Shown here in pieces: positions 1-37,741 of a stretch of 37,741 nucleotides of DNA. Below the pieces are notes generated by a model that had not been told where the DNA came from, ran no database searches, and was given only the letters and a program-made list of their open reading frames with translations. Positions within the stretch are counted from its first letter, which is position 1; each line of letters opens with the position of its first letter. The translations under genes and the position numbers were made by a program. This DNA comes from a virus. Taxonomy: Duplodnaviria > Heunggongvirae > Uroviricota > Caudoviricetes. The stretch is taken from IMG/VR virus record IMGVR_UViG_2541047834_000001. One strand, 5' to 3'.

Positions 1-17
1 ATTGAGTGGGAATGATT
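1..17. repeat. attL core: 17-bp direct repeat ATTGAGTGGGAATGATT, identical to 37725-37741
   Basis: Exact 17/17 identity between the first and last 17 nt of the window; integrase gene lies immediately inside. Confidence 0.8.
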
Positions 18-63
18 AACAGCTAACTCATAGCAACTCATTCCTATTCAGATACTAATTTAA

Positions 64-95
64 CCCTCTGTTTTTACAGAGGGTTTTTGTTTTTA
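64..95 (+). terminator. Rho-independent terminator-like hairpin (CCCTCTG-TTTTTA-CAGAGGG) followed by TTTTTGTTTTTA
   Basis: Perfect 7-bp stem with T-run directly 3' on + strand; lies between att core and integrase. Confidence 0.6.
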
Positions 96-150
96 TGTAT
101 TCATTTCTATTCACTCTACACCATATTTTTCGGCGGTACAGGTGACGGTA

Positions 151-165
151 TTACCTTAAAGGTAT
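151..165. promoter_or_regulatory. Operator-like palindrome TTACC-TTAAA-GGTAt upstream of int (imperfect)
   Basis: Member of the ATTACC-N5-GGTAAT family, one mismatch. Confidence 0.35.
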
Positions 166-207
166 ACTCTCATACCGTCATGAAAATGGTTTCTATACGG
201 GTGAATT

Positions 208-1458
208 GTGCTTACCGATACAAAATTAAAGAACCTCAAGCCACAGGACAAACTGTACAAAGTTTCCGATCGTGACGGGCTGTATGTAGCTGTGCTTACG
301 TCAGGTACGGTCTCGTTTCGCTATGACTACCGTATCAACGGTCGCCGCGAAACACTGGTAATCGGGCAGTATGGGCGTGACGGTATCAGCCTGGCAGAAG
401 CGCGAGAAGAACTGATTGCTGCAAAGAAGCTGCTTAAAGCAGGCCAGTCACCGGCTGCGGCTAAACGTGACGGTATCAAAAAGATTCGTGGTGCCGAGAC
501 GTTTGCGGTACATACCGACAGTTATATGAAACACGTCATCCTGGCTGACAGTACCCGCGCAATGAAACAGGCGGTGATCGACCGTGACATACTTCCGACT
601 CTTGGCAATAAAATGATGGCTGAAATTACCACATCGATGGTTCGTGATTTGTGTGACCGGATTGTCGAACGCGGTGGCCGGGCAACAGCAGTGCAGGCCA
701 GGGAGATCATCAGTAGCGTATACCGTCACGCCAATGACCGTGGTCATGGTTTGTTTAATCCTGCGGCTGACATTAAACCTTCGTCTATCGCCATATTTAA
801 ACCACGAGAGCGAACACTGACACCAGAAGAAATTGGCCTGTTCTTCCGCACGCTGGATGCCATTGGTGCTATGGGCACTATGAAAATGGCTTTAAAACTG
901 GTGCTTATCACTATGGTTCGTAAGGGCGAATTCACCAATGCAACGTGGGATGAAATAGATTTTAAAAAATGGACATGGACAATTCCTCCAGACCGCATGA
1001 AGGGAAGCCGGGCGCACGTTATTTACCTGCCTAAACAGGCACAGGATATATTGGTCGGGTTGCAGATGTGCGCTGGTGGAAGTGAATATCTGGTTCCTGG
1101 TCGTTACAATTTCCGGAAGCCATTATCTAATGCCGCGCTAAACTCTCTGATCGACAGAACGGTGAAAATAATAAATGAAGATGGTGAGCATATTCAGGAC
1201 TTCACTGTACATGATATGCGCCGTACAGCCAGTACGTTGTTGCATGAGGCTGGTTATCCTTCAGACTGGATTGAAAAGGCTCTGGCACATGAGCAGAAAG
1301 GTGTGCGCGCCGTATATAACAAAGCGGAATACGCCAGACAGCGCGCCTACATGTTGCAGCAGTGGGCCGATATGATTGATTCATGGATTGACGGGGAGCA
1401 TACGGATCTGATTCCGTTCTCCCCGTCGAAGTTTGAGAAGTGGATGGCGGGGGAATAA
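208..1458 (+). CDS. int: Tyrosine site-specific integrase (P4-type phage integrase family)
   Basis: 416-aa ORF next to attL; N-terminal arm-binding-like region (YVAV..FRYDYRINGRRE) and C-terminal catalytic region with HDMRRT (HxxR) and RAVYNKAEY (Tyr nucleophile region). Confidence 0.9.
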   Translation: MLTDTKLKNLKPQDKLYKVSDRDGLYVAVLTSGTVSFRYDYRINGRRETLVIGQYGRDGISLAEAREELIAAKKLLKAGQSPAAAKRDGIKKIRGAETFAVHTDSYMKHVILADSTRAMKQAVIDRDILPTLGNKMMAEITTSMVRDLCDRIVERGGRATAVQAREIISSVYRHANDRGHGLFNPAADIKPSSIAIFKPRERTLTPEEIGLFFRTLDAIGAMGTMKMALKLVLITMVRKGEFTNATWDEIDFKKWTWTIPPDRMKGSRAHVIYLPKQAQDILVGLQMCAGGSEYLVPGRYNFRKPLSNAALNSLIDRTVKIINEDGEHIQDFTVHDMRRTASTLLHEAGYPSDWIEKALAHEQKGVRAVYNKAEYARQRAYMLQQWADMIDSWIDGEHTDLIPFSPSKFEKWMAGE

Positions 1459-1461
1459 CGT

Positions 1462-1656
1462 TTAATAGTTCTGCTGATTTTCTTCCATCTCTGCTTCTGC
1501 TGCCAGTGATTCAATTTTGTTTTCGAATATTGCTGACAGTGTTGCAAATTCAGCATCAGTGACAGCGGGAATTGGAACAAACCTGATCCCGCTGTGTGCA
1601 AGCATGTTTGCAGTTTCAAGGCATTTTCTTAAATCTGCTGGTGATGCCCTGTTCAT
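1462..1656 (-). CDS. Hypothetical small protein (64 aa), last gene of leftward early operon
   Basis: ATG at 1656 overlaps the TGA stop of the upstream methyltransferase gene (ATGA coupling); convergent with int. Confidence 0.45.
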   Translation of the reverse strand: MNRASPADLRKCLETANMLAHSGIRFVPIPAVTDAEFATLSAIFENKIESLAAEAEMEENQQNY

Positions 1657-2303
1657 GCAGCACGCTCCCGTCCCTGGTTGTCTGTTGGTGACAGCGGAGC
1701 ATTGCTGAATGCATTTGTTAATCCGCCAATATCCAACGCGTATCCAGGGTGTAGTTGCACTGCCGGGTCTTCGCACTGATTACCCCAAACATCGAAGCCA
1801 TGAGACGTCTGGCGGGCGAACAGTTCAATGCGAGAAACATCGCCTAATAATTGCACAAGTTTTTCACGAACGATATCTGGCTTTCTTGAATGCTCAAGCC
1901 GCGGTGCGGTAAATGACTGAACGATCCCTGCATTAATGCGCGTAGGTAGTTTTCCCTTTACCGCAAACAGGCAATCTTCACTATTGGCGCGAGTCATGTG
2001 TCCCATACCCATAACAAGTTTATCTGGTTGTCGACTACCACATTTTATCCACGTGAAGCCCTTCATCGTCATCAGACGGAATCCCCAGGCTTCAACAACT
2101 TTTAGTGCTTCGAGTGGTTGTGTTGGCACCCACCACATGGCCAACAGACAGTTTTCATCGGCCAAATCCCACACAGGAAGGCGGCAGATATCCAGCACAC
2201 TCATAACCGGATATTTAAAACCGGCACCGCGATTACCATCTGCGGCTTTGTCCCGGTATACCCAGGGTGGATCTGCATAGATTAGTGTGTATTTCTTAGT
2301 CAT
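1653..2303 (-). CDS. DNA N6-adenine methyltransferase (DPPW motif; MT-A70 / phage Dam-like)
   Basis: N-terminus MTKKYTLIYADPPWVY carries the DPPW catalytic motif; ATG at 2303 preceded by GGGGTGG RBS; ORF extends to a GTG at 2315. Confidence 0.75.
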   Translation of the reverse strand: MTKKYTLIYADPPWVYRDKAADGNRGAGFKYPVMSVLDICRLPVWDLADENCLLAMWWVPTQPLEALKVVEAWGFRLMTMKGFTWIKCGSRQPDKLVMGMGHMTRANSEDCLFAVKGKLPTRINAGIVQSFTAPRLEHSRKPDIVREKLVQLLGDVSRIELFARQTSHGFDVWGNQCEDPAVQLHPGYALDIGGLTNAFSNAPLSPTDNQGRERAA

Positions 2304-2595
2304 AAACCACCCCACAACATCCTATGCCGCTATAGTCGCCACGGCGAAGGCCGTTACCTTTTGTGATACATTGGTCCCTGCGAACCGCGATCCTTGCACG
2401 CTCAACATCACCAGAAGCAACATCCATACACTGAAGCCAAAGGTAGGCGGCAATTCGGAATTGCCCTTTTTTCTCTCTTTCAATCGCGCGTTTTTCGATC
2501 TCTATCGCCGCAGGAGTAACGGCGACAATCTTTGACGGACTGCGCATTGAAACCTTATTCATGTGATATTTTTCAAGTCGGCTTAACTTTCTCAC
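2296..2595 (-). CDS. Hypothetical protein (99 aa)
   Basis: ORF in leftward operon; GTG start with GAGGG upstream; 8-nt overlap with methyltransferase start. Confidence 0.4.
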   Translation of the reverse strand: MRKLSRLEKYHMNKVSMRSPSKIVAVTPAAIEIEKRAIEREKKGQFRIAAYLWLQCMDVASGDVERARIAVRRDQCITKGNGLRRGDYSGIGCCGVVYD

Positions 2596-2704
2596 TTAAT
2601 CCAACCCTCTCTGAAAATTAATGCCAGCAGATAAAGCCATGCTGAAACAGAGGCCAGGAATAAGTACCATCCTGACCATTTGCTCCAGTGTCTTAGCAGC
2701 ACAC

Positions 2705-2953
2705 TCATGCAGCGTTGCTCACAGGACGATATACACGTTGCTGAACAGGAGGTTTTTTACCCTGGAACTCTGCCGGGCTTGCTGCCTGACGTTCATCAAG
2801 CCAACGCTCAACTTCGTCACGGTTCCATGCGCAGCGTTTGTCGGTGATATACCAGCGTTTAGGAAATTCCCCTGCGCGCTCCATACGGTCGATAGTGCTC
2901 CATGACAGTGGCACCACCGCCAGGAGTTCCTTCTTACCTAATGCACCTTTCAT
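2705..2953 (-). CDS. AlpA-family phage regulatory protein / excisionase (MerR-like HTH)
   Basis: 82 aa; LLAVVPLSWSTIDRMERAGEFPKRWYITDKRCAWNRDEVERWLDER matches the AlpA/Xis pattern. Confidence 0.8.
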   Translation of the reverse strand: MKGALGKKELLAVVPLSWSTIDRMERAGEFPKRWYITDKRCAWNRDEVERWLDERQAASPAEFQGKKPPVQQRVYRPVSNAA

Positions 2954-3002
2954 AAATACCTCTCTTGGTTGCAGTGCGGCGCGCGTGGCGCCGCGGTGGT
3001 GG

Positions 3003-3884
3003 TTACATAGATGTTTCGTTTAATTCTTCCCGACGAACGCTGTAAACGTCGGTGGCTTTTGCCAGCAGTTCGTCATCATCTGAAAGTTTTTGTGCAATGT
3101 ATTTGTAAGCCTTATCCAGTTCGGAGACAGTGCTGTAATTCATCGCTGCGCTGGTAAAGGCCATCAGCATTTCTTCTGGATCACGGCTATCCGCTTTACG
3201 AGTTTGCTCATCAGGCTTTTTCACTGGTTTAGCGTTGATCAGACTGTTCATTCCCGCAGCAGTAGTTGTTTGCGGAGTAATGTCTCGCTCAACGCGCGGT
3301 GCCGTTTCCTGTAATTCGTCAGGGGTATAAACACCGAGAAGCACATCAGGAGCGTGCAGGCGAGCCCATCGTTTCGTGCAAAGATAGGCAAGCTGCTGGC
3401 GCGGATCCTGTTCCCACAATGGAGAGTTACGCACTCCGGCTTGCGCCATACTGATGGTAAGCTCACGGGGTTCTGCTTCTCCTTTAAGAACTGCTGACAC
3501 AGTTACCGTCAGATTCGGTGATTTATCTGTTTTGCCGTTAACATTCGACCAGTCACCGCTCCAGCGATAATTCAGGCGTGTCGCTAGCAGGCTGGAAGAG
3601 GATACGACCGCGTTTACCAACTGTGCTTCGTAGCCTAACTTTCCGTTTACCACATGCGTTTTCTGCGCCACGGCGAAAGGGTTCATTCCCCACTGTGCCG
3701 CCTGCATGGTCACCGCCAGACAATCGGCAGGTTTGCCTTCAAGATGTTCCGGTACAGTCGCTTTGCTTTGTGACATCAACTCCGCGAAACGCACCAGTTG
3801 ATTCATGCCCTCCGGGCTGAAGATTGCCGCAGCAGTACCTACAGTTGCGCCTGGTTGTGATGTGATTGCGATATCATTGCTCAT
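3003..3884 (-). CDS. Single-strand annealing recombinase, lambda Bet (Red-beta)-like
   Basis: 293 aa; AAQWGMNPF...NGKLGYEAQLV and ERDITP resemble lambda Bet; start overlaps upstream exonuclease stop (ATGA). Confidence 0.7.
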   Translation of the reverse strand: MSNDIAITSQPGATVGTAAAIFSPEGMNQLVRFAELMSQSKATVPEHLEGKPADCLAVTMQAAQWGMNPFAVAQKTHVVNGKLGYEAQLVNAVVSSSSLLATRLNYRWSGDWSNVNGKTDKSPNLTVTVSAVLKGEAEPRELTISMAQAGVRNSPLWEQDPRQQLAYLCTKRWARLHAPDVLLGVYTPDELQETAPRVERDITPQTTTAAGMNSLINAKPVKKPDEQTRKADSRDPEEMLMAFTSAAMNYSTVSELDKAYKYIAQKLSDDDELLAKATDVYSVRREELNETSM

Positions 3885-4702
3885 ACGTACATATCCTGTT
3901 TACGTGCCCAGTCAGGGCGTTTAATAATTTCCACTCCGCCCCACTCATCGTTGATGCGGCATTCGTGATAGGTATTCAGATCCCGGCGGAACAGATCGTG
4001 ACCGGCATCGACATCCGGCGCATCCAGCTCGAACACGCGTACCGGATACCGACCACAATCAATGCTTTCGCTCACGGCAAGAAAGAAAAAACCATGCGGC
4101 TGACCAGTAACCCTCATTGCGCCTTCGCGGTACATTGCGTCCTGCACGTGGTAGCGGAATTCCTCGATGTGGCGTGCAAAACGGTCCATATCTGCAACCT
4201 TTTTCACGTCGACGATCACGTTGTGCTCGTTCAGCCATTTGTCTGGACGAATGCGGCACAACTCACCAGTCTCTTCATCGTTCCAGTACATTGATGCTTC
4301 GCAGTAACCAGGTGCTTCCAGCATCCAGCGTGCCGCCGGGTGAGCCATTGCGCTATCACGCATCAGCTCCAGTTTCCGCCACTGCTCGGCATCAAGTACC
4401 GTAATCCCCATATCCGCTACATCACGAAGAAATGCCTCTTCGTCAGCTTTACCTTGTTTTGTCCGACGATCGAATTTCGGTGAAACGATGAAGCGTTTGT
4501 CAAACTCTCCAGGTTCCAGAAGCAGACAGTGCAGAGCAGTACCCATGTCCAGTGCAGACTTCTTCTCTTCGTCTTCCGGAGCAGCCTTCACCCATTTCAG
4601 AAGGGCAGGGTTCTTAGCCACCATATCTAGCTGCGACTTACTCACGCCGTCACCGGCGTGGTAGTCCTCGTTGCTGATATCGAAATAAATTCCCGGATTC
4701 AT
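3881..4702 (-). CDS. Putative recombination exonuclease (partner of the Bet-like annealase)
   Basis: 273-aa ORF translationally coupled immediately upstream of the bet-like gene; exo-annealase pairing is the standard arrangement; nuclease fold not verified. Confidence 0.6.
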   Translation of the reverse strand: MNPGIYFDISNEDYHAGDGVSKSQLDMVAKNPALLKWVKAAPEDEEKKSALDMGTALHCLLLEPGEFDKRFIVSPKFDRRTKQGKADEEAFLRDVADMGITVLDAEQWRKLELMRDSAMAHPAARWMLEAPGYCEASMYWNDEETGELCRIRPDKWLNEHNVIVDVKKVADMDRFARHIEEFRYHVQDAMYREGAMRVTGQPHGFFFLAVSESIDCGRYPVRVFELDAPDVDAGHDLFRRDLNTYHECRINDEWGGVEIIKRPDWARKQDMYV

Positions 4703-4998
4703 GCCGCGTCCCTCTGCCCATCAATCTGATCAGCCAGATCCCAGCGGGCGATAATTGCCATTGCCTCGCGCCGGTAGGCATCCATTAGTTCTTCGAACTC
4801 AGGGCTGTCTTTAGCGGCCTCCAGTACTTCCTGGCGAACGCCTTTAACTGTTACAACGTCGAAAGTTGATGCCAGTTGATGAAGCCGGATACTCTCAATC
4901 AGTTCAACTTGTCGGTCATATAGCTGTTCTGACAGGCTGTAGTCCTTGTCGAATGCCAGCATGATTTTTTGAAGATTTTTCTGCTGATTAACGTTCAT
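4699..4998 (-). CDS. Hypothetical early protein (about 99 aa)
   Basis: ATG at 4998 preceded by GGGAGGG RBS; stop overlaps exonuclease start (ATGA). Confidence 0.55.
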   Translation of the reverse strand: MNVNQQKNLQKIMLAFDKDYSLSEQLYDRQVELIESIRLHQLASTFDVVTVKGVRQEVLEAAKDSPEFEELMDAYRREAMAIIARWDLADQIDGQRDAA

Positions 4999-5001
4999 TA
5001 T

Positions 5002-5153
5002 CAGCCCTCCCATATCTCGTTATCGTTGGCCACATCGCGAGCTTCTTTGCTGACGAAAGCCCACTTAATGCCTTCCTGTAAGGTGCGGAACTTCCAGCTC
5101 ATGAATCCGCATGCAGTAACGCAGTACCAACCGTTGATGATTTTCCACTGCAT
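5002..5153 (-). CDS. Hypothetical small Cys/Trp-containing protein (50 aa), first gene of leftward operon
   Basis: MQWKIINGWYCVTACGFMSWKF...; GAGG RBS 8 nt upstream; not in supplied ORF track (under size cutoff). Confidence 0.35.
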
Positions 5154-5172
5154 AACTTGTTACCTCGGTCTG

Positions 5173-5187
5173 TTACCGTTGAGGTAA
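5173..5187. promoter_or_regulatory. Operator-like palindrome TTACC-GTTGA-GGTAA (leftward early promoter region)
   Basis: Perfect half-sites; adjacent extra TTACC at 5160. Confidence 0.5.
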
Positions 5188-5234
5188 TAATTATGCGTAT
5201 TTGGTTTGGTGTCAATAGATATGAGTTAAAAAAA

Positions 5235-5249
5235 TTACCCTTAAGGTAA
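5235..5249. promoter_or_regulatory. Operator-like palindrome ATTACC-CTTAA-GGTAAT
   Basis: Perfect 17-bp palindrome frame. Confidence 0.5.
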
Positions 5250-5261
5250 TTGCGCAGGCAA

Positions 5262-5286
5262 TAAAAAAGCCGCCAGAAGGCGGCTT
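5262..5286 (-). terminator. Rho-independent terminator downstream of the repressor gene
   Basis: GCCGCC-TTCT-GGCGGC hairpin followed by TTTTTT on the minus strand. Confidence 0.6.
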
Positions 5287-5306
5287 ACTTACTGAAAAAT
5301 ATGATT

Positions 5307-5891
5307 TTATTGTTTGTTTTTTTCGTTCTGGTTGATGACAAATTCAATGTAACTTTCGATCTTTGCTTTCTCGGTTTCGGGTAACAATGCGTAGCGCGAG
5401 CGGTCATAGTTGATGGTCGCAGGGTCGTGCGGGTGAATCAGTAATTCATAGCCGTGACGCCCGAATGCGGATGCAACATTCTCCAGGGTGGAAATGGAAA
5501 CGCTGACCTCATTGTTTAACAGGCGGCTGATTGTCACCTGGGCGACGCCGGATGCGCGGTGAAGTTTTCCCTGTGTTGAAAGGTCGCGGCTTTCGCTCAT
5601 CCAGCGTTCCAGGTTGTGAGCCGCCAGCTGACCAATGTCGCTTGGGCCGACAGGCTGAAAACCTTCCTGAGAAAGCGAGCGATCGATATCAAGCCAGTTA
5701 CGGGGTTTATTGGCGGCAGCTTCAATTTTTCGCGCAACCTGGTCGCCGATAACCTTCTTGCCAAGAGCCCAGCGGTTTACCAGATTTGCCTGAGTTCCAA
5801 GTTTTTCTGCCATCCGCGTCTGAACACCATTGAATTCACGGTCGATCAAGTCGTTGAGATTTTGCCTGCGGACGTCCTGGATACTTTTCAT
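5307..5891 (-). CDS. Putative immunity repressor with two HTH (XRE-like) domains
   Basis: 194 aa; two helix-turn-helix-like segments (TRMAEKLGTQANLVNRWALGKK and ASGVAQVTISRLLNNEVSVSISTLENVA); divergent from a Cro-like gene across an operator-rich intergenic region. Confidence 0.65.
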   Translation of the reverse strand: MKSIQDVRRQNLNDLIDREFNGVQTRMAEKLGTQANLVNRWALGKKVIGDQVARKIEAAANKPRNWLDIDRSLSQEGFQPVGPSDIGQLAAHNLERWMSESRDLSTQGKLHRASGVAQVTISRLLNNEVSVSISTLENVASAFGRHGYELLIHPHDPATINYDRSRYALLPETEKAKIESYIEFVINQNEKNKQ

Positions 5892-5946
5892 TTTCTGGAA
5901 AATCGCCTCATATATGAATCAGTAGATGATTCAATTTAAAGCAATA

Positions 5947-5999
5947 TTACCCAACAGGTAAATGCACCCCATAGGTAACTATCCTTGATTTTTGTTACC
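5947..5999. promoter_or_regulatory. Divergent promoter/operator region between repressor and cro-like gene
   Basis: TTACC-CAACA-GGTAA (5947-5961) plus inverted repeat CCCATAGGTAAC / GTTACCTTATGGG (5969-6006). Confidence 0.5.
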
Positions 6000-6045
6000 T
6001 TATGGGTGAATATTTATTATCTGAAATAAATATCAGGCAATAGCT

Positions 6046-6276
6046 ATGAGCGATAACGGACATTTCGATTTCAAAAAGCACTGGCTTGCACTTACTCCGG
6101 ATGAGCGTGAAGCCTTCGCACAGGAAGCCGGAACGACGAGTCATTATATCCAGACTCACTTAACAGGTAAGCGCAAAATGCCAGGTAAAGTATTGATGAA
6201 TGGGCTTTTTAAAGCCTGTAAAACAAGACAATGGTTGCGCTCAAAAGCAGAACTGGCATACTTCTTCTACTCATGA
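6046..6276 (+). CDS. Cro / YdaS-like HTH regulator
   Basis: 76 aa; TSHYIQTHLTGKRKMPGKVL resembles the Cro/YdaS family; divergent to the repressor. Confidence 0.65.
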   Translation: MSDNGHFDFKKHWLALTPDEREAFAQEAGTTSHYIQTHLTGKRKMPGKVLMNGLFKACKTRQWLRSKAELAYFFYS

Positions 6277-6298
6277 TATCCAGCTACAACCCTCTGTA

Positions 6299-6320
6299 GA
6301 CCGCCACCCGGCGGTCTTTT
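6299..6320 (+). terminator. Rho-independent terminator (tR1-like) after cro-like gene
   Basis: GACCGCC-ACCC-GGCGGTC hairpin followed by TTTT. Confidence 0.65.
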
Positions 6321-6331
6321 CATATCTATTC

Positions 6332-6346
6332 GTACCTCAAAGGTAA
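6332..6346. promoter_or_regulatory. Operator-like palindrome gTACC-TCAAA-GGTAA
   Basis: One mismatch; just after cro terminator. Confidence 0.4.
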
Positions 6347-6426
6347 TAAAAAACCAAATGTGGTTGATCTTTTTTTTGTGTCAGCACAAAATGACCGTAA
6401 TCCCAATACCAATAACAGGGCTTACC

Positions 6427-6627
6427 ATGGAAATCATTACACGTATTGATGCCGCAAAGCGCGGACTTAAACGCTACTACACCGGAAAAACATGTAAGCA
6501 CGGACATGACAGTGAACGCTGGGTTTACAACGGACACTGTGTTGAGTGCACCATGGAATCAAACCGTCGTATCAGGGCAGAGATTAAGCAGATCATGATT
6601 AATTCCTCCCCACAACATTCAAGCTGA
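6427..6627 (+). CDS. Small zinc-finger-like protein (CxxH...CxxC)
   Basis: MEIITRIDAAKRGLKRYYTGKTCKHGHDSERWVYNGHCVEC...; ATG at 6427; in-frame ORF extends upstream to 6358. Confidence 0.5.
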   Translation: MEIITRIDAAKRGLKRYYTGKTCKHGHDSERWVYNGHCVECTMESNRRIRAEIKQIMINSSPQHSS

Positions 6628-6642
6628 TAGCGGAGATTAATC

Positions 6643-7458
6643 ATGAGCAGACATGCAACAGATTGGGCCTGGGAGACAGATCCAGGTAGCTCGTCATTAA
6701 AGCTCATACTGCTCTCGATGGCTGACAGAGCCGATGAATATAACCTCTGCTACCCCAGCATAGAACGCCTCGTTAAAGACACTTGCCTGAATAAAAAAAC
6801 CGTGCAGGCCGGACTTATATCGCTCATGAAAATGGGGCTTATTTCAGATACCGGAGAGAGAAAGGGAGCGACGAAAAGAGTGCGGGTTTTCTCTCTTAAT
6901 ATAACCAAAAACGGGAACATTAAAGGCAACCGGGAGGGGGGTAATGAACCCGAAAACGGTAATGTTCCCGAAAACGGGAATATACCCAAAAACGGGATGT
7001 TGAATGATCCCAAAAACGGGATGTTGAATGATCCCAAAAACGGGATCCAGAACCAGTCATATAACCAGTCATTTAACCAAGAGAGGGAGAGCAGGACAAA
7101 AACCGGGGATTCTGTGCCTCATGACCCAGGCGCAAACAACGCCGTGATGAATAACTTTGTTCCTCCTGGTGGGCCAGGGCAATTAGGCAAATTTGTCATG
7201 CATGAACAATGGCAGCCATCAGATGACTTTCTTCGGAAAAGCTCATTGCAGGGGATCTACCTGGACAGTCTGCCAACGGCACAGGAACTTGCAGAGTTCA
7301 GAATTTACTGGATGGCTGAGGGTAAGGCATACCATCAGGCACAGTGGGAGCAGAAGCTGGCAAGGCGGCTGCAGATTAGCAGACAGAAGCAATCAACATT
7401 ACCTGATAACAACGTTCCGCACTGGAACAGCCCTGAAGCATGGGAGGATTTCTTGTGA
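6643..7458 (+). CDS. Replication initiation protein, lambda O-like (iteron-containing)
   Basis: 271 aa directly upstream of and coupled to the P-like gene; embedded iteron-like repeats; GGAG RBS. Confidence 0.65.
   Translation: MSRHATDWAWETDPGSSSLKLILLSMADRADEYNLCYPSIERLVKDTCLNKKTVQAGLISLMKMGLISDTGERKGATKRVRVFSLNITKNGNIKGNREGGNEPENGNVPENGNIPKNGMLNDPKNGMLNDPKNGIQNQSYNQSFNQERESRTKTGDSVPHDPGANNAVMNNFVPPGGPGQLGKFVMHEQWQPSDDFLRKSSLQGIYLDSLPTAQELAEFRIYWMAEGKAYHQAQWEQKLARRLQISRQKQSTLPDNNVPHWNSPEAWEDFL
6904..7045. repeat. Iteron-like direct repeats CC(C/A)(A/G)AAAACGGGA, six copies; candidate replication origin
   Basis: Copies at about 6904, 6948, 6967, 6985, 7009, 7033; last two within a perfect 24-bp tandem duplication (6996-7019 / 7020-7043). 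Confidence 0.6.
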
Positions 7459-8240
7459 ACAACGTTTTTACCGCGATACAAAACCGTGACGGAGAAGCCC
7501 TTTCTCGCATGTCAGGTTATGAGCATCAGTACACCAACAATGACAACGTAGTGAACATGTCAGCAGAGAGGCTTGTTGATGCCCTTTTCAAACAGCTGAA
7601 ACAACTGTTTCCGGCGGCAGTGGTAACCAACCTGAAGACGCCAGAGCAGGAAGTTGCTGCAAAACAGCAGTGGATTGCTGCGTTTGCTGAAGGGGGGATC
7701 CGAACCCGTGAACAGGTTTCTGCTGGTATGCGCCACGCTCGCGCCAGTGAATCTCCGTTCTGGCCGTCGCCAGGGCAATTTATCAAGTGGTGCAAAGACA
7801 GCAAGATGGTTCTTGGCGTCACCATTGACGATGTGATGGCGGAGTTTCACCGGTACAGCAAGGAAAAAAGTTTATATCCTGGTGGTCCCGAAAGATTCCC
7901 GTGGCGACATCCGGTTATGTACTGGGTCGTATGTGATACCCGCCGCGCAATGTATCAGCGCCAGCTTAGCGAGATTGAGGTTGAGAAACACGCGCGCAGG
8001 CTGCTCGATGATTGGGCGAAAAAGGTGGCTTCCGGACAGCAGATACCCGATCCGGTGATCAGCATACAGGCAAAGCCAGAACCCATGAGTACGCCTCCGG
8101 ACACAGGGAGAGACGTTTACCATCCACCAGGGCGAAGTTTCGGGTGTATGCCTAACGCCGCCACCCTGGGGGGAATAACACCGGCGCAGTGGCTGATGGA
8201 GGAATACAGGCGGGGAAAGGCGGCAGGATTTATCAAGTAA
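7440..8240 (+). CDS. Replication protein P-like (DnaB helicase loader)
   Basis: QQWIAAFAEGGIRTREQVSAGMRHARASESPFWPSPGQFIKWCKD parallels lambda P (RRQWVLAFRENGITTMEQVNAGMRVARRQNRPFLPSPGQFVAWCRE); alternative GTG start at 7455 overlaps the O-like stop. Confidence 0.85.
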   Translation: MGGFLVNNVFTAIQNRDGEALSRMSGYEHQYTNNDNVVNMSAERLVDALFKQLKQLFPAAVVTNLKTPEQEVAAKQQWIAAFAEGGIRTREQVSAGMRHARASESPFWPSPGQFIKWCKDSKMVLGVTIDDVMAEFHRYSKEKSLYPGGPERFPWRHPVMYWVVCDTRRAMYQRQLSEIEVEKHARRLLDDWAKKVASGQQIPDPVISIQAKPEPMSTPPDTGRDVYHPPGRSFGCMPNAATLGGITPAQWLMEEYRRGKAAGFIK

Positions 8241-8245
8241 TACCA

Positions 8246-8270
8246 GCGCGATAGCGCATTTTTTTACGCC
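8246..8270 (+). terminator. Weak terminator-like hairpin after P-like gene
   Basis: GCGC-GATA-GCGC followed by ATTTTTTTA; short stem. Confidence 0.35.
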
Positions 8271-8277
8271 CACGTAA

Positions 8278-8292
8278 TTACCTAGTGGGTAA
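8278..8292. promoter_or_regulatory. Operator-like palindrome ATTACC-TAGTG-GGTAAT
   Basis: Perfect half-sites; downstream of P-like gene. Confidence 0.5.
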
Positions 8293-8339
8293 TAAAATGT
8301 TCTAACGTCTATTGATTTCATGTCTTATGTGGTTTTTAA

Positions 8340-8354
8340 TTACCTAAGGGGTAA
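8340..8354. promoter_or_regulatory. Operator-like palindrome ATTACC-TAAGG-GGTAA
   Basis: Directly upstream of ATG 8358; preceded by TATGTGGTTTTTAA. Confidence 0.5.
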
Positions 8355-8357
8355 ATC

Positions 8358-8702
8358 ATGAGAAAACAGATACAGGCTCTTGGTCGGCTCAAAACAGGCC
8401 AGATGAACAAAACAGAATCTGCGTATTGCCAGCACCTTGAGCAGCGTAAACGTGCAGGGGAAGTCGCCTGGTATCGGTTCGAGGGTATCAAGCTGCGGCT
8501 GGCTGACAACACGTTTTATACGCCCGATTTCGCTGTGATGCTCGCCACCGGAGAGATGGAACTGCACGAAGTGAAAGGTTTCTGGACCGACGACGCCAGG
8601 GTGAAAACCAAAGTCGCCGCAGATCAGTATCCGTTCCGAATCATCGGGGTAACGGTTAAACCAAAGAAAGCAGGTGGTGGCTGGAATATCGAAGAGTTCT
8701 GA
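8358..8702 (+). CDS. Phage protein, DUF1064-like
   Basis: 114-aa ORF with AGGGG RBS; assignment from recalled family pattern, unverified. Confidence 0.5.
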   Translation: MRKQIQALGRLKTGQMNKTESAYCQHLEQRKRAGEVAWYRFEGIKLRLADNTFYTPDFAVMLATGEMELHEVKGFWTDDARVKTKVAADQYPFRIIGVTVKPKKAGGGWNIEEF

Positions 8703-8763
8703 ATCGACGATCTTTTTAGTTATCAATGTAATCAATAAGTTATGTGGATAAGCGAGGGTAAAG

Positions 8764-9435
8764 ATGGAAAGTAATATCAAAGGGTTAGTTTCCGCCGGGC
8801 ATGAGATGGCTTCGGAACTGAAAGCAGAATGTGGTGCCGTTGATATGCGTAGTGTGGCAAAGCTGATCAGCGATTTGGCAACGCAACTGGAAGTGCAACT
8901 GGTGCGTGCTAATGCGCTGGCGGCGGAGAATGCGAGACTGAAGGCCGGGGCTATGTATTTCTCATATGGCTCTGAATTTAGTTTCGAGTGTCACAAAACT
9001 GCTGAGGAGGCTATCGCTGCTGCTGAGGCTGCAATTGACGACTATAGAGGCGATGCTTGCGATGGATGGAGCGAAGAGGTCGAAAGCATTTGCTGGGGGG
9101 TAATTATTCAGCAGGCAACCAAGGTCGGTGAACGCAAGAAGAGGAAATGCGACAGAGTATCACCATGGATTGAAAGAGTTTGTGATTATGAGCTTCGACC
9201 TAATGTCGAAACCCCAGCCACCGATGCTTTCCTGTCTGAAGTGCGGGCGCAGGGGGTGGATGCTGCCATAGAAGCTGCAAAAAATCTGGTGGCCCAAGAA
9301 TATGAGTATAAGGATTTCAAAGCGGCGCAGAGTGATTGCTGTATGCACCCTGGTTCAGACCTGGTAGGGAAGGTTGAAATGACTGAGTGGTTAGTTGACT
9401 TTGCTGCCCAGCTTCGCAAAGGAGGCAACCAGTGA
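8764..9435 (+). CDS. Hypothetical protein (223 aa)
   Basis: ORF with GAGGG RBS; Cys-containing, Ala/Glu-rich. Confidence 0.55.
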   Translation: MESNIKGLVSAGHEMASELKAECGAVDMRSVAKLISDLATQLEVQLVRANALAAENARLKAGAMYFSYGSEFSFECHKTAEEAIAAAEAAIDDYRGDACDGWSEEVESICWGVIIQQATKVGERKKRKCDRVSPWIERVCDYELRPNVETPATDAFLSEVRAQGVDAAIEAAKNLVAQEYEYKDFKAAQSDCCMHPGSDLVGKVEMTEWLVDFAAQLRKGGNQ

Positions 9436-9698
9436 GTGAGTCAAAATGCCAAATTAATGGCAACAAGATAGAACCGTGCGCGGCGTTGACGCAATCCCTG
9501 GAGCATGACGCTGAATACACGACGCGGAAAGGTCTGCTGAAATACAAAATCTATAACCATGAATTAATTCATTCACAAGACCTGATCATGCTGCGGTCTG
9601 GTGAATTTTCTAAATCACCGATTCGAGTTTCATTTTGCCCGTTCTGTGGTGAAAGTCTGAAAACGTGGGAAGCGGAGGCAACCAGTGAGCAAGATTAA
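9432..9698 (+). CDS. Hypothetical protein (88 aa)
   Basis: GTG start inside conserved GGAGGCAACCAGTGAG cassette; overlaps upstream stop. Confidence 0.45.
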   Translation: MSESKCQINGNKIEPCAALTQSLEHDAEYTTRKGLLKYKIYNHELIHSQDLIMLRSGEFSKSPIRVSFCPFCGESLKTWEAEATSEQD

Positions 9699-10494
9699 CT
9701 ATCAGGCTCTGCGACTGGCGGCAGAGCAGGCAATGCATGACGACTGGGGATTTGATGCGGACCTTTTCCATGAGCTGGTAACACCATCGATTGTGCTGGC
9801 ACTACTGGATGAACGGGAAAGAAACCAGCAATACATCAAATCCCGCGACCAGGAGAACGAGGATATTGCGCTAACGGTAGGGAAGCTGCGCGTTGAACTG
9901 GAAGGCAAAGACAGCAAGATAGCCAATCTTACCGCCGAACGCGATGCTCTTCGTGAAGGTGAGATGGGCGACGCTAGGCATAGCAACACACGGGCCGCAG
10001 CTGATATCTACTTCCAACTGGTCGAGGAGTGCGAAATTCCTGCTGGCGGTTCTCTGGTCGAGTACGTTGACGATATGCGCGAGAAGCTGGAAGCCGCAGA
10101 GAATAACCTCATTGATAGTGAATGCCATGTTGCTGAACTGGAAGAAGCGCTACGCGATAAGCAGGCGTTACTTGAAGCATCAGAAAAGCGCATAGCAGAA
10201 CTGGAAGCACGGGAAATAAAACCAGCCAAAGGTGAAGTTCTTGTCGTTGTTTCTGGTTTTACTGGTTGCGGAAAAAGCGCCATCGCCGGGGAAATAGAAA
10301 TCGCGATGAAGGCTATTGGTGTACCGGTTCAGTGGACTAATGGCGATGCGGAAAAGCGCATGACAGGAGCTGACTGGCTGACAGCGATTGAGATGTACAA
10401 ACCAACAGTGCGCATCGTGGAAGTTAATGTGCCGCGCGCCGCAGGCATTCGCATCAAAGGAGACACAGGAGAACAAAACGATGAAAAACCGTAA
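9685..10494 (+). CDS. Coiled-coil protein, Ead/Ea22-like (tentative)
   Basis: 269 aa; GTG start inside a second GGAGGCAACCAGTGAG cassette; central heptad-rich region. Confidence 0.55.
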   Translation: MSKINYQALRLAAEQAMHDDWGFDADLFHELVTPSIVLALLDERERNQQYIKSRDQENEDIALTVGKLRVELEGKDSKIANLTAERDALREGEMGDARHSNTRAAADIYFQLVEECEIPAGGSLVEYVDDMREKLEAAENNLIDSECHVAELEEALRDKQALLEASEKRIAELEAREIKPAKGEVLVVVSGFTGCGKSAIAGEIEIAMKAIGVPVQWTNGDAEKRMTGADWLTAIEMYKPTVRIVEVNVPRAAGIRIKGDTGEQNDEKP

Positions 10495-10657
10495 AGCAAA
10501 ATTACTTCTTTTATCGCGTTCGACGGGGTACGAGAAGCTACCAATCAGCAATCACAAACGGGCGGTGATCGGCATGTATGGTAGGGTGGTATTCGCATTT
10601 AACTATAAACCCACCGCGTCGCGGAACAGACGAGAGAAGGGGTACGCAGTGCGATGA
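10481..10657 (+). CDS. Small basic protein (58 aa), paralog 1 (MKNRKAK...)
   Basis: ATG with AGGAG-like RBS; ATGA-coupled to next ORF. Confidence 0.35.
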   Translation: MKNRKAKLLLLSRSTGYEKLPISNHKRAVIGMYGRVVFAFNYKPTASRNRREKGYAVR

Positions 10658-10845
10658 AAAATCGTAAGGCAAAGATGCTGATAGCAAAGCCCGGGCAGCG
10701 TATCCGTATCTCAAATCGGCTTGTTATTTACTATAGATATCTGGGTTTTAGGGGGTGTTCCTCTATTCGTTTTTACGGTGTCTGGCGAAACAGAAGCGCA
10801 GCACAAAACCGCTGGAAAAACCACTTTCGCACTAAAGGAGAGTGA
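10654..10845 (+). CDS. Small basic aromatic-rich protein (63 aa), paralog 2 (MKNRKAK...)
   Basis: Shares N-terminal heptapeptide and first ~20 nt with the preceding ORF; ATGA overlap. Confidence 0.35.
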   Translation: MKNRKAKMLIAKPGQRIRISNRLVIYYRYLGFRGCSSIRFYGVWRNRSAAQNRWKNHFRTKGE

Positions 10846-10846
10846 T

Positions 10847-10996
10847 ATGGCTAAGTACATCGTGACTATCGAAGGATTTAATGATTGCAAGGTTGTTGAG
10901 TTTGAAGCAGACACGCCAGAGGATGCCGAAGAAATAGGCAGAGACATATTCTATGAAGAATGCAACTACGGCGTATCACCTGCTACAGAGGACTAA
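10847..10996 (+). CDS. Hypothetical small acidic protein (49 aa)
   Basis: MAKYIVTIEGFNDCKVVEF...; AAAGGAGAG RBS. Confidence 0.5.
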   Translation: MAKYIVTIEGFNDCKVVEFEADTPEDAEEIGRDIFYEECNYGVSPATED

Positions 10997-10999
10997 CAC

Positions 11000-11938
11000 A
11001 TGACCACTATTACCAAAGAGCGACTGCTGACAATCAAGCAGTGGCGCGAAACATACGGACCTGGTAGCAACGTTGTACTGCCAGCAGAAGAAGCGGAAGA
11101 GCTGGCACGGATTGCTCTGGCATCGCTGGAAGCAGAACCGGTGGCATGGACTGATGAAGAGGAACTGCGCGATGTCAGGAAGTATGGTTTCGGTGAGATA
11201 TTTCAGTGTCCGCCAGATAAATATGCGGACCCGCGTCGTGTAATCTCGCTGTATCGCGAGCTGCCAGCACCGGTAGTGCCAGATGATTGGCAACTCGTAC
11301 CTAAGAAAATAACACTGGAAATGGAATGTGCTCTATCAAAAGCTGATAGCTATGAAATTGGTTGGCTATGGGCATTGGCAGCCGCACCTAAATACGAAGT
11401 ACAGAACGCTAAACGCGTGCAAAACGCGCTTAACGCCTGCCGCGCCGCCATGCTTCAGTCCGGAAACTTTCGGGAAAACAAGAATTCGTCAACCAATAAT
11501 TTTCGGGAAATCGCGGAAACGTCAACCAACTATCCGGCAATTCCTAGTGAGGTGTTGTCCGCAATCCTGAAGGTTGCCAGGATTCGTGCCGATTTCGATG
11601 ATTTTGACGGTGACAGGCGAGGTATCGGTGATTGTCTGGATGAGGCTGAGCAAGAGCTTATCGTTACCATTAACAAATATGCCAGTCAGTTGGCAGCAGA
11701 ACCGATAGCGACTAATGACGTTCGAGAGCAGCAGACAGCCGTTCCGCCAGTTCCGGAAATACAGGATGATGTCGCGCAAGCAATTGAAAATCTCAAGCAG
11801 AAGTTAGTGGAATGCAATCGCTATAACTACTGCGCAGATGCAGTTAAAGGCGTAGAGGATGCCTGCCACGCTGCCATGCTTCAGGGTAGGGAACGCCTTG
11901 TTCTGGATGCCGCTACCAGAACCGCCGCAGGAGGTTAA
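11000..11938 (+). CDS. Hypothetical protein (312 aa) with internal repeats
   Basis: Long ORF; repeated peptide N/DAC(R/H)AAMLQ and tandem ~33-bp DNA repeat at 11468-11532. Confidence 0.6.
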   Translation: MTTITKERLLTIKQWRETYGPGSNVVLPAEEAEELARIALASLEAEPVAWTDEEELRDVRKYGFGEIFQCPPDKYADPRRVISLYRELPAPVVPDDWQLVPKKITLEMECALSKADSYEIGWLWALAAAPKYEVQNAKRVQNALNACRAAMLQSGNFRENKNSSTNNFREIAETSTNYPAIPSEVLSAILKVARIRADFDDFDGDRRGIGDCLDEAEQELIVTINKYASQLAAEPIATNDVREQQTAVPPVPEIQDDVAQAIENLKQKLVECNRYNYCADAVKGVEDACHAAMLQGRERLVLDAATRTAAGG

Positions 11939-11941
11939 TTG

Positions 11942-12226
11942 ATGGACTCCTTCGCGAAATATACGATTATTGACTGGATAGCATTCCTTCAGGTTTTGCT
12001 CATCTGGTTTTATATGGCTTACAGGAGTGGACAGTGGATTGTCAGTGTAGCCTGTAGCAAGGGATGGCGTTGGTGGAACCGAAAGAATAAAAAAGCACTG
12101 GCCTTGGATTCGTTTTACGAAGCGTTCAATCTCAACAGCCTTCAGCCTGGTTCTGTCATTGTAGTCACCACTCAAAGCGGCGTGACGATACAAATTCACA
12201 AGCCAAAGGAGGAAGGTCGTGGCTAA
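11942..12226 (+). CDS. Hypothetical small protein, likely membrane-associated
   Basis: ATG at 11942 with GCAGGAGG RBS; hydrophobic N-terminal segment. Confidence 0.5.
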   Translation: MDSFAKYTIIDWIAFLQVLLIWFYMAYRSGQWIVSVACSKGWRWWNRKNKKALALDSFYEAFNLNSLQPGSVIVVTTQSGVTIQIHKPKEEGRG

Positions 12227-12500
12227 CCTGCAACTTGCCGTTAAAGGTGAATACTTCGATGCCATGATTCGCGGAGAGAAAACGGAAGAGTATCGCTTGT
12301 GTAATGACTACTGGAATAAGCGAATTATGTTACGCGAGTATGACCGCCTGATTATCACAAAGGGATATCCGAAGCGCGACGACTCCAGTCGCAGAATTGA
12401 TGTTCCGTATGGAGGGTATGAAATCAAGACAATCACACATCCGCACTTCGGCGATAAACCGGTAAATGTGTTCGCGATAAAGGTAAATATTGATGGCTAA
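12219..12500 (+). CDS. ASCH / DUF3850-like protein
   Basis: GTG start with AAGGAGGAAGG RBS; LAVKGEYFDAMIRGEKTEEYR resembles the ASCH-like pattern (recalled, unverified). Confidence 0.55.
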   Translation: MANLQLAVKGEYFDAMIRGEKTEEYRLCNDYWNKRIMLREYDRLIITKGYPKRDDSSRRIDVPYGGYEIKTITHPHFGDKPVNVFAIKVNIDG

Positions 12501-12831
12501 ATCAGCAGCAGAGCGCAAAGCCGCTCAGAGAGCCAGACAAGCTGCATCTGGTGTGCGTAAGCTGGAAATTGTGCTTGATGCTCAGGAAATTGAAATGCTG
12601 GAGCGTAACTGTGCCACGCGTCGCCCCGGGCGTGCGCCTTACGAATTTGGTGAGTATATAGCGTTACTGATCCGCCAGGATGATGCACGCGTGCGCGGGC
12701 GTATAAAATCGATCAGCAGAAAACGTTGCGGTAAGTGCGGCGAGAGAGTTCCAGTTAATTCATGCCCGTGCAATGGTGACTCGCAATGCTGGGTGACTAA
12801 AGGCTGGCATGAAACGAAATTAATAGTGTGA
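12493..12831 (+). CDS. Zinc-ribbon protein (CxxC...CxC), candidate late-gene regulator
   Basis: Basic N-terminus, C-terminal RKRCGKCGERVPVNSCPCNGDSQC; last early gene before terminator and terminase genes. Confidence 0.5.
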   Translation: MAKSAAERKAAQRARQAASGVRKLEIVLDAQEIEMLERNCATRRPGRAPYEFGEYIALLIRQDDARVRGRIKSISRKRCGKCGERVPVNSCPCNGDSQCWVTKGWHETKLIV

Positions 12832-12839
12832 CATGTCAC
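12828..12839. promoter_or_regulatory. Perfect 12-bp palindrome GTGACATGTCAC (copy 1)
   Basis: Overlaps stop codon of zinc-ribbon gene; terminator 42 nt downstream. Confidence 0.45.
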
Positions 12840-12880
12840 GAGTAGATTATGCATGATGAATTTGATGTGTTTTGAATACT

Positions 12881-12906
12881 GCCGCCAACTATGGCGGCTT
12901 TATTTT
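12881..12906 (+). terminator. Rho-independent terminator upstream of terminase genes (tR'-like)
   Basis: GCCGCCA-ACTA-TGGCGGC hairpin followed by TTTATTTT. Confidence 0.65.
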
Positions 12907-12917
12907 GCATGGTACTA

Positions 12918-12932
12918 TTACCACAACGGTAA
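12918..12932. promoter_or_regulatory. Operator-like palindrome TTACC-ACAAC-GGTAA before terminase genes
   Basis: Immediately 3' of terminator 12881-12906; followed by second TTACC and GGTtA. Confidence 0.45.
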
Positions 12933-12949
12933 CTATTACCACGGTGGTT

Positions 12950-13546
12950 ATGATGCCTGCTGAACCTAAAACCTATAAACGCAAATCAACGCAATTTAAG
13001 CCGCTCACAGCAATGCAGGAGGCTTATTGCCAGTCATACATCAAAACGCCTGAAAACCAGACTCAGGCAGCGATTAATGCAGGATTCTCCCCAAATACAG
13101 CGGCAGTTAAAGCCAGTGTCATGATGCGCGATGAACGCATTCAAAAACGGATTGCCGAGTTGATGGAGGAGCGCAACAAACGAATGCGCGTCAGTGCTGA
13201 TTACGTTCTCATGCGCCTGGTGGAGATCGACCAGATGGACGTGATCGACATCCTCAACGACGATGGGAGCCTTAAGCCAATCCGCGAGTGGCCGAAAATC
13301 TGGCGCACTACGCTTAGCGGCTTTGATCTGTCATCGACCATCATGAACATGAACGAGGATTCGATAGAGACAATCCTCAAAAAAATTAAATGGCCTGACA
13401 AGGTGAAGAACCTCGAACTGATTGGTAAGCACGTCGACGTCAACGCATTCAAAGAACGCCTGGATGTTAATGTGAATGTGACAATTGCTGATCGCATAGC
13501 AGCAGCCAGGAAGCGACTCAAAGAACGTCAGGATGGTAATCAGTGA
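12950..13546 (+). CDS. Terminase small subunit
   Basis: LTAMQEAYCQSYIKTPENQTQAAINAGFSPNTAAVKASVMMRDERIQKRIAELMEE typical of small terminase subunits; coupled (GTGA) to large subunit; in-frame ORF extends to 12872 but that region contains the terminator. Confidence 0.7.
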   Translation: MMPAEPKTYKRKSTQFKPLTAMQEAYCQSYIKTPENQTQAAINAGFSPNTAAVKASVMMRDERIQKRIAELMEERNKRMRVSADYVLMRLVEIDQMDVIDILNDDGSLKPIREWPKIWRTTLSGFDLSSTIMNMNEDSIETILKKIKWPDKVKNLELIGKHVDVNAFKERLDVNVNVTIADRIAAARKRLKERQDGNQ

Positions 13547-15018
13547 CAGATACAGTGTTATCTCCTGAAGAGCAGTTGATCGAGGATATTGCAGGGTTTA
13601 CTCACGATCCGCTTGGTTATGCCCTCTATGCGTTCCCGTGGGGGGAAGAGGGGACTGAACTGGCACATGCCACCGGTCCACGTCAGTGGCAGGCCGATGC
13701 GTTCCGAGAGATACGTGATCACCTGCAGAATCCAGAGACGCGATATCAGCCGCTTATGCTGGCACGCGCTTCTGGTCACGGTATTGGTAAATCCGCATTC
13801 ATCTCAATGCTGATCAACTGGGGCATGTCCACTTGCGAGGATTGTAAGGTCGTGGTGACCGCCAACACCGACAACCAGCTGCGCACCAAGACATGGCCGG
13901 AAATCATCAAATGGTCGAATCTGGCTATCACGAAAGAGTGGTTCACCTGCACCGCCACGGCGATGTACAGCAATGACCCAGGCCACGACAAGCGCTGGCG
14001 AGCTGACGCAATACCGTGGTCTGAGCACAACACAGAGGCGTTCGCCGGGCTGCACAACGAGCGTAAGCGTATCATCGTGGTATTCGATGAAGCATCCAAC
14101 ATTGCCGATCTGGTGTGGGAGGTAGCAGAGGGTGCGCTGACGGACGAAGACACTGAGATTATCTGGGTGGCATTCGGAAACCCTACACGTAACACCGGGC
14201 GTTTCCGCGAATGTTTCCGCAAATATAAACACCGCTGGAAAACTGCGCAGATTGACAGCCGGACGGTGGAAGGCACTAACAAACAGCAGTTGCAGAAATG
14301 GGTTGATGACTACGGGGAAGACAGCGACTTCGTTAAAATCCGTGTGCGCGGCATATTCCCGGATGCATCTGAATTGCAGTTTATCCCTACCGGCCTTACT
14401 GACGAGGCAATGAAACGGGTGGTAACCGCTGCGCAGGTTGCACATGCTCCGGTGATAATCGGCGTTGACCCGGCATACTCCGGCGTTGATGACGCTGTGA
14501 TATACCTGCGGCAGGGGCTGCACAGTAAGGTGCTATGGACTGGTAACAAGACCACCGACGATCTGATTATGGCGAAGCGTATCGCTGACTTTGAAGACCA
14601 GTATCAGGCTGACGCGGTGTTCATCGACTTCGGTTATGGAACCGGTTTGAAGTCAATCGGTGATGGCTGGGGACGTACATGGCAACTTGTTCCGTTCGGC
14701 GGTGCGTCCACTGACCCGCAGATGCTTAACAAGCGTGGGGAGATGTTCAACTCATGTAAGACATGGCTGAGGCTGGGCGGCATGCTGGATGACCAGGAAA
14801 CTGCAGACGACCTGTCGGCGGCAGAGTACAAAGTTCGTGTGGACGGTAAAATCGTTATCGAACCGAAGGAAGATATCAAAGAGCGTCTTGGGCGTTCTCC
14901 TGGTAAAGGCGATGCGCTACTGCTGACGTTTGCTTTCCCGGTCTCGAAACGCATAAATATACCAGGACAGCAAAGCCAGCAGGGAAGGGCCATAACGGAT
15001 TATGACCCTTATGCTTAA
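13543..15018 (+). CDS. Terminase large subunit
   Basis: 491 aa; Walker A-like ARASGHGIGKS, acidic VVFDEASN motif, C-terminal nuclease-like region. Confidence 0.85.
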   Translation: MTDTVLSPEEQLIEDIAGFTHDPLGYALYAFPWGEEGTELAHATGPRQWQADAFREIRDHLQNPETRYQPLMLARASGHGIGKSAFISMLINWGMSTCEDCKVVVTANTDNQLRTKTWPEIIKWSNLAITKEWFTCTATAMYSNDPGHDKRWRADAIPWSEHNTEAFAGLHNERKRIIVVFDEASNIADLVWEVAEGALTDEDTEIIWVAFGNPTRNTGRFRECFRKYKHRWKTAQIDSRTVEGTNKQQLQKWVDDYGEDSDFVKIRVRGIFPDASELQFIPTGLTDEAMKRVVTAAQVAHAPVIIGVDPAYSGVDDAVIYLRQGLHSKVLWTGNKTTDDLIMAKRIADFEDQYQADAVFIDFGYGTGLKSIGDGWGRTWQLVPFGGASTDPQMLNKRGEMFNSCKTWLRLGGMLDDQETADDLSAAEYKVRVDGKIVIEPKEDIKERLGRSPGKGDALLLTFAFPVSKRINIPGQQSQQGRAITDYDPYA

Positions 15019-15069
15019 TCCGCTGGTGGGGATAATGTCGTTGATATCCTCTGGTGAGGATAAAACAAA

Positions 15070-15095
15070 GCCAGCTCATAGGCTGGCTGTTTGTG
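15070..15095. terminator. Bidirectional terminator between convergent terminase and minus-strand gene
   Basis: GCCAGC-TCATAG-GCTGGC hairpin flanked by AAAACAAA and TGTTTGT. Confidence 0.5.
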
Positions 15096-15104
15096 ACATG
15101 CCAC
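15093..15104. promoter_or_regulatory. Near-palindrome GTGACATGCCAC (copy 2)
   Basis: Adjacent to bidirectional terminator 15070-15095, just 3' of minus-strand gene. Confidence 0.4.
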
Positions 15105-15108
15105 GGTG

Positions 15109-15483
15109 TTATTGCTCGCTTAACTTCTGCTTCAGCAAGTAACCTTCGAGCATCCAGATTTTGTTTACAGCATTCTGCCGGGCAATCTTCCGACCAATTT
15201 CTGCATCAAAGTTTTCCGGGCTTGCACAGGCACTCTCTCCGGTGACGGTGAAGCCATTCTTCAGCACCAGTACGCAGAAAGTGAGAAGGTGCAGAGCATC
15301 AGGGGTGGCTTCGACATAAGGCTCCGGATTATAAATAAGGTCATCTTCTTTAGCCTGGTGGTCACCCTGCGCAGCAGTGAAAAAATGCTCACTGCAAATG
15401 AGGCCTTCAATTTTCTCGGGTGTTACACGCGGTGCCGTTTTGCCTTTCTCAACGATTTCTTTTTCGATTTGCTGGTCGTTCAT
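15109..15483 (-). CDS. Hypothetical phage protein (124 aa); possibly N4 gp49 / Sf6 gp66-like
   Basis: Clean minus-strand ORF co-oriented with the tRNA; family assignment tentative. Confidence 0.55.
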   Translation of the reverse strand: MNDQQIEKEIVEKGKTAPRVTPEKIEGLICSEHFFTAAQGDHQAKEDDLIYNPEPYVEATPDALHLLTFCVLVLKNGFTVTGESACASPENFDAEIGRKIARQNAVNKIWMLEGYLLKQKLSEQ

Positions 15484-15681
15484 AATCTCACCTTAAAAAA
15501 ATGCCCGGCGAACCGGGCGAACTGGAAGCAATGAGTTATGCCTTCCGTGGCTGTACGGGTTTACAGCATGAAGTCATCGCAATGGCGTCCTGCTGTAAAA
15601 AGGGCGGTGATAGTCCTTCAAGGGAAACTATCACCGCCAAGCACCTGGAACTTCTGGCATCACGGTCCTTAGGCGTGATTC

Positions 15682-15758
15682 TGGCGTGGCATGCAGGATT
15701 CGAACCTGCGACCAACCGCTTAGAAGGCGGTTGCTCTGTCCAACTGAGCTAATGCCAC
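15682..15758 (-). tRNA. tRNA-Arg (anticodon UCU, reads AGA)
   Basis: 77-nt cloverleaf on minus strand: acceptor GTGGCAT/ATGCCAC, D-stem GCTC/GAGC, anticodon stem ACCGC/GCGGT with loop CTTCTAA, T-arm GCAGG-TTCGAAT-CCTGC, discriminator G, encoded CCA. Confidence 0.9.
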
Positions 15759-15779
15759 AACGCTGAGAGCACTTAGCCT

Positions 15780-16010
15780 GTTAAGGCGCCACACTTTGTC
15801 GCGGCTCCATAAATGCTCTCATCGTTGTACCCTCGTCTCTTCCGAGGCGTCACACCGAATCGCCAGGATGGTGAGTCCTCGGTCCGACGATATGAACGGG
15901 GCTTGCACATTCCGGCTACCTGGTTCGTTTGCCCGAGCAAGGGAGGGTGCCCCTTAAACGTATCCAGACCGCTATCGGCGCATGTGCCATACGCCGTACT
16001 GCTCAAAATA
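15780..16010 (-). other. GC-rich hairpin-dense noncoding region 5' of the tRNA (candidate structured RNA / leader)
   Basis: About 230 nt with several inverted repeats (e.g. CCGAGG...CCTCGG, GAGAGCA...TGCTCTC); overlapping ORFs on both strands look non-protein-like. Confidence 0.3.
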
Positions 16011-16078
16011 AAAGCTCACTCCACCTGTTCAATTTAACGACAAGCCAGTCAGGTTAATAACCGGAATGAACCCTTTGC

Positions 16079-16093
16079 TTACCTGAAAGGTAA
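16079..16093. promoter_or_regulatory. Operator-like palindrome TTACC-TGAAA-GGTAAT between tRNA cassette and portal operon
   Basis: Perfect half-sites in a divergent intergenic region. Confidence 0.5.
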
Positions 16094-16183
16094 TAATTTG
16101 TGCGTTAAATGTCAACTATCTACGATAAATAAATCATATGTGGTTAAATTGGTAATAATTTAATTGCGTACGGAGTCATTGAT

Positions 16184-16390
16184 ATGTGCATGGGGAGCTC
16201 ACCATCAGTGCCTGCAACACCAGAAGTTCAGGTAGCACCACAGGAGCAGGATGCCGCCGTTGTTGATGCCCGCGACGAAGAAACACGTCGCCGTCGCGCT
16301 GCTGCTGGTCGTAGTTCTACGCTGCTTACCGGTTCTCAGGGCGACACATCAACCGCTAATACCAGCGGTAAAACGCTGCTTGGTCAGTAA
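16184..16390 (+). CDS. Hypothetical small protein (68 aa) preceding portal
   Basis: ATG preceded by GGAGTCATTGA, the same RBS context as the portal gene. Confidence 0.45.
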   Translation: MCMGSSPSVPATPEVQVAPQEQDAAVVDARDEETRRRRAAAGRSSTLLTGSQGDTSTANTSGKTLLGQ

Positions 16391-16404
16391 CCGGAGTCAT
16401 TGAA

Positions 16405-18084
16405 ATGGCGGAAACAACTAAAGAGCGATTGAACAAACAGTTCGCACAACTTGAAAGCGAGCGTCAGTCGTTCGAGCCGCACTGGCGCGAGTTGAGTGAT
16501 TACATCAACCCGCGTGGTTCCCGCTTTCTGACTTCTGAGGTCAACCGTAACGATCGACGGAATACACGCATTATTGATTCGACCGGGACTATGGCGGCGC
16601 GCACTCTCGCCAGCGGCATGATGTCAGGCATCACAAGCCCCGCGCGTCCGTGGTTTCGCCTGGCTACGCCAGATCCTGAAATGATGGATTATGGCCCTGT
16701 TAAGTTGTGGCTTGAGGCGGTGCAGAACCGCATGAACGATATGTTCAATAAGTCGAATCTCTATCAGTCGCTGCCGCAGTTATACGGAAGCCTCGGCACA
16801 TACAGCACTGGTGCAATGGCGGTGCTGGAGGATGACGAGGACATCATTCGCACAATGCCATTCCCTATAGGCAGTTACTACCTGGCTAACTCACCTCGTG
16901 GCAGTGTGGACACCTGTTTTCGCAAGTTCTCTATGACTGTTCGTCAGCTTGTTCAGGAGTTCGGGCTAAATAACGTCAGCGAATCCGTAAAAAGCATGTG
17001 GGAAAGCGGCACCTACGAGAAGTGGATTGAAGTGATGCATTCGGTTTACCCGAACATTGACCGCGATACATCGAAGCTGGATAGCAAGAACAAGCCATTC
17101 AAATCGGTTTATTACGAGGTTGGTGGCGATAACGACAAGTTGTTGCGTGAGTCCGGATTCGATGAGTTTCCAATTATGGCTCCGCGCTGGGAAGTTAACG
17201 GCGAAGATGTTTATGGATCATCATGCCCTGGTATGCTGGCGCTTGGACCTGTTAAGGCATTGCAGCTTCTCCAGAAGCGCAAGTCGCAGTTGATTGATAA
17301 AGCCACCAATCCGCCGATGGTTGCTCCGACTTCCCTCAAGAATCAGCGCGCCTCCCTTCTTCCTGGCGACATCACGTATATCGATCAGATTACTGGTCAG
17401 GATGGTTTCAGGCCTGCTTATCTGGTTAACCCCAGTACAGCAGATCTGGTAGCAGACATTCAGGACACCCGCCAAATCATTAACAGCGCCTACTTTGTCG
17501 ATCTGTTCATGATGTTGCAGAACATCAATACCCGCTCGATGCCTGTTGAAGCAGTGATCGAAATGAAAGAAGAAAAGCTTCTGATGTTGGGGCCAGTTCT
17601 GGAGCGTCTGAACGACGAATGTCTTAATCCTCTCATTGACCGCACTTTCTCGATGATGGTGCGTAAAAACATGTTGCCGCCACCGCCTGACGCGATGGAA
17701 GGCATGCCCCTGAAGGTCGAATACATTTCCGTCATGGCTCAGGCGCAGAAGTCTATCGGCCTGTCCAGTCTGGCGTCCACGGTTAACTTCATTGGTCAAC
17801 TTGCGCAAGCGAAACCAGAAGCTCTCGACAAACTCAACGTTGATCAGGCGATCGATGCATTCGCTGATATGTCCGGAGTGTCTCCAACCGTCATTGTTCC
17901 GCAGGAACAGGTTGAGCAGGCTCGCCAGCAACGGGCACAGCAACAACAGCAGCAACAAATGATGGCGATGGGGATGGCGGCGGCACAGGGTGCCAAGACG
18001 CTAAGCGAAGCTAAAACTTCGGAGCCGAGTGTTTTGTCAGCTATGGCGAATGCAGTTAGTGGTCAGGGTGGGCAATCACAATGA
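16405..18084 (+). CDS. Portal (head-tail connector) protein, T7 gp8-like
   Basis: 559 aa; Gln/Ala/Met-rich C-terminus (RQQRAQQQQQQQMMAMGMAAAQGA) like T7-type portals; downstream of terminase. Confidence 0.8.
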   Translation: MAETTKERLNKQFAQLESERQSFEPHWRELSDYINPRGSRFLTSEVNRNDRRNTRIIDSTGTMAARTLASGMMSGITSPARPWFRLATPDPEMMDYGPVKLWLEAVQNRMNDMFNKSNLYQSLPQLYGSLGTYSTGAMAVLEDDEDIIRTMPFPIGSYYLANSPRGSVDTCFRKFSMTVRQLVQEFGLNNVSESVKSMWESGTYEKWIEVMHSVYPNIDRDTSKLDSKNKPFKSVYYEVGGDNDKLLRESGFDEFPIMAPRWEVNGEDVYGSSCPGMLALGPVKALQLLQKRKSQLIDKATNPPMVAPTSLKNQRASLLPGDITYIDQITGQDGFRPAYLVNPSTADLVADIQDTRQIINSAYFVDLFMMLQNINTRSMPVEAVIEMKEEKLLMLGPVLERLNDECLNPLIDRTFSMMVRKNMLPPPPDAMEGMPLKVEYISVMAQAQKSIGLSSLASTVNFIGQLAQAKPEALDKLNVDQAIDAFADMSGVSPTVIVPQEQVEQARQQRAQQQQQQQMMAMGMAAAQGAKTLSEAKTSEPSVLSAMANAVSGQGGQSQ

Positions 18085-18377
18085 CAGATTACGAAGATGA
18101 TCAACTGAAAGAAGAAAACGCCCGTAAGCAATGTGACATGGCACAGCGTGAAATTGATGACATTCGCTTTGTCATGAGCAGTGAACAGGGGCGTCGCGTT
18201 GTCTGGTCGGTGCTGGAGAAAGGCCGTGTGTTTTCCGCTATCTCACCGATGGACGCTATGGCAATGGCATTTAATGAGGGGCAACGCAATCTGGCGCTGG
18301 AACTGTTTCAGCGCGTTATGGCGCATTGCCCTGAACAGTATTTGAAGATGGCCAAAGAGGCCAGTGAACAGGAGTGA
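18081..18377 (+). CDS. Hypothetical protein (98 aa)
   Basis: ATGA-coupled to portal stop. Confidence 0.5.
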   Translation: MTDYEDDQLKEENARKQCDMAQREIDDIRFVMSSEQGRRVVWSVLEKGRVFSAISPMDAMAMAFNEGQRNLALELFQRVMAHCPEQYLKMAKEASEQE

Positions 18378-18379
18378 TC

Positions 18380-19075
18380 ATGAATTTATTTGAGCGTTTG
18401 CTGTATCGCCGTCTTTGCAATGAGCAACCAGTCGATGGTGGAGCAGCTCCGGCTGCGTCAGAACCGTCAGCGCCTGCAGGTGATAACCCTGCTCCAGTTG
18501 GTGATCCATCACAACCGGAAGGTGATAAGCCACAACCTGTTGCTGATGGCGATAAACCTGCTGATGACAAAAAGCCTGAAAACGATAAGCAGGATGAAAA
18601 AAAGGGCGGCGATAAACCAGAGGGTGCGCCTGAGAAGTACGAGTTTCAGGCTGCCGAAGGCGTAGAGCTGGATACAGAAGCGTTGAAGGAATTCGAGCCG
18701 GTGGCGCGAGAACTAAACCTGACCAACGAGCAAGCGCAAAAGCTGGTTGATGCTTATCCGAAGATTCTGGCAGGTGTTCAGCAGCGCCAGGCAGAAGCCT
18801 GGCAGAAAACAACCGAGCAGTGGGCTGCGGATGTAAAAGCTGACAAAGAAATCGGTGGCGACAAGTTGATTTCTAACCTTAGCGCCGCACAGCGTGCGCT
18901 TGACCAGTTCGGGACACCTGAACTCAAAGAATATCTGAACACCACCGGACTGGGTAATCACCCTGATCTGGTCAAAACGTTCGTGAAAATCGGAAAGGCG
19001 ATGTCTGAAGATGGCATGGTCACCGGTGGTAATGAAGGCCAGCGTAGTGCGGCCGAAGTGCTCTATGGCAAATAA
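18380..19075 (+). CDS. Scaffolding protein (acidic, low-complexity)
   Basis: Pro/Asp/Lys/Glu-rich N-terminal half, helical C-terminal half; located between portal and capsid genes; ATG at 18380 with AGGAG RBS. Confidence 0.6.
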   Translation: MNLFERLLYRRLCNEQPVDGGAAPAASEPSAPAGDNPAPVGDPSQPEGDKPQPVADGDKPADDKKPENDKQDEKKGGDKPEGAPEKYEFQAAEGVELDTEALKEFEPVARELNLTNEQAQKLVDAYPKILAGVQQRQAEAWQKTTEQWAADVKADKEIGGDKLISNLSAAQRALDQFGTPELKEYLNTTGLGNHPDLVKTFVKIGKAMSEDGMVTGGNEGQRSAAEVLYGK

Positions 19076-19083
19076 GAGAGGAA

Positions 19084-20076
19084 ATGACAATGGCTGTTAA
19101 AGGCTTAACTGCGCTAACGCTGGCTGACTGGGGTAAGCGCGTCGATCCAAATGGGAAAGTCGATAAGATTATCGAGCTTCTCAATCAAACTAACCCAATT
19201 CTTCAGGATATGCCTTTTGTTGAAGGAAACCTTCCTACCGGACACCGAACCACCATTCGTTCTGGTTTACCTTCTGCTACCTGGCGTTTGCTGAACTATG
19301 GCGTACAGCCAAGCAAATCAACCACGGTGCAGGTCACCGATTCCGTTGGCATGCTGGAAACCTATGCTGAAGTCGATAAGTCACTGGCTGATCTGAACGG
19401 CAATACCGCCGAATTCCGCCTGTCTGAAGACCGCGCATTTATTGAAGCGATGAATCAGCAGATGGCGCAGACGCTGTTTTATGGTGATTCCAGCGTTAAC
19501 CCTCAGCAGTTTATGGGACTGTCCTCCCGCTATTCCAGCCTGTCTGCGGGTAATGCTCAGAACATCATTGATGCTGGTGGCACGGGTACAGATAACACCT
19601 CAATCTGGTTAGTGGTGTGGGGCGAAAACACCGTGCATGGCATCTTCCCGAAAGGGCAGAAGGCTGGCATCCAGATGGAAGATAAAGGCCAGGTGACACT
19701 GGAAGATGCTAATGGCGGCAAGTACGAAGGCTATCGCACCCATTACAAATGGGATAACGGACTTGCTCTGCGTGACTGGCGTTATGTTGTTCGCATTGCA
19801 AACATCGATGTCAGCAATCTTTCAGAACCTTCCTCTGCCGCAAATATTGCGAAGTTGATGGTTAAAGCACTGCATCGCATTCCGAACCGTGGCATGGGGC
19901 GCCCGGTGTTCTACATGAACCGCACTGTAGGCCAGGCTCTTGATTTGCAGTCTCTGGAGAAAACATCTCTGGCGATCAGCGTAAAAGAGACTGAAGGCGA
20001 GTGGTGGACGTCATTCCGTGGTGTACCAATCCGTGAAACTGATGCGCTTCTGGAAACAGAAGCCCGCGTGGTGTAA
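19084..20076 (+). CDS. Major capsid protein
   Basis: 330 aa immediately after scaffold gene, followed downstream by a strong terminator; AGAGAGGA RBS. Confidence 0.75.
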   Translation: MTMAVKGLTALTLADWGKRVDPNGKVDKIIELLNQTNPILQDMPFVEGNLPTGHRTTIRSGLPSATWRLLNYGVQPSKSTTVQVTDSVGMLETYAEVDKSLADLNGNTAEFRLSEDRAFIEAMNQQMAQTLFYGDSSVNPQQFMGLSSRYSSLSAGNAQNIIDAGGTGTDNTSIWLVVWGENTVHGIFPKGQKAGIQMEDKGQVTLEDANGGKYEGYRTHYKWDNGLALRDWRYVVRIANIDVSNLSEPSSAANIAKLMVKALHRIPNRGMGRPVFYMNRTVGQALDLQSLEKTSLAISVKETEGEWWTSFRGVPIRETDALLETEARVV

Positions 20077-20127
20077 CGCCTGTTATTAACCTGTGGGTCG
20101 TAACAGACCCACTAATGGAGAAAGAAG

Positions 20128-20565
20128 ATGATCACCGACAAACTGTTGATGTTCTCCGAAGCACAGGCGGTAACTGATACCGCGGCTTCTACTGACGTAA
20201 TCGATCTCGGTCCAATTGACGGAAAACGTCGTGATATCGGCGTGGGTTACCCGCTTGAGTTTTGGGCGCTGGTTAACACAGCCGCCGCAGCAAGCGGTGA
20301 TGCAACTGTAAACATCCAGTTGCAGACGAGTGAGGATAACAGCTCATGGACCACTATTTATGATAGTGGTGCACTGGCAAAGACCACCCTGACAGCAGGT
20401 AAACGAGTTGTTTCTGCAAAGGTGCCTGCCGGTGTTCAGCGATATCTGCGTGTTAACTACTCCGTCGCAACTGGCCCACTAACGGCTGGCGAATTCACTG
20501 CTGGTATCAGTCTTGATGTTGATGCCAATACGCCGTATCCGATCCGCTCAAAAGTAACTGGTTAA
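20128..20565 (+). CDS. Hypothetical structural protein (145 aa), possible capsid decoration protein
   Basis: GGAGA RBS; Thr/Ala/Gly-rich beta-type composition. Confidence 0.55.
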   Translation: MITDKLLMFSEAQAVTDTAASTDVIDLGPIDGKRRDIGVGYPLEFWALVNTAAAASGDATVNIQLQTSEDNSSWTTIYDSGALAKTTLTAGKRVVSAKVPAGVQRYLRVNYSVATGPLTAGEFTAGISLDVDANTPYPIRSKVTG

Positions 20566-20566
20566 G

Positions 20567-20911
20567 GTGATATCGATGTCAGGTGAGAAACCAAGATACC
20601 GCGTTCTGCGCCTCTCTCATATCCATAACACTCTGTGGCCGGAGGGGGCAGAAATCGAATACGAAGGTGAGCCTGGTAGCGCACTGGAACCTGTTAACGA
20701 TGCAGCCAGACAGGCAAAAGCAAAGGTAGCAGGAAAGGTGACTATGGCAGCAACCAGCACCAAAATCATCAACGATGTGTCAGATGATGGTGAACTGGAT
20801 AAGCTCCGTGAAGAGTACGAATTGCTCTTTAACGAGAAGCCACACCATAACGCCAAAGCCGAAACGCTCCGCGAGAAGATCGCAGATAAGCGTAAAGAAC
20901 TGGGCGTGTAA
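20567..20911 (+). CDS. Hypothetical protein (about 111 aa)
   Basis: Likely ATG at 20576 with AAGGTG RBS; ORF track starts at GTG 20567. Confidence 0.5.
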   Translation: MISMSGEKPRYRVLRLSHIHNTLWPEGAEIEYEGEPGSALEPVNDAARQAKAKVAGKVTMAATSTKIINDVSDDGELDKLREEYELLFNEKPHHNAKAETLREKIADKRKELGV

Positions 20912-20928
20912 GCCTCGCGAATCAGACA

Positions 20929-20949
20929 AGGGGCTTCGGCCCCTTTATT
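20929..20949 (+). terminator. Rho-independent terminator (AGGGGC-TTCG-GCCCCT + TTTATT)
   Basis: GC-rich stem with stable TTCG tetraloop followed by a T-rich tract. Confidence 0.7.
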
Positions 20950-20961
20950 GCAGGAGTGTAT

Positions 20962-21285
20962 ATGGAACTCGTAAACCTCAAAACCGGCACTGACAGCTAC
21001 CAGGATGAGAGCGGAGAAACCAGAACTCGCGATGAATACCCGTGGGGGCTGTGCATCACTCTTAATAACGACACATTGAATAAGCTGAAGGCACAACCTC
21101 AGGGCGTCGGAACAGAAGTGATGATAACTGCAAAGGCTGTTATTCGAGGCCTGTCTGCCAGAGAAACTGACGATGGTGTTAATCGCAGCGCCGATCTGCA
21201 GATCACTGATATGGCGATCGCTCCTGTTTCCGGGGATGTAGAAAAATCAGCGGCTGAAACTCTGTACGGTAACGGAGGTGAGTGA
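20962..21285 (+). CDS. Hypothetical protein (107 aa)
   Basis: ATG at 20962 with CAGGAG RBS. Confidence 0.5.
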   Translation: MELVNLKTGTDSYQDESGETRTRDEYPWGLCITLNNDTLNKLKAQPQGVGTEVMITAKAVIRGLSARETDDGVNRSADLQITDMAIAPVSGDVEKSAAETLYGNGGE

Positions 21286-21890
21286 TGGCCTCTGTAGTAG
21301 AGATCTGTAATCGTGCGCTGTCCAATATTGGCAATAGCCGCAGCATTAACAGCCTGACGGAAGCCAGCAAGGAAGCGGGGGAATGTTCGCTGCACTTTGA
21401 GGCCTGCCGTGATGCTGTGCTTTCTGATTTTGACTGGAACTTTGCTACCAAACGCGTGGCGCTTGCAGATACGAGCAATCCACCGCCTGACTGGGAATAT
21501 GCGTACCAGTACCCGTCCGATTGTCTGCGCATTACTGAAATTATGCTTCCTGGTGTACGCAATCCAACAGCAGCAATGCGCGTTCAGTACGAAGTTGGTG
21601 CAGACACCAACGGAACAGGAAAATTGATCTACACAGACCAGCCGCAGGCATGGCTCAAGTATGTCTCTCGCGTTTCAGATGTAAACATGTTTGATGCCAT
21701 TTTTATGGAGGCGTTGGCCTGGCGTCTTGCGGCAGCCATTAACATGGCGCTGACTGGGAATGCAGACCTCGGTACGTTTGCCCTCAATATGTACAATCGC
21801 GTGATTCTTAGTGCTGGCTCGCATAGCCAGAATGAATCACAGGAACCACAGCCACCGGTTGACGAGTTTACCATTGCGAGGTTGTCCTGA
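21285..21890 (+). CDS. Tail tubular protein A / adaptor-like (T7 gp11 position)
   Basis: About 201 aa, coupled to the 823-aa gene; size and order match gp11-gp12. Confidence 0.5.
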   Translation: MASVVEICNRALSNIGNSRSINSLTEASKEAGECSLHFEACRDAVLSDFDWNFATKRVALADTSNPPPDWEYAYQYPSDCLRITEIMLPGVRNPTAAMRVQYEVGADTNGTGKLIYTDQPQAWLKYVSRVSDVNMFDAIFMEALAWRLAAAINMALTGNADLGTFALNMYNRVILSAGSHSQNESQEPQPPVDEFTIARLS

Positions 21891-24361
21891 TGGCTATCAG
21901 TTGGATCCAGCCCAGCTTTGCCGGTGGTGAGATTGGACCGTCGTTGTACGGTCGTATCGACATGGCGAAGTACCAGGTGGCATTGCGCAAGTGCGATAAC
22001 TTTATCGTGCGGCAGTATGGCGGCGTTGAGAATCGACCTGGTACGCGTTTTGTCGGTGCCGCCAAATACCCAAATCGGAAATGCCGCCTGATACCGTTCC
22101 AGTTCTCGACGGTTCAGACTTATGCTCTGGAGTTCGGACACCAGTACATGCGCGTTATCAAAGATGGTGCGTTGGTGCTGAACAGCAGCAATGTTATTTA
22201 TGAAATTGCCACGCCATATACTGAAGCCGATCTGTTCCGAATTAAATTCACGCAAAGCGCAGACGTGCTTACGCTTGTTCATCCGGCATACCCGCCGAAA
22301 GAGTTGCGTCGCTATGCGCATGACAACTGGCAACTGGTTGATGTGGTAACGAAGAACGGGCCATTTGAAGATATCAATATTGACGAGTCAGTGACGGTTT
22401 ATGCCAGCGCCAGCACCGGGACAATTACGTTAACGGCAAGCGCCTCTATTTTTGGCGCGGAGCAGGTAGGCAAATTGTTCTATCTGGAACAGCCTGCAGT
22501 GGATTCAGTGCCGGTATGGGAAACCAGTAAGAGTACGTCGATTGGCGATATTCGCCGTGCAGACAGTAACTACTATCGCGCCGTTACAGCAGGCAAAACA
22601 GGCACTTTGCGCCCTTCGCATACAGAAGGCACATCATGGGATGGCTGGGGTGGATCGGGTGATGATGATACTGGCATTGAGTGGGAATATCTGCACAGTG
22701 GTTTTGGCATTGCCCGTATCACTGCTGCAAATGGAACTACTGCAACTGCCGAGGTGATTTCCTATATCCCTTCGCAGGTAGTTGGCGAGGATAATGCCAG
22801 CTATAAATGGGCTAAATATGCCTGGAACAGTGTTAATGGTTATCCTGGCACTGTTGTTTATTATCAACAACGTCTTTACTTCGCCGCATCGACTGCGTTC
22901 CCTCAGACTATCTGGGCCAGCCGTACTGGGGATTATAAGGATTTTGGCAAAAGCAATCCTACGCAGGATGACGACAGAATTATCTACACCTATGCCGGGC
23001 GTCAGGTTAATGAGATCCGTCACCTGATTGATGTTGGTTCGCTGGTGGCGCTGACTTCCGGAGGTGAGTACGTCATCACCGGCGACCAGAACAAAGTGTT
23101 AACCCCATCATCATTTGCATTCAGCTCTCAGGGATCAAATGGCTCGAGCAACGTCCCACCAATTGCTGTGGCGAATATTGCTCTGTTCGTCCAGGAGAAA
23201 GGCAGTGTTGTCCGTGATCTGGCCTACTCATTCGATGTTGACGGCTATCAGGGGAACGACCTGACCATCCTTGCCAATCATCTTTTTCAGAAGCACAGCA
23301 TTGTTGACTGGTGCTTCTCTATTGTCCCTTACTCCAGCGCCTTCTGCATTCGTGATGACGGTAAATTACTGGTGATGACCTATTTGCGTGATCAGCAGGT
23401 TTTTGCATGGGCACCACAATCCAGTACCGGAAAATATGAAAGCACATGCAGTATCAGCGAAGGAAATGAAGATGCGGTGTATTTCGTCGTTAACCGAACC
23501 GTTAACGGGCAAACAGTGAGATACATCGAGCGACTGTCCAGCCGTTTATTTACCAGCGATGAAGATGCTTTCTTTGTTGATTCTGGCCTTAGCTATGATG
23601 GAAGAAATACGTCTGACAGAACGATGACCATCACTGGTGGTTCTGGCGAATGGGATTACCACGCGGAATATACAATCAGTATTTCTGGCGGTGCGTACTT
23701 CACCAGTAGTGATGTCGGTGCGCAACTACAGTTCCCTTATACCGGAACTGTTCCTGATACTGGCGATGAAGTGTCAAAAGAATTACGTTGCGACATTATT
23801 TCTGTAACCAGCAACACCGCTGTAGTGGTTCGTGCTAACAGGAACGTCCCGCCATCCCTCAGGAATGTGGCCACCACGAACTGGCAGATGGCGCGCCGGG
23901 CATTTGGCGGCTTGTCTCATCTTGAAGGTCAGACCGTAAACATCCTCTCTGATGCGAACGTGGAACCACAGAAAGTGGTTTCCGGAGGTGCCGTCACGCT
24001 GGAATCTCCGGGGGCTGTAGTGCACATCGGCCTGCCAATAACTGCTGAATTCGAAACACTGGATATCAACATTAACGGACAGGAAACGCTGCTGGACAAA
24101 AAACAGGTGATCCCGTCCGTTACTCTGGTTGTGAATGCCAGTCGCGGCATCTGGGCGACTACGCCCGGCGGTAAATGGTACGAATATCCACAGCGTGAAT
24201 TCGAGTTCTACGATGATCCTGTTGATGATGCTACCGGAAAAGTAGAAGTGAAACTGGACAGTAACTGGGGCAAAAACGGGCGTGTAAAAATCCGTCAGCT
24301 TGACCCGTTGCCGCTGTCTGTTCTTGCCGTTATTCCTCGCCTTACTGTTGGGGGATTCTGA
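21890..24361 (+). CDS. Tail tubular protein B / nozzle-like (T7 gp12 position)
   Basis: 823 aa; size and synteny. Confidence 0.6.
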   Translation: MAISWIQPSFAGGEIGPSLYGRIDMAKYQVALRKCDNFIVRQYGGVENRPGTRFVGAAKYPNRKCRLIPFQFSTVQTYALEFGHQYMRVIKDGALVLNSSNVIYEIATPYTEADLFRIKFTQSADVLTLVHPAYPPKELRRYAHDNWQLVDVVTKNGPFEDINIDESVTVYASASTGTITLTASASIFGAEQVGKLFYLEQPAVDSVPVWETSKSTSIGDIRRADSNYYRAVTAGKTGTLRPSHTEGTSWDGWGGSGDDDTGIEWEYLHSGFGIARITAANGTTATAEVISYIPSQVVGEDNASYKWAKYAWNSVNGYPGTVVYYQQRLYFAASTAFPQTIWASRTGDYKDFGKSNPTQDDDRIIYTYAGRQVNEIRHLIDVGSLVALTSGGEYVITGDQNKVLTPSSFAFSSQGSNGSSNVPPIAVANIALFVQEKGSVVRDLAYSFDVDGYQGNDLTILANHLFQKHSIVDWCFSIVPYSSAFCIRDDGKLLVMTYLRDQQVFAWAPQSSTGKYESTCSISEGNEDAVYFVVNRTVNGQTVRYIERLSSRLFTSDEDAFFVDSGLSYDGRNTSDRTMTITGGSGEWDYHAEYTISISGGAYFTSSDVGAQLQFPYTGTVPDTGDEVSKELRCDIISVTSNTAVVVRANRNVPPSLRNVATTNWQMARRAFGGLSHLEGQTVNILSDANVEPQKVVSGGAVTLESPGAVVHIGLPITAEFETLDININGQETLLDKKQVIPSVTLVVNASRGIWATTPGGKWYEYPQREFEFYDDPVDDATGKVEVKLDSNWGKNGRVKIRQLDPLPLSVLAVIPRLTVGGF

Positions 24362-24825
24362 TGATTGATGTTCAAATTATTCCCGCTACCGAAGAGCATC
24401 TTCAGATGATTTTGCCGGATGTTCGTCAGGCTGATATTGACGAACTGTATGCGGTATCGCTGATGACTACCGAAGATGCGCTGCGCGTTGGTCTTCGCAC
24501 TGCGACTATGGCCTGGTCAGGGTTCGCGAACGGAGAACTGGTAACCATGTTTGGTGTATCTCCGGCGTCAATGATCGGTGGCAATGGTACGCCCTGGCTG
24601 GTAGGAACCAGCCGTATTGAAAAATATCAGAAGACATTTCTGCGCCACTGCCGCCCTGTATTGCAGCAGATGCTGGCAGTTTATCCGCGCCTGGAAAACT
24701 ACGTCGACGAGCGAAACCATGTTGCCAAAGCATGGCTGCACTGGCTTGGATTCAGGCTTGAAGAAGCCGCGCCTTATGGTGCTCTTGGTCTTAATTTCCA
24801 CAGATTTCACATGGAGAGAAAATAA
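24361..24825 (+). CDS. Internal virion protein A-like (gp13 position), hypothetical
   Basis: 154 aa; ATGA-coupled. Confidence 0.5.
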   Translation: MIDVQIIPATEEHLQMILPDVRQADIDELYAVSLMTTEDALRVGLRTATMAWSGFANGELVTMFGVSPASMIGGNGTPWLVGTSRIEKYQKTFLRHCRPVLQQMLAVYPRLENYVDERNHVAKAWLHWLGFRLEEAAPYGALGLNFHRFHMERK

Positions 24826-25370
24826 TGTGCGATCCGGTTATTGCTGGTGGCGCAATGCTCGCCATGAGTGGCATTCAGGCATACACCCAGTACCAACAGG
24901 GAAAGTATGCCTCGAAGGTTGCAGAAGCGAACGCAGATATAGCCACAGCTCAGGCAAATGATGCAATAAACAGAGGTAACGCTGAAGCTGAGCAACGACG
25001 CAGAGAGACCCGACAGCGGCTTGGTACACAGGCGGCGACAATGGGGGCTACCGGCGCTGATTTATCTACAGGTAACGCGCTGGATATATTTGGCGACACT
25101 GCCCAGTTTGGCGCTCTTGATTCGCTGACGACGGTGAATAACGCGCAACGCGAGGCTTACGGTTATCAGGTTCAGGCTGCCAACTATAAAGCAGAAGCCA
25201 GTTCAGCCCGTAAACAGGGGAATGTGGGAGCAGCAACAACATTGCTCACTGCGCCTCTGAAGGCATACGGTGCGTACCAGATGTTTGGTGGGACGTGGAG
25301 TCCGTTTACTCAAAGCACCCCTGCGCCAATCGGGGCAGCAGCAGGAACCAGATTACCCGGAGGATTATAA
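24825..25370 (+). CDS. Internal virion protein B-like (gp14 position), hypothetical
   Basis: 181 aa; Ala/Gln-rich. Confidence 0.5.
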   Translation: MCDPVIAGGAMLAMSGIQAYTQYQQGKYASKVAEANADIATAQANDAINRGNAEAEQRRRETRQRLGTQAATMGATGADLSTGNALDIFGDTAQFGALDSLTTVNNAQREAYGYQVQAANYKAEASSARKQGNVGAATTLLTAPLKAYGAYQMFGGTWSPFTQSTPAPIGAAAGTRLPGGL

Positions 25371-27883
25371 TGCCAGTCGTACCAACAGTATCCGGACGCC
25401 AGGTTGAGAGCCGTGGAGTTCAGTCAGCAGGCTTGCAGACGTTTTCTCAGCCAGGTATTGGTGATGCTTTTGTTCGGGCAGGGACAGAGGCAATTGATGT
25501 TTTGGGGCAGGCAAAACAGCGTGCCAATATCGCTCTGGCTCAGGAGGCATCTCTTAACCTCAGTCAGATAAGCAGTGATCTGCTGAATAACCCTGAAACA
25601 GGTTTGCTTAACCTGAAAGGGAAAAATGCTATTGGAAAAGGCCATGAGTATACGCAGCAGTTTGATGCTCAGGTCGAACAACTGGCTATGTCGCTGCCGG
25701 ATGAACAGGCTCGTAATGCTTTCATGCAGCAGGCGCAGCAGCAGCGCATTCAGTTCACTACGCAGGCCGGGCGGCACGAGATAGGGCAAATTAATGCCTA
25801 CGAAGAAGGTCAGTTTCAGGCGACGCTGCTGAACAATGGTAAAAATGCCGCAGCATTGTATGGCGACAATGCCGCATACGTATTGGCTAATAAGCAAACT
25901 TTCCAGCAAATTGAGGAGTACGGTGCTGCACATGGCTGGAGCGACGAGCAAATACAGGCCAAGAAAATCGAGTTTAAAGAGAAGGTTGCTGATGCAGCAT
26001 TGTCCCAGTGGTCGGCAAACAATGCGACCGCATTCATCCAAAGTAATGGCGAGTTAAGTGATACTGCTGCTGGAGCTCGCCGTGCTGTAACAGATAGTGG
26101 CTCTTCCGAGCGTGTCCGTGGCATACGCAACAATAACCCCGGAAATCTCGAATACAGCAAAACTAATCCGTGGGTAGGCCAGACCGGTGATGATGGTAGA
26201 TTTGCTAAATTCGAAACACCTGAACACGGGATTCGTGCATTAGGGCGGAACCTGATGTCGTATCAGCGGCAGGGTATTGATACCGTCAGCGAGATAATTA
26301 ATCGCTGGGCACCGCCTACTGATAAAAATGACACTATGTCGTATATCAAAGCAGTGTGCGAACAACTTGGCGTTTCTGCTGATGAGCCTCTCGATGCATC
26401 AAATCCTGATACCCTGAAGGCGCTTTGTGCAGCCATTATCCATCATGAGAACGGTAGCCAGCCATACAGTGATCAGAAGTTAACTGCTGGTGTCAGTGCA
26501 GCACTTGGTTTATCAACAATTCCAACCAACACCAAACGCTATACCGGTAATGCAGCATTCGATGCGGCATCTCCTGAGGCTCAGGCAAGTTTTATGCGGC
26601 AGGCGGATCAACTGCGTCGGCAGCAGCAGGCTGAATATAAAACGATGATTGACAGCCAGGTTCGCGATGCGACGGCTGCGTATATGCGTGGCGTTGAATT
26701 TCCTAACCCACCTGGTGAGGCTGATTTTATTGCAGCTTATGGAGTCAGAGAAGGAAACCTGCGATATACCGAGTTTAAGAATACGCAGATCGCCGGACAG
26801 TATATAGGCTCTTTCCGCAACATGCCGACAAGCAGCATTACAGCATATGTTGAGCAATTACGCCCGGATACTGGTGAGACAGGGGAGGGTTATGCGGCTC
26901 GCGCAGCTCTTTATGACAACGTTGTTTCGGCTGCAAATCAGGTGATAAAGCAGCGGCAGTCTGATCCTGTGCAGTTCTCTCTTGCCTCTGGACAGGCAAA
27001 GCCTATCGACATGAGCAATAAGGATAACTTTGGACAGAGCGTTGCCTTGCGTGCCGCTCAGGTCAGTGACCTTGCTAAGTCATATGGCACTCCACTGACG
27101 TTCTTTTCCAAAGACGAGGCCAATCAGATCGGTGTTTTTTTTCGTGATGCTCCAGTTTCCCAACAGGCAGCATATCTCGATACCATCAGGCAGAGCACTG
27201 GTGGTGGGCAGGTGTATATGTCAGCACTACAGCAGATCAGTGCCAACGCTCCATCTGCTGCCGTTGCCGGGATACTGATGGATAAGCCTGGTGGTATTTT
27301 GGCAGAAAAAAACTGGTTTAATCCGGATGTTTCCGTGTCTCCTGAAACCGCTGCGCAGACAATTCTTGCTGGCGCGGCGGCTCGTAAAGGTACTGATGAT
27401 GCGAAAGGTATTCCGATGCCTAAAGATGCTGATCTTCGCCTTGAGTTTTCTGACATGGTGAAGGATGCATTTGCTGGTGATGCTCAGGGGGCATCAATGG
27501 CATACGAGATCGCAAAGGACTATTACGCTGGTGTGATGGCGAAAAAAGGCGTGATATCAGGCGAAATTGACACTGATATCTGGAAACAGGCTGTTAACGT
27601 AGCTACAGGTGGCGTGCATGACTATAACGGAATGGGGAATGTCCTTTTGCCGTGGGGAATGTCTGCAGAGCAATTCGATAAGCAGGTTAATCAGGCTTGG
27701 AATGAACAAGTTGTCGGCTCCGGGATAAAAACACCGCCTGGTCAGTATGGTTTGCAAAGTTACGGCGATAGTCAGTACCTGGTGAAACTTGGTACTGGTT
27801 ATCTGCTGAAAGATGATGGTTCTCCCGTTGTTCTTAATCTGACACAGAAGCGTCAGAGATTCTCCGGAGATATTCCGCAATGA
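25370..27883 (+). CDS. Internal virion / ejection protein (gp15 position) with a conserved domain (GIRNNNPGNLEY...)
   Basis: About 837 aa from ATG at 25370 (TAATG overlap); ORF track extends to 25295. Confidence 0.65.
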   Translation: MPVVPTVSGRQVESRGVQSAGLQTFSQPGIGDAFVRAGTEAIDVLGQAKQRANIALAQEASLNLSQISSDLLNNPETGLLNLKGKNAIGKGHEYTQQFDAQVEQLAMSLPDEQARNAFMQQAQQQRIQFTTQAGRHEIGQINAYEEGQFQATLLNNGKNAAALYGDNAAYVLANKQTFQQIEEYGAAHGWSDEQIQAKKIEFKEKVADAALSQWSANNATAFIQSNGELSDTAAGARRAVTDSGSSERVRGIRNNNPGNLEYSKTNPWVGQTGDDGRFAKFETPEHGIRALGRNLMSYQRQGIDTVSEIINRWAPPTDKNDTMSYIKAVCEQLGVSADEPLDASNPDTLKALCAAIIHHENGSQPYSDQKLTAGVSAALGLSTIPTNTKRYTGNAAFDAASPEAQASFMRQADQLRRQQQAEYKTMIDSQVRDATAAYMRGVEFPNPPGEADFIAAYGVREGNLRYTEFKNTQIAGQYIGSFRNMPTSSITAYVEQLRPDTGETGEGYAARAALYDNVVSAANQVIKQRQSDPVQFSLASGQAKPIDMSNKDNFGQSVALRAAQVSDLAKSYGTPLTFFSKDEANQIGVFFRDAPVSQQAAYLDTIRQSTGGGQVYMSALQQISANAPSAAVAGILMDKPGGILAEKNWFNPDVSVSPETAAQTILAGAAARKGTDDAKGIPMPKDADLRLEFSDMVKDAFAGDAQGASMAYEIAKDYYAGVMAKKGVISGEIDTDIWKQAVNVATGGVHDYNGMGNVLLPWGMSAEQFDKQVNQAWNEQVVGSGIKTPPGQYGLQSYGDSQYLVKLGTGYLLKDDGSPVVLNLTQKRQRFSGDIPQ

Positions 27884-29682
27884 GTTACTTTGGCCTTAAT
27901 CCAGTAAACCAGAATCAGCAGCTTGACGAAGCAGCATCAAATCCAGCTGGCTTTAACAGCGATGTTGGTTTTTTCGACAATGCTGTAGGAGCGGCATTGT
28001 CTGGTTTGTACTCCGGGCTGGTGGCAAAGCCAGATCAGTTGCTATGGGCAGGGATGGATAAAATCGTATCCCCGATTGCTCAGTTTGTTAACGAAAACAC
28101 CTCGATCAATGACACTTCAGTTTCATACATTGCTGAGCAGAGAAAACTAGCAGAGCAGCAGGTTAAGCGGCTGACGCCTGATGCCGCGACAACCGGAACC
28201 GCCGGGCAGGTCCTTTATGGGTTGTTCGATATGGGCGGGCAGGCTGTTGTCGGTACAACGCTCGGTGGTCCGGTCGGAGGTGCTGCGGCGGTAACTTCTC
28301 TACAGGGTTTTTCTGAGTTTGAACGGCTGACAGCACAGGGTGTTGATTTCAGGACGGCGCAGGAAGCGGGATTAGTGCAGGGTATTACTGCTGGTGCCGG
28401 AACACTGATCCCTATGAGCCTCGGGTTACGTGCTGGTGGTGCACTGGCGGAAGGTGTGGCGGCTCAGCTTGCGCGGACGGGTGAAAGTTCAGTGCGACGC
28501 GCCGCAGCAACAGCAGTACGTGCAACGCCAGATATTGCCTATGCCGCAGGTACAAATATTGCGTTCGGTATGGCACAGCGTGGGCTTACTGCAAAAACGC
28601 TTCGTGATGGTGGCTATAGCGAAATGGCTAACCAGTATGATGTGTTGGATCGACAGGCAATTGCTATTGATGCTGTTCTTGGGGTGGCGTTTGGTGGTGT
28701 CGGCAGATTTATTAACTCTCGCGGCGAGTCTACAAGCGCACCAAATTTTTCACCAGTTGATGTTGATGCTGCACTGGCGGCGAATGCCGCTCATCATGCT
28801 GAAATTGATATTGCGCCCGGCGTGCCGATCAACGTGCTTTCGCGCAATTCTCACATTCAGGCTCTGCGAAAAGCTATGTCTGATGTTAGCCAGGGGAGAC
28901 CTGTAGACGTTGCCAGCATTGTTGAGTCTGCATCTTTCAGTGAAATTCCTGGGCGCAAGAGTCTGCTGTCTCAGGCAGTTAATGAGGCTCTGTCATCTGT
29001 AGATGATGGAGTAACGGCGCGCGCTATAGAAAATCGGTTGCTTGAAGAACAGGCCGCGCAGCTTTTGCCGCGTGGCGATAGACAGGTTTACCAGTCTGAA
29101 ATAGCTAATAGCCAACGAATTATTGAAAATCTCACTGAACAGCGCGCACAAATTCTTGCAGAAGAGCCAACCGGTAGCGGTAAATCTTTGTCTCGTGCTC
29201 GATCAGATAAACAGGTCAGACTTCGCGATATTGACCAACGAATCCGGCAGGCACAAGAACGCCTGGAATTTTCCCGTAACGCGTTGGCACCGCATGAGCC
29301 TGGCGGTCAGTTTTTTGAAGCTCGAGCAGAACTGGCACGGAGACAGCAGGCTGAAAGTGAACTTAATGCTCAGGCTGTTTCATTCTATAAAACAGCAGAG
29401 GTCAGGACGCCAGGCGAAGTAGCTCCTTTTGAGCCTGATAAAATATTGCAACAGGCAGAACAAAAAATGATGGCGGATCAGGCAGGAGATATTGATCTGC
29501 GCATAGCTGAAGACTCGCTGCTTGAATCACCTGACATGATAATCACCGTGCTGGATGATGATGGTAATCCACAATCGCGCAGCGCGCGTGAAGTACTGGA
29601 TGAAGCGAACAGGGAAAGTGAGCAGGCAATACAGGATTCCAGCCTGTTTGATGTCGCTGTGGCGTGTTTCTTGAGAGGTTAA
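27880..29682 (+). CDS. Internal virion / ejection protein (N-terminal part of gp16-like function)
   Basis: 600 aa; ATGA-coupled; Ala/Gly-rich N-terminus and coiled-coil C-terminus. Confidence 0.65.
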   Translation: MSYFGLNPVNQNQQLDEAASNPAGFNSDVGFFDNAVGAALSGLYSGLVAKPDQLLWAGMDKIVSPIAQFVNENTSINDTSVSYIAEQRKLAEQQVKRLTPDAATTGTAGQVLYGLFDMGGQAVVGTTLGGPVGGAAAVTSLQGFSEFERLTAQGVDFRTAQEAGLVQGITAGAGTLIPMSLGLRAGGALAEGVAAQLARTGESSVRRAAATAVRATPDIAYAAGTNIAFGMAQRGLTAKTLRDGGYSEMANQYDVLDRQAIAIDAVLGVAFGGVGRFINSRGESTSAPNFSPVDVDAALAANAAHHAEIDIAPGVPINVLSRNSHIQALRKAMSDVSQGRPVDVASIVESASFSEIPGRKSLLSQAVNEALSSVDDGVTARAIENRLLEEQAAQLLPRGDRQVYQSEIANSQRIIENLTEQRAQILAEEPTGSGKSLSRARSDKQVRLRDIDQRIRQAQERLEFSRNALAPHEPGGQFFEARAELARRQQAESELNAQAVSFYKTAEVRTPGEVAPFEPDKILQQAEQKMMADQAGDIDLRIAEDSLLESPDMIITVLDDDGNPQSRSAREVLDEANRESEQAIQDSSLFDVAVACFLRG

Positions 29683-29687
29683 ATTAA

Positions 29688-32162
29688 ATGAGACAGGAAT
29701 GTATACAAGCGGTCCAGCAGGCGGCGCAGCGCACGTTAACGGCGCGAGAAATACAGAACATTGAAGACCGCATTTATCGAAATATGCGCTCCATTGCTCG
29801 TGATGACCCGATGTCGTGGAGACAACTTTCCGAATCAGAGCGGCTATATCGTGCAGCACAATTGGCATCTGAAGAATTACAGCGAGAAGCGGCATTAAAG
29901 AAACGTCGTGTGGCCCTCACTATAGCCGCACGTCAGAGATTGGATAAATTTATCAATAGCTATCAAGGGGCTGATGGGAAACTTGGCGCTCTTAACCGTA
30001 CTATTGCTTTTAATGCAGACGGTAAATCGAATTTCCTCTCTGTTGAATCCAGAACAAAAGCCACTCGTGATTATGCATTGAGTCAATTGCAGGAGGCATT
30101 CGAAGCAGTTGATCCTCGCTTTTTTGGTCTGTTTGAAGATGAAGCGGGCGTACGTGACCTGGTATATGAAATGCGAGGGCAAAATACTGGCAATGCTAAA
30201 GCAAGAAAAGGTGCTAAGGCGTGGAGAGAAGTGACAGAGCTACTGCGCCGCCGGTTTAATGATGCTGGTGGGGACATTGGCTATCTCGAAAACTGGGGGC
30301 TCCCTCAACATCATTCTATGGAAAAGGTTGGGGCGGTATCAAAGGATAAGTGGGTTAGCGATGTTATAGGTAAGCTGGATCGCAAATATTATACCCGAGC
30401 CGATGGACAACTGATGAACGATGCCGAGTTGTCTGCATTTCTTGGAGAGGCTTATAACACGATCGCTACTGGTGGGCTGAATAAGCTTACTGATACCGGA
30501 ATGCGAATTTCCGGCGCACGTGCTAACCGGGGTAATGCATCACGACAGATACATTTCAAAGATGCAGATTCCTATCTGCAATATCAGCAACTTTATGGCG
30601 ATCGCTCTCTATGGGAAATCATGGTCGGTCACCTGGAAGGTATCAGTAAAGATATTGCACTGGTGGAAACATATGGCCCAAACCCCGATCATGTTTTCCG
30701 CTCTCTTCTTGATCAGGTGAAGGCAGAAACGGCAACAGCTAACCCGAGTAAAACCGGTAAAGTCGAGCGGCTGGCGAACAACACAGAGAATCTGTACAAC
30801 TTTATTTCCGGAAAGACACAGCCTGTAGCGAATCCGCACATCGCGCGATGGTCTGACAATATTCGCAACTGGCTGGTTGCCAGCAGACTCGGATCCGCGT
30901 TGCTGTCATCGTTCTCTGATCTTGGAACCATGTATCTGTCTGCGAAGGTTACCAACCTTCCAATGAACCAGTTATTCCGCAACCAGCTTGAAGCTATGGA
31001 CCCAACGAACCGTACAGAACTTGCGCGGGCGCGCCGCGCTGGTCTGGCGATGGAATCTCTACTTGGCAGCGTTAACCGCTGGGCGATGGATAATATGGGG
31101 CCGTCAGTGTCTCGTTGGGCGGCAACGGCGGTAATGCGTGCCAGTGGGCTTACAGCATGGTCAGATGCGCACAAGCGCGCCTATGGCGTAACCATGATGG
31201 GAAGCCTGGGAGAAGTAGTGTCACGAACACCAGACCTTCGTAGCCTCGATGACTCTGATTTTCGTATCCTGAAAAGCAAAGGGATTACTGACACAGACTG
31301 GAGCGTATGGAAGCTGGCGCAACAGGAGGACTGGGGGAACGGTAATAATACGATGCTGACACCGGAAAGCATTATGCGTATCCCTGATTCAGCAGTTAAA
31401 CATCTTGGTGAGCCTGAACGCGTGAAATTTGAGGCAATGCGTAAACTGCTCGGTGCCGTAACTGAAGAAGTTGATATGGCTGTTATTACACCGGGAGCAC
31501 GTGAGCAACTGATAACCGGTTCTGGTATTCAGCGTGGAACATGGAAAGGTGAATTAACGAGAAGTGTTTTCCTGTTTAAATCGTTCCCTATCTCGGTTGT
31601 TATGCGTCACTGGTCACGCGCTATGGGTATGCCGTCTGCTGGTGGGCGTGCGGCATATATTGCGACGTTTATTGCCAGTACGACCATTCTTGGCGCTTTG
31701 TCGCAACAACTTAACGACCTTGCGTCTGGTCGTAATCCTCGAGAGATGACAGGAGAAGATGCCGCAAAATTCTGGCTTGGTGCTCTACTGAAAGGTGGTG
31801 GTCTTGGCCTTTATGGTGACTTTTTATTGTCAGATCACACTAGGTACGGAAGCGGCGCGCTGGCGTCGATGCTTGGCCCGGTAGCTGGTCTGGTTGATGA
31901 CGTAGTGAAGATTGCTCAGGGCATACCGTTAAATGCTGTGGAAGGGAAGAGTGAGCAGACTGGTGGTGATCTGGTGAAGCTGGGGAAAGGTTTGATGCCA
32001 GGTGCGAATCTCTGGTACTTGAAGGCGGCTCTCGATCACATGATCTTTAATCAGATGCAGGAGTATTTTTCACCAGGCTATTTGCGTAAAATGGAGCAAC
32101 GTTCGAAGAAAGAGTTTAACCAGACATACTGGTGGCGACCTCAGGATGTCACTCCGCAATAA
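29688..32162 (+). CDS. Internal virion / ejection protein (gp16-like, large)
   Basis: 824 aa; synteny. Confidence 0.65.
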   Translation: MRQECIQAVQQAAQRTLTAREIQNIEDRIYRNMRSIARDDPMSWRQLSESERLYRAAQLASEELQREAALKKRRVALTIAARQRLDKFINSYQGADGKLGALNRTIAFNADGKSNFLSVESRTKATRDYALSQLQEAFEAVDPRFFGLFEDEAGVRDLVYEMRGQNTGNAKARKGAKAWREVTELLRRRFNDAGGDIGYLENWGLPQHHSMEKVGAVSKDKWVSDVIGKLDRKYYTRADGQLMNDAELSAFLGEAYNTIATGGLNKLTDTGMRISGARANRGNASRQIHFKDADSYLQYQQLYGDRSLWEIMVGHLEGISKDIALVETYGPNPDHVFRSLLDQVKAETATANPSKTGKVERLANNTENLYNFISGKTQPVANPHIARWSDNIRNWLVASRLGSALLSSFSDLGTMYLSAKVTNLPMNQLFRNQLEAMDPTNRTELARARRAGLAMESLLGSVNRWAMDNMGPSVSRWAATAVMRASGLTAWSDAHKRAYGVTMMGSLGEVVSRTPDLRSLDDSDFRILKSKGITDTDWSVWKLAQQEDWGNGNNTMLTPESIMRIPDSAVKHLGEPERVKFEAMRKLLGAVTEEVDMAVITPGAREQLITGSGIQRGTWKGELTRSVFLFKSFPISVVMRHWSRAMGMPSAGGRAAYIATFIASTTILGALSQQLNDLASGRNPREMTGEDAAKFWLGALLKGGGLGLYGDFLLSDHTRYGSGALASMLGPVAGLVDDVVKIAQGIPLNAVEGKSEQTGGDLVKLGKGLMPGANLWYLKAALDHMIFNQMQEYFSPGYLRKMEQRSKKEFNQTYWWRPQDVTPQ

Positions 32163-32171
32163 GGAAGTGTT

Positions 32172-32345
32172 GTGTTTTTAATTATTTTGAGTGTGATAAT
32201 TTCTGGTGGATTGTTATTTATTGACCGCTACAAATATTTTCTTAACCCTCAGACTCAAGCTATTTGCTGGTTCATCTTTGTTGTGCAGGGAGTAGTTCTT
32301 GTTGCAAGCCTTATTGAGGGGAGGCCTCTTATTTTTACTGGGTAA
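32172..32345 (+). CDS. Small hydrophobic membrane protein (57 aa), AT-rich moron
   Basis: GTG start 4 nt after AAGGAAG; VFLIILSVIISGGLLFIDRYKYFLNPQTQAICWFIFVVQGVVLVASLIEGRPLIFTG; about 30% GC; not in ORF track (size cutoff). Confidence 0.4.
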   Translation: MFLIILSVIISGGLLFIDRYKYFLNPQTQAICWFIFVVQGVVLVASLIEGRPLIFTG

Positions 32346-32357
32346 ATAGGTGACTAC

Positions 32358-32654
32358 ATGCAAGCTATAGGATTCATTGTTTATATCGTCGTTGGTCTTT
32401 TTCAGTTGGCAGCAATTATGGCTGGGCTTGAATCATGGTGGGGATTGCACTGGATAATTGCAGCCCCCATTGCTTTCATCGTGAGCTATATTCCATTTGT
32501 TGGAGCGATTGTTGGTATGGTTGGCGCTGTGGATGTATGGCGGTGGGAGTGGTGGCAGGCTGGCCTTCTCTTCTTTGGTGGGATCATCTTTGCTATTGTC
32601 TGCGGTGGAATGTCATCATTTTTCGAATGGCTATCATTCAGAAAAGGGACGTGA
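32358..32654 (+). CDS. Trp-rich integral membrane protein (98 aa, about 3 TM)
   Basis: Hydrophobic segments; stop embedded in GTGACATGTCAC palindrome; followed by terminator. Confidence 0.55.
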   Translation: MQAIGFIVYIVVGLFQLAAIMAGLESWWGLHWIIAAPIAFIVSYIPFVGAIVGMVGAVDVWRWEWWQAGLLFFGGIIFAIVCGGMSSFFEWLSFRKGT

Positions 32655-32662
32655 CATGTCAC
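32651..32662. promoter_or_regulatory. Perfect 12-bp palindrome GTGACATGTCAC (copy 3)
   Basis: Overlaps stop codon of membrane-protein gene; terminator hairpin starts 2 nt downstream. Confidence 0.45.
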
Positions 32663-32663
32663 A

Positions 32664-32688
32664 GGCCGCTTTCGCGGCCTTTAAATTT
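32664..32688 (+). terminator. Terminator hairpin GGCCGC-TTTC-GCGGCC + TTTAAATTT
   Basis: Perfect 6-bp GC stem with T-rich tail; between convergent genes. Confidence 0.55.
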
Positions 32689-32962
32689 ACCGGGTTTGTT
32701 TTCGTAATTGTTCGGCACAATAGTCGAGATGTGTTTGCAGATCCTGCATAGACATCTGTGAGCTGGTGACATAGTTAATCAGTGCAGTCAGTTCGGCAAG
32801 TGGGCCATCGACATTAAATCCATCCTTATCGAGATCCCGGAGTAATTTCATCAAGTGCGATCCCTCCACCAGTGACCTGACGCCTCCCGGCGTGTGAATC
32901 CTTTCGGTAAATCCGTCTTCCAGTGGATAGTGATACTGCTGCATCTTATCTTCTCCATGCAA
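32687..32962 (-). CDS. Hypothetical soluble protein (91 aa), reverse-oriented moron with own promoter region
   Basis: Only minus-strand gene in the structural module; upstream intergenic 32963-33139 contains an ATTACC-N5-GGTAAT site. Confidence 0.55.
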   Translation of the reverse strand: MHGEDKMQQYHYPLEDGFTERIHTPGGVRSLVEGSHLMKLLRDLDKDGFNVDGPLAELTALINYVTSSQMSMQDLQTHLDYCAEQLRKQTR

Positions 32963-33020
32963 TAACTGTATATTTATACAGTATCAAATAATTTGTTTGC
33001 TATCCAGCACGTTTTGCAAA

Positions 33021-33035
33021 TTACCCGAAAGGTAA
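33021..33035. promoter_or_regulatory. Operator-like palindrome ATTACC-CGAAA-GGTAAT between moron gene and tail fibre gene
   Basis: Perfect half-sites; followed at 33067 by TATGTGGTTTTTAA. Confidence 0.5.
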
Positions 33036-33139
33036 TATCTATTCGTATTCACAGTCTTTCTATCCATATGTGGTTTTTAAGGTAATAGAATAACCAGATA
33101 TGCGGCGCAACGGGTGCTGCGACTATCTGGAGATTTAAC

Positions 33140-35329
33140 ATGACGGTCTCAACCGAAGTTGACCACAACGAATACACCGGTAACGGCGTTACGACATCAT
33201 TTCCGTATACCTTCCGTATTTTCAAAAAAACCGACCTGGTTGTTCAGGTGTCTGACCTGAACGGGAACGTAACAGAATTGGTTCTGGATACCGGTTATAA
33301 GGTAACTGGAGCGGGCACTTATAGTGGCGGTGAAGTGGTTCTCCCGTCGCCGCTTGCTGCTGGATGGCGAATTACGATAGAGCGTGTGCTTGATGTGGTG
33401 CAGGAGACTGATCTTCGCAATCAGGGAAAATTTTTCCCCGAAGTTCATGAGGATGCATTTGACTACCTGACGATGCTGATCCAGCGATGTTTCGGGTGGT
33501 TCAGACGTGCATTGATGAAACCATCTTTGCTTGCAAAATATTACGATGCAAAGCAAAACAGAATTTCTAACCTTGCAGATCCATCACTTGAGCAGGACGC
33601 TGTAAATAATCGCTCAATGCGTAATTATGTCGATGCTGCAATCGCCGGGGTTGTTGGTGGTTTTGGTTGGTTTATACCGTCAGGAAGCGGGGCAAGACAA
33701 CGAACATTTCAAAGCAAAATGAGGGATATAATTTCTCCTTGTGATTACGAAGATAATATTTTTATGATTAAGGAGTTGATATCCAAAGGCAAAAATGCCG
33801 CTGTTTTTAACTCATATTATACTTTTGTTATTACTGTTGGCGAATGGGGTGATTACCCTACACTCAAAGATGCAATCATTGCAGCCCAGTCAATGAGACC
33901 TATGTGGGATGGTGGTAATGCTTTCTGCGAAATAAGAATTAAGACCGGGCATATTATCAACTATCAAATTGAATTCAGTTCAGGTGTTGATTTGTCTTGG
34001 ATTAAAATAACATCAGAAGACTCAGTGGTTTTCTCTGACACTCGTTTGTTTACTAAAATCGTTAGAACGTATTACGAATACAAGTATTTATTTTACATTT
34101 GCGATGCAGCAAAAAGTCCTGTATTTGCTATTCAGATCGAAGAAAATAGAGATGATAGCGATGTTTGTGCATTTATTGTAACTCAAAAAGCTGAACTTAA
34201 TTTCTATCCGTATTCAGGTGCTCGAAAGTTCTACGTTGGAATTCATGGTAGTTTTGGTGCAAAAATTAGTGCATATCATACCGGATGTGCTCCTGATGAG
34301 GAAAGTGTTGCTGCATATATGCCAGAAGGGTATTACGTATGTGATTTTTCTTATAGCAGATACTCTTCCCTGCAACTGGTAAATAATGTCAAGGCATCAA
34401 TGCCTGTAAGCAAGTTTGAACGGTGCACAGAGAGTACGGTTGCGTCAGTTAATTGTATTTATAATGTTAAAGCAGATTTTCAGGGGTCAAGTGCAAGCTA
34501 TTGTTATATAGGATGGAATGTAAGAGATGGTTCAAATGTTAATATACGCGACCATAAAACTATACATTGCTCATATCGTGGATTAACCTGCATTCATACA
34601 GCATATGTTGATGCAAGACGACATGACGTTGAAGAAAGTGATGCAGAAACAAGTGGTAAAGTCCTTGAACCAAATATTGAAAAAGGTTTTTATGGATGTG
34701 CACTTGGTGTGCGTATTGATGGTGCGGGTTGCGTTGATGTTGCTGGTAATGATATGCGCAATTGTGGAACAGCCGTTAATGCAGACACTGGTGCTGTTAT
34801 TTCAGGAAAGGCTGTAGATATCTCAGGGGCTGAGCTGGGATTTGATTGCCATGCAGGAGCATCTGTTAATTTTCCAAGGCTATGGGGTACAGATATAAAA
34901 AAATTAATGCACCTCCAAGATGGTGTAAGGTTTAACTCTAATATTTGTCATGTATTTGGTGCAAATCCCACAAAAGATATTAGATGGATTGATGTAGAGA
35001 GATCTGAAGCTTCTTTTATGAATGCAACGCTGGATGCAGATTCAGGATTTATTGCCGACTGTGGTAGTAGGATAACCATTGAAGGAAGTAAAGTTAAAAA
35101 CCAAACAATAAGAAGTTTTTTTGGATCATATGTGGCTATAAATAATACTGTTGCTGACAGAACTTATTCAGATATAGCCGATGTTCCGCAGTTGACTATT
35201 AGTGGAGGATCTTTTATTTCTGCTACAGGATATTCTAATTCTGACTCCAGCCCTCTGAGGTTGAGCACAACACGAAATACACTTGGCGTTGGAGGAGCTA
35301 TATTTTCAACCAATGGGGAAGTTTCATGA
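33140..35329 (+). CDS. Tail fibre / tailspike protein (conserved N-terminal adaptor, variable AT-rich distal domain)
   Basis: 729 aa; N-terminus (NEYTGNGVTTSFPYTF...NRISNLADPSLEQDAVNNRSMRNY) resembles podovirus tail-fibre anchors; distal portion about 35% GC. Confidence 0.75.
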   Translation: MTVSTEVDHNEYTGNGVTTSFPYTFRIFKKTDLVVQVSDLNGNVTELVLDTGYKVTGAGTYSGGEVVLPSPLAAGWRITIERVLDVVQETDLRNQGKFFPEVHEDAFDYLTMLIQRCFGWFRRALMKPSLLAKYYDAKQNRISNLADPSLEQDAVNNRSMRNYVDAAIAGVVGGFGWFIPSGSGARQRTFQSKMRDIISPCDYEDNIFMIKELISKGKNAAVFNSYYTFVITVGEWGDYPTLKDAIIAAQSMRPMWDGGNAFCEIRIKTGHIINYQIEFSSGVDLSWIKITSEDSVVFSDTRLFTKIVRTYYEYKYLFYICDAAKSPVFAIQIEENRDDSDVCAFIVTQKAELNFYPYSGARKFYVGIHGSFGAKISAYHTGCAPDEESVAAYMPEGYYVCDFSYSRYSSLQLVNNVKASMPVSKFERCTESTVASVNCIYNVKADFQGSSASYCYIGWNVRDGSNVNIRDHKTIHCSYRGLTCIHTAYVDARRHDVEESDAETSGKVLEPNIEKGFYGCALGVRIDGAGCVDVAGNDMRNCGTAVNADTGAVISGKAVDISGAELGFDCHAGASVNFPRLWGTDIKKLMHLQDGVRFNSNICHVFGANPTKDIRWIDVERSEASFMNATLDADSGFIADCGSRITIEGSKVKNQTIRSFFGSYVAINNTVADRTYSDIADVPQLTISGGSFISATGYSNSDSSPLRLSTTRNTLGVGGAIFSTNGEVS

Positions 35330-35622
35330 TTAAGAGCATTGATGTCACTCCATTTCTTCACTCGCTTTGCGCTTTTGCGGCTCAGGTACTGGTTGGTATT
35401 TTTACCGGAAACTGGGCTTACGGTGCGATAGCCGGTTGTACGTTCTTCATTGCGCGTGAACACACCCAGGCAGAATATCGCTGGATAGAAAAGTTTGGGA
35501 AAGGGAAACGTATCAACATGCCGTGGTGGGGAGGTTTTGATCCACGCGTGTGGGATGTGGGAAGTCTGTTGGATTTTGCTGTTCCTGTTGTTTTTTGTTT
35601 TTGTGTTTATTTCTCTATTTGA
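35326..35622 (+). CDS. Small membrane protein (98 aa) coupled to tail fibre gene
   Basis: ATGA overlap with tail fibre stop; two hydrophobic segments. Confidence 0.5.
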   Translation: MIKSIDVTPFLHSLCAFAAQVLVGIFTGNWAYGAIAGCTFFIAREHTQAEYRWIEKFGKGKRINMPWWGGFDPRVWDVGSLLDFAVPVVFCFCVYFSI

Positions 35623-35627
35623 CTGCT

Positions 35628-35650
35628 ACCGCGCCATTAAATGGTGCGGT
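35628..35650. promoter_or_regulatory. 23-bp near-palindrome ACCGCGCCATTAAATGGTGCGGT upstream of lysis cassette
   Basis: Inverted repeat with one G/T mismatch in intergenic 35623-35824. Confidence 0.4.
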
Positions 35651-35752
35651 ATTCAACCTGCTCTTCACTGTTTGTTTCTTCAGAGTCATGTAAAAGGTGA
35701 GCTTTATTCTCGGCATGAAAAACAGGGAATTGACGATGTTAAAGTAACAAAA

Positions 35753-35766
35753 AACCATAAATGGTT
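35753..35766. promoter_or_regulatory. Palindrome AACCAT-AA-ATGGTT overlapping a -10-like ATAAAT
   Basis: Shares CCAT(T)AAATGG core with 35628-35650; TTGACG 17 bp upstream. Confidence 0.4.
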
Positions 35767-35824
35767 TATTATGCGTAATGCTTTACTGTTCAGGAGGTTG
35801 TTATGCATATAAACGGTGGAAAAC

Positions 35825-36229
35825 ATGTCAGCTCAACTAACCAGTGAAACTTTAAATCAGTGGCTTAGCATGAGTTCTCTGGCGGCGGTGATAGCAGGAG
35901 TTCCTCCTGAGGTTGCTTTGGGTGCTTTGGCTGGAGCGGTAATTTTTGTTACCTCTGCAGTAGAGTACCCCATCCGTCGCCGGGTGCTCCTGTCGATGCT
36001 CAGCTTTCTTTGCGGCCTTCTCTTTTACAAACCAGCAGCATCAATTCTTATCGGCATAGCCAGCCTGATCCCTACCATCACGCAGGACTCTTTTGAAAAA
36101 GGGATTGTTTTCTCTGCAGGCGCATTCGTGTCAGCAATTGTCGCTGTGCGTATTGGTATATGGCTCTATCACCGTTCCGATAATCCACGCGAGTTAATTC
36201 CGGGGAGAAAAGACGATGGTAACGCATGA
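35825..36229 (+). CDS. Membrane protein, possible holin/antiholin
   Basis: Multiple TM segments; directly upstream of and overlapping the next membrane gene and endolysin; start may be GTG 35816. Confidence 0.45.
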   Translation: MSAQLTSETLNQWLSMSSLAAVIAGVPPEVALGALAGAVIFVTSAVEYPIRRRVLLSMLSFLCGLLFYKPAASILIGIASLIPTITQDSFEKGIVFSAGAFVSAIVAVRIGIWLYHRSDNPRELIPGRKDDGNA

Positions 36230-36524
36230 GTTTTTTTTGCTTATCACCAATGCAGTTATTTGCACTGGCATAGCAATTCGCGTTGTCACATTCCGGCGTA
36301 ACGGCTCTCAACACCGAAGGTGGGGAGGATGGCTTGCTTATTTCCTGATTGTTGCTGCGGCCAGTATTCCTGTTCGTGTCGCCTATGCAATCTGGTTACG
36401 TACGCCAATGGCTGTGGATTTATCTGAGGTCATTATCAACGCTGTCATGCTGGCTGCGGTTATTAAAACGCGCGGTAACGTCGTTCAAATTTTTAAAGTA
36501 TCGAGGTCTAAACATGGAGATTAA
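36216..36524 (+). CDS. Putative holin (3 TM, charged C-terminus)
   Basis: 102 aa with three hydrophobic segments and basic tail, immediately upstream of the endolysin gene. Confidence 0.5.
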
Positions 36525-37143
36525 ACAATTCCAGCGAGCTGCTGGTATCAGCGAGGCACTGGCCGCACGCTGGTTCTCGCATATAACTTCTGCGATGAAA
36601 GAGTTTGGTATCAGCAAAGCAGAAGATCAGGCAATGTTTATTGCTCAAGTCGGGCATGAGTCTGGGAGCTTCACCAGGTTGCAGGAGAATTTCAACTACA
36701 GTGTCAGCGGACTGGCTAACTTCGTTCGGGCTGGGCGTCTCACTCAGGGGCAGGCTAATGCACTGGGGCGCCGTGCTGGTGAAGCACCATTGCCACTTGA
36801 GCGCCAGCGCGCGATCGCAAATCTGGTATACAGCAAACGCATGGGGAACAATGCCCCTGGTGATGGCTGGAATTACCGAGGGCGCGGACTTATCCAGATT
36901 ACCGGTTTGAATAACTATCGTGATTGCGGAAACGGTCTGAAGGTTGACCTGCTGGAGAGCCCTGAACTGCTGGCGCAGGACGAATATGCGGCTCGTAGCG
37001 CGGCGTGGTTCTTCGTCAGCAAAGGCTGCATGAAGTATACCGGCGATATTGTACGTGTAACTCTGATTATCAATGGTGGCAGAAACGGTATCGACGACCG
37101 GCGTGCGCGGTACATCACAGCAAGTAAGGTACTGGCGGTATGA
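36514..37143 (+). CDS. Endolysin, glycoside hydrolase family 19 (chitinase-like lysozyme)
   Basis: [12 protein letters not shown]...[16 protein letters not shown] motifs typical of GH19 endolysins; ATG at 36514. Confidence 0.8.
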
Positions 37144-37637
37144 TCTGGGCATTTGTAAAAGCATACCGTAAACAGTTACTTATCGTGGCGATGCTTGCTG
37201 TTCTGGTCATATCAGGAGTTGTTGCCTGGAATGTGCACGGCATCCGTCAGTACGATGCCGGGTATGCGCAGGCGAAGGAAGATCAGAAACAGGCTGATGA
37301 TAAGTTAAGGTCACAGCGTGAGCAGGAGAAAACACAAATTGAACGTGAAGCACAATCCCGTATCGATGCGGCGCGTGCTGATGCTGAGTATGCTAATTCC
37401 GCTGCTGACAGCATGCGCGCCGAGCTTGACAAAACCAGGCGGCTCGCCGAACACTATACCGGATCTTTCCCCCCTGGCACGCCAGCCAGCAAGGTCATCG
37501 GTGTGCTCGCCGACATGCTTGAAGAAAGCAACCGAGTTTACAACGCAACAGCAACTGAGGCTGAAAAGTATCGTATCGCAGGGGAATTCTGCGAGCAGCA
37601 ATACGATTCACTGAAGAAGCAAAAATCGTGGCACTGA
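37140..37637 (+). CDS. Rz-like i-spanin
   Basis: N-terminal TM ([18 protein letters not shown]) followed by charged coiled-coil; ATGA-coupled to endolysin. Confidence 0.7.
37366..37614 (+). CDS. Rz1-like o-spanin lipoprotein embedded in the +1 frame of Rz
   Basis: [20 protein letters not shown]: signal peptide with lipobox LTAC; Pro-rich mature part; entirely inside the Rz ORF. Confidence 0.6.
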   Translation: MRRVLMLSMLIPLLTACAPSLTKPGGSPNTIPDLSPLARQPARSSVCSPTCLKKATEFTTQQQLRLKSIVSQGNSASSNTIH

Positions 37638-37724
37638 TTTCCGGTGACGGTATATAAAACGGTATGGTGAAAATCAGGTTACAGAAAGTTGTTACCAGTC
37701 AATTGGTTATGCATGCCGTAAATA

Positions 37725-37741
37725 ATTGAGTGGGAATGATT
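37725..37741. repeat. attR core: 17-bp direct repeat identical to 1-17
   Basis: Exact repeat at window end. Confidence 0.8.

Follow-up and report, generated by a model that had tools for sequence, protein, structure and literature searches.

The temperate phages related to epsilon15 have found use in O157 detection and in serotype conversion, and their repressor–antirepressor switch serves as a structural model, while to our knowledge the control of their late genes has not been worked out. Several described systems resemble parts of the locus analysed here. In the lambda Q system (pR'-qut-tR', with the Q82 and Q21 types), the last early gene codes for a zinc-containing protein and immediately precedes the late genes, from which an intrinsic terminator separates it. 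Phage and plasmid ribbon-helix-helix (RHH) regulators such as P22 Arc and Mnt, CopG and the antitoxins MazE and ParD have their operators at promoters upstream of the genes that they regulate. The organiser of the Ter macrodomain in enterobacteria, MatP, is likewise an RHH protein with a few dispersed sites per replicon. These matS sites are 13 bp long, GTGAC[AG]N[TC]GTCAC (PMC3603311).

The window studied here is the whole 37,741-nt stretch of DNA in the IMG/VR record IMGVR_UViG_2541047834_000001, and it is an epsilon15/phiV10-like temperate phage (Uetakevirus). A first-pass annotation had read its early/late junction as a lambda Q/tR'-like architecture served by a much smaller protein. The features on which our comparison rests are collected in Table 1.

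Table 1. Features of the early/late junction and of related sites in the window
Feature	Coordinates	Strand	Remarks
Prophage repressor (Rep)	5307..5891	-	Recognises TTACC-N5-GGTAA; E = 4e-42 to SPC32H repressor, PDB 5D50_A
Family gene, 112-aa RHH protein (predicted) with C-terminal Cys4 zinc ribbon	12493..12831	+	PHROG 536; epsilon15 gp49 / N15 gp46 family
Palindrome GTGACATGTCAC, copy 1	12828..12839	.	Overlaps TGA stop of the 112-aa gene; probable binding site (comparative)
8-codon mini-ORF (MHDEFDVF*)	12850..12876	+	phrog_1541 remnant
Intrinsic terminator ending the rightward early operon	12881..12906	+	Stem 12881-12898, T-tract 12899-12906
Putative extended -10 for terS-terL, TGgTACTAT	12910..12918	+	Predicted start near 12925
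Prophage repressor (Rep) operator TTACCACAACGGTAA	12918..12932	.	TTACC-N5-GGTAA
Second Rep operator, 1 mismatch, TTACCACGGTGGTTA	12936..12950	.	Overlaps terS ribosome-binding site
Terminase small subunit (terS)	12953..13546	+	Pfam Terminase_2, E = 1.1e-29; start per TL-2011b annotation
Terminase large subunit (terL)	13543..15018	+	
Hairpin 15069-15088 (terminator of leftward unit), 4 nt, then palindrome copy 2 GTGACATGCCAC (15093-15104)	15069..15104	.	
Palindrome copy 3 (32651-32662), then terminator GGCCGCTTTCGCGGCC and T-tract	32651..32688	+	

The protein of the last early gene

The reading frame described in the first-pass annotation is present (12490-12831, TTG start, 113 aa), with an adjacent ATG at 12493 that yields the 112-aa length annotated in relatives, and its place at the end of the rightward early operon is supported, the terminase genes following downstream of the terminator and operators as described. 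The protein is basic, with 23 K+R against 13 D+E counted from its sequence, and it carries the C-terminal Cys cluster that had been pointed out, CGKCG at residues 79-83 and CPCNGDSQC at 91-99. This CxxC...C...C pattern is kept across 71 diverse members of the family, which extends to P2-like phages and for which Pfam has no model.

An AF2 model computed from an alignment of 71 sequences (50%-identity representatives) reached a pLDDT of 93.6, where a shallow 20-sequence alignment had given an unusable model (pLDDT 61.8), and it contains the beta-strand, helix, helix core of the RHH (CopG/Arc/MetJ) superfamily. The model shows the protein as an RHH fold followed by a C-terminal Cys4 zinc ribbon. 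This upholds the zinc-binding character proposed earlier but not the parallel with Q, since the fold is RHH and not Q-type. The protein very probably binds DNA, would do so as a dimer, and has an N-terminal basic helix. Relative to Arc/Mnt, CopG and MazE/ParD, both the zinc ribbon and this basic helix are additions.

In profile searches, RHH_5, RHH_1 and RepB-RCR_reg each give weak matches to only one or two of the 71 members (E = 0.01-0.07), and NCBIfam YbfE matches the protein weakly at E = 0.052. Q families were absent among Pfam matches to the window protein at E <= 1 and among matches to the 71 members at E <= 0.1, and the Ogr_Delta zinc-finger profile in Pfam matched neither the window protein nor any of the 71. 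Against PDB sequences the family profile weakly matched the C4 zinc-finger proteins YbiI (E = 0.014) and TraR (E = 0.025), within a range of 0.014-0.03. With DksA, TraR and YbiI the protein shares a long helix followed by CxxCG-x2-(I/L)P...G-x3-C; however, the second CxxC knuckle of the DksA/TraR finger (CxxC-x17-CxxC) is absent, the Pfam model zf-dskA_traR has no match in the phage family, and the aligned helix belongs to the RHH core.

Terminator, repressor operators and the comparison with lambda Q

The terminator behind the gene is as strong as had been stated: it folds at -16.2 kcal/mol (z = -4.25), none of 200 shuffles folds as well, and its epsilon15 counterpart is annotated as a rho-independent terminator. 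For known RNAs, the one match in 12400-13100 was to rseX (E = 0.17), and at 29 bits it fell short of the gathering score of 50. The promoter-like AT-rich stretch said to lie upstream of the terminator did not hold up. It comes down to a single 9/12 consensus match, GTGACA-18-CATGAT, that is not kept in relatives, and across the scanned region promoter-like matches are rarer than in shuffles (9 found, 15.2 expected). Positions 12840-12876 are the remainder of a 70-aa phrog_1541 gene; about 25 of 80 near-identical relatives still have it whole, and there it parts the first palindrome copy from the terminator. With a variable match, and with an ORF occupying the region in those relatives, a conserved promoter upstream of the terminator was rejected.

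These observations bear directly on the possibility of a Q-like role for this small protein, as an antiterminator or activator of late genes that would bind at or near a promoter just upstream of the terminator and cause read-through of 12881-12906 into the terminase genes. Such a role would fit the fact that several unrelated phages (the window, epsilon15, Vibrio K233, L091 and L093) have the gene directly ahead of their late or lysis genes, the lack of any recognised Q, N or Ogr homologue in the window, and the weak resemblance of the family profile to the zinc fingers of TraR and YbiI, both of which bind RNA polymerase. The palindrome also supplies a -35-like hexamer, GTGACA, which stands 18 bp from CATGAT in the window and 17 bp from TAAATT in epsilon15-type genomes. 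Yet the promoter-like match is missing from the relatives with the extra ORF and from L098, L099, L115 and L142, nothing promoter-like accompanies the second and third palindrome copies, and N15, ZF40 and prophage L090 each have both a homologue and a bona fide Q gene, the family occurring in the P2-like phages besides. With no conserved upstream promoter, no similarity to Q and this coexistence with Q, we regard a Q-like function as very improbable and do not uphold the parallel to Q/tR'.

The elements on the far side of the terminator suggest a different account of how the terminase genes are expressed. The TTACC-N5-GGTAA site is present as reported, but it is the operator of the prophage repressor and not a part of any Q/tR'-like architecture. 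Twelve copies occur in the window where 0.53 would be expected, operators flank the Rep gene on both sides, the epsilon15 equivalent of 12918-12932 is annotated 'protein_bind repressor', and repressor sites are annotated in epsilon15 before terS, the portal operon and the tailspike gene. This operator is already known and is not new; the window's repressor, anti-repressor and operators belong to the SPC32H/epsilon15 Rep-Ant switch, with no differences. The direct repeat ACTATTACCAC was also found, at 12914-12924 and 12932-12942, and reflects two neighbouring repressor operators with the same left half; a reading of the repeat as a pac or activator site was set aside on the same account.

Between terminator and operators, the pattern TGnTAnnAT is kept in all 95 loci with this terminator-operator arrangement. 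Among these loci, variation is seen at the n position and at position 3 of the hexamer, and at position 4 in L142 alone, whose terminator is a different one; conservation of A5 and T6 of the hexamer is not independent, since both bases belong to the operator. Because this extended -10 is conserved downstream of the terminator (together with the operators before terS, a further point against a Q-like role), terS and terL are most likely transcribed from a repressor-controlled promoter of their own, overlapped by the two operators. The terminator would then simply end the early operon, with no lambda-Q-like action. Seen beside lambda Q, the window phage differs in the predicted fold of its protein, in having no conserved promoter upstream of the terminator (in this phage or its relatives), in a candidate site that recurs at three terminators instead of at one promoter, and in a late operon that appears to have its own repressor-controlled promoter.

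A palindrome coupled to the gene across phages

The palindrome noted at the end of the 112-aa protein gene was confirmed at 12828-12839, and it is one of three copies in the window. The copies stand at the ends of the rightward early operon, of the leftward unit that meets terL, and of the structural operon, where the third overlaps the stop codon of the last gene. Four Uetakeviruses carry three copies each at equivalent positions with diverged flanks, one of the window copies having a mismatch. The arrangement extends well beyond this genus. In 42 of 74 Enterobacterales prophage loci, taken from different species and encoding proteins 37-81% identical to that of the window, GTGAC-NN-GTCAC lies within -15 to +100 nt of the stop codon of the family gene, where by our own estimate about 0.01 such loci would be expected by chance, and at least one copy occurs in 63 of the 74 within the stretch examined (up to 20 kb). 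What follows the palindrome differs wholly between loci, the sequences being unrelated. The unrelated myovirus ZF40 likewise carries three, with one 3 nt past the stop of gp22, and N15 has three copies of GTGACTGGTCAC, one of which overlaps the stop of gene 46. These comparisons show that gene and palindrome are coupled across phages, and they argue that the 12-bp GTGAC-AT-GTCAC is probably the protein's binding site. We rejected the motif CATATGTGGTT as the site, because it also precedes the early units to which the gene itself belongs, and because the comparative evidence favours the palindrome. The literature searched contains no mention of the pairing of protein and palindrome, and GTGACATGTCAC occurs in no paper of that literature.

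Coupling of this kind could also come about if the palindrome were not the protein's site at all, and instead served a host factor or another phage factor, or acted as a recombination or module-boundary sequence linked to the gene by cassette inheritance. Homology between phages does stop exactly past the palindrome, and some family members, among them those of Vibrio K233 and L093, have no GTGAC palindrome near the gene. Among 120 arbitrary IMG/VR matches to the 14-mer GTGACATGTCACGG, the family gene was present in 46 and absent from the part examined in 64, although these stretches were examined as partial contigs only. Against inheritance as a cassette, copies distant from the gene co-occur with it in four unrelated phage backgrounds, and the central dinucleotide varies with the protein subfamily (AT in the window type, TG in N15 and L091, a single G in L092), as co-evolution of protein and site would produce. 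We consider the cassette explanation quite unlikely and retain the palindrome as the probable target of the protein.

The arms of the palindrome, GTGAC and GTCAC, are identical to those of matS (PMC3603311), which raises the question of whether the protein is a MatP-like organiser that bridges the three sites to loop or condense phage DNA, or that disturbs host MatP at matS, with no role in transcription. Three unrelated types of phage each have about three sites scattered over the genome, which would suit such a function, and by inspection only, the basic helix before the beta-strand resembles the RARRKRH segment of MatP. The two systems part ways at several points, however. The phage site is 12 bp and not 13, its spacer being 2 nt against 3 in matS, and a 13-bp matS is absent from the window. 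When compared with E. coli MatP by hhalign, the family profile gave no significant match (probability 0.4%, E = 0.16), the MatP homologue search having returned near-identical sequences only. None of the 71 members matched a MatP Pfam domain (PF06303, PF17414), and sequence homology was not detectable. The phage protein has a zinc ribbon in place of the four-helix bundle and coiled coil of MatP, is encoded by the phage, and has one site at its own stop codon. No matS-like or MatP-like elements in phages are described in the literature searched. A purely architectural role of this kind seems to us unlikely.

A candidate factor at transcription-unit ends

The position of the palindrome relative to terminators suggests what its binding might do. 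In the Uetakeviruses every copy lies just upstream of an intrinsic terminator, 0-45 nt from the hairpin and on the side away from the T-tract. Across the wider set, the order palindrome, hairpin, T-tract holds in 32 of 33 cases with a terminator within 90 nt (24 of 25 distinct hairpins), while by our criteria 72 of 105 palindromes stand farther than that from any terminator. The association is not universal, because lambdoid prophages have one copy within the 3' end of a cII-like gene and N15 has one within repA. It also sets the candidate site apart from the operators of Arc/Mnt and CopG, since it lies where the protein's own gene ends, and beside terminators.

Because the probable site adjoins intrinsic terminators, the protein may still act in transcription at the early/late junction. 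A dimeric RHH-zinc-ribbon protein would most likely target the 12-bp GTGAC-AT-GTCAC and, bound there, could influence transcription at three unit boundaries, either as a roadblock that reinforces termination or by allowing read-through. Palindrome binding, promoter activity and any effect on termination are what we infer from comparative sequence data, and an effect at the boundaries of transcription units is our leading guess for the role of binding. Taken whole, the scheme in which the protein acts on the palindrome at unit ends, in a manner other than that of Q and with a separate promoter for terS, stands in our judgement about evenly between right and wrong.

A broader and more tentative proposal, which we think may well prove wrong, is that PHROG 536 and GTGAC-NN-GTCAC together form an unrecognised and widespread phage system. 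Produced from the far end of the early operon, a site-specific RHH-zinc-ribbon protein would load at its own gene and at two other places, and would control RNA polymerase at hairpins through factor-dependent, possibly bidirectional, termination or through antitermination. In phages that lack Q, such as the Uetakeviruses, this control would mark off early, packaging and structural transcription from one another, and the matS-like arms might in addition let the protein or its sites interact with host MatP.

In summary, our analysis replaces a lambda-style guess with a testable map of this phage, in which repressor operators stand at every transcription unit, terminators lie between the units, and a conserved protein-palindrome pair is placed at three unit ends. 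The cognate site spans Uetakeviruses, lambdoid prophages, N15-like plasmid prophages and ZF40. If the bound protein does alter termination, it would represent a new kind of phage-encoded boundary factor, and if it interacts with matS and MatP, phage infection would be linked to the organisation of the host chromosome terminus.

Genomic setting and the protein at the end of the early operon

Comparison of region 12200-13600 returned 98% identity with Escherichia phage vB_EcoP_PAS61, with phiV10, TL-2011b, epsilon15 and SPN1S as progressively poorer matches, and on these matches we assign the window to the genus Uetakevirus, as a temperate podovirus resembling epsilon15. The protein encoded by the last gene of its rightward early operon falls in PHROG 536 (E = 1.6e-54), whose label is "transcriptional regulator". 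The open reading frame is present as the first-pass annotation described, but its length of 113 aa is less likely than the 112 aa of the relatives' annotation.

Sequence searches placed the protein in no Pfam family and found no PDB relative, and an exhaustive profile search yielded 211 clusters at 50% identity, mostly of 100-135 aa and aligned over their full length. In the alignment of 71 diverse members, C79 and C82 never vary, R8, R13, L36, E54, L59, P87, G95 and C99 hardly do, and the fourth cysteine lies in a "GC" motif near position 91. The AlphaFold2 model built from this alignment (pLDDT 93.6) begins with a basic helix (5-19) and an extended segment, continues with helices 30-42 and 52-75, and finishes with a zinc-ribbon-like segment and another, short helix at the C-terminus. 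Foldseek searches against PDB and BFVD added nothing and had no Q protein among their matches; the family profile matched the YbiI and TraR zinc fingers marginally (E = 0.014-0.03) and left the Pfam DksA/TraR model unmatched. From the alignment, the model and these searches, the protein is a predicted DNA-binding protein of the ribbon-helix-helix (RHH) type to which a zinc ribbon is added, and it stands outside every Q or Ogr family.

Homologs occur at or near the early-operon end in very different phages, including N15 (gene 46), ZF40 (gp22, 67% identity), P2-like Yersinia phages (after gpA) and Vibrio phage K233 (before lysis and terminase genes). In metagenomic sequences the gene lies immediately ahead of lysis-terminase operons in L091 and L093, between the terL and portal genes in L092, and beside an integrase gene in L090. 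A recognisable Q-like protein is also encoded by N15, ZF40 and L090, which argues against the family as a substitute for Q; that it so often lies immediately ahead of late genes nevertheless deserves attention.

Features of the window and palindrome copies within cII-like genes of other genomes
Feature	Coordinates	Strand	Context
Integrase gene	208-1458		first in gene order
Leftward early operon			between integrase and repressor
PerC-family activator-like gene (E = 1.6e-6) and AlpA-like gene	2296-2595 and 2705-2953	minus	leftward early operon
Repressor (Rep) gene	5307-5891	minus	
cro-like gene	6046-6276		after repressor
Terminator, then operator	6298-6346		after cro
O-like and P-like replication genes, then RusA, then several function-unknown genes			between cro-like gene and DUF4752
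Weaker terminator-like hairpin, then operator	about 8250-8292		before rusA
DUF4752 gene	11939-12226		
ASCH-like gene	12219-12500		just before PHROG 536 gene
PHROG 536 gene	12493-12831	plus	from ATG 12493; followed by terS, terL
rseX-like match	12820-12905	plus	palindrome to terminator end
Palindrome copy 1, GTGACATGTCAC	12828-12839		exact; overlaps TGA stop
Mini-ORF	12850-12876		
Terminator	stem 12881-12898, T-tract to 12906		
TGgTACTAT	12910-12918		directly after T-tract
Direct repeat ACTATTACCAC	12914 and 12932		
TTACC-N5-GGTAA	12918-12932		before terS
Leftward unit with tRNA-Arg gene			after terL; then portal-to-injection-protein operon
Palindrome copy 2	15093-15104		one mismatch
N4 gp49/Sf6 gp66-family gene	15109-15483	minus	leftward unit
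Long hairpin	15603-15638		leftward unit
tRNA-Arg(tct) gene	15682-15758	minus	leftward unit
ant, tailspike, lysis genes		ant minus	after portal-to-injection-protein operon
Palindrome copy 3	32651-32662		exact
SPC32H-type anti-repressor gene	32687-32962	minus	
Perfect LexA box CTGTATATTTATACAG	32966-32981		precedes anti-repressor gene
12 Rep operators	151, 5173, 5235, 5947, 5995, 6332, 8278, 8340, 12918, 12936, 16079, 33021		
CATATGTGGTT(T)	6355-6366, 8324-8335, 16135-16146, 33065-33076, 35756-35767		
Palindrome in cII-like gene	L141 6138, L136 6914, L155 5732, ZF40 (L094) 7622		other genomes

The early terminator and the repressor operators

The first-pass annotation had proposed a lambda Q/tR'-like arrangement with a much smaller protein, which may belong to another class of late regulators. 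All of the sequence features that it named exist in the window: reading frame, palindrome, terminator, TTACC-N5-GGTAA and direct repeat. The terminator is convincing, with a 7-bp G+C-rich stem and a folding energy of -16.2 kcal/mol (z = -4.25; equally good folds in 0 of 200 shuffles). The supposed promoter-like stretch is weak, offering a single 9/12 consensus match (GTGACA-18-CATGAT) in a region where such matches are fewer than in its shuffles. A promoter between gene and terminator forms the core of the Q/tR' analogy, and comparison of IMG/VR relatives and diverse loci indicates that it is not conserved, because the stretch is an intact 70-aa gene (phrog_1541), between palindrome and terminator, in about 25 of the 80 relatives whose protein is 97-100% identical. 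Epsilon15-type genomes carry a different promoter-like match (GTGACA-17-TAAATT), and such a match is absent in L098, L099, L115, L142 and the relatives with an intact phrog_1541 frame. Lacking a conserved promoter and any Q-family similarity, and with homologs that coexist with Q, the lambda interpretation is unsupported.

The window retains a remnant of the phrog_1541 gene, its ribosome-binding site and ATG fused to the last six codons (MHDEFDVF-stop). This 8-codon mini-ORF stops 4 nt 5' of the terminator stem; counterparts downstream of the homologous gene in other genera (MTDEFDGF-stop and MLDEFDGF-stop in L098 and L106) show synonymous differences, and some close relatives have it frameshifted. 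It could be a deletion remnant only, or a translated leader influencing formation of the terminator hairpin. An Rfam match to the Hfq-binding sRNA rseX, extending from the palindrome to the end of the terminator, falls below threshold (29 bits, gathering score 50, E = 0.17), and the terminator probably accounts for it.

Immediately past the T-tract, TGgTACTAT ends on the first base of an operator. TGnTAnnAT is kept in 95 of 95 loci with this terminator-operator arrangement, varying at n (G/T/A) and the third hexamer position (TACTAT, TATTAT, TAGTAT); the fourth varies in L142 alone (TATGAT), whose terminator is different. Such conservation is what an extended -10 promoter would be expected to show, and we infer that terS-terL has its own putative repressor-controlled promoter, with a start near 12925. 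Given such a promoter, the terminator would simply close the early operon.

With up to one mismatch, TTACC-N5-GGTAA occurs 12 times in the window against 0.53 expected, a count matched by none of 100 shuffles. Its copies flank the repressor gene on both sides, at pL-like and pR-like promoters, and recur past the post-cro terminator, ahead of rusA, terS (two copies), the portal operon and the tailspike gene, and near int. Epsilon15 and SPN1S have the motif at equal positions, and the epsilon15 GenBank record labels those places "protein_bind: repressor", including before terS, gp3/portal and the tailspike gene. The window's repressor is homologous to the one from SPC32H that has been crystallised (5D50_A, E = 4e-42), and its anti-repressor gene is likewise of SPC32H type (5D50_E, E = 5e-47). 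Because of this annotation and homology, the TTACC-N5-GGTAA part of the earlier finding belongs to the known Rep system, its "direct repeat" being two neighbouring operators with common left halves; for epsilon15 and SPC32H the operator, the terminator and the repressor system were known before. One or two operators precede nearly every transcription unit, and both after cro and before terS an operator comes no more than about 15 nt after a terminator. This layout suggests a phage without a transcriptional cascade, each unit being directly repressed and isolated from those beside it.

Operators in front of the post-cro, rusA, portal, tailspike and lysis units are followed, 26-59 nt downstream, by another conserved motif, CATATGTGGTT(T), which was not found before terS in the window. 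This motif has 11 matches (up to two mismatches) against 3.8 expected, is conserved in epsilon15, SPN1S and Tyrion, and occupies the spacer or extended -10 location of promoters with an often poor -35. The PerC-like gene of the leftward early operon is another candidate regulator of such promoters.

A palindrome inherited with the gene

Despite diverged flanks, epsilon15, SPN1S and Tyrion each carry the palindrome GTGACATGTCAC where the window has its three copies. In the unrelated myovirus ZF40 it is the sole 12-bp palindrome occurring more than once, with three copies, one of them 3 nt past the gp22 stop; N15 has GTGACTGGTCAC three times, once across the stop of gene 46, and in two distant homologs TGTGACTGGTCACA and TGTGACGGTCACA lie at the stop codon or shortly past it. 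A set of 74 prophage loci was drawn from different species of Enterobacterales; in 42 of them GTGAC-NN-GTCAC falls between -15 and +100 nt of the stop, most often overlapping it, and its first G is retained regardless of the last codon. At least one copy is found in 63 of the 74 (stretches of up to 20 kb examined). We calculate a chance expectation of about 0.02 per locus. The sequence 3' of the palindrome is wholly different among loci, comprising LexA-box promoters, terminators or other genes. A family member is encoded in the part examined of 46 out of 120 arbitrary IMG/VR stretches with GTGACATGTCACGG, and 10 more of these stretches represent the Uetakevirus post-terL site. From these sequence comparisons we conclude that gene and palindrome form a co-inherited pair, the palindrome being most likely the protein's putative binding site.

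In several non-Uetakevirus prophages (L095, L096, L101, L108, L118, L151, L152) the gene and palindrome are followed by a LexA-box promoter (e.g. TACTGTTTAAATGTACAGTA) driving the next gene.

The palindrome resembles matS, GTGAC[AG]N[TC]GTCAC, at which MatP, the organiser of the Ter region in enterobacteria, acts (PMC3603311), but differs in length (12 rather than 13 bp). Alignment of the family with E. coli MatP by hhalign was not significant, the MatP Pfam domains were unmatched by the family, and the 13-bp matS is absent from the window; the resemblance is thus a lead, not family membership. The reported avoidance of matS by prophages rests on the 13-bp pattern, which 12-mers would escape (PMC3603311). 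The literature searched yielded no mention of the 12-mer and no description of matS-like or MatP-like elements in phages.

Palindromes beside terminators

Each of the three copies in Uetakeviruses neighbours an intrinsic-terminator hairpin whose T-tract is on the far side. Copy 1 precedes the early-operon terminator by 24-42 nt; a gap of 4-5 nt separates copy 2 from the hairpin ending the leftward unit that converges on terL, a geometry common to the window, epsilon15, SPN1S, Tyrion and seven more prophages; and the structural operon, which is convergent with ant, has its terminator 0-3 nt beyond copy 3. In the window the anti-repressor gene and the structural operon meet at copy 3. A terminator-like structure lies no more than 90 nt away from 33 of the 105 sites collected, and 32 of these 33 (24 of 25 distinct hairpins) follow the order palindrome, hairpin, T-tract. 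Palindromes lie near such structures about four times as often as random positions do (33% against 7.6%). The association is not universal: one N15 copy lies inside repA, and ZF40 and several lambdoid prophages carry a copy inside the 3' end of a cII-like gene. The latter arrangement was seen in four genomes, just before replication genes, in ZF40 and in prophages of Providencia, Xenorhabdus and Rouxiella.

For one direction of transcription, a bound protein would sit just before the terminator, which would fit control of read-through; for the other, it would sit just past a hairpin without a T-tract, which would fit roadblock-assisted termination between convergent units. The novelty, as judged from sequence, lies in the pairing of a widespread predicted RHH-zinc-ribbon family with a 12-bp palindrome similar to matS, carried at the stop codon of the family's own gene and, per genome, in two other places, beside terminators in this phage genus.

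Follow-up and report, generated by a model that had tools for sequence, protein, structure and literature searches.

A conserved palindrome of epsilon15-like prophages and its apparent co-inheritance with the gene of a predicted ribbon-helix-helix protein

Palindromes, terminators and repressor operators in the window

The window, a stretch of 37,741 nucleotides (IMG/VR record IMGVR_UViG_2541047834_000001), is an epsilon15/phiV10-like prophage. It contains three matches to GTGACATG(T/C)CAC, at 12828, 15093 and 32651, where dinucleotide shuffles give an expectation of 0.00; for GTGAC-NN-GTCAC the expectation in the window under a first-order Markov model is 0.029. Copy 1 (12828-12839, GTGACATGTCAC) is a perfect palindrome with the TGA stop codon (12829-12831) of the plus-strand ORF 12490-12831 inside it. 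Copy 2 (15093-15104, GTGACATGCCAC) has one mismatch; the stop codon of the minus-strand ORF 15109-15483 precedes it by 5 nt, and a hairpin at 15069-15088 is 4 nt away. Copy 3 (32651-32662, GTGACATGTCAC) is again perfect; the TGA stop (32652-32654) that closes ORF 32358-32654 lies inside it, and a hairpin at 32663-32680 directly adjoins it. The coordinates and sequences of these copies agree with those given in a first-pass annotation of the window, and its count of three is to be extended by a one-mismatch copy (GTGACATGGCAC, 18133-18144) inside ORF 18081-18377, 0.11 one-mismatch matches being expected in the window. The fourth copy is present in 97%-identical E. coli phages and absent from epsilon15 and SPN1S, and it is probably non-functional.

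All three copies lie 1-42 nt from a strong terminator hairpin. The first hairpin (12881-12898, plus strand) is an intrinsic terminator with a T-run and separates the early-right operon from the terminase genes. The second (15069-15088) is found at the convergent junction of terL (plus strand) and ORF 15109-15483 (minus strand); the minus strand has a good T-run there and the plus strand reads GTTTGTG. A hairpin had been placed here at 15070-15095, and its presence is upheld with the extent corrected. The third (32663-32680, plus strand) is an intrinsic terminator at the end of the virion operon, convergent with the minus-strand ORF 32687-32962, and its stem is kept in epsilon15, SPN1S and Tyrion. 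The stems of the three hairpins are unlike one another in sequence, in keeping with the earlier view of the palindrome as a separate conserved element and not a duplicated terminator. The palindrome is not itself an intrinsic terminator: it lies outside the terminator stems and its own fold reaches only -2.7 kcal/mol. Only 2.4% of window positions are equally near one of the eight strongest terminator-like hairpins, which gives p ∼1.5e-5 for three of three copies. The proximity to terminators and module boundaries reported at first is real and non-random in epsilon15-like phages, but it is not general, the sites of other lineages being away from terminators.

The unit ends marked by the copies are those of the early-right operon, of the terminase unit with its convergent moron, and of the virion operon with its convergent moron. 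The minus-strand ORF 15109-15483, with copy 2 at its 3' end, encodes a 124-aa protein of the Pfam family Phage_gp49_66 (N4 gp49/Sf6 gp66 family), and in Tyrion copy 2 comes after the homologue of this gene, not after terL. What had been described as a tRNA cassette next to the terminase genes consists of the only tRNA in the window (Arg-TCT, minus strand, 15682-15758). Operator-like sites of the prophage repressor (TTACC-N5-GGTAA) are located between terminator 1 and terS (two sites, 12918-12950), at the start of the next plus-strand late segment (16079-16093), and ahead of the tailspike gene, where the segment after copy 3 begins (33021-33035). The late segments are thus arranged with a palindrome and a terminator at the end of each and a repressor operator at the start of the next. 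The same OL/OR-type motif is found at 5173, 5235 and 5947 and at other window positions, and in the epsilon15 record the corresponding ATTACC-N5-GGTAAT sites are labelled as repressor binding. This motif has no relation to the palindrome, and we rejected the palindrome as a prophage repressor operator or stoperator because the two motifs differ.

No conserved promoter was detected around the sites: -35-like GTGACA and -10-like hexamers are inconsistent from site to site. In the Aeromonas phage, N15 and window copy 3 the -10-like hexamers precede the site by 13-16 nt, and a promoter-like match at 12828 (GTGACA-18-CATGAT) is weak (9/12) and not kept in epsilon15. The phiV10 record starts inside the palindrome; a genome end (cos/pac) was considered for this start and rejected, as the start simply comes after the stop codon of the last gene.

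The first-pass annotation had raised the case of the motif being missing at equivalent positions in related phages. At ∼78-82% nucleotide identity, all three positions are kept in epsilon15 and SPN1S, and so are those positions that the linear records of Tyrion and phiV10 leave intact. The copy 2 equivalent is a perfect palindrome in phiV10, epsilon15, SPN1S and Tyrion. Among 34 IMG/VR relatives with the same flanks it is perfect in 29, reads GTGATATGTCAC in four and has the version of the window in one; the mismatch in the window is a rare variant. Copy 3 is kept at the virion operon end in phiV10, TL-2011b, Tyrion, SPN1S and epsilon15 despite differing upstream genes. Annotators can rely on the motif to locate operon ends in prophages of the epsilon15 type, among them those of E. 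coli O157 and Salmonella.

Co-occurrence of the motif with the 112-aa protein gene

The ORF overlapped by copy 1 (12490-12831, plus strand; start codon probably the ATG at 12493) encodes a 112-aa protein with a four-Cys knuckle, belongs to the family of epsilon15 gp49 and N15 gp46 (phrog_536), and sits at the end of the early-right operon. An AF2 model based on a 72-sequence alignment of 50%-identity representatives predicts a strand-helix-helix fold of the kind by which ribbon-helix-helix proteins of the Arc/MetJ/CopG type pair into dimers (an earlier alignment of 25 sequences, 32-98% identity, gave pLDDT 63); the protein has no four-helix bundle and no coiled coil. Its N-terminus (AERKAAQRARQ) is arginine-rich, with a basic helix before the ribbon. 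Sequence and profile searches of Pfam, NCBIfam and PDB gave no match, and a domain search detected no Q-family domain. The family comprises ∼200 clusters at 50% identity, which are named in databases only as "hypothetical protein" or "transcriptional regulator". Family and site occur in podo-, myo- and siphoviruses, in linear plasmid-prophages (N15, phiKO2) and in P2-like phages.

The generalised motif is YGTGAC-NN-GTCACR (consensus YGTGAC-AT-GTCACR, 12-14 bp), and its centre is strictly 2 bp: 208 sites with N2 were counted in 2.5 Mb of gene-bearing loci, and no other spacing had more than two. Eleven of 12 complete gene-bearing genomes have one to three perfect sites each (0.01-0.05 expected); in the twelfth, that of an Aeromonas phage, the one-mismatch variant GTGACCGGACAC is present three times. 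The 80 gene-bearing loci from IMG/VR contain 132 sites against 1.3 expected, and 34 prophage loci from a one-genome-per-species collection contain 49 against 0.6. Six phage lineages that have the motif and otherwise show no relationship, those of the window, ZF40, N15, Vibrio K233, YenM_42.18 and the Aeromonas phage, share no window ORF but the 112-aa gene. In ∼70 of the 80 IMG/VR loci the site keeps its place with respect to the stop codon of the gene, and it overlaps or closely trails this stop in at least eight unrelated downstream contexts. The motif tracks the 112-aa gene rather than terminators. The palindromes are conserved copies of a 12-14 bp DNA site that accompanies this gene in many unrelated phages. 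The first-pass annotation had overlooked both the link to the gene overlapped by copy 1 and the resemblance to matS described below. Of the three roles that it had offered (protein binding site, RNA processing signal, recombination site), the first is by far the best reading of a perfect DNA palindrome with invariant arms, co-inherited with a predicted ribbon-helix-helix gene. The 112-aa protein probably binds the palindrome; the family is best read as a new phage ribbon-helix-helix protein family with the palindrome as its putative cognate operator.

A 14-mer scan of IMG/VR returned partial contig pieces and chance matches and is not a clean test from motif to gene. Sodalis phiSG1, meant as a relative without the gene, proved to be a degraded mosaic and was uninformative. 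An N15-like locus in an alphaproteobacterial assembly is presumably a contaminant or a stray plasmid-prophage contig. Literature searches with the motif sequences gave no phage-related mention.

The similarity between lineages stops right after copy 1, where at least eight unrelated sequences follow, and all three copies border hypervariable moron regions. These junctions would also be seen if the palindrome were a recombination or insertion hotspot that makes mosaic junctions and moron insertions, the protein assisting in the way that Xis or TraY do; among ribbon-helix-helix proteins, TraY, TraM and PcfF are DNA-processing accessory factors. However, no dedicated recombinase or nuclease co-occurs (the 112-aa gene alone is common), the sites are intact in every genome, and some of them lie inside conserved cII-like and repA coding sequences, which are not mosaic junctions. 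A conserved module boundary is equally expected if the site belongs to the function of the gene. We consider this role very unlikely, although the end of similarity after copy 1, on the side of the earlier suggestion, is as described.

Outside the epsilon15 lineage, the sites in ZF40, N15/phiKO2, Vibrio K233, the Aeromonas phage, and Proteus, Providencia and Xenorhabdus prophages are not beside terminators; they overlap the stop codon of their own gene, abut Shine-Dalgarno sequences, or sit in-frame in a cII-like gene. Where the site falls in a cII-like gene (ZF40; Proteus, Providencia, Morganella and Xenorhabdus prophages), neither the 12-mer nor its frame varies, whereas the neighbouring codons and residues do, which argues for selection on DNA. 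At one locus (L114) the site comes after the T-run, not before the hairpin, so there is no fixed geometry of site and terminator. The Shine-Dalgarno sequence of the next gene is abutted by the site in N15 and phiKO2 (GTGACTGGTCAC-GGAGG), in the Aeromonas phage (3/3, in one orientation), and in loci L123 and L149 type. Two of the Aeromonas sites are at ∼+8 to +20 of promoter-like sequences. These placements, together with the arginine-rich N-terminus of the protein, would suit an element that acts in RNA, as a small hairpin or linear motif bound by this N-terminus and affecting translation of the next gene or the stability or processing of mRNA 3' ends. Against it, the weak hairpin of the palindrome has a z-score near -1.3, the arms are invariant in hosts from Vibrio to Escherichia with no covariation or compensatory change, the symmetry continues into the flanks (Y...R), which suits a dimer on duplex DNA, pairing is disrupted in the Aeromonas variant, and the predicted fold is that of a DNA-binding ribbon-helix-helix protein. 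An Rfam scan of the whole window matched the tRNA only, with no match at the palindrome. The RNA processing signal proposed at first fares poorly on these data, and we regard any action in RNA as highly improbable.

Resemblance to matS and other known sites

The MatP site matS is GTGACRNYGTCAC, 13 bp with a 3-bp centre (PMC6907758), and the DNA-contact residues of MatP are K71, Q72, R75, and R77 (PMC8523169). The contact residues form KxxxRAR, a pattern that K9, R13 and R15 of the 112-aa protein match. The phage site has the same 5-bp arms (GTGAC/GTCAC) and is likewise dispersed as single palindromes kilobases apart, and the phage protein is predicted to share the ribbon-helix-helix core with a basic helix ahead of the ribbon. 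In contrast, the phage centre is 2 bp rather than 3 bp (208 N2 vs. two N3 sites in the 2.5 Mb of gene-bearing loci), and the 112-aa protein has a four-Cys knuckle and is without the four-helix bundle and coiled coil of MatP. The sites are also phage-borne, at one to four per 40 kb, at gene or operon ends, with one site always tied to the gene of the protein. No sequence homology of the 112-aa protein to MatP was detectable, and hhalign against MatP was not significant. Membership of the palindrome and protein in MatP/matS was rejected on the 2-bp centre and on the lack of MatP-family homology or architecture; by sequence comparison, the phage system appears to be a distinct, phage-borne variant resembling the MatP/matS system of the host.

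The hosts of this phage family match the clade having MatP, and the near-identity to matS raises the questions whether phages imitate or interact with host chromosome organisation and where the DNA-recognition module of MatP originated. The sites might mimic matS, being bound by host MatP or contested by the phage protein, with a role in DNA organisation (positioning, cohesion, exclusion of the MukBEF condensin) and not in transcription. We find this quite unlikely: the strict 2-bp centre shifts the arms by one base pair, ∼34 degrees, relative to a 3-bp centre; the sites are co-inherited with a phage gene, which would be needless if host MatP were the binder; and the phage protein is without the MatP bundle, coiled coil and detectable homology. 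It is similarly improbable, and somewhat more so, that a miniature orthogonal MatP/matS-like system (the protein plus one to four GTGAC-N2-GTCAC sites) is present in temperate phages of Enterobacterales, Vibrio and Aeromonas and serves DNA organisation, not promoters. Such a system could unload or block MukBEF or SMC-type defence complexes on phage DNA, or position or cohere replicating genomes, and it may be related by evolution to the host Ter-organising system, with descent in either direction. Literature searches found nothing on matS-like sites in phages.

Ribbon-helix-helix repressors (Arc, Mnt, CopG, AmrZ, antitoxins) resemble the predicted phage fold and bind short palindromic DNA as dimers. 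Unlike their operators, the phage sites are mostly at stop codons, inside genes and beside terminators rather than at promoters, and each is a single 12-bp site, not a tandem operator; the phage protein also has an extra zinc knuckle. The stoperators of cluster A mycobacteriophages (L5 gp71) are short sites, intergenic or overlapping stop codons in transcribed regions, for which a block of elongation has been proposed; they are asymmetric and orientation-dependent, a genome has 20-30 of them, and their binder is the immunity repressor. The phage sites are likewise short and scattered, some over stop codons in transcribed regions, but they are palindromic and number about three per genome, and the immunity repressor here has the motif TTACC-N5-GGTAA. 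The SopB centromere sites of N15 and phiKO2 are also few single palindromes scattered in or near regulatory regions. Their motif (GTGCGACCACGGTCGCAC in phiKO2) is different and its binder is of the ParB type, and N15 and phiKO2 have both sets independently; identity with SopB sites was rejected on the motif. A CRP-type site was rejected as well: the CRP consensus is TGTGA-N6-TCACA, whereas the spacing here is TGTGA-N4-TCACA and the outer T/A is only Y/R.

Candidate action at unit boundaries

As the best explanation overall, we propose that the palindromes are double-stranded DNA sites for a dimer of the 12490-12831 protein, placed at unit boundaries, and we put its probability at roughly 55%. 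Gene and site would form a portable module, of which one copy of the site is kept at or near the 3' end of the gene and others spread through the same phage. A dimer of the ribbon-helix-helix/zinc-knuckle protein would sit on YGTGAC-AT-GTCACR with its strict 2-bp centre and, being symmetric, act as a boundary on the DNA in both directions. Whichever way RNA polymerase came, it would stall at the hairpin or next to it, which could tighten or gate termination and insulate convergent units. The possible effects at unit ends may thus include a roadblock, insulation, control of read-through, or a MatP-like organisation of DNA. That binding acts on transcription at unit boundaries is a tentative and rather doubtful extension, drawn from the epsilon15-like lineage only.

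The position of the 112-aa gene at the end of the early-right operon suggests that the protein is presumably made only in lytic growth. Stronger termination before the late genes at that time seems counter-intuitive, and read-through control or antitermination fits the timing better. The palindromes might load an antitermination factor as do the lambda Q and N systems, the protein engaging polymerase at them so as to read through the terminators at 12881, 15069 and 32663 in the plus-strand late array. As in lambda Q/qut/tR', a regulator gene at the early operon end is followed by a putative DNA site, a terminator and the late genes; the palindromes are at exactly the three terminators that a single late transcript must cross; the phiV10 and epsilon15 records annotate no Q or N homologue; and ZF40-like and N15-like phages have sites in both early operons, reminiscent of nutL and nutR. 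However, N15, phiKO2 and ZF40 have Q-like proteins of their own besides the 112-aa family gene. Between copy 1 and the terminator lie 22 nt in epsilon15 and 42 nt in the window, of unrelated sequence, which leaves no conserved promoter or pause element there, and the extra copies are far from promoters. Copy 2 lies after its hairpin for plus-strand transcription, and most sites outside the epsilon15-like lineage are without a downstream terminator. Ribbon-helix-helix proteins, moreover, are mostly repressors or architectural factors. We rejected a lambda Q-type module, as the Q domain is lacking and the region from site to terminator is kept in neither sequence nor length, and antitermination in the wider sense is unlikely.

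The proposed binding of the 112-aa dimer to the palindromes pairs a probable DNA site with an uncharacterised protein family purely by comparative genomics. The module recurs across phage types, and therefore its action could be a common and overlooked layer of temperate-phage control. In the window, copy 1, just past the gene of the protein, would make read-through into the following module depend on the protein level. The Aeromonas phage has one site immediately 5' of the gene for the protein, an arrangement that resembles autoregulation.

Palindromes in the window and in its relatives

The pattern GTGACATGYCAC was matched in the window at 12828, 15093 and 32651 only, and dinucleotide-preserving shuffles of the window gave 0.00 matches; a one-mismatch search added a single match at 18133 (GTGACATGGCAC), within an ORF. 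The TGA stops of ORFs 12490-12831 and 32358-32654 are inside copies 1 (12828-12839) and 3 (32651-32662), respectively, and copy 2 (15093-15104) is located 5 nt past the stop of the minus-strand ORF 15109-15483. The terminator-like hairpins near copies 1, 2 and 3 (12881-12898, 15069-15088 and 32663-32680, respectively) are all within the eight strongest such structures of the window (p about 1.5e-5 for three of three copies; only 2.4% of window positions are equally close). Since the coordinates, the shuffles and the hairpin-proximity statistics agree, the first-pass annotation was correct in describing a palindrome that occurs three times at gene 3' ends beside terminators, and the stems of the three neighboring hairpins are indeed unlike each other.

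The palindrome is also present at the equivalent positions in related phages. Perfect copies occupy all three positions in epsilon15 (39612, 2142 and 19517) and SPN1S (38653, 2174 and 19662). Tyrion and phiV10 have them at both positions that the ends of their records leave uncut, and TL-2011b has them at two. This set shows only 77-82% identity to the window in the palindrome region. The gene upstream of copy 3 varies among the epsilon15-like genomes compared. A degenerate fourth palindrome (GTGACATGGCAT/GTGACATGTCAT) overlaps the 3' end of Rz in the lysis cassette of epsilon15 (26618) and SPN1S (26722); it was not found in the window, where the Rz C-terminus differs.

In the terminase-portal region, the window shares about 97% identity with phiV10, PAS61 and TL-2011b, and it represents a complete prophage of the epsilon15/phiV10 type (Uetakevirus). 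It is bounded by an identical 17-bp direct repeat, ATTGAGTGGGAATGATT (1-17 and 37725-37741), next to the integrase gene (208-1458). The repeat is most likely the att core, and the window would thus be the complete excised or integrated prophage. The ORF ending in copy 1, a homologue of epsilon15 gp49 and phiV10 p55, is the final gene of the early-right operon, and the terminase genes follow directly.

A second motif, TTACC-N5-GGTAA, occurs in about 11 copies (5173, 5235, 5947, 5995, 6332, 8278, 8340, 12918, 12936, 16079 and 33021; also 151) around the repressor/cro region and ahead of each late-gene segment. The late plus-strand segments start with it at 12918/12936 (terS), 16079 (portal segment) and 33021 (tailspike), and the segment preceding each of these terminates in the palindrome plus a terminator. 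In epsilon15 this second motif is annotated as repressor binding (ATTACC-N5-GGTAAT); it is unlike the palindrome. The stoperator-like layout of its copies in the window may directly silence the late genes in lysogens. Elsewhere in the window, the replication-initiator ORF 6643-7458 contains iteron-like tandem repeats (6897-7049, and 6940-6995 and 7051-7079), one array with a 24-nt period (CCCAAAAACGGGATGTTGAATGAT, 100% matches) and others with 18-nt and 12-nt periods, which are probably the replication origin; two of them were wrongly called as hairpins in the terminator scan. Between terL and the portal gene, the moron region carries a single minus-strand tRNA-Arg(TCT) (15682-15758), followed on that strand by two strong terminator-like hairpins (15638-15603, 14 pairs, and 15518-15503).

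Association with one gene in unrelated phages

The motif was also found in phages with virion modules unrelated to those of the window. Pectobacterium myovirus ZF40 carries three perfect copies, one of them 3 nt past the stop of gp22 (67% identical to the product of ORF 12490-12831, the window protein). In N15 and phiKO2, GTGAC(TG/CA)GTCAC is present in three copies whose positions are equivalent, and one copy overlaps the stop of gene 46 (35% identical to the window protein); these palindromes were rejected as SopB centromere sites, the two site sets being distinct. Three copies (GTGACRCGTCAC) are present in Vibrio phage K233, one in the Yersinia P2-like phage YenM_42.18, and three of the one-mismatch variant GTGACCGGACAC (19904, 44302 and 46954) in the most distant case, Aeromonas phage 85AhydR10PP, compared with a chance expectation of 0.01-0.05 copies per genome. 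In an all-against-all ORF comparison, no window ORF other than 12487-12831 had homologues in each of the five other lineages (ZF40, N15, Vibrio K233, YenM_42.18 and the Aeromonas phage); the integrase came next, shared with two of the five.

Among 80 gene-bearing loci from IMG/VR, 132 sites were detected vs 1.3 expected, with two recurrent positions, one at the stop codon of the gene and the other a few kb further downstream, close to where the terminase genes end. Thirty-four prophage loci from a one-genome-per-species collection gave 49 sites vs 0.6 expected. The centre spacing was 2 bp in 208 sites and every other spacing accounted for two sites at most. Flanking conservation in the gene-selected loci is limited to Y at -1 and R at +12. 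Judged by these sequence comparisons, we concluded that the palindrome goes with gene 12490-12831, not with terminators.

In gene-bearing loci the palindrome lies on the gene's stop codon or 7-25 nt past it in otherwise unrelated contexts: it is followed by a terminator, repressor operators and then terS, by a LexA-box promoter and a umuD-like gene, by an ORF whose Shine-Dalgarno sequence touches the site, or by small hairpins without T-runs. The palindrome thus belongs to the cassette of the gene. In eight loci (L092, L110, L121, L065, L202, L208, L213 and L220), the LexA-box promoter (TACTGT-N8-ACAGTA) follows the palindrome within 7-25 nt and drives a gene that is umuD-like or otherwise under SOS control; the palindrome falls at about -50 of this promoter. 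One contig in an alphaproteobacterial assembly, assigned to Limoniibacter endophyticus, carries the gene and its GTGACTGGTCAC site in an N15-like locus; it probably represents contamination or a stray contig of a plasmid-prophage.

A candidate binding protein and its likeness to MatP

The symmetry of the palindrome extends into its flanks, and a dimeric protein on duplex DNA is the simplest reading. An RNA or translational role is kept as a minor rival because a Shine-Dalgarno sequence directly adjoins many sites and the three Aeromonas GTGACCGGACAC sites share the sense orientation, each 1-3 nt upstream of such a sequence. It is unlikely: the RNA fold of the palindrome reaches only -2.7 kcal/mol, the Rfam search gave no match, the arms show no covariation, and the Aeromonas variant would disrupt arm pairing. 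In two of the Aeromonas sites, a good -10 hexamer (TATAGT or TATGAT) precedes the palindrome by 14-16 nt; one site immediately precedes the family gene itself, which suggests autoregulation in this phage. Of the functions proposed in the first-pass annotation, a protein-binding site is therefore favored over an RNA signal, and a recombination site is improbable.

Pfam, NCBIfam and PDB sequence searches with the window protein gave no match; the sole hit was PHROG 536, 'transcriptional regulator'. The family comprises about 208 clusters at 50% identity. An AlphaFold2 model built on a 72-sequence alignment (pLDDT 93.6) predicts a basic helix spanning residues 5-19, an extended stretch (24-28) in which hydrophobic residues alternate, two further helices (30-42 and 52-74), a four-Cys knuckle (conserved positions 79, 82, 91 and 99) and a last helix. 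R8 and R13 are kept in 71 of 72 members, and K/Q9 and R/K15 are also conserved. In YenM_42.18 the annotated gene (8073-8318) seems too short; the open frame from 7971 (7971-8318) recovers the conserved N-terminal basic helix. The palindrome is a good candidate for the cognate operator of this protein, at a probability of roughly 70%.

MatP binds matS, GTGACRNYGTCAC (PMC6907758), whose arms are identical to those of the phage site; the phage centre is one base pair shorter. The MatP residues reported to contact matS are K71, Q72, R75 and R77 (PMC8523169, citing Dupaigne 2012), which sit in a basic helix, KQTIRARRKRH, just N-terminal of the ribbon-helix-helix. A KxxxRAR pattern is common to MatP and the window protein (K9-AAQ-R13-A-R15), in both just before the ribbon-helix-helix. 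Homology is unproven, because the profile comparison was not significant, although the two ribbon-helix-helix helices were aligned. The phage protein lacks the four-helix bundle and coiled coil of MatP, and membership in the MatP family was rejected on sequence, site length and architecture. At the least, it may work like a small relative. The family is found in Escherichia, Salmonella, Klebsiella, Citrobacter, Pantoea, Pectobacterium, Yersinia, Proteus, Xenorhabdus, Vibrio and Aeromonas, hosts that fall in the clade with MatP and MukBEF. An orthogonal mini MatP/matS system that would act on how phage DNA is organised, or on SMC complexes, is improbable.

The arms, core fold and dispersed sites of MatP/matS are all matched by the phage pair, the L5 stoperators follow the same placement logic, and the lambda Q module has the gene-site-terminator order seen at copy 1. 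The pair was assigned to none of these three systems; by its predicted fold the protein falls in the ribbon-helix-helix superfamily, as do the repressors of that fold. Neither the motif nor phage sites resembling matS gave any relevant match in full-text literature searches, and what is new here is a putative phage-borne, matS-like protein-site pair.

Site placement and possible roles

Copies 2 and 3 are at convergent junctions with minus-strand morons. Read along the direction of the terminator's T-run, the palindrome is 0-42 nt upstream of the hairpin; read in the opposite direction, the hairpin comes first and the palindrome stands where the U-run would be. Because palindrome and terminator close segments, and given the convergent junctions and hairpin geometry, a bound dimer could set up a symmetric boundary where units end and help to halt or gate polymerase there. 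We regard such a boundary or roadblock as tentative and rather doubtful. A role in antitermination or read-through fits at least as well on the timing of expression of gene 12490-12831, and other lineages have sites within both early operons, within genes and by ribosome-binding sites.

The more divergent prophages of Proteus, Providencia, Morganella and Xenorhabdus, together with ZF40, carry an in-frame site (xGT GAC ATG TCA Cxx) within a cII-like gene, 56-65 nt ahead of its stop (ZF40, 7622; L224, 3965; L228, 4584; L234-L237; L241, 6412; L242, 7427). The 12-mer is invariant, yet the codons on either side vary, as do even the encoded amino acids (R..H, C..Q, R..R), which shows selection on the nucleotide sequence itself. 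These genomes have a second copy in the leftward early operon, so both early operons carry the palindrome, a layout reminiscent of nutL/nutR. What the sites have in common across lineages is a position at gene boundaries within transcribed regions and not proximity to terminators; the termination-specific role first proposed is supported for the epsilon15-like lineage only. In two Pectobacterium/Symbiopectobacterium prophages (L230 and L231, 10336-10375), the gene 3' end carries a tandem pair of palindromes 27-28 bp apart start to start, e.g., GTGACGTGTCAC...GTGACATGTCAC.

Follow-up and report, generated by a model that had tools for sequence, protein, structure and literature searches.

What is a lone tRNA gene doing between the terminase and portal genes of a temperate phage, on the strand opposite to both? 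The window analysed here, i.e. the whole 37.7-kb stretch of viral DNA (IMGVR_UViG_2541047834_000001), belongs to an epsilon15/phiV10-like podovirus of the genus Uetakevirus, and the region concerned is 96–98% identical by BLAST to phiV10, TL-2011b, the O157 typing phages 9 and 10, and others. The genes for the terminase large subunit (13543–15018) and the portal protein (16405–18084), as well as a small ORF on the portal side (16184–16390), lie on the plus strand, whereas the gene for tRNA-Arg(UCU) lies on the minus strand at 15682–15758. On the portal side, the tRNA is separated from the next gene by 425 nt, which are unannotated in every relative and whose length is preserved in Salmonella phage SPN9TCW.

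The tRNA gene and its minus-strand unit

Over the whole window, ARAGORN called exactly one tRNA (Arg, anticodon tct, 15682–15758, minus strand), and the Rfam tRNA model RF00005 matched positions 15685–15758 with 73.3 bits (gathering score 29; E = 2.3e-14). The 5' part of the gene reads GTGGCAT TA GCTC AGTTGGACA GAGC A ACCGC CTTCTAA GCGGT and the 3' part TGGTC GCAGG TTCGAAT CCTGC ATGCCAC G CCA, giving a 7-bp acceptor stem, a 7-nt anticodon loop (CUUCUAA), a discriminator G and an encoded CCA. The identity elements of arginine tRNAs are A20 and C35; A20 is present in the D-loop AGUUGGACA, and the UCU anticodon lies in the 7-nt loop. The two programs and this direct reading agree with the 77-nt minus-strand tRNA, its CTTCTAA loop and its CCA end as described in the earlier note. 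The gene is itself known and ordinary, and no new find: it is annotated already in KP869107, MN187550, SPN9TCW and SPC32H. The phiV10 record has no tRNA feature and carries instead an antisense ORF of 83 aa (15501–15752, plus strand), listed in the phiV10 RefSeq record as the hypothetical protein PhiV10p04, which is almost certainly a spurious gene call.

Along the minus strand, the unit consists of a promoter overlapped by a palindromic operator, an untranslated leader of about 320 nt, the tRNA, two terminator-like hairpins (T1 and T2) and a gp49-family gene. The putative promoter, as read from the sequence, has the −35 hexamer TTGACA (16110–16115) and the weak −10 hexamer TACCTT (16087–16092, of the form TAnnnT). 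The arrangement TTGACA-17 nt-TACCTT is kept in E. coli and Salmonella relatives and in many IMG/VR copies; a stricter promoter scan of the window did not flag the promoter with this −10 hexamer. The palindrome TTACC-TTTC-GGTAA (16079–16093) covers the −10 hexamer and the start site, and the same palindrome (ATATTACCTTTTAGGTA) is annotated in the epsilon15 record as a repressor-binding site.

An exact 11-nt direct repeat, AAATTATTACC, was observed on the minus strand at 16089–16099 and 16151–16161 (spacing 62 nt). One copy overlaps the −10 hexamer and the palindrome, and the other lies upstream in an AT-rich stretch that is 100% conserved; the latter may be a second operator or a site shared with a divergent promoter on the portal side. 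Downstream of the start site, the minimum-free-energy fold contains a long, genus-specific 5' hairpin (16010–16075, minus strand), the homologue of which is annotated in epsilon15 as an RNase III processing site. This hairpin is missing from SPN9TCW.

Beyond the tRNA, T1 (15603–15638, minus strand) has a 14-bp stem followed by CUUUUU, and T2 (15503–15518, minus strand) has the form GCCCGG-UUCG-CCGGGC followed by AUUUUUUU (U7). T2 ends 3 nt ahead of the Shine-Dalgarno sequence of a 124-aa gene (15109–15483, minus strand), and a similar layout of a hairpin before a gene is annotated in epsilon15 as a rho-independent terminator. The 124-aa product belongs to the Phage_gp49_66 family (PF13876; N4 Gp49/Sf6 gp66), with 118.1 bits against a Pfam gathering score of 27 (E = 2.4e-34), and its counterpart in RefSeq prophages is annotated as a Gp49 family protein. 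No promoter was detected between T1 and the gp49-like gene, which, being placed behind T1 and T2, could therefore be expressed only by read-through. The tRNA had been placed in a cassette with this 124-aa gene; the gene is indeed downstream on the same strand, although that description missed the two terminator-like hairpins and the leader of about 320 nt. Judged by this layout, the tRNA appears to be carried, as one item of cargo, by a minus-strand unit that has been inserted into the terminase–portal gap.

A further hairpin, T3 (15069–15088), lies in the convergent interval between the terminase and gp49-like genes and is a plus-strand terminator in the phiV10 annotation. Late transcription running from terminase to portal must cross T3 and the whole antisense cassette, which implies either a separate promoter near 16100–16183 or read-through on the plus strand as well.

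A structured leader core with a pseudoknot

Homologues of the leader were retrieved from IMG/VR with an invariant 19-mer, GGTAGCCGGAATGTGCAAG, and with a second, independent anchor (at least 120 contigs each). The 19-mer yielded 108 distinct versions among at least 127 loci. Both anchors pooled gave at least 125 true distinct versions, i.e. 128 minus three chance matches of the second anchor, which were left out (loci L130, L136, and L177).

The conserved core occupies positions 15824–15999 of the minus strand (142.8 bits, E = 2e-39 with covariance model R1). From its 5' end, it comprises helix P1 (15996–15989/15983–15976), helix P2 (15972–15964/15923–15915), two variable hairpins, P3 and P4, helix P5 (15879–15876/15868–15865), and helix P6 (15847–15843/15835–15831), all on the minus strand. 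A pseudoknot (15873–15870/15856–15853, minus strand) joins the CACC of the P5 loop to a downstream GGUG. In an all-against-all covariation scan, base pairs were exchanged in P1 (G:C in 70 sequences, A:U in 54), P2 (C:G 82, U:A 41), P5 (A:U 65, C:G 26, U:G 32), the pseudoknot (C:G 104, A:U 21), and P6 (U:A 87, C:G 26). Among 65 diverse copies (alignment A3), 94.6% of the cells were paired, against 26–48% when the partners were slid. In these copies, 121 cells were doubly changed, against 41 ± 4 in shuffled alignments (none of the 500 shuffles reached the observed value), and 12 pairs showed changes on both sides. The leader core thus folds into four helices and an H-type pseudoknot, each of them backed by compensatory changes. 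Moreover, the leader fold has a z-score of −5.6 relative to shuffled sequence, and alignment of this stretch to SPN9TCW showed invariant blocks interleaved with variable, indel-rich ones.

A single-stranded segment of the core, CCGGAAUGUGCAAG (15902–15915, minus strand), is nearly invariant. It was unchanged in 113 of the 128 distinct sequences that the two anchors gave together; the invariant 19-mer itself had retrieved about half of the loci behind this count. The near-invariance also holds in copies that were not selected for the segment. Nearly all other variation falls on its 5' side. The window contains one copy, for a chance expectation of 0.02.

Two additional pairings were considered and rejected. 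A second pseudoknot between GCAC of the P1 loop and GUGC of the invariant segment, which was the long-range choice of RNAalifold, was dropped because the local P1 hairpin shows compensatory changes and two natural GUGC variants are uncompensated. A closing helix between the 5'-flanking GUAC and the 3' flank was inconsistent among copies.

Between the core and the tRNA lies a 3' domain (15759–15823, minus strand) that abuts the 5' end of the tRNA and has a candidate closing helix, CGAUGAGAGCA/UGCUCUCAGCG, recognized by eye. Conservation of this domain runs right up to the base that adjoins the tRNA in SPN9TCW, and equally far in lambdoid copies without a tRNA; P1-type copies lack the domain. 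In SPN9TCW (L003, about 2785–2870, minus strand), the domain carries a 57-nt insertion, beside which CTGGTTCAATTCCAG forms a perfect T-arm-like hairpin followed by ...CCCA. The stretch resembles the 3' portion of a tRNA, or else an att-site remnant; ARAGORN made no tRNA call on it.

It is very improbable that the leader is a mere spacer or precursor conserved through recent kinship, or that it encodes the 77-aa ORF with a TTG start at 15773–16006 (minus strand), even if some records place hypothetical proteins on the homologous stretch: homologues with 72–87% identity and compensatory base-pair changes occur in unrelated phage backbones, and the fold z-score also speaks against a spacer. As for a small protein, the spacing between anchors fell into the three frames 22/20/23 and 20/35/10 times, i.e. 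with no conserved frame, and the 77-aa ORF had no Pfam match; this reading was therefore ruled out.

Distribution and genomic contexts of the element

Rfam 15 gave no match to the leader over 15759–16100, even at E ≤ 10. In a permissive scan of 15000–16450, only the tRNA was found, besides matches to RyhB, DicF, and mir-36 at E > 1, which fell on terminator hairpins and were regarded as chance. No account of the element was found in the literature searched, a search outside which key older papers fell. By BLAST, the approximately 240 nt adjoining the tRNA recur in lambdoid phages (cdtI, mEp460, 2H10, and Stx2c, Stx2a, and Stx2k phages), in P1, P7, D6, SJ46, and RCS47, and in phages of Klebsiella, Enterobacter, and Stenotrophomonas. 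Of 5,426 complete E. coli genomes, 2,153 (about 40%) contain the core, at 2,366 chromosomal and 554 plasmid places, and RefSeq annotation was absent beneath 29 of 30 sampled matches, the remaining one being labelled "hypothetical protein". Overall, the leader is a robust and very common structured RNA that is apparently undescribed. Among the complete genomes, only that of E. coli GPEC1405, isolated from chicken, matched the core of the window at 100% (NZ_CM142774.1, 4566935–4567110); this strain is probably where the window comes from, or else is very closely related to its origin.

A contig scan with a 15-base pattern over 596 Gb returned mostly chance matches and sampled the breadth outside Enterobacterales poorly; those surviving under the covariance model came only from Kosakonia sacchari, Escherichia whittamii, and, weakly, a betaproteobacterial MAG from Lake Baikal (L251, 983–1118; 22 bits, E = 4.5e-4). 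The Stenotrophomonas phages BUCT708 and BUCT709 matched by BLAST at 76–80% over about 100 nt. The MAG and Stenotrophomonas matches, weak yet significant and from outside Enterobacterales, hint at a host range of the leader family wider than that sampled.

Three settings were distinguished, and in all of them the element follows a repressor-controlled early promoter; in most loci, the invariant 19-mer has a promoter 100–220 nt on its upstream side. Lambdoid phages show, in succession, a cI-type repressor gene followed by its terminator, a strong promoter carrying an operator palindrome, the element, which starts a few tens of nt downstream of the promoter, a strong terminator, and the genes for YfdP, YfdQ, and a 5'-nucleotidase. 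The arrangement is seen in detail in cdtI; cdtI, mEp460, and phiSTEC1575-Stx2k all show the repressor, pL, the element, and YfdP/YfdQ/nucleotidase. The upstream cI-like repressors are of several immunity types. Judging by annotation only, no N gene is present in the lambdoid operons that carry the element, and the first ORF in cdtI had no Pfam match.

In P1-like phages, the element belongs to the C1-repressed ban operon: it begins 15 nt past tRNA-Ile2, precedes ban, and lies about 2.4 kb from the annotated promoter in P1. Upstream of it, the P1 operon also contains a dicF-like region, tRNA-Asn, and tRNA-Thr (L004, 269–370 and 826–979), so that several non-coding RNAs share one repressor-controlled early operon.

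In Uetakevirus-like phages, the element occupies the gap between terminase and portal, behind TTGACA-17-TACCTT with the palindrome TTACC-N4-GGTAA at the −10 hexamer and start site. The cargo varies, with tRNA-Arg and the gp49-like gene in the window and other small ORFs without a tRNA elsewhere; what stays constant is the element, the tRNA being one of its cargoes. Among the first 127 loci examined, a tRNA directly flanks the element in 55, either tRNA-Ile2 at a distance of 15 nt or an abutting tRNA-Arg.

Epsilon15 has lost most of this module. Its remnant (L006, 2048–2153) consists of P1 and half of P2 (34 bits with model R1), with no tRNA, and is fused to the 3' half of T1 at the junction ...GGGTTCCCTTGATGCT|GACCACCGTC... 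In SPN9TCW, a 13-nt repeat, TTCCCTTGATGCT, is found in both the P3 region of the element and the loop of T1, and it coincides with the epsilon15 junction. This points to a deletion between short repeats, in which the tRNA, half of T1, and everything of the element beyond the remnant were lost. Since epsilon15 is viable after this loss, the module is dispensable, i.e. accessory.

Possible functions of the leader and of the tRNA

Going solely by position, our best guess is that the leader is a cis-acting read-through device comparable to the put RNAs of HK022 and HK639, which bind the zinc-binding domain of the beta-prime subunit of RNA polymerase and cause read-through in cis. This reading is favoured because the element is promoter-proximal, precedes terminators that stand before the first genes, occurs in operons with no N, and is portable between unrelated phages, a portability that would imply dependence on host machinery only. 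In the window, removal of the phage repressor would turn the unit on, and the leader would act in cis on the transcribing RNA polymerase, letting it pass terminators and avoid Rho on a long untranslated RNA. The tRNA would be released by RNase P and 3' trimming, and read-through would express it together with the gp49-like gene behind T1 and T2. The tRNA would then decode AGA codons, which the phage uses about three times as often as the host does and which cluster in the tailspike, in the injection proteins, and in certain early genes. For this explanation as a whole, i.e. a genuine tRNA-Arg carried as cargo of a minus-strand unit headed by a cis-acting read-through leader, we see about as much reason for belief as for doubt.

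The likeness to put is one of position and of limited motifs. Like put in HK022 and HK639, the element lies downstream of a repressor-controlled pL in N-less lambdoid phages and before terminators, and it would need no phage protein, which fits its movement between unrelated phages. HK022 putL, HK639 putL, and the element share the stem I motif ACGGCG...CAUGCGUCG (A-CGGCG...CAUG-CGUCG), with a second helix starting 1–2 nt after stem I. In contrast to put, which is about 70 nt long with two stems, the element has a core of 165–185 nt and a 3' domain, with more helices, a pseudoknot, and the invariant 14-mer; it is also found in P1-like and epsilon15-like phages. Neither HK022 putL nor the putL-like RNA of HK639 was matched by model R1 at E ≤ 10, and a model built from three known put RNAs (R2) did not match the element; membership of the put family was thus ruled out in both directions. 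Residues essential in HK022 put are U28 in the CAUG bulge and the A9–G35 pair (PMC9378689); with HK022 putL numbered so as to reproduce every residue named in that study, the element has the CAUG and the 5' A, and at the position of G35 it has U, A, or C, or the position is absent. The "M3-like RNA" of HK639 showed no resemblance to the element.

Other leader RNAs and phage RNAs were also compared. As in lambda N/nut and rRNA boxA systems, a leader RNA at the start of early or untranslated operons is proposed here to produce a termination-resistant polymerase; unlike in lambda N/nut, no N-like protein is annotated in the operons of the element, and no boxB-type hairpin was seen. The UGCUCU of the element was rejected as a boxA, being only 6 nt long, located within a helix of the 3' domain, and within chance expectation. 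GOLLD and ROOL are structured non-coding RNAs of phages and prophages that are often found beside tRNA genes. The element resembles them in being a structured phage non-coding RNA near tRNA genes; they differ from it in being several hundred nt longer, in occurring mostly in other bacterial groups, and in being represented in Rfam, where the element has no match.

The main alternative is that the leader is a discrete, stable RNA acting in trans. RNase III, cutting within the 5' hairpin, and RNase P, cutting where the tRNA begins, would release it; in P1, 3' processing of tRNA-Ile2 would serve instead. Such an RNA would have a conserved host target, for example sequestering a protein or an RNA or blocking a defence, and the terminators would simply end the unit. 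Several observations point this way: the tRNAs that border the element in 55 of the first 127 loci and would allow it to be processed precisely; the RNase III site annotated in the homologous hairpin of epsilon15; and the near-invariance of the single-stranded 14-mer among phages of several host genera. Moreover, strong terminators commonly come next, and the element would be expressed first from early promoters, a typical place of anti-defence functions.

The terminators themselves were surveyed in 71 distinct contexts (hairpin ΔG ≤ −16 kcal/mol with a U-tract, within 600 nt). Strong ones were found downstream in the sense direction in 45 of the 71, against 5 in the antisense direction and 14 in the upstream 600 nt; no terminator was predicted downstream of the element in L011-type lineages. 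Downstream terminators fit a stand-alone RNA gene ending there equally well. The read-through explanation is further weakened by the L011-type lineages without terminators, by the 2.4 kb that separate the element from the P1 promoter, and by the loss in epsilon15. Read-through beyond T3, if unchecked, would also produce RNA antisense to the terminase genes, which counts against it too. Against a trans-acting RNA, the only evident promoter of the N-less lambdoid early-left operon precedes both the element and a strong terminator, so that some provider of read-through must exist there, and the gp49-like gene of the window is promoterless behind T1 and T2. On balance, we consider a trans-acting RNA possible and unlikely.

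The cis-acting reading can be extended to a broader and more tentative proposal, one that we would sooner doubt than affirm. The element would represent a new class of portable phage RNA that, alone or with host factors only, drives E. coli RNA polymerase through terminators, being the early antiterminator of N-less lambdoid prophages and also serving the P1 ban operon and the moron cassettes of epsilon15-like phages.

The role of the tRNA was addressed through codon usage. In every 1000 codons, the phage has 6.1 AGA and 4.9 AGG; E. coli codon tables give roughly 2 and 1.2, respectively. AGA is absent from the terminase, portal, scaffold, and capsid genes and clusters in the tailspike (14 codons), in two large proteins of internal or injection type (7 and 8), and in certain early genes. 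In a single comparison (z of about 2), AGA reached 6.2 per 1000 in the window and 6.0 in SPN9TCW, which have the tRNA, versus 4.2 in epsilon15, which lacks it; AGG was equal among the three. Compensation of host codon bias, as proposed in the earlier note, is weakly supported: AGA is about 3-fold more frequent than in the host and lower in epsilon15, whereas the neighbouring late genes contain none.

The ORF at the tailspike position (729 aa, 33140–35329, plus strand) contains 14 AGA and 5 AGG codons, and more than one fifth of the AGA total of the phage. This load is consistent with a module derived from a source with a different codon usage.

In other systems, some phages are known to use tRNAs of their own against defences that attack tRNAs. 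Here, the main role of the tRNA could be to replace, or protect against the loss of, host tRNA-Arg(UCU) that has been cleaved, for example by an anticodon nuclease or by a toxin resembling colicin D; the altered stems of the phage tRNA would help it to escape recognition. In favour of this, the differences from E. coli argU are confined to the stems, with loops and arms retained, and the highly expressed late neighbours lack AGA altogether. However, the anticodon loop, which known anticodon nucleases recognize, is identical to that of argU, and the phage contains AGA at about three times the host frequency, and at a higher level than epsilon15, from which the tRNA has been lost; we regard this role as improbable.

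The comparison with argU also bears on the origin of the gene. The two tRNAs are identical at 62 of 77 positions, sharing the anticodon loop, the D-arm (one change), the T-arm, the discriminator G, and the CCA. The 15 differences are concentrated in the acceptor stem (GUGGCAU/AUGCCAC here, GCGCCCU/AGGGCGC in argU) and the anticodon stem (CCGCC/GGCGG here, CGACC/GGUCG in argU), where they are compensatory; the remaining ones lie in the variable loop and at one D-loop base. The distinctness from argU that had been claimed from the sequence thus holds. Copies of the tRNA at ≥99% identity occur in 339 E. coli records; in the one inspected, the chromosomal copy lies within a prophage of the same type, with portal, Gp49, and terminase genes alongside, as expected of a phage-specific gene. 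This prophage location, together with the attP/integrase region of epsilon15, which is about 24 kb from the cassette, agrees with the view that the tRNA is not the integration target. That the gene was captured on a host fragment, or is the remnant of an attachment site, is hardly credible: argU is a common phage integration site, with an integrase gene adjoining it in the K-12-type chromosome retrieved here, but the tRNA is only 80% identical to argU, phage sequence lies on its flanks, the gene is complete with its own upstream unit, and the epsilon15 att/int region is elsewhere.

Taken alone, the tRNA is of little weight, being one more rare-codon tRNA of a temperate phage and annotated in relatives. 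Together with ileZ-argN-argO in Stx phages and tRNA-Asn, tRNA-Thr, and tRNA-Ile2 in P1, it belongs to the tRNAs of temperate coliphages that read rare codons (AGA, AUA) and lie inside phage operons, and it adjoins the same leader element as the tRNA-Ile2 of P1; unlike these, it is a single tRNA in a unit of its own, which runs counter to the late genes on either side.

The leader outweighs it: it has no Rfam family, and it is carried by about 40% of complete E. coli genomes as well as by P1-like plasmid prophages and Stx-converting phages. How the early-left operon is expressed in N-less lambdoid phages was left as an open point in 2025 (PMC12315714), and if the element is the read-through device of these phages, it would answer the point raised there. 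It would then be a second, structurally different class among the very few RNAs that directly reprogram RNA polymerase, as well as a compact, portable part for synthetic operons. If it acts in trans instead, a target is still to be found for this very common early transcript of phages and its invariant single strand of 14 nt.

Follow-up and report, generated by a model that had tools for sequence, protein, structure and literature searches.

What does the GC-rich, hairpin-dense stretch next to a tRNA gene encode in the viral DNA analyzed here, a sequence of 37,741 nt referred to below as the window? The original prediction placed a noncoding region at 15780-16010, immediately 5' of the tRNA, and this description holds: the GC content of 0.59 in 15800-15999 exceeds that of the flanks (0.46-0.55) and of the promoter region at 16000-16199 (0.36), and a comparison of 40 homologues confirmed the noncoding character. 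The true limits of the element, 15759-15999 on the minus strand, are slightly wider on the 3' side. We find that the region is one copy of an undescribed, sequence-conserved, pseudoknotted RNA family without an Rfam match, and that it forms the first module of a ~600-nt non-coding array holding a DicF-like sRNA. Family membership, the usual home of the family in the leader of an early-left (pL) transcript, and the array had gone unrecognized in the original prediction. The exact 19-mer GGUAGCCGGAAUGUGCAAG, used as query, retrieved more than 140 homologous loci. Within the core of the element, helices P1 and P2 are followed by the variable segment P3, the pseudoknot-bearing P4 and then P5, located as follows.

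15825-15999, minus strand: core RNA element (module A), ~175 nt, defined by a covariance model of 40 homologues
15976-15996, minus strand: P1 hairpin, CGGCGUAUG-GCA-CAUGCGCCG, in which pair 8:20 covaries
15902-15920, minus strand: invariant 19-mer GGUAGCCGGAAUGUGCAAG in the junction after P2, identical in 40/40 representatives
15865-15879, minus strand: P4 hairpin, AGGA-CUCACCA-UCCU, with three of four pairs covarying
15853-15856, minus strand: 3' strand of the pseudoknot, GGUG, pairing with the P4 loop CACC
15831-15847, minus strand: P5 hairpin, CCUCG-GAAGAGA-CGAGG, with three of five pairs compensatory

The covariance model matched the core in the window along the whole length of the model at 150.3 bits (E = 9e-43), and the forty diverse copies support five helices, one of them the pseudoknot. 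Of all cells in the 26 pairs, 97.8% were paired, with compensatory changes in 11 pairs; doubly changed cells numbered 81 versus 21.7 ± 3.7 after shuffling, none of 500 shuffles being as good. When the register was slid, only 28-55% of cells paired in the same 40 copies, and a P1 pairing offset by one column (14.6% paired) acts as a further negative control. Sequence identity is ~80% among phages of different families and host genera. About 14% of the paired cells in the 40 copies are G·U, which identifies the minus strand as the one encoding the RNA; these frequent pairs would become A·C if the opposite strand were read or a DNA cruciform formed, arguing against a plus-strand or DNA-site reading. 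Folding of the single sequence relative to shuffled controls yielded z = -2.33 for the minus and -2.00 for the plus strand, values that are modest alone, so that the comparative evidence, not single-sequence folding, provides the decisive support for a structured RNA. The search for compensatory changes proposed with the original prediction thus turned out strongly positive, and its notion that the minus strand carries a structured noncoding RNA is upheld by these changes and by the G·U pairs.

Individual helices illustrate the pattern of change. Pair 8:20 of P1 switches from G-C to A-U in 15 of the 40 sequences, and the P5 stem occurs as CCUCG/CGAGG, CCUGG/CCAGG or GCCGG/CCGGC. The H-type pseudoknot CACC/GGUG is 100% paired, with pair 146:166 changing from C-G to A-U in five sequences. 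A second pseudoknot is possible, as the apical GCACAU of P1 could alternatively pair with AUGUGC at 15911-15906, a helix that is invariant and does not covary. Since P3 segments folded separately for each sequence gave no consistently stable hairpin, we treat P3 as unstructured. The inverted repeat CCGAGG/CCTCGG noted earlier does exist (15842-15847 with 15877-15882), but it is not the pairing kept in evolution: CCUCG at 15847-15843 instead pairs with CGAGG at 15835-15831 to form P5 with its GAAGAGA loop. We also considered a CsrA sponge and dropped this idea, as GGA occurs, counted by eye, ~11 times per 500 nt of array versus ~8 expected and is not conserved in P3. Putative resemblances to RNase P RNA (GGUAAGAGC) and SRP RNA were set aside as unsupported.

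Four ORFs of 77, 74, 53 and 42 aa overlap the region, the longest at 15773-16006 on the minus strand. None has a Pfam match, and anchoring the frame on the invariant motif left at most 14 of the 40 homologues free of stops for any frame. In the homologue alignment, the lengths of the two variable segments spread evenly over residues modulo 3, indels not being multiples of three. In agreement with the earlier judgment that these ORFs are not protein-like, we reject a protein-coding gene. In some phage records, hypothetical proteins are annotated over homologues. The suggestion of a degenerate tRNA-like element did not survive: ARAGORN and Rfam detect only the real tRNA at 15682-15758, and the core helices form no cloverleaf, so that a tRNA or tRNA-like identity of the core is rejected as well. 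The Rfam covariance search that had been proposed gave no match within 15759-15999, even with the cutoff relaxed to E = 10. Rfam 15 was searched at gathering threshold over the whole window, at E up to 10 over 15450-16250, and in 15 related loci; no family, including riboswitches, ribozymes, C4, DicF, GOLLD and ROOL, reached the gathering threshold in 15759-15999, nor did any cover the element in the 15 other loci, where only tRNAs, the true DicF in Qin and the int-alpA RNA in phage Tyrion were detected. We found no published description of this RNA family in the literature, including a text search for the invariant 19-mer.

Upstream of the core lie three features.

16087-16115, minus strand: candidate sigma-70 promoter read from the sequence, with -35 TTGACA (16115-16110), a 17-nt spacer and -10 TACCTT (16092-16087)
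16079-16093, no strand assigned: perfect palindrome TTACCTGAAAGGTAA overlapping the -10, with nine copies in the window
16010-16075, minus strand: 5' leader hairpin between promoter and core, by minimum-free-energy fold only

The candidate promoter was not called by a consensus scan because its -10 is weak; many homologous loci have the same TTGACA-17-TACCTT arrangement at a distance of 13-97 nt ahead of P1. Judged from sequence, the palindrome TTACCTGAAAGGTAA is probably the operator of the phage's repressor: nine copies at no more than one mismatch occur in the window versus zero expected, and several flank a HTH repressor-like ORF (5307-5891). The 3' strand of the leader hairpin, GGAGUGAGCUUUU, resembles, on weak evidence, the 3' strand of B-type hairpins (see below); relatives have GGAGUGCGCUUCCAGGUGUG at this position.

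The array runs from promoter/operator through core, B, tRNA-Arg and D to a DicF-like module, whose hairpin is terminator-like, then to F, to G and its strong terminator, and finally to a Gp49-family gene.

15759-15827, minus strand: module B, a long hairpin variable at its tip, CAACGAUGAGAGCA...UGCUCUCAGCGUUG, supported by covariation of basal pairs
15682-15758, minus strand: tRNA-Arg(UCU), called by ARAGORN and by Rfam (73.3 bits)
15659-15679, minus strand: module D, hairpin AUCACG-CCUAAGGAC-CGUGAU, conserved across several contexts
15597-15640, minus strand: module E, DicF-like hairpin plus U-tract, UUGGCGGUGAUAG...CUAUCACCGCCCUUUUU, terminator-like in a terminator scan
15564-15595, minus strand: module F, conserved hairpin CAGCAGGACGCCAUUGCGAUGACUUCAUGCUG, from conservation and fold
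15495-15546, minus strand: module G, a GGAAG...CUUCC stem plus a strong intrinsic terminator, GCCCGGUUCGCCGGGC-AUUUUUUU, from the terminator scan and conserved in many contexts
15109-15483, minus strand: Gp49/Sf6 gp66-family gene, with which the protein-coding part of the transcription unit begins (Pfam PF13876, E = 2.4e-34)

The inverted repeat GAGAGCA/TGCTCTC (15765-15820) singled out in the original prediction is real and constitutes the base of hairpin B, a conserved structure with 92.9% of cells paired and compensatory changes in 7 of 14 basal pairs, its 5' register having been picked from four offsets to maximize pairing. The proposal that the region serves as 5' leader to the tRNA-Arg transcript is supported for the window, where a promoter-like site lies upstream. 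Hairpin B abuts the tRNA such that its last G is tRNA nucleotide 1, and RNase P cleavage would consequently release the element. The tRNA link is not essential, since ~110 of 156 loci have no tRNA nearby. Relatives carry a tRNA-like domain, GUGGUG...CCACCAC-AAC, at the tRNA position; P1-like phages have their tRNA on the opposite side of the element. The 3' strands of B-type hairpins hold, by eye, a boxA-like UGCUCUU. A B-type hairpin also precedes dicF in K-12 Qin.

Module E matches Rfam DicF (RF00039) weakly, at 16.9 bits and E = 0.71 against a gathering score of 48 bits, and its position in the array is that of the true dicF in Qin (76.7 bits). Transcription from the element toward the Gp49-family gene would meet two terminators, of which the second, in module G, directly adjoins the SD-ATG of that gene (15494-15481) and thus touches its ribosome-binding site. 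The order A to G, with a tRNA or tRNA-like domain in mid-array, is kept in several unrelated contexts. Modules also occur apart, P1 having the core alone and Qin lacking the core but having B, the tRNA-like domain and DicF, and some are duplicated in two loci (L025 and L037). The "leader" of the dicF-type sRNA array is a patchwork of conserved RNA modules overlooked by annotation pipelines.

Of 5426 complete E. coli genomes, 1837 carry the family, which also occurs in other Enterobacteriaceae and on at least 120 IMG/VR contigs; its range so far comprises Enterobacteriaceae and Erwinia only. Phage carriers are P1/P7/D6, SfV-like lambdoid, Stx2 (Stx2a/Stx2c-converting) and phiV10-like phages, each with one copy and none in the pR operon. 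Profile and covariance-model searches found the core neither in K-12 CPS-53, despite shared yfdP-yfdT genes, nor in K-12 Qin including the dicF region. Upstream of the element in 77 of 119 loci is a cI-type HTH repressor gene of the same strand, whose end is ~90-160 nt away, and the loci we inspected share the order repressor gene, its terminator, pL-like promoter, and element within ~10-55 nt; the upstream promoter is of TTGACA type in four of them (L013, L017, L020 and L097). The usual home of the family is thus the leader of a repressor-controlled early-left (pL) transcript, and the genes found most often in first position downstream are not N-like. In P1, the element is located inside the C1-controlled ban operon; in mEp390, of the same subfamily as HK022, it occupies the position of HK022 putL.

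Because its usual place is directly after a repressor-controlled early promoter, the element probably helps to control or carry out early phage transcription. As to how, our tentative preference, held with considerable doubt, is that the core may be a cis-acting RNA that makes RNA polymerase termination-resistant, put-like by position and unrelated to put in sequence and fold. The core would fold during transcription, right after the early promoter, and would act in cis on its own polymerase, alone or with Nus factors, rendering it resistant to Rho on the long untranslated RNA and to the intrinsic terminators of the array so that it could reach the downstream genes, in analogy to HK022 put RNA or the rrn boxA leader. 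Later RNase P cleavage at tRNA G1 would free core plus B as a discrete RNA of ~240-330 nt. The two terminators ahead of the Gp49-family gene suggest a need for antitermination. On the same strand, terminator-like hairpins occur at 1.27/kb within 600 nt downstream of the element versus 0.31/kb elsewhere (present in 65 of 113 contexts, absent in 48), an enrichment that is to be expected in any non-coding leader and tempers the argument. Against a cis-acting antiterminator speak the copies in P1-like phages and in Klebsiella phage SopranoGao, which are not promoter-proximal but lie within operons, after tciABC-trnI or lysis genes. A consensus boxA (UGCUCUUUAACAA) plus hairpin directly follows the element in 3 of 144 contexts, which fits a need for antitermination and yet could mean that Nus/boxA rather than the element antiterminates there. 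Finally, the extreme conservation of the 19-mer and the two possible pseudoknots would equally well fit a ligand- or protein-binding RNA.

The main rival, possible yet on balance unlikely, is a trans-acting stable ncRNA: the core, with or without B, would be cut from the early transcript, with RNase P acting at the neighbouring tRNA (or the domain resembling it) and RNase III or E at B-type hairpins, and would accumulate and bind a conserved macromolecule of the host such as RNA polymerase, a factor of the ribosome or of RNA decay, or a defence protein, thereby favouring lytic growth. The exact coincidence of the hairpin B terminus with tRNA G1 would be in line with such processing, as would the tRNAs flanking the element, always on its strand, in two phage lineages and on either side, the relatives with GUGGUG...CCACCAC in place of the tRNA, and the B/tRNA-like/DicF array of Qin, which is a known processed precursor. 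The element furthermore moves as a self-contained cassette among unrelated phages and positions, and a 19-mer invariant across genera suggests a conserved binding partner. Most contexts, however, lack a terminator of their own or a conserved 3' end right after the core, and a trans-acting RNA has no need of the strong bias to the first position after an early promoter.

Improbable, in our estimation, is a riboswitch-like sensor whose core binds a metabolite or ion and switches pairings to set terminator read-through, tying early-left expression to host physiology. Its 5' leader location with terminators downstream and its compact pseudoknotted fold with many invariant unpaired nucleotides would suit a sensor, and mutually exclusive pairings are conceivable: the P1 apex competes with the GCACAU/AUGUGC helix, and GGUG has, by eye, two possible partners, the CACC in the P4 loop and the CACC at the start of P5. 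These alternative pairings are invariant, however, no Rfam riboswitch matches, and the downstream genes are functionally incoherent; the nearest terminator is ~200-300 nt away with other modules in between, leaving no expression platform that overlaps the aptamer. There is likewise only a slim chance of a passive structured 5' leader, a transcript stabilizer or a guide for RNase processing of the tRNA/sRNA array without a specific partner; its location at the 5' end of processed arrays and beside tRNAs would be explained, but a stabilizer needs neither an invariant 19-mer and a pseudoknot nor ~80% identity across families and genera.

Slimmer still are the prospects of the entire ~500-770 nt array, from the core to the final terminator, being one GOLLD/ROOL-like ornate RNA with the tRNA in a linker and our region as its 5' domain. 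This reading draws on the A to G order conserved in several unrelated contexts and on GOLLD and ROOL lying near tRNAs, a tRNA sometimes being located in the GOLLD linker (bioRxiv 10.1101/2024.12.08.627333). It conflicts with the independence of the modules in P1 and Qin, with their duplication in two loci and with the probable homology of one module to a known small RNA, and long-range pairing between modules was not found. Scarcely credible is a small protein (the 77-aa ORF or plus-strand ORFs) or a DNA-level site (operator, origin or packaging), for, although ORFs exist and are annotated as hypothetical proteins in some records, frames and indel lengths are not those of a gene, no Pfam family matches, and substitutions in helices are compensatory with frequent G·U.

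It seems somewhat probable that the core represents a new class of autonomous regulatory RNA in temperate enterobacterial phages, either an RNA-only polymerase modifier, structurally unrelated to put, that controls early-left transcription in P1 and in about one third of E. coli genomes, or a trans binder of a ligand or a host or defence factor that is released by tRNA punctuation. If true, an unannotated conserved folded RNA opens the early lytic transcripts of P1, P7, D6, Stx2a/Stx2c, SfV-like and phiV10-like phages, prophages of this kind residing in about one in three complete E. coli genomes. A polymerase modifier would answer how N-less lambdoid phages carry RNA polymerase through their early operons and would amount to a second, structurally independent form of RNA-mediated elongation control; otherwise, a new trans-acting phage RNA would be at hand. 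If either of the two is true, a major player in the best-studied phage-host system has gone unrecognized. The position at pL of Stx2 prophages would make the element relevant to Shiga-toxin phage induction.

Among known systems, GOLLD and ROOL are phage- or prophage-borne RNAs found near tRNAs, with tRNAs sometimes in the GOLLD linker, and GOLLD often exceeds 800 nt (bioRxiv 10.1101/2024.12.08.627333). Like them, our element is carried by phages and prophages, is pseudoknotted and lies next to tRNAs, which they may also enclose. ROOL measures ~580 nt. The element differs in its 175 nt, in having no Rfam match and in being part of a modular array rather than of one domain. Leaders of rrn operons and lambda nut sites likewise open a transcript, long and untranslated or early, that has to escape Rho and terminators. 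Here, consensus boxA adjoins only the 3 of 144 family contexts mentioned above, the element is far larger and folded, and in hairpin B strings resembling boxA take part in base pairing and covary for pairing, not for sequence, unlike the single-stranded boxA of nut. As the element and its flanks in the window contain no consensus boxA, we did not identify it as a Nus-dependent nut/boxA site.

The leader of the Qin dicB operon follows a common logic: repressor gene, early promoter, B-type hairpin, tRNA-like domain, DicF plus terminator, and early genes, with the small ORFs ydfA, ydfB and ydfC where the family has its core. Faubladier in 1990 reportedly found DicF to be processed by RNase III and E.

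Closest in position are the put RNAs, which suppress pausing and termination in cis without protein factors, via the beta-prime zinc-binding domain of RNA polymerase. Put RNA has ~70 nt folded into two stem-loops with a triple helix (PMC9378689). With ~175 nt, five helices and a pseudoknot, the element is 2.5 times as long, and neither nhmmer (E up to 100) nor the covariance model (E up to 10) gave a match in HK022 or HK639. Only short resemblances remain, in a 5' hairpin (CGGCG...CAUGCGUCG) and in AAUG.UGC; with no profile or model match and a different architecture, membership in the put family is therefore rejected. Unlike put, the element also occurs outside lambdoid pL leaders, in P1 and Uetakevirus. 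For a lambdoid phage with related immunity genes, absence of an N gene and suspected RNA-mediated antitermination have been described (PMC12315714). An early-promoter position in lambdoid phages without N is seen in the lambdoid contexts of our family and not literally in the window, which represents a podovirus with an operator-bearing promoter. HK022 putL/putR and the putL-like site of HK639 are likewise structured phage RNAs directly after early pL in lambdoid phages lacking N, and put and our element are alike in being placed upstream of terminators on the strand of the operon.

The GC-rich stretch flagged 5' of the tRNA-Arg houses a non-coding RNA element of ~175 nt (the core; 15999-15825, minus strand of the window), which represents a family with a defined fold, strand and genomic position. 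The GC content of 0.59, versus 0.36 in the adjacent promoter region, agrees with the original prediction, and minus-strand folding of the stretch was slightly better than that of shuffled sequences (z = -2.3). The Rfam search proposed there as a check returned zero matches in this stretch, even at E up to 10. The core is built from the following parts, given in window coordinates with base pairs numbered by columns of A3, an alignment of 40 representatives with pairwise identities of at most 95%:

15996-15976, minus strand: helix P1, a hairpin with a GCA loop; 23 sequences have G-C and 15 have A-U at pair 8:20
from 15968, minus strand: helix P2, closed around a variable insert; 27 sequences have C-G and 13 have U-A at pair 34:88
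15879-15865, minus strand: helix P4, NNNA-UUCACCA-UNNN; covariation in 3 of 4 pairs
15856-15853, minus strand: GGUG pairing with CACC of the P4 loop, an H-type pseudoknot; 100% paired, C-G to A-U in 5 sequences
15847-15831, minus strand: helix P5, CCUCG-GAAGAGA-CGAGG; covariation in 3 of 5 pairs

When this hand-derived structure was tested on A3, 97.8% of 1039 cells were paired and 11 of the 26 pairs showed compensatory change. Doubly changed cells numbered 81, whereas shuffling the columns gave 21.7 ± 3.7 and not one of 500 shuffles reached the observed value; sliding the partners by 1-3 columns left only 28-55% of cells paired. RNAalifold proposed two additional helices, one that closes the structure by pairing A3 columns 107-109 to 155-157, and a putative six-pair long-range helix between GCACAU in the P1 loop and AUGUGC within an invariant RNA-strand 19-mer of the core (GGUAGCCGGAAUGUGCAAG); the latter is invariant and would compete with the upper part of P1. 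Since the G·U pairs, ~14% of paired cells, would turn into A·C mismatches if the opposite strand were read, the functional strand is the minus strand of the window; flanking tRNAs lie on the element strand in 46 of 46 cases. A covariance model built from A3 scored 150.3 bits at 15999-15825 (E = 9e-43) and found exactly one full-length copy per element-bearing locus searched. Some retrieved loci (L041, L042, L065, L066, L074, L145) carry variants devoid of P5, in which GGUGACAGCCCAGACGAUAUCUGAGUGGCU comes after the pseudoknot region, ahead of P5-like and B-type hairpins and a DicF-like module.

The region 15500-16200 is 96-97% identical to phiV10/TL-2011b-like phages in DNA searches, and the window reads as a phage or prophage of this (Uetakevirus-type) kind; an E. 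coli chromosome carries an identical copy of 15830-16000. The same searches placed 15759-15997, at ~83% identity, in unrelated SfV-like lambdoid phages (mEp460, cdtI, 2H10, Stx2c and Stx2a phages), and the inner ~160 nt, at 80-87%, in P1, P7, D6, SJ46 and RCS47, with weaker matches in Salmonella, Klebsiella and Enterobacter phages and one phage labelled Stenotrophomonas phage. Of 5426 complete E. coli genomes, 1837 harbor the element in up to 4 copies (1916 chromosomal and 554 plasmid sites), with no RNA feature annotated over the match in the records listed. An exact search for the 19-mer matched 24 stretches of species-representative genomes, of which at least one (L022) is a chance match; apart from Erwinia dacicola, nearly all are from Enterobacteriaceae. 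The 19-mer also occurs in at least 120 IMG/VR contigs. The variable P3 segment and the P4 stem of the window copy (15865-15901) are identical to those of the P1-like phage D6 (L005) but differ completely in L008, otherwise the closest phiV10-like relative, which indicates recombination within the RNA gene between unrelated phages.

Downstream of the core follows an array of modules, placed here with the neighboring genes:

15827-15759: hairpin B, immediately after the core, CAACGAUGAGAGCA...UGCUCUCAGCGUUG, with variable tip
15758-15682, minus strand: tRNA-Arg(UCU)
15679-15659: hairpin D, AUCACG-CCUUAGGAC-CGUGAU
15640-15597, minus strand: DicF-like hairpin and U-tract 3' of the tRNA, UUGGCGGUGAUAG...CUAUCACCGCCCUUUUU
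15595-15564: hairpin F
15546-15495, minus strand: module G, GGAAG/CUUCC stem and strong intrinsic terminator GCCCGGUUCGCCGGGC-A-U7
15483-15109, minus strand: Gp49/Sf6-gp66-family gene (ORF and Pfam)
15018: end of the large terminase gene
16405, plus strand: start of the portal gene

The GAGAGCA/TGCTCTC inverted repeat noted in the original prediction is hairpin B. Compensatory changes are seen at 7 of the 14 pairs in its base, a figure mildly biased towards pairing by the choice of register from four offsets. Its terminal G is nucleotide 1 of the tRNA-Arg. Alignment of downstream sequences revealed a conserved order of core, B, tRNA or tRNA-like domain, D, DicF-like module, F and G, the third slot holding either a tRNA, as in the window, where it is a real one, or a GUGGUG...CCACCAC-AAC domain; T-arm-like remnants persist in some relatives. 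Downstream of the element in L023 and L040/L006, T-arm-like sequences (GCUGGUUCGACUCCAGC, GCUGGUUCAAUUCCAGAC) were seen inside either the tRNA-like domain or the hairpin B tip, and they suggest a tRNA origin for these domains. A unit of P5-like hairpin, B and tRNA-like domain is duplicated in L025 and L037. The DicF-like module matches Rfam DicF weakly (16.9 bits), its array position being that of true dicF in the K-12 prophage Qin. There, a B-type hairpin and a tRNA-like domain lie directly upstream of authentic dicF and the core is absent, so the modules are separable; this hairpin and tRNA-like domain possibly form a processing scaffold of the DicF precursor. The Qin pair is unannotated (L160, ~2180-2370; tRNA-like domain of ~110 nt, GUGG...CCGCGAAAUGGCGCGGCGGUAAGUAUGGCGGGG...), and SfV-like prophages carry it too (e.g., L007, ~3995-3815, minus strand). 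Module G recurs in many unrelated contexts, and its weak RyhB-like Rfam match (18.1 bits) is probably due to the terminator alone; its U-tract leads directly into the Shine-Dalgarno sequence and ATG of the Gp49-family gene. In Enterobacter phage Tyrion (L010), minus-strand positions 1450-1514, between a Gp49-like gene and the next gene, match the Rfam int-alpA RNA at 44 bits (gathering score 35.8).

Upstream, the window carries a promoter-like site and a repeated palindrome:

16115-16087: candidate promoter, TTGACA-17-TACCTT
16079-16093: perfect palindrome TTACCTGAAAGGTAA, overlapping the candidate -10
151-165, 5173-5187, 5235-5249, 5947-5961, 6332-6346, 8278-8292, 8340-8354, 16079-16093, 33021-33035: palindrome copies

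The nine copies of TTACCTNNNAGGTAA at up to 1 mismatch (0 expected), several of them flanking an HTH repressor-like ORF (5307-5891, minus strand), make this probably the operator set of the phage repressor. Several other loci share this promoter and palindrome, placed 13-36 nt upstream of helix P1. Of the 119 loci in which an ORF could be called upstream of the element, 77 have a same-strand cI-type HTH repressor there. In the loci read, the repressor stop, an intrinsic terminator and a promoter are followed ~10-55 nt on by the element, which would thus be the first thing transcribed from pL in cI-type loci; L007 and L073 show operator-like repeats, and the promoters of L013, L017, L020 and L097 are of the TTGACA type. 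In the phiV10-like lineage, tRNA-Arg is directly 3' of the element. P1-like phage-plasmids have a CAU-anticodon tRNA (trnI in phage P1) directly 5' and ban 3' of it, within the C1-controlled ban operon, and in Klebsiella phage SopranoGao it is positioned after the lysis genes. The unifying theme would be an RNA transcribed from a repressor-controlled early promoter. The commonest first downstream proteins are YfdP-like, DUF2303 (YfdQ) and several of unknown function, with no N-like protein among them. For lambdoid phage LLS, a report by Smith, Casjens and colleagues (PMC12315714) gives cI and Cro as closest to mEp460_4F5; LLS reportedly lacks an N gene and is suspected of antitermination mediated by an RNA.

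Terminators occur downstream of the element in 65 of 113 contexts, at 1.27 per kb versus 0.31 per kb elsewhere. An element behind early promoters of N-less phages would have the architecture of processive antitermination: the long untranslated array that it heads would need read-through past terminators, one of which would block the sole path to the ribosome-binding site of the following gene. Position, downstream terminators and this blocked site together resemble HK022 put and boxA leaders, and we tentatively assign the element a cis-acting, polymerase-directed role. A hairpin and consensus boxA (UGCUCUUUAACAA or AGCUCUUUAAUAA) directly follow it, ~15-25 nt past P5, in 3 of 144 contexts (L060, L073, L116), which shows these leaders to be putative sites of antitermination; boxA, rather than the core, could do the antitermination work. 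The main rival, which we consider less likely, is a trans-acting RNA that RNase P and RNase III would cut free as a stable species. It would explain why the element adjoins tRNAs, why it moves like a cassette and why its copies in phage P1 and SopranoGao are not promoter-proximal. A riboswitch-like sensor, a single large GOLLD/ROOL-like RNA and a passive stabiliser are lesser contenders. Reading the stretch as a protein-coding gene or a DNA-level site is effectively ruled out. ORFs that overlap it are not conserved among homologues and lack Pfam matches.

The element matched no Rfam family in searches of the window and related loci, and no description of it was found in the literature searched. 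The record of HK639 (L158) annotates an 'M3-like RNA' downstream of cII (37910-37969). We file the element as what appears to be an undescribed phage early-leader regulatory RNA, one that may prove more unusual. Our architectural comparison was the processive antitermination RNA put of HK022 (PMC9378689): membership in the put family is ruled out by sequence and architecture, in which the two differ, while they are alike in position, and in mEp390, of HK022's own subfamily (Hendrixvirinae), the element occupies the position of HK022 putL.

Follow-up and report, generated by a model that had tools for sequence, protein, structure and literature searches.

A Uetakevirus-type late virion operon with a distantly T7-like portal and tail module in a probable Escherichia prophage

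The window, that is, the whole stretch of 37,741 nucleotides that was analysed, is bounded by an exact 17-bp repeat, ATTGAGTGGGAATGATT, at positions 1-17 (attL core, the left prophage edge at the guaA 3' end) and 37725-37741 (attR core), neither with a strand assigned. In E. coli genomes guaA sits beneath the match, and the attP/attB core published for phage vB_EcoP_ZX5 is identical to this 17-bp core (PMC9782041). All ORFs that a sequence-only reading had named within 16405-35329 were present on the plus strand, with the places and sizes it had given.

Two terminase genes lie upstream (12872-15018) as members of the same late operon and had been omitted from that reading. The small subunit (12872-13546, plus strand) matched Pfam Terminase_2 (E 1.4e-29) and phrog_51. 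The large subunit (13543-15018, plus strand) matched phrog_2 'terminase large subunit' (E 8.5e-53), is an orthologue of PhiV10p02 and epsilon15 gp2, and is not T7 gp19-like, with a probability of just 4.4% against T7 gp19 in hhalign; as judged from sequence, the terminase is unrelated to T7 gp18/19. A tRNA-Arg gene (anticodon UCU; 15682-15758, minus strand; ARAGORN; Rfam RF00005, 73.3 bits) lies within the late region, and is found in phiV10 too, though unannotated, but is absent from epsilon15.

The portal protein (559 aa; 16405-18084, plus strand) belongs to the T7 gp8 family (Pfam PF12236, E 8.5e-188; Carin-1 portal 8ck0_A, E 5.9e-179) and aligned with the T7 gp8 profile over 490 columns (hhalign probability 91%). 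The Gln-rich C-terminus noticed earlier is present (...QARQQRAQQQQQQQMMAMGMAAAQG...) and comparable with that of T7 gp8 (...EEQKQQKMAQQSMQMGM...), both portals ending in a Q/M/A-rich tail. The head genes that follow are all on the plus strand. Four small ones without T7 counterpart, absent from the sequence-only reading, encode a Bbp19-like protein (18081-18377; Pfam PF25181, E 2.9e-17), a Bbp16-like protein of the BPP-1 cement protein family (20128-20565; PF21190, E 1.7e-46), a 114-aa homologue of epsilon15 gp9 (20567-20911; phrog_590; PhiV10p12) and a capsid decoration ('staple') protein of the epsilon15 gp10 family (20956-21285; PF21628, E 1.2e-51).

The 233-aa product of 18374-19075 appears in databases as 'protease/peptidase', the labels being uniformly 'protease', and matched no Pfam or NCBIfam family. 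Its residues 1-83 are hypervariable and P/A/D/K-rich, its residues 84-233 conserved and predicted to be all-helical, and 40 diverse homologues showed neither a conserved Ser or Cys nor an HExxH motif. The earlier guess of a scaffold agrees with this helical conserved part and with the lack of conserved catalytic residues, and against it stand the database labels and the low confidence of the AF2 model (pLDDT 48); as a minor new point, this 'protease' gene looks like that of a scaffolding protein. The major capsid protein (330 aa; 19084-20076) is of the epsilon15 gp7/BPP-1 Bbp17 family (PF20911, E 5.8e-150) and, because this match spans residues 21-330, has no delta domain. A capsid of T7 gp10 type, to which hhalign gave a probability of 0.1%, was ruled out by this family match (Pfam; PMC3863775).

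A tail adaptor of 201 or 202 aa is encoded from 21285 (or 21282) to 21890, plus strand. Its AF2 model (pLDDT 89) was matched by Foldseek in the PDB to the adaptors of Carin-1 (8ck1_E, TM 0.84), LME-1 (9efk) and T7 (gp11, 7box_M, E 6.8e-6), and all 24 matches with E<=1e-3 were podovirus adaptors; identity in the structural alignments was 32% with Carin-1 and 19% with LME-1. The predicted structure thus supports a gp11 fold. The next gene (823 aa; 21890-24361, plus strand) encodes a tail nozzle, analogous to T7 gp12, that matched the Carin-1 'Tail Nozzle' (8ck1_A, E 2.2e-217) and the LME-1 nozzle (9efk_M, E 1.5e-15). The hhalign probability against T7 gp12 was only 5%, yet the pair is co-linear and ranked fourth of 180, and the T7-like nature of the nozzle is supported indirectly, via its solved homologues.

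These two phages, Carin-1 of Cobetia marina (PDB 8ck0/8ck1) and LME-1 of Legionella (PDB 9efk), provide clear sequence homologues among the solved structures: portal, adaptor, nozzle and tailspike N-terminal domain in Carin-1, adaptor and nozzle in LME-1. According to the LME-1 paper, their portal-adaptor-nozzle-fibre complexes are very much like that of T7, although sequence similarity is lacking (PMC12407071). LME-1 is temperate, like the phage of the window, but both phages differ from it in their distant hosts and in their receptor-binding domains.

Five further genes follow on the plus strand. The 154-aa protein (24361-24825) is a T7 gp13-like internal virion/assembly protein (hhalign probability 97.5%, E 5e-12, 131 columns), with a sub-threshold match to Pfam Phage_T7_Gp13 (E 0.088), and the 181-aa internal virion protein (24825-25370) belongs to the T7 gp14 family (PF24072, E 2.5e-7, 31.2 bits with the cut-off at 27; hhalign probability 63%). 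The ORF at 25370-27883 encodes an internal virion protein of 837 aa from an ATG, or 862 aa from the first GTG, and carries a lytic transglycosylase/lysozyme-like domain at about residues 248-394 (PDB 9vvp_L, Gp29 aa 3-143, E 4.1e-38; endolysin 7q47, E 3.4e-17; phrog_992 'head protein' and phrog_7182 'tail injection transglycosylase'). The 600-aa protein (27880-29682; phrog_1145; PhiV10p19) is homologous to epsilon15 gp16 and had no detectable tie to T7 gp15/16 in profile searches or hhalign; the 824-aa protein (29688-32162; phrog_684 'virion structural protein') is homologous to epsilon15 gp17 and had no PDB or T7 match. Both are presumed ejection proteins, given where their genes lie and that homologues are labelled 'virion structural/internal'.

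An insert of about 1 kb with membrane-protein and regulator genes (32163-33139), which had also been left out before, separates the last core gene from the tailspike. Two small hydrophobic ORFs of 57 and 98 aa (32172-32654, plus strand; translations; phrog_3075) close the structural operon. The first is analogous to PhiV10p21, and these small membrane ORFs occupy the place of the Bro-N antirepressor region of phiV10. A small epsilon15 gp19-like protein with weak anti-repressor similarity is encoded on the minus strand (32687-32962; phrog_450; phrog_1760 'anti-repressor', E 4e-7).

The gene at 33140-35329 (plus strand, GC about 40%), previously called a tail fibre, instead encodes a chimeric O-antigen-type tailspike of 729 aa. 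Protein comparisons showed a Uetakevirus N-terminal anchor (aa 1-203, sharing 92% identity with phiv142-3 and about 70% with epsilon15/phiV10; N-domain against Carin-1 Dpo31, E 3.4e-31) joined to a swapped receptor-binding part (aa 185-729) that is 89% identical to the tailspike of JEP4, a P22-like Lederbergvirus. A 98-aa membrane protein (35326-35622, plus strand; translation; phrog_1443) overlaps the tailspike stop codon; copies 86-91% identical lie 3' of the phiv142-3 and JEP4 tailspikes, the JEP4 copy (91%) in the same overlapping-stop arrangement. The window has no oac O-acetyltransferase 3' of the tailspike, and this ORF stands in its place. The stretch shared with JEP4 is about 98% identical at the nucleotide level (89-91% in protein), and annotation notes on TerS/TerL in phiV10 and epsilon15 cite P1 PacB and Sf6 gp2, as would suit a P22-like (Lederbergvirus) morphogenesis module. 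Such a module has next to no probability, as nothing beyond the C-terminal part of the tailspike and the 98-aa ORF is shared, the head-binding domain of JEP4 is P22-type and that of the window Uetakevirus-type, and the other virion modules are unrelated. Moreover, the portal is of the T7 gp8 and not the P22 gp1 type, the capsid is of the epsilon15 gp7 family, and the adaptor model gave E 0.8 against the P22 gp4 complex, compared with 1e-5 to 1e-16 against gp11-type adaptors.

A T7-like structural module had been proposed from gene order and protein sizes. The genes are in T7 order (portal-scaffold-capsid-adaptor-nozzle-gp13-gp14-large internal proteins-fibre), and the best five of 180 pairs in the profile-profile matrix (hhalign) were all syntenic (gp13, gp8, gp14, gp12 and gp17). 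Support for homology came from Pfam and hhalign for gp8, from structure for gp11, from hhalign for gp13 and from Pfam for gp14; for gp12 and the N-domain of gp17 it is weak. The proposal, right in its main lines, failed for the terminase, which is upstream and unrelated, for the fibre, replaced by a tailspike, and for the capsid, which differs in family and topology (PMC3863775) and is accompanied by decoration genes; nor was any significant pairwise similarity found between window proteins and T7 counterparts. Further differences from T7 are the absence of a phage RNA polymerase, the temperate lifestyle and the position of the lytic domain, N-terminal in T7 gp16 (1318 aa) and mid-protein in the 837-aa protein. 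Since homology to T7 is seen only by profile or structure, the two lineages must have parted long ago.

The early region, mosaic and of temperate type, had been called lambdoid, which is only partly right: it has an integrase, a repressor and a protein of the lambda P family, but 'Bet/exo' consists of RecT and a RecE-type PDDEXK nuclease, and 'O' is a DnaT/HTH_36 initiator. It is 97-98% identical to long-known Uetakeviruses, over 59-82% only. The gene order mirroring T7 gp8-gp17 and the four T7-type proteins could suggest a new chimera, the product of recent recombination between a lambdoid prophage and a genuine T7-like phage (Autographiviridae). That origin is exceedingly improbable given the ancient split, the capsid and terminase, and the co-linearity with long-known Uetakeviruses, and it is in effect refuted by the 98% identity to phages of the phiV10 group.

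The window very probably represents one complete Uetakevirus prophage (epsilon15/phiV10 group) at the guaA 3' end of an Escherichia genome, with 16405-35329 as its late virion operon. The Escherichia phages HEMP4, phiv142-3, vB_EcoP_PAS61, vB_EcoP_ZX5 and phiV10 share its gene order, guaA att core, lysis cassette and tRNA-Arg, and block 16405-32162 at 98% nucleotide identity. For the structural block, coverage at this identity was 100% with HEMP4, 86-91% with phiv142-3, PAS61 and phiV10, and 83% of the query with ZX5. HEMP4 also shares the tailspike (99%), whereas phiV10 (O157-specific), ZX5 and phiv142-3 have other receptor-binding domains. The structural genes are co-linear with the curated annotations of phiV10 and epsilon15. 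Epsilon15, a Salmonella phage and type of Uetakevirus, matched gene for gene from gp4 to gp17 and at the gp20 N-terminus, shares the Pfam families GP7 and Gp10-like, and is about 75% identical in nucleotides along the capsid-to-core segment (query positions 4870-10491, 30% of query); it differs in host, tailspike, O-antigen conversion genes (gp21/22) and the lack of a tRNA. A defective or cryptic remnant with non-functional structural genes, for which nothing specific speaks, is very unlikely: the att core occurs at both ends, all structural ORFs have their full length when set against phiV10 and epsilon15, and phages recovered as viable particles share the block at 98% identity.

Cryo-EM structures of epsilon15 cover the capsid proteins gp7/gp10, portal, core and tail hub. 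The view that such hybrids are less well characterised was wrong, as genomes, EM and cryo-EM structures exist for the genus Uetakevirus (epsilon15, phiV10), and the integrase region was found in 554 of 5426 complete E. coli genomes (~10%). ZX5 particles have a short tail of 15 nm by EM (PMC9782041). The structural module is of a very common, well-studied kind of E. coli prophage, already known and ordinary.

From what is known of T7 and epsilon15, the 233-aa scaffolding-like protein would form the core around which the capsid assembles on the portal, TerS/TerL would package the DNA, and a short tail of 12 adaptors, 6 nozzle subunits and 6 tailspike trimers would close the portal. During infection the tailspike would bind and probably cleave O-antigen, and the 181-, 837-, 600- and 824-aa internal proteins would exit the head and build a channel across the envelope, with peptidoglycan cut by the 837-aa protein. 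Host range would be set by the receptor-binding cassette, which may be swapped horizontally with P22-like phages.

The 17-bp sequence ATTGAGTGGGAATGATT was present at both ends of the window (1–17 and 37725–37741). Published work on Escherichia phage vB_EcoP_ZX5 gives the identical attP/attB core, located at the guaA 3' end (PMC9782041), and guaA adjoins this integrase in E. coli genomes. Since this core repeat bounds the window on both sides, matches the published core and has guaA next to it, the window is exactly one prophage, precisely excised at guaA. Of 5426 complete E. coli genomes, 554 (about one in ten) have the integrase region.

The structural region shared 98% nucleotide identity with Escherichia phage HEMP4 at 100% coverage, and the same identity with the Escherichia phages phiv142-3, PAS61, phiV10 and ZX5 at 83–91% coverage; identity was 81.5% with Enterobacter phage Tyrion and about 75%, over 30% of the length, with Salmonella phage epsilon15. 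The early half was 97% identical to phiV10, HEMP4, phiv142-3 and PAS61 over 59–82%. The phages phiV10, HEMP4, phiv142-3, PAS61, ZX5 and epsilon15 are all classified in the genus Uetakevirus, the gene order agreed gene for gene with the curated records of phiV10 and epsilon15, and the signature structural proteins of the genus were present, namely the GP7 capsid (Pfam, E 5.8e-150), the Gp10-like staple (E 1.2e-51) and the tailspike anchor. The prophage is thus an ordinary member of Uetakevirus, a genus of epsilon15/phiV10-like temperate podoviruses already known, and is for that reason of low interest as a novelty. Particles of the genus are short-tailed (podoviruses), and in its member ZX5, which covers 83% of the structural query at 98% identity, the tail measures 15 nm by electron microscopy (PMC9782041). 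The sequence-only reading had described such hybrids as less well characterised than lambda- or P22-type prophages; this was wrong, as they form a known group with sequenced genomes, electron microscopy and cryo-EM structures.

That reading had proposed a T7-like morphogenesis module carried by a lambdoid temperate backbone. Its list of ORFs and their sizes was matched exactly by the ORF map of the window, and the Gln-rich C-terminus that it had noticed in the portal was also found, the end of T7 gp8 being likewise rich in Q, M and A. Absent from the list were four small interleaved genes (98, 145, 114 and 109 aa), an insert of about 1 kb ahead of the tailspike and the upstream terminase genes. 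The proposal held in part: it was supported for the portal, tail and ejection apparatus, which appears to be of T7 type and lies in a temperate mosaic genome, but not for the capsid, which belongs to PF20911, nor for the fibre, which is a chimeric tailspike.

The portal protein (16405–18084, 559 aa) was assigned to Pfam PF12236, the T7 gp8 family (E 8.5e-188). It matched the solved portal of the Cobetia marina phage Carin-1 with E 5.9e-179 and that of a T7-like cyanophage with 5.6e-5, and its profile aligned with the T7-group gp8 profile over 490 columns (hhalign probability 91%). The adaptor (21285–21890, 201 aa) had no Pfam family. A sequence-profile search of PDB sequences retrieved the Carin-1 'connector' (3.4e-48) and the adaptor of Legionella phage LME-1 (9.2e-11) and did not find T7 gp11, so that a comparison of structures was needed. 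An AlphaFold model of the adaptor (pLDDT 89, pTM 0.82) was searched against the PDB, and all 24 matches with E ≤ 1e-3 were podovirus tail adaptors. They included the adaptor of Carin-1 (TM 0.84), LME-1, KP32 tubular protein A (TTPA) and T7 gp11 (7box, 7ey7 and 6r21; E 7e-6 to 2e-4, TM 0.54–0.60), the best T7 match being 7box_M over the full length (E 6.8e-6, TM 0.57–0.60); the P22 gp4 complex reached only E 0.8. The modelled protein is therefore an adaptor, putatively dodecameric, with the fold of gp11 (tail tubular protein A). The nozzle (21890–24361, 823 aa) matched the Carin-1 'Tail Nozzle' (E 2.2e-217) and the LME-1 nozzle (1.5e-15); direct alignment with T7 gp12 by hhalign was weak (5% probability), co-linear and 4th of 180 pairs. 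According to the LME-1 paper, the portal, adaptor, nozzle and fibre N-terminal domain of LME-1 and Carin-1 are close structural counterparts of those of T7 despite lacking sequence similarity, and the gene order is common to them (PMC12407071).

Among the internal virion proteins, the 154-aa product (24361–24825) aligned with T7 gp13 over 131 columns (hhalign 97.5%, E 5e-12), and the 181-aa product (24825–25370) scored above the gathering score of Pfam T7_gp14 (PF24072), with 63% in hhalign. A peptidoglycan-cleaving domain was located at about residues 248–394 of the 837-aa protein (25370–27883); it is homologous to the N-terminal domain of 9vvp_L, a phage protein of 1295 aa, and in the T7 record gp16 is likewise described as an internal virion protein that has an endolysin domain. 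Neither Pfam, the PDB nor hhalign linked the 837-aa protein, the 600-aa protein (27880–29682) or the 824-aa protein (29688–32162) to T7 gp15 or gp16. For the N-terminal domain of the tailspike, Pfam gave a sub-threshold, co-linear hit to its counterpart in the T7 fibre (E 0.062), and in hhalign this pair came 5th of 180.

Searches of the 17 late proteins against T7 gp6.7–gp19 with phmmer and blastp gave nothing significant, and none of the structural proteins had an NCBIfam family. When the T7 profiles were thin, a first hhalign matrix picked up gp8 and gp13 only; with an enlarged T7 set gp14 was gained, and gp9, gp10, gp11, gp15 and gp16 were still undetected by hhalign. The five best-scoring pairs of the 15 x 12 matrix were syntenic without exception, an outcome not expected by chance. 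The relationship to T7 is that of an ancient common architecture, not of a recent graft.

The capsid protein (19084–20076, 330 aa) was placed in the epsilon15 gp7/BPP-1 Bbp17 family (PF20911, E 5.8e-150), in which the HK97 fold is rearranged as a 'BPP topology' (PMC3863775). By hhalign the capsid protein gave 0.1% with T7 gp10; the values were 0.3% for gp9 and 4.4% for gp19, the latter with the large terminase subunit. Both a Bbp16-type protein (20128–20565), of the BPP-1 cement protein family, and an epsilon15 gp10-type staple (20956–21285) were encoded, one or both of which may decorate the capsid; T7 has no equivalent of either. The terminase genes (12872–15018) lie upstream of the structural block, whereas in Autographiviridae terminase gp18/gp19 is found downstream of the fibre, and no relation of the large terminase subunit to T7 gp19 was seen. 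The largest ORF of the window outside the structural block did not exceed 491 aa, compared with about 880 codons for the T7 RNA polymerase gene (2652 bp), and no RNA polymerase was found among the 64 annotated features of the co-linear phiV10; a phage RNA polymerase is thus absent from the window. Members of Autographiviridae are strictly lytic, in contrast to this prophage with its att bounds, integrase and repressor. Judged on capsid family (gp10), gp9, terminase placement, RNA polymerase and lytic lifestyle, the prophage falls outside Autographiviridae. The result is a useful, clear split between the parts of T7 type (portal, adaptor, gp13, gp14 and, probably, the nozzle) and those that are not (capsid, decoration proteins, terminase and tailspike).

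The product of 233 aa encoded at 18374–19075 carries the database label protease, peptidase or endoprotease, for which no curated family in Pfam or NCBIfam gave support. Its family comprised 13,756 clusters at 50% identity (E ≤ 0.001) and occurs in epsilon15-, BPP-1-, AF- and Carin-type podoviruses. Across 40 diverse members, residues 1 to about 83 were hypervariable, with Pro, Ala, Asp and Lys in abundance, and the rest was conserved, with Y89, D157, G161, G162, L184 and P197 invariant and a GNHPE motif nearly so; neither a conserved Ser or Cys nor an HExxH motif was present in them. The AlphaFold model, of low confidence (pLDDT 48), had a disordered N-terminus followed by helices only, and Foldseek returned non-significant helical matches that were uninformative for or against a protease fold. 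Homologue listings for this protein and for the 824-aa protein, in which the matches listed were at least 80% identical, added little depth. The gene occupies the scaffold slot between portal and capsid. HK97-fold capsids that lack a delta domain require a separate scaffold; the capsid of the prophage is of this kind, because its Pfam coverage starts at residue 21, and a separate scaffold would be needed here. The 233-aa protein is thus probably the scaffolding protein, as the sequence-only reading had guessed. For the whole family, with its hypervariable disordered N-terminus and conserved helical GNHPE C-domain, the balance of evidence leans moderately towards its being the missing scaffold of the lineage and not a protease. 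The literature search found no paper on scaffold versus protease in this phage group, and the label 'protease' is a probable annotation error for what is likely the scaffold.

Products of the early genes include a tyrosine integrase, an MT-A70 methylase, an AlpA-type regulator and an HTH repressor. Genes previously called Bet/exo were misnamed, as a protein of the RecT family (E 2e-31) and a RecE-type PDDEXK nuclease (DUF3799) stand in place of Red bet/exo. For the pair called O/P, the P assignment was supported (Pfam Phage_lambda_P, E 1.5e-56), but the 'O' protein is an initiator with DnaT and HTH_36 domains and is not of the lambda O family. Segments of the early region were common to 602 phage records, many of them Stx-converting, with 90–99% identity at the best place in 465. 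The early region is thus temperate, with a mosaicism like that of lambdoid phages.

A tRNA-Arg(UCU) was detected on the minus strand (15682–15758; ARAGORN, Rfam 73 bits), in the stretch that separates the terminase genes from the portal gene. It is overlapped by a plus-strand ORF (15501–15752) homologous to the annotated CDS PhiV10p04 (phrog_4647); because phiV10 also carries the overlapping tRNA, unannotated, this CDS family may be spurious. AGA accounts for 10.8% of the Arg codons of the prophage and for 11 of 24 in the receptor-binding part of the tailspike, a usage that could explain the retention of the tRNA. After the last core gene two very hydrophobic small ORFs were found (32172–32345, 57 aa; 32358–32654, 98 aa), where phiV10 has a Bro-N antirepressor region. 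A GC-rich hairpin at about 32661–32685, with T/A runs on either side, looks like a bidirectional terminator.

The tailspike gene (33140–35329, plus strand, 729 aa) joins two parts of different affinity. Residues 1–203 form the Uetakevirus anchor and share 92% identity with phiv142-3 and about 70% with epsilon15 and phiV10 (67–70% over residues 1–165), and residues 185–729 match the tailspike of Lederbergvirus JEP4, a P22-like phage, at 89% identity. At the DNA level 33965–35585, covering the receptor-binding part and the following small ORF, was 98% identical to JEP4, with a GC content of about 40% compared with about 50% elsewhere in the prophage. The receptor-binding domain is unusually rich in Cys. 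The tailspike is chimeric, its receptor-binding part and the small ORF forming a horizontally exchanged host-range cassette, in agreement with the published modular receptor-binding proteins of Uetakevirus and Lederbergvirus (PMC10408124).

The small ORF (35326–35622) encodes a hydrophobic protein of 98 aa and overlaps the stop codon of the tailspike. Copies 86–91% identical lie 3' of the tailspikes of phiv142-3, which has a different receptor-binding domain, and JEP4; a tie of the ORF to one receptor-binding domain was rejected, given that the copy after the different phiv142-3 tailspike is 86% identical. The slot that it holds is occupied in phiV10 by the O-acetyltransferase gene oac and in epsilon15 by O-antigen conversion genes. 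As a more tentative reading, the ORF, common to Uetakevirus and P22-like phages, may be a putative, uncharacterised lysogenic-conversion or exclusion factor. The prophage adds to the cases in which tailspike receptor-binding cassettes have passed between Uetakevirus and P22-like phages, and such exchange bears on attempts to predict which O-antigens prophages are specific for.

Follow-up and report, generated by a model that had tools for sequence, protein, structure and literature searches.

A tailspike-adjacent locus of an Escherichia coli Uetakevirus prophage carries an SPC32H-type antirepressor gene with a LexA box and two small membrane protein genes

Organization of the locus

The DNA analysed in this study (referred to below as the window; 37,741 nt) is an almost complete Uetakevirus prophage of the epsilon15/phiV10/SPC32H type. 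The order of genes at the locus is gp17-like, ORF57, ORF98, ant and tsp (Table 1). As judged by sequence comparison of related phages, the segment flanked by the last internal-virion gene and the tailspike gene is a hot spot for variable cargo, which in relatives holds HicAB, Bro-N antirepressors, pRha and further ORFs. The upstream border of the hot spot is the 824-aa gp17-like gene, whose product shows 99% identity with PhiV10p20 and 94% with SPC32H_018, and the downstream border is the tailspike gene. A previous reading of this DNA, made without database searches (the sequence-only reading), had placed an accessory site between the internal virion genes and the tail fibre gene, and the varying cargo of the relatives at this position bears this out. 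Of the complete E. coli genomes, about 10% contain a match to this region, and 48 of the 540 matching genomes carry the whole arrangement. No Rfam family was matched in a scan of the island region.

Table 1. Coordinates of the features of the locus and of the rep gene (positions in the window).
Feature	Position	Strand	Remarks
rep, prophage repressor, presumed Ant target	5307..5891	-	PDB 5D50 chain A 'Repressor', E=4e-42
Last large internal virion (ejection-type) protein, 824 aa, gp17-like	29688..32162	+	phrog_684 virion structural protein, E=0
ORF57, small 2-TM membrane protein, 57 aa	32172..32345	+	GTG start, AAGGAAG ribosome-binding site
ORF98, Trp-rich 3-TM membrane protein, 98 aa	32358..32654	+	phrog_3075
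GTGACATGTCAC, 12-bp perfect palindrome	32651..32662	.	overlaps ORF98 stop codon
Hairpin AGGCCGC-TTTC-GCGGCCT	32663..32680	.	top terminator-like match; folded in MFE structure, both strands
ant, small antirepressor, 85 aa	32687..32944	-	PDB 5D50 chain E; orthologue of SPC32H Ant
LexA (SOS) box AACTGTATATTTATACAGTA	32964..32983	.	18/20 consensus positions; about 10 nt upstream of ant ribosome-binding site
ATTACCCGAAAGGTAAT, copy of phage-wide 17-bp palindromic operator	33020..33036	.	ATTACC-N5-GGTAAT
Candidate tailspike promoter	33063..33091	+	-35 TCCATA (33063-33068), 17-nt spacer, -10 TAGAAT (33086-33091)
CATATGTGGTT recurring motif	33065-33075		inside candidate tailspike promoter
TATGTGGTTTTTAA	33067-33080
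GGTAAT half-operator	33081-33086		inside candidate tailspike promoter
Tailspike / tail fibre gene	33140..35329	+	phrog_5662 tail fiber, E=0

All three small ORFs proposed by the sequence-only reading are present, i.e. the 57-aa hydrophobic ORF, the Trp-rich 3-TM protein (98 aa with 8 Trp residues and three hydrophobic segments) and the convergent minus-strand ORF (32687-32962 in its longest form). The description of the island as compositionally foreign, within surroundings of about 50-55% GC, applies in part. The background GC content measured in the window is 49-51%, and only ORF57 (36.8%, not the approximately 30% initially given) and the intergenic region between ant and the tailspike gene (35.9%) are AT-rich, but not ORF98 (46.5%) or the minus-strand gene (48.1%). 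We consider that the locus probably divides into three parts: (i) ant and its control, (ii) the rest of the intergenic region, and (iii) ORF57 with ORF98.

The palindrome-plus-hairpin element said to close the membrane ORFs was found at 32651-32680. The palindrome GTGACATGTCAC is a recurrent feature of transcription unit ends: the window contains another exact copy (at 12828) and one with a single mismatch (at 15093), SPC32H carries 4 sites (0.13 expected), all at operon ends, and in phiV10 and SPC32H the palindrome is kept before the terminator despite the differing upstream coding sequence. A CRP-like site was rejected on inspection, the half-site spacing being 4, not 6. The adjoining hairpin is situated 6 nt past the ant stop codon and its T-run on the + strand (TTTAAATTT) is weak; it is a probable bidirectional terminator, common to the convergent late operon and ant. 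Mosaic break points coincide with this hairpin, the match to HEMP4 ending at 32681 and that to EC.W1-9 beginning at 32664.

The antirepressor gene, its LexA box and the phage operators

The predicted product of the minus-strand gene matched chain E ('Anti-repressor protein') of PDB entry 5D50 with E=5.4e-47 (73 of 83 residues identical, residues 8-90 versus 3-85), and its identity to SPC32H Ant was 88% (tblastn). The protein was assigned to phrog_450 (E=4.7e-48), and its C-terminal part matches phrog_1760, annotated as 'anti-repressor'. The position and orientation of ant in SPC32H, 65FD and phiV10 are identical to those in the window, and the annotated SPC32H ant gene likewise has a small membrane ORF on one side and tsp on the other. 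The RefSeq records of E. coli label proteins of this type simply as 'hypothetical protein'. A more distant relationship was observed with the Bro-N antirepressors of phiV10 and of Klebsiella, Cronobacter and Yersinia prophages, whose C-terminal approximately 80 aa are 37-39% identical to Ant.

The minus-strand gene is the SOS/LexA-controlled antirepressor gene ant, a core part of the lysis-lysogeny switch, and we are highly confident that ant and its presumed binding site for LexA represent a switch of the SPC32H/epsilon15 type. The undescribed accessory function suggested for this gene is thereby replaced by that of a known LexA-controlled antirepressor of SPC32H-type phages. The statement that none of the three island proteins belongs to a recognisable family consequently fails for this protein. 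ORF98 falls into phrog_3075 (E=1.6e-54), a group of unknown function.

The start of the gene also required revision, i.e. from TTG at 32962 (91 aa) to ATG at 32944 (85 aa, with a GGAG ribosome-binding site). The latter is the most likely start, because PGAP calls a 258-bp CDS in an identical E. coli prophage and because the alignment with SPC32H Ant begins at residue 8 of the TTG-initiated ORF. The intergenic region is therefore 195 bp long rather than 177 bp.

The LexA box near ant, absent from the sequence-only reading, matches 18 of 20 consensus positions, compared with 13 of 20 for the next best site in the window, and a score of 18 was reached in none of 200 shuffles. The CTGT-N8-ACAG motif was found upstream of ant, at a constant distance, in SPC32H, 65FD, phiV10, YDC107_2 and Salmonella L014, and a box matching 17 of 20 positions accompanies more distant Ant homologues. 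It is this box that constitutes the control element of ant, and not the ATTACC-N5-GGTAAT motif, which had been taken for the gene's own operator and is distributed genome-wide. No sigma-70 promoter for ant passed the consensus scan, and the candidate hexamers show no conservation when the window is compared with SPC32H.

The Ant/Rep antirepression system of SPC32H was reportedly described by Kim & Ryu in 2013 and by Kim et al. in 2016. The presumed target of Ant in the window is Rep, which aligned over residues 1-190 with the repressor chain of 5D50 and, with E=4e-20, with the C-terminal domain in 5D4Z. Binding of this Rep by the window Ant is assumed by analogy; the identity to the respective SPC32H proteins is 42% (full length) for Rep versus 88% for Ant. 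The mechanism in SPC32H is known here from PDB annotation and secondary descriptions. According to PMC9638917 and PMC9986798, two Rep dimers are bound by an Ant tetramer and the Rep tetramer is broken, and PMC7380047 (citing Kim & Ryu 2013) describes LexA self-cleavage followed by Ant synthesis and inhibition of the repressor. In the window, host LexA placed on the box at 32964-32983 would hold ant off in the lysogen, so that expression of the reverse gene during lysogeny, as originally proposed, is contradicted by the SPC32H analogy. DNA damage would lead to removal of LexA and to production of Ant, the Ant tetramer would bind the C-terminal domains of Rep, as in the SPC32H crystal structure, and by detaching Rep from its operators Ant would induce the prophage.

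The Ant/Rep locus of SPC32H (PDB 5D50, 5D4Z) shares with the window the order 824-aa virion protein, small TM ORF, terminator, ant on the minus strand and tsp, as well as a LexA box equally far from ant, an ATTACC-N5-GGTAAT site between ant and tsp, and a Rep homologue. In contrast, the two phages differ in the host (Salmonella versus E. coli), in the only 42% identical Rep, and in the membrane genes: the window has the extra 98-aa gene and a different allele of the small TM ORF (57 versus 46 aa, 20-25% identity). The same logic, in which an uncleaved repressor is inactivated by a small LexA-repressed protein, applies to Tum of phage 186 and to the Gifsy/Fels-2 antirepressors (PMC7380047; see also PMC3121763); compared with these systems, the tailspike-adjacent location of ant is specific to the epsilon15-like group. 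The same hot spot is occupied in relatives by immI of the P1/P7 type (C4 antisense RNA plus Bro-N/Ant), in which the RNAs precede the Bro-N gene, whereas the window contains neither a Bro-N gene nor isrK or C4 RNA. A Bro-N protein was regarded as the antirepressor in the only E. coli paper that we found on such a phage (PMC9782041).

Both motifs reported in the intergenic region, ATTACC-N5-GGTAAT and TATGTGGTTTTTAA, occur above chance expectation and are located where indicated in Table 1, but neither belongs to the reverse gene. Instead, they are members of an operator and promoter set used throughout the phage. The former is not a private operator of that gene, and the latter is part of the candidate rightward tailspike promoter. 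With up to 2 mismatches, ATTACC-N5-GGTAAT was detected at 14 sites in the window (1.17 expected; 14 reached in 0 of 100 shuffles) and at 18 sites in SPC32H (1.0 expected). These sites are placed on both sides of rep (5172, 5234, 5946 and 6331) and precede terS, the portal operon, tsp and the lysis genes; among the sites away from rep are those at 8277-8355 and 16078. Pairs of sites 62 bp apart recur in both phages, and the copy between ant and tsp is invariant in place across 5 phages. This distribution suggests that the motif is the Rep operator, although another phage regulator could use it.

The candidate tailspike promoter matches 8 of 12 positions of the sigma-70 consensus in the window, just under the scan threshold. 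The sequence TTCATAT(A/G)TGG...GGTAATAGAAT is conserved upstream of the tailspike genes of Salmonella, Klebsiella, Cronobacter and Yersinia relatives, and CATATGTGGTT occurs upstream of rightward operons, at 6 sites in the window versus 0.73 expected. These observations point to 33063-33091 as the promoter of the tailspike gene. The 5' leader of tsp was also examined for a conserved hairpin, which was rejected (only 4 weak pairs, no covariation). The candidate would have the architecture of the other lytic promoters of this phage, i.e. the ATTACC-N5-GGTAAT operator, CATATGTGGTT and a GGTAAT half-site, and on account of this common architecture it would probably be repressed by Rep in the lysogen. 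We therefore lean towards viewing the rest of the intergenic region as a tailspike promoter probably repressed in this way, the promoter positions and the binding of Rep being predicted.

The two small membrane proteins

ORF57 starts 10 nt past the upstream stop codon and encodes two hydrophobic segments. Its homologues (56-58 aa, 67-98% identity) immediately follow the 824-aa gene in all cases and were found in E. coli, Citrobacter, Klebsiella, Salmonella and Enterobacter; the dN/dS values are 0.17-0.36. Some small hydrophobic protein fills this slot in every Uetakevirus examined: the 46-aa proteins SPC32H_019/PhiV10p21 mentioned above as the other allele, or, in an epsilon15-like phage, a third, unrelated hydrophobic ORF.

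For ORF98 the dN/dS values are 0.05-0.18, and a profile search retrieved at least 748 clusters at 50% identity. HEMP4, phiv142-3 and YDC107_2 carry the gene, and phiV10, SPC32H and 65FD lack it. It was also found in the same slot in four prophage lineages, namely in Cronobacter, Klebsiella, Yersinia and a different Salmonella podovirus-like prophage, the last having neighbouring genes with faint T7_gp14 and weak T7-type terminase matches. Longer proteins also exist in which domains of this family are joined to DUF805, RDD or MORN domains, and thus the family is not phage-specific; the fusions say nothing on function. Structure prediction agreed with the three TM segments proposed earlier: the AF2 model (pLDDT 90.4) consists of 4 helices, with TM2 kinked at P46. 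The TM helices contain the conserved small residues G49, G53, G56 and A57, and small-residue motifs are typical of oligomerising helices. When the model was compared with PDB and BFVD by Foldseek, no entry had E<1, the rows for K+-channel-like proteins and holins being noise, and no similarity was found to the other 98-aa ORF, located after the tailspike gene. A literature search with the ORF protein accessions and the phrog identifier retrieved no papers.

The substitution patterns indicate that both ORFs are real genes under purifying selection. They also appear to be dispensable, exchangeable accessory cargo and not virion parts, because they are present or absent among phages with a 94-99% identical upstream gene: phiV10 and SPC32H, whose neighbouring gene products are those 99% and 94% identical to the window protein, have neither ORF98 nor the 57-aa allele, and carry another small TM ORF instead. 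An assignment as virion or virion-assembly components, e.g. membrane-active partners of the ejection proteins, would suit the position of the ORFs immediately downstream of ejection-protein genes in several lineages and the constant presence of a small hydrophobic ORF in the slot. We nevertheless regard it as highly improbable, since phages with nearly identical ejection proteins do without ORF98 and contain a non-homologous small ORF, the degree of conservation of ORF98 does not follow that of the virion gene beside it (the Cronobacter homologue is 61% identical, the adjacent gp17 homologue only 24%), and members of the family are also found outside structural modules, beside integrases and replication genes.

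The layout had further been considered typical of lysogen-expressed cargo such as superinfection exclusion, abortive infection or toxin/immunity modules. In a toxin/immunity or abortive-infection module, toxicity would reside in the membrane proteins, with the reverse gene as their regulator or antidote. Small hydrophobic proteins are often toxic if over-expressed, and a genuine HicA/HicB pair is located in this hot spot in Cronobacter prophages. However, the reverse gene is ant, with a different, known role, and no toxin, defence or Abi family was matched by any of the three proteins: the toxin and defence models of PADLOC, Pfam and NCBIfam gave no match, PADLOC-DB yielded 0 matches at E<=1 for all three, and nothing above threshold was obtained with Pfam, NCBIfam and PADLOC for ORF57 and ORF98. 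Moreover, ORF57, ORF98 and ant are distributed among the relatives independently of one another and therefore do not form a co-inherited module. Such a module is thus an improbable explanation.

ORF57 and ORF98 are co-directional with the late operon, and a prophage-protecting role would need expression in the lysogen. The independent transcription ascribed to them was not supported: a consensus scan of the + strand between 32000 and 32360, which could miss a weak or non-canonical promoter, revealed no sigma-70-like promoter, and in relatives the gap between the 98-aa gene and the upstream late gene is only 1-35 nt. The two genes may thus serve the phage itself during its lytic cycle, encoding late inner-membrane proteins rather than prophage-expressed host protection, for example in holin/antiholin-like lysis timing or in shielding the infected cell from further DNA injection or from lysis from without. 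This is consistent with their terminal position in the late operon, with the small-residue TM motifs, and with a weak, sub-threshold similarity of ORF98 to Phage_holin_5_2 (E=0.027; 15.2 bits, with the cut-off at 29.2; matches from only 4 of 28 members of the family). On the other hand, a complete lysis cassette of the SPC32H type already follows the tailspike gene (the ORFs at 35816-37637 parallel SPC32H_024-027, i.e. membrane protein, holin, endolysin and Rz, and relatives give Phage_holin_8, Phage_holin_3_7 and endolysin matches), and phiV10 and SPC32H are viable without ORF98. In addition, the ORF98-type gene of Yersinia and of a metagenomic prophage follows a divergent or opposite-strand gene and therefore must be transcribed alone there. 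A lytic role is, in our opinion, conceivable but doubtful.

An equivalent of this slot in a temperate podovirus is the gene 16-sieA-ant-gene 9 region of P22, which also extends from the last ejection-protein gene to the tailspike gene (order 16, sieA, orf59a, mnt, arc, ant, 9; PMC10883804). As in the window, it combines a small multi-TM inner-membrane protein with an antirepressor module (PMC10883804), and the SieA types, which are <30% identical among themselves, are as divergent as the proteins of the window slot. Hydropathy and the AF2 model predict 3 TM segments in ORF98 and 2 in ORF57, about 3 TM helices being characteristic of the inner-membrane protein SieA. There are also clear differences: sieA lies on the opposite strand and has its own promoter, whereas ORF57 and ORF98 follow the direction of the late operon with no promoter found, and P22 Ant (300 aa) is under the control of Mnt, Arc and sar RNA instead of LexA. 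Neither ORF98 nor ORF57 has detectable homology to P22 SieA; for ORF98 this relationship was rejected after hhalign of the family profile (probability 0.2%) and BLASTP (E=20), both against SieA of type A (P22). A relative of SieA types A-C would be expected to show the motif FxRYPxEAxxFNK.

By analogy with P22, superinfection exclusion is our best, still tentative, guess for the function of ORF57 and ORF98. The two proteins, whose genes close the late internal-virion operon and which are predicted to reside in the inner membrane, would act there in exclusion directed against the DNA-ejection machinery of related podoviruses. A more far-reaching and rather speculative proposal is that ORF98, with or without ORF57, represents a new, widespread family of prophage inner-membrane exclusion proteins, non-homologous to SieA but using the same slot, which would obstruct the ejection-protein conduit in temperate podoviruses of the epsilon15-like and T7-like types.

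Significance for epsilon15-like prophages

The island is mostly known biology, with an Ant of an already known kind, plus one uncharacterised membrane family. Recognition of the small Ant of E. coli Uetakevirus prophages behind RefSeq entries named 'hypothetical protein' is a direct gain in annotation. A LexA-gated Ant of the SPC32H type would explain the induction by DNA-damaging antibiotics of these common prophages, some of which reside in O157 and ETEC strains. The operator map suggests, furthermore, that one repressor may directly restrain every lytic operon, including the tailspike and lysis genes. The ORF98 family is large, conserved and uncharacterised, and its repeated occurrence in the hot spot between ejection-protein and tailspike genes makes it a reasonable candidate, though only a candidate, for exclusion-system screens. 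If the proposed exclusion role is true, the slot directly behind the last ejection-protein gene would serve short-tailed temperate phages in general as an 'anti-ejection' cargo site.

An antirepressor gene under predicted LexA control

A nearly complete Uetakevirus prophage (epsilon15/phiV10/SPC32H group) makes up the window; in it, the integrase gene is followed by genes of the repressor, the terminase, portal and capsid proteins, three large internal virion proteins, the tailspike and a lysis cassette. All the features that the sequence-only reading had listed between the last internal virion gene and the tailspike gene (tsp) exist. That reading was partly right, in its anatomy and in its call of a cargo site; its main claim, that a reverse gene under a private operator forms part of an undescribed accessory module, was not supported.

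The sole PDB-sequence match of the minus-strand protein (phmmer) was chain E, "Anti-repressor protein", of 5D50 (E=5.4e-47; 73 of 83 aligned residues identical), a structure of Rep and Ant of Salmonella phage SPC32H in complex. Judged by sequence, the gene is thus the known antirepressor gene ant. In the SPC32H record, ant (SPC32H_020) likewise lies on the minus strand, flanked by genes of a 46-aa "putative integral membrane protein" and the tailspike, and phages 65FD and phiV10 share this layout. A 91-aa product starting at TTG (32962) had been proposed. However, the alignment to the solved homologue begins at residue 8 of this ORF, the ATG at 32944 is preceded by a GGAG ribosome-binding site, and PGAP calls exactly the 258-bp CDS from this ATG in an identical E. 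coli prophage, so that Ant probably comprises 85 aa. The window also appears to encode the partner of Ant: the 194-aa product of rep, 42% identical to SPC32H Rep, has matches in chain A of 5D50 ("Repressor", E=4e-42) and in 5D4Z, a structure of the C-terminal domain. The C-terminal ~80 residues of Bro-N "antirepressors" of related phages are 37–45% identical to the small Ant, which therefore looks like a free-standing version of their effector domain.

The true control element of ant is a predicted LexA box, AACTGTATATTTATACAGTA, placed ~10 nt upstream of the ribosome-binding site. Of its 20 positions, 18 agree with the SOS-box consensus of E. coli (TACTGTATATATATACAGTA); the runner-up site in the window scores 13, and a score of 18 was reached in none of 200 shuffles. 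Its CTGT-N8-ACAG core is found at an unchanged distance from ant in SPC32H, 65FD, phiV10, Escherichia phage YDC107_2 and a Salmonella prophage, and more distant Ant homologues of Klebsiella and Cronobacter retain a 17/20 box. As outlined in a review (PMC7380047, citing Kim & Ryu 2013), LexA self-cleavage in Salmonella prophages of the SPC32H kind leads to production of the antirepressor, which inhibits the lytic repressor by protein-protein contact; according to the summaries given in two structural papers (PMC9638917, PMC9986798), tetrameric Ant engages two Rep dimers at the tetramerisation domain in the C-terminal part of Rep, and the tetramer that binds DNA is thereby broken. By analogy, ant would be silent in the undamaged lysogen and Ant would act as the trigger of induction, which argues against the proposed lysogen-expressed cargo.

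Features of the window and of related phages
Feature	Genome	Position	Strand
Integrase gene	window	208-1458	
rep	window	5307-5891	-
824-aa (gp17-like) virion gene	window	29688-32162	+
ORF57 (57-aa hydrophobic protein)	window	32172-32345	+
ORF98 (98-aa Trp-rich membrane protein)	window	32358-32654	+
ant	window	32687-32944	-
tsp	window	33140-35329	+
tsp, C-terminal part	window	33741-35329	+
LexA box AACTGTATATTTATACAGTA	window	32964-32983	
ATTACC-N5-GGTAAT (17-bp palindrome), flanking rep	window	5172, 5234 / 5946, 6331	
ATTACC-N5-GGTAAT, other sites	window	8277, 8339, 12917, 12935, 16078, 33020	
Candidate tsp promoter	window	TCCATA 33063, 17-nt spacer, TAGAAT 33086	+
Motif copy CATATGTGGCT	window	35127-35137	
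Weak hairpin, then TTTTT	window	32315-32331	
GTGACATGTCAC	window	12828-12839, 15093-15104, 32651-32662	
GTGACATGTCAC	SPC32H (L005)	2145, 19634, 26696, 38629	
Ant-like C-terminal part of Bro-N protein	phiV10 (L002)	2306-2511	
Ant-like C-terminal part of Bro-N protein	L006	6937-7182	
Ant-like C-terminal part of Bro-N protein	L010	7271-7510	
Ant-like C-terminal part of Bro-N protein	L025	7430-7675	
isrK/C4 RNA genes	phiV10 (L002)	3006-3191	-
isrK/C4 RNA genes	Cronobacter prophage (L006)	7668-7854	-
HicA/HicB-like pair	Cronobacter (L006-L009)	6362-6820	

A phage-wide operator system and the tailspike promoter

The supposed private operator of the reverse gene and the second motif noted beside it belong to a phage-wide system. 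With up to 2 mismatches, ATTACC-N5-GGTAAT occurs at 14 sites in the window (1.17 expected) and 18 in SPC32H (1.0 expected). Clusters lie on both sides of rep (three sites per side in SPC32H), and further sites precede the rightward operons of both genomes (early genes, terS, portal operon and tsp; also the lysis genes in SPC32H). Many sites in the two genomes form pairs 62 bp apart. This is the pattern expected of a master repressor's operators. Rep is described as a looping-type tetramer in PMC9986798; no statement that it binds this sequence was found in the accessible literature, and we infer from the distribution of sites that it probably does. The arrangement suggests that one repressor, acting directly and through DNA looping, may control the promoters of early, structural, tailspike and lysis genes.

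The second motif, TATGTGGTTTTTAA, exactly repeats a sequence at 8326 that likewise sits ~45 bp downstream of a full operator, and its core CATATGTGGTT occurs 6 times (0.73 expected). Alignment of nine loci from E. coli, Salmonella, Klebsiella, Cronobacter and Yersinia revealed a shared TTCATAT(A/G)TGG-N-GGTAATAGAAT block upstream of the tailspike gene, which we read as a candidate sigma-70-type promoter. Together with the LexA box, this points to two putative back-to-back control regions: a leftward P-ant with the LexA box and a rightward P-tsp with the operator.

A copy of the promoter-associated motif (CATATGTGGCT) lies inside the 3' end of tsp, with ~200 bp left to the next ORF (35326). It suggests that the lysis or accessory genes downstream have an internal promoter, similar to the situation ahead of the lysis cassette in SPC32H (24829). 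The receptor-binding C-terminal part of the tailspike gene has 37.8% GC (46% in the conserved N-terminal 200 codons, 49% in the phage), consistent with a recently swapped domain.

The cargo site and its boundary

Megablast matched 32100-33200 to phiV10, O157 typing phages, HEMP4, phiv142-3 and vB_EcoP_ZX5, and more distantly to Salmonella phages 65FD, PAT1 and SPC32H. Of 5,426 complete E. coli genomes, 540 carried at least part of the region and 48 carried all of the arrangement. In YDC107_2 (CP025713.1), homopolymer-length differences from the window split the gp17-like gene into several CDSs and ant into two, which looks like sequencing error rather than biology.

The description of an AT-rich island held for ORF57 (36.8% GC rather than the ~30% claimed; window mean 49.2%) and the intergenic region (35.9%), but not for ORF98 (46.5%) or the minus-strand gene (48.1%). 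The designation as a cargo site stands: ORF57 and ORF98 are variably present among relatives, in which the same hot spot also holds HicA/HicB, Bro-N and pRha antirepressors, DUF6236 and other ORFs. The HicA toxin/HicB-like (DUF1902) pair, situated between an ORF98 homologue and the Bro-N gene, confirms that the site accepts unrelated cargo. In relatives the Bro-N gene is directly preceded by genes of the antisense RNAs isrK and C4 (Rfam hits to RF01394 and RF01695 that exceed the gathering score), which form with it a P1/P7 immI-like module beside the LexA-controlled small Ant; these phages thus carry two antirepressor systems. The window contains neither these RNAs nor a Bro-N gene.

A perfect 12-bp palindrome, GTGACATGTCAC, overlaps the ORF98 stop codon and is directly followed by a 7-bp GC hairpin. 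The hairpin lies after ORF98 and 6 nt past the stop codon of ant, a position from which it can act on either of the convergent transcripts. Palindrome and hairpin are kept in phiV10 and SPC32H despite different preceding coding sequences, and the recombination break points of relatives coincide exactly with this element. In both the window and SPC32H (4 sites, 0.13 expected) the palindrome marks transcription-unit ends (past the early-right operon, terL, the structural operon and Rz); it may act in termination or processing, be bound by a protein or delimit exchanged modules.

Possible roles of ORF57 and ORF98

Both ORFs are real genes. ORF57 homologues (56–58 aa, 67–98% identity, five genera) always start 10 nt past the 824-aa gene, and dN/dS is 0.17–0.36 for ORF57 and 0.05–0.18 for ORF98. 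For the latter, 52 word-indexed homologues and, by profile search, 748 clusters at 50% identity were found; its confident AF2 model (pLDDT 90.4) shows TM1, then a helical hairpin with a kink at Pro46, then a long TM3. Both genes are accessory. The upstream protein is 99% (phiV10) and 94% (SPC32H) identical, yet both phages lack ORF98 and carry in the slot a 46-aa ORF only 20–25% identical to ORF57; in an epsilon15-like phage the slot is filled by a further, different hydrophobic ORF. Conversely, a Cronobacter prophage combines an ORF98 homologue of 61% identity with a gp17 homologue of only 24%. ORF98 relatives directly follow internal-virion genes in Klebsiella and Yersinia prophages, and in a different Salmonella podovirus-like prophage (neighbours with a faint T7_gp14 and a weak T7-type terminase match); others belong to different mobile elements, in which integrase or replication genes lie nearby. 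This decoupling from virion-gene conservation, the presence or absence among near-identical phages and the other mobile contexts argue strongly against a conserved virion-assembly role and fit mobile cargo; a virion function is most improbable.

No family, defence-model or fold match was obtained for the membrane proteins, the fusion partners of longer ORF98 relatives (DUF805, RDD, MORN) were uninformative on function, and a toxin or Abi role is improbable. The best analogy is P22, whose sieA lies between genes 16 and 9, adjoining the antirepressor module (PMC10883804). Membership of ORF98 in the SieA family was rejected (no homology to the P22 protein); that it works like SieA is a tentative possibility. 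Against this, both ORFs run in the direction of the late operon, a scan for sigma-70-like promoters on the + strand between 32000 and 32360 gave none, and the ORF98 gene of some relatives begins 1 nt after the late gene. The main rival, by which the two proteins serve the late cycle of the phage itself, is also rather doubtful; the remaining probability falls to roles outside those listed. Within the 3'-terminal part of ORF57, shortly ahead of ORF98, there is a weak terminator-like hairpin that would, if functional, partly uncouple ORF98 from the late operon.

ORF57 represents one allele of the small membrane protein specific to this slot, and ORF98 comes from a large family of uncharacterised membrane proteins. 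The reverse gene, together with its control logic, is already known from the SPC32H Ant/LexA/Rep system, and the window carries an unannotated E. coli orthologue of it.

Follow-up and report, generated by a model that had tools for sequence, protein, structure and literature searches.

A tailspike gene in an epsilon15/phiV10-like prophage that joins a genus-conserved anchor to a probably exchanged, AT-rich beta-helix module

The tail fiber gene in the analyzed DNA, a stretch of 37,741 nucleotides hereafter called the window (IMG/VR record IMGVR_UViG_2541047834_000001), raises the question of whether its two ends share one history. The original prediction was that a conserved N-terminal anchor is fused to a horizontally exchanged, AT-rich receptor-binding part, giving the phage a host range or receptor different from those of relatives with the same virion genes. 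We consider it very likely that the only tailspike of an epsilon15/phiV10-like Uetakevirus is encoded here, composed of the anchor and a replaceable beta-helix module that recombination swaps in from an AT-rich pool. By analogy, the tailspike presumably forms a trimer. The gene and its three modules are as follows.

33140..35329, plus strand: complete tailspike (receptor-binding protein) gene, 729 amino acids, ATG start, intact open reading frame
33140..33675, plus strand: module A, the N-terminal virion anchor conserved in the genus, residues 1 to 179, GC 47%
33676..33991, plus strand: module B, with the hinge motif (SGARQRTFQSKMRDIISPCDYEDN), a helical N-cap and the first beta-helix rungs; AT-rich, the lineage's own allele
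33992..35329, plus strand: module C, the remainder of the beta-helix receptor-binding domain (body and C-terminal part), recently exchanged between phage types

The open reading frame exists exactly as predicted, with 729 residues. The PHROG family 5662, named "tail fiber protein," covers residues 1 to 729 of 729 (E = 0, 1,636 bits), and the matches to 22 other PHROG tail families are confined to residues 1 to 207. The protein is 100% identical to a database cluster of 190 member sequences annotated "hypothetical protein" (P0001) and 99.3% identical in amino acids to a protein of phage HEMP4. The reading frame is intact in 11 complete genomes and in phage HEMP4, making an assembly artifact unlikely.

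The window is a prophage of a Uetakevirus, an epsilon15/phiV10-like temperate podovirus of Escherichia coli, its first 25 kb being 97 to 98% identical in nucleotides to the Uetakeviruses phiv142-3, PAS61, HEMP4, ZX5, TL-2011b, and phiV10. The same element is present in E. coli 118UI as a prophage adjoining yfgI, and a sister prophage in FDAARGOS_497 occupies the identical chromosomal site with a spike annotated as GH28-related. The flanks of the tailspike gene are syntenic with those of phiV10, ZX5, and the prophages of 118UI and FDAARGOS_497, with the internal virion protein genes and a small divergent gene preceding the tailspike slot and the holin/endolysin cassette following it. The two immediate neighbors are as follows.

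32687..32962, minus strand: small divergent gene with a PHROG 450 match, belonging to the conserved flank left of the cassette
35326..35622, plus strand: ORF98, a small hydrophobic protein in the conserved right flank, with a match to PHROG 1443 (function unknown)

The divergent gene is apparently the counterpart of a 258-nt gene likened to epsilon15 gp19 in the phiV10 annotation. The annotations of phiV10, ZX5, TL-2011b, and the FDAARGOS_497 prophage each show a divergent gene immediately before the spike, the equivalence being one of position and not of alignment, and the left homology arms to sister prophages, 32664 to 33675 and 32687 to 33728, both take in the PHROG 450 gene. On the other side, the ATG of ORF98 overlaps the tailspike stop codon (ATGA), and its product, with at least two hydrophobic segments, has no match above threshold in Pfam, NCBIfam, or PADLOC. 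Homologues with 74 to 80% amino acid identity are found in many lambdoid phage records at similar coordinates (about 21 to 24 kb where given from the left end), and in phage 2G7b, the sole lambdoid record checked, the homologue lies directly 3' of the tail fiber gene. The FDAARGOS_497 prophage has a 91% identical copy after its unrelated spike.

The N-terminal part was predicted to resemble podovirus tail fiber anchors, which is borne out at both the protein and the nucleotide level. The anchor is 66 to 70% identical in amino acids to the epsilon15 and phiV10 tailspikes (70% and 67%, respectively, over residues 1 to 165/166), and the 5' 561 nt of the gene match epsilon15-like phages only, with 97.5% identity to HEMP4, 94 to 95% over the first 536 nt to ZX5, phiv142-3, EC.W1-9, and the Phi05 contigs, and weaker remaining matches. 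A sequence search of the PDB matches the anchor to residues 1 to 207 of the Cobetia phage Carin1 depolymerase Dpo31 (PDB ID 8ck1; E 3e-31), whose domain D1 is its solved homologue. Pfam shows no PF09008 head-binding domain in the 729-residue protein, setting it apart from P22-like (Lederbergvirus) tailspikes, and the T7-type fiber domain PF03906 stays below its gathering score (13.4 versus 25.2 bits, residues 135 to 161 only). The conserved anchor with typical GC content stands as proposed, but at about 179 to 184 codons it is longer than the roughly 150 first suggested.

The end of the anchor coincides with a homology boundary. Compared with the FDAARGOS_497 sister prophage, the window is homologous from 32664 to 33675 (95.5%) and again from 35339 to 36300 (91%), with no homology in between; the exchangeable cassette is therefore 33676 to 35338, from after codon 179 to just past the stop codon. 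The left junction lies at the hinge, where GGFGWFI is followed by PSGSGARQRTFQSKMRDIISPCDYEDN, and the hinge motif R-T-[FQ]-[QH]-x-K-[MN]-x-[DE]...D[FY] recurs in the consensus of the module family (RTQHDKNxExxxPxDF). The Phi05_1387 B record, considered as a further member of the module family for its protein match up to residue 337, was rejected, since its truncated open reading frame departs from the family immediately beyond the hinge motif.

The halves of the gene, when compared separately, have discordant relatives, as the original prediction anticipated. Beyond the first 561 nt, the remaining 1,629 nt match only four phage records, with 99.9% identity to HEMP4 and, starting at query position 265, about 98% identity to JEP4, HZ41, and 92CQ. 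The P22-like phage JEP4 belongs to Lederbergvirus, the N-terminus of its spike being the PF09008 head-binding domain, which the JEP4-type homologue cluster P0002 contains at an E value of 4e-66. The 92CQ record carries baseplate and tail fiber assembly genes, and its flanking genes are 98 to 99% identical to those of phi92-like myoviruses (about 140 to 150 kb); it is the sole myovirus record with the module at megablast level in a collection of 50,697 phage records. At the protein level, the Vectrevirus VEc3 has a 48% identical module. Homology to JEP4 spans ORF98 up to 35585, and homology to 92CQ ends at 35342; in JEP4, ORF98 travels with the receptor-binding domain.

The similarity to these phages does not begin at the hinge, revealing a second mosaic boundary inside the cassette. 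Sliding identity to JEP4/92CQ is 50 to 57% at 33692 to 33990, rises to 90 to 93% at 33992 to 34111, and reaches 98 to 100% in all windows but one from 34112 to the stop codon. Module B, which is 100% identical to HEMP4, has only 50 to 57% nucleotide and 43% amino acid identity to the corresponding JEP4/92CQ stretch, and the 33692 to 33990 segment is homologous to its counterpart but old. Within the family, module B varies most (30 to 55% amino acid identity); it is modeled as helices followed by the first strands, with an AF2 pLDDT of 67 to 92. The inner crossover maps to the DLSWIKIxSEDxVV...YYxYKYLFY region, where conservation across the family is highest and invariant columns are numerous, as expected if diverged alleles underwent homologous recombination. 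The distal body is more alike across three virion types than the Uetakevirus backbones are among themselves, arguing for recent exchange.

Base composition also changes within the gene. The window has a GC content of 49.2% and the tailspike gene one of 40.1%, and a sliding GC analysis with a maximum-likelihood change-point at 33702 (codon 187; 47.6% upstream, 37.6% downstream) agrees with the predicted compositional chimera. Among 1.6-kb windows across the 37.7 kb, GC is lowest in the one beginning at 33651 (37.6% versus a mean of 49.2%, SD 3.0%, about 3.9 SD below), all 25 of the lowest-GC 500-bp windows start within 33501 to 34901, and the GC3 of the gene is 0.29, compared with 0.42 to 0.65 in all other long plus-strand open reading frames of the window (at least 120 residues). 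The predicted change near 33700 and the low GC at 34021 to 34080 (35.0%) were right, but the distal average is 37.6% and not about 35%, with a local rise to 42 to 46% at 34600 to 34900. Of the residues said to be enriched distally, Ser (9.9 versus 6.5%), Tyr (5.1 versus 3.0%), and Cys (3.1 versus 0.7%) are, together with Ile, but Asn is not (5.3 versus 4.7%).

This unusual amino acid makeup of the distal part, rich in Ser, Tyr, Cys, and Ile, could suggest that the low GC reflects amino acid composition or local selection in a vertically inherited gene, without any horizontal exchange. We regard such an origin as highly improbable. From the first 190 codons to the remainder, GC1, GC2, and GC3 go from 0.56, 0.42, and 0.44 to 0.45, 0.44, and 0.24; as GC3 roughly halves while GC2 is unchanged, the drop lies at the codon level and is no by-product of amino acid content. 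Furthermore, the distal part recurs with 98 to 100% identity in a pair of unrelated phage backbones, and the nearest relatives by backbone lack it. Horizontal exchange of the module thus withstood both observations named beforehand as speaking against it, the GC content being nonuniform and the halves differing in their closest relatives.

The low GC content does not single out a source. The drop recurs in each of the five sister Uetakevirus spikes measured, with 45 to 47% in the anchor and 36 to 44% distally (FDAARGOS_497 prophage, 36.3%; PAS61, 40.3%; phiV10, 41.7%; TL-2011b, 42.0%; ZX5, 44.5%), and the distal module of the window, with 37.9%, is near the low end among them. The region flanking the module in 92CQ has a GC content of 37.5%, equal to that of the module, which raised the possibility of a single low-GC donor; we rejected it as unproven, given the AT-rich spikes of the five sister Uetakeviruses and of JEP4. 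The JEP4 spike is AT-rich throughout, even in its head-binding part (39% GC), so that the low GC of the copy it holds points to no single donor.

The structure prediction agrees with the expected fold of the distal part. Residues from about 185 to 729 are predicted to form a right-handed parallel beta-helix of the pectin-lyase-fold type, giving the protein the C-terminal beta-helical receptor-binding domain of a Uetakevirus tailspike. No family in Pfam, NCBIfam, or PADLOC matches residues 185 to 729 above threshold, and identity to the closest solved structure reaches just 17%. The alignment of the module family has invariant acidic, basic, and His columns. The module probably binds a host surface polysaccharide and may cleave or modify it, with the fold being the sole basis on which an enzymatic activity is suggested.

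A word-indexed search of 5.8 billion proteins yielded 23 clusters related to the module, and when 1.84 billion 50%-identity representatives were scanned exhaustively with HMMER, about a dozen full-length relatives emerged, along with 139 matches at E<1e-3 that were mostly partial. The family is joined to at least five anchor types, namely, the epsilon15 type, PF09008, Tail_spike_N (Pfam ID PF18668), the tail-collar fiber domain (Pfam ID PF12571), and the T7 fiber N-terminus (Pfam ID PF03906). Two of the homologues bear an additional C-terminal GDSL/SGNH esterase.

We propose that residues 1 to about 179 would serve as the genus-specific anchor fixing the spike to the tail, and that residues from about 185 to 729 would bind and probably cleave or modify surface polysaccharide, letting the virion reach the outer membrane. 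The distal two-thirds of the gene (33676 to 35338) would be a replaceable cassette between stretches conserved across sister prophages, the left one being the anchor's 3' end plus the hinge motif and the right one ORF98 and the holin genes, and recombination within these flanks would swap the cassette. A second crossover at about 33990 to 34110, inside the most conserved beta-helix stretch, would have joined the N-cap allele native to this lineage with a distal body 98 to 100% identical to the JEP4, HZ41, and 92CQ version. The low third-position GC would indicate that the module originates in a common pool of AT-rich receptor-binding modules and not in the backbone of about 49% GC.

A tailspike module decides which bacteria a phage attacks, which leads to the second half of the original prediction. 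Relatives with the same virion module bear unrelated distal modules, including phiV10 (O157 host), PAS61 (O146), TL-2011b (O103), and the prophage with the GH28-related spike, making it a reasonable inference that the receptor differs from theirs. For the receptor itself, we turned to the carrier genomes. The module is present in 16 of 5,426 complete E. coli genomes, as the epsilon15-type fusion in 11 (99.9%) and as the P22-type fusion in 5 (98%), two of the latter records being the same strain. Serogroups were read from RefSeq wzx/wzy names for 12 carriers, with EC332, GPEC1186, and CB7286 left out. At least seven O serogroups occur among these 12. The O15 carriers are 118UI and, by co-occurrence with the O15 wzy, ECO_1_S, ECO_2_R, EECO1006, MSB1_7C, and the P22-type 24A16CRGN010; the others are GN02461 (O25, wzy frameshifted), PD23 (O83), ECCNB12-2 (O21), MS 198-1 (O11), FORC_082 (O5), and PCP07083 (O7).

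An O15 O-antigen-specific depolymerase would be the type of protein expected from Uetakevirus and Lederbergvirus spikes, and O15 wzy/wzx is indeed overrepresented, with 6 of 16 module carriers compared to 100 of 5,426 genomes overall (Fisher's p = 2e-7), in two independent contexts, five epsilon15-type fusions and one of the P22 type. The five epsilon15-type O15 carriers, however, may be a single clone, and a conservative count of lineages leaves about 2 of 11 (p of about 0.02). A control search with the module only showed that three carrier genomes hold a second module copy or fragment and not the O15 wzy, and a clean assignment to O15, with the overlap standing at 6 of 16 carriers after this control, was rejected. 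The six further serogroups listed above speak against it as well, as does the lysis by JEP4, which has the same distal module, of 32 of 67 diverse poultry isolates (PMC8425383), a broad range for a one-serogroup spike. Specificity for O15 thus seems to us rather unlikely.

The same spread over seven serogroups and the broad host range of JEP4 (PMC8425383) could instead indicate a surface structure common to many serogroups, for example, a conserved glycan, in place of one O-antigen. Other E. coli receptor-binding protein subtypes, including that of the Uetakevirus phiv142-3, are also inconsistent with serogroup, and shared receptors have been proposed for them (PMC10408124). Against this, prophage carriage is weak evidence for a receptor, as lysogens often exchange their O-antigen loci later on and a prophage may be defective; the overrepresentation of O15 is clear; and the JEP4 host range comes from lysis tests and not from adsorption or receptor genetics. 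We see recognition of a shared structure as possible, though short of probable. That the beta-helix module represents a small uncharacterized family targeting such a structure is a tentative suggestion, and a doubtful one; if true, it would account for the occurrence of the module in lysogens belonging to at least seven serogroups, for JEP4's unusually broad host range, and for the recent spread into three virion types.

Conserved anchors with horizontally exchanged receptor-binding domains were described by Pas et al. (2023) for Uetake-, Lederberg-, and Justusliebigviruses and other genera, with the Uetakevirus anchor taken as the first 205 residues of the phiV10 receptor-binding protein (PMC10408124). 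JEP4 and HZ41 are not among the supplements of that study, and a literature search on HEMP4, 92CQ, HZ41, and VEc3 found nothing relevant. As the modular exchange is published and the same GC drop occurs in five of five sister spikes, the finding is an ordinary one; the modularity of anchor and receptor-binding domain with cross-genus transfer is already documented for Uetakevirus, and the present instance adds little conceptually. The cassette limits (33676 to 35338) and the inner crossover near 33990 to 34110 are useful for host range engineering and host prediction from sequence. The module subtype is structurally uncharacterized, with carriers not tied to one serogroup, and if its receptor is shared across serogroups, it would be attractive for broad-range phage design.

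Among known systems, the P22-like spikes of JEP4 and HZ41 and the "bifunctional tail protein" of cluster P0002 have a distal beta-helix 98 to 100% identical in nucleotides from about 34112 to the stop codon, followed by ORF98, but in JEP4/HZ41 the N-terminus is PF09008, absent from the window, and the N-cap is the other allele (43% amino acid identity). The nearest solved fold, Staphylococcus phage Andhra gp15 (PDB ID 8egr), is similar in fold only (14 to 17% identity), comes from a phage with a Gram-positive host, and is attached N-terminally by a loop and a coiled coil, unlike the spike of the window. For Dpo31 (PDB ID 8ck1), the likeness lies in domain D1, homologous to the anchor (residues 1 to 202, E 3e-31), whereas its catalytic part has no significant similarity to the module. 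The Uetakevirus spikes epsilon15 gp20, phiV10 gp25, and the PAS61 O146 spike share the anchor, the gene position, the architecture of anchor and beta-helix, and the AT-rich distal module with the window, but the sequence of that module is unrelated. In phiV10 and PAS61, an O-antigen acetyltransferase gene lies just downstream of the spike, at the place taken by ORF98 in the window. Such serotype conversion genes downstream in relatives are likewise AT-rich, with a GC content of 30.9% for phiV10 oac.

The gene that directly follows the tailspike gene in the window encodes a small hydrophobic protein, its ATG overlapping the tailspike stop codon, and two further features lie on either side of this gene pair:

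35326-35622, + strand: ORF98, a 98-aa hydrophobic protein with a match to PHROG 1443
32663-32680: terminator-like hairpin, a sequence feature within the region 32663-32687, upstream of the tailspike gene
35816-37637: lysis cassette, downstream of the tailspike gene, with a pair of adjacent holin-family genes (PHROGs 198 and 217)

ORF98 has no match in Pfam, NCBIfam or PADLOC, and its homologues are found in three virion types, each time directly 3' of the receptor-recognition gene. Uetakevirus prophages with unrelated spikes encode a homologue at 91% nucleotide identity, and the P22-like phages JEP4 and HZ41, which share the distal beta-helix module, also have one downstream of the spike gene, with about 98% nucleotide identity in JEP4, where ORF98 is co-transferred with the module. 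In 2G7b, the sole lambdoid siphovirus checked, the homologue follows the tail fibre gene, and homologues in lambdoid records show 74-80% amino acid identity. Among complete E. coli genomes, more than 1800 contain a match to ORF98. The slot that ORF98 fills in the window is, in contrast, occupied by O-antigen acetyltransferases in phiV10 and PAS61.

Upstream of the tailspike gene, the region 32663-32687 is a variable moron slot. Immediately after the hairpin, HEMP4, a Uetakevirus with a near-identical spike, carries about 2 kb of extra genes and the prophage of the O15 carrier 118UI about 3.5 kb at the same point, all absent from the window and including BRO-N antirepressor-like genes, among others. 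The lysis cassette looks like an ordinary one; in the 118UI prophage, the holin genes are followed, at positions equivalent to those in the window, by genes with the annotations GH19 endolysin and DUF2514 protein, and the DUF2514 protein is presumably Rz-like.

Three of the carrier genomes, MS 198-1 (NZ_CP146687.1), EC332 (NZ_AP039429.1) and GPEC1186 (NZ_CM142789.1), each match the 1369-nt distal module in two separate places and have a second module copy or fragment elsewhere on the chromosome. In the chicken isolates ECCNB12-2 (NZ_CP033635.1, about 1.168 Mb) and EC332 (about 3.537 Mb), probes placed where a yfgI-integrated prophage would be expected fell far from the O-antigen locus, so that the spike-carrying epsilon15-type prophage appears to lie somewhere other than at yfgI, its site in 118UI, and this prophage type likely has a second integration site.

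The O25 cluster of the carrier GN02461 (40903-41965 in the stretch L006 of this genome) has a frameshifted wzy, and this strain may therefore be without polymerised O-antigen. GN02461 shares several identical proteins flanking its O-antigen locus with the O21 carrier ECCNB12-2 and a few with 118UI, which agrees with this locus having been replaced within related lineages.

Two database protein clusters of the module family, P0014 and P0017, contain an extra C-terminal GDSL/SGNH esterase domain behind the beta-helix, which suggests acylated glycans as substrates of the phages with these homologues.
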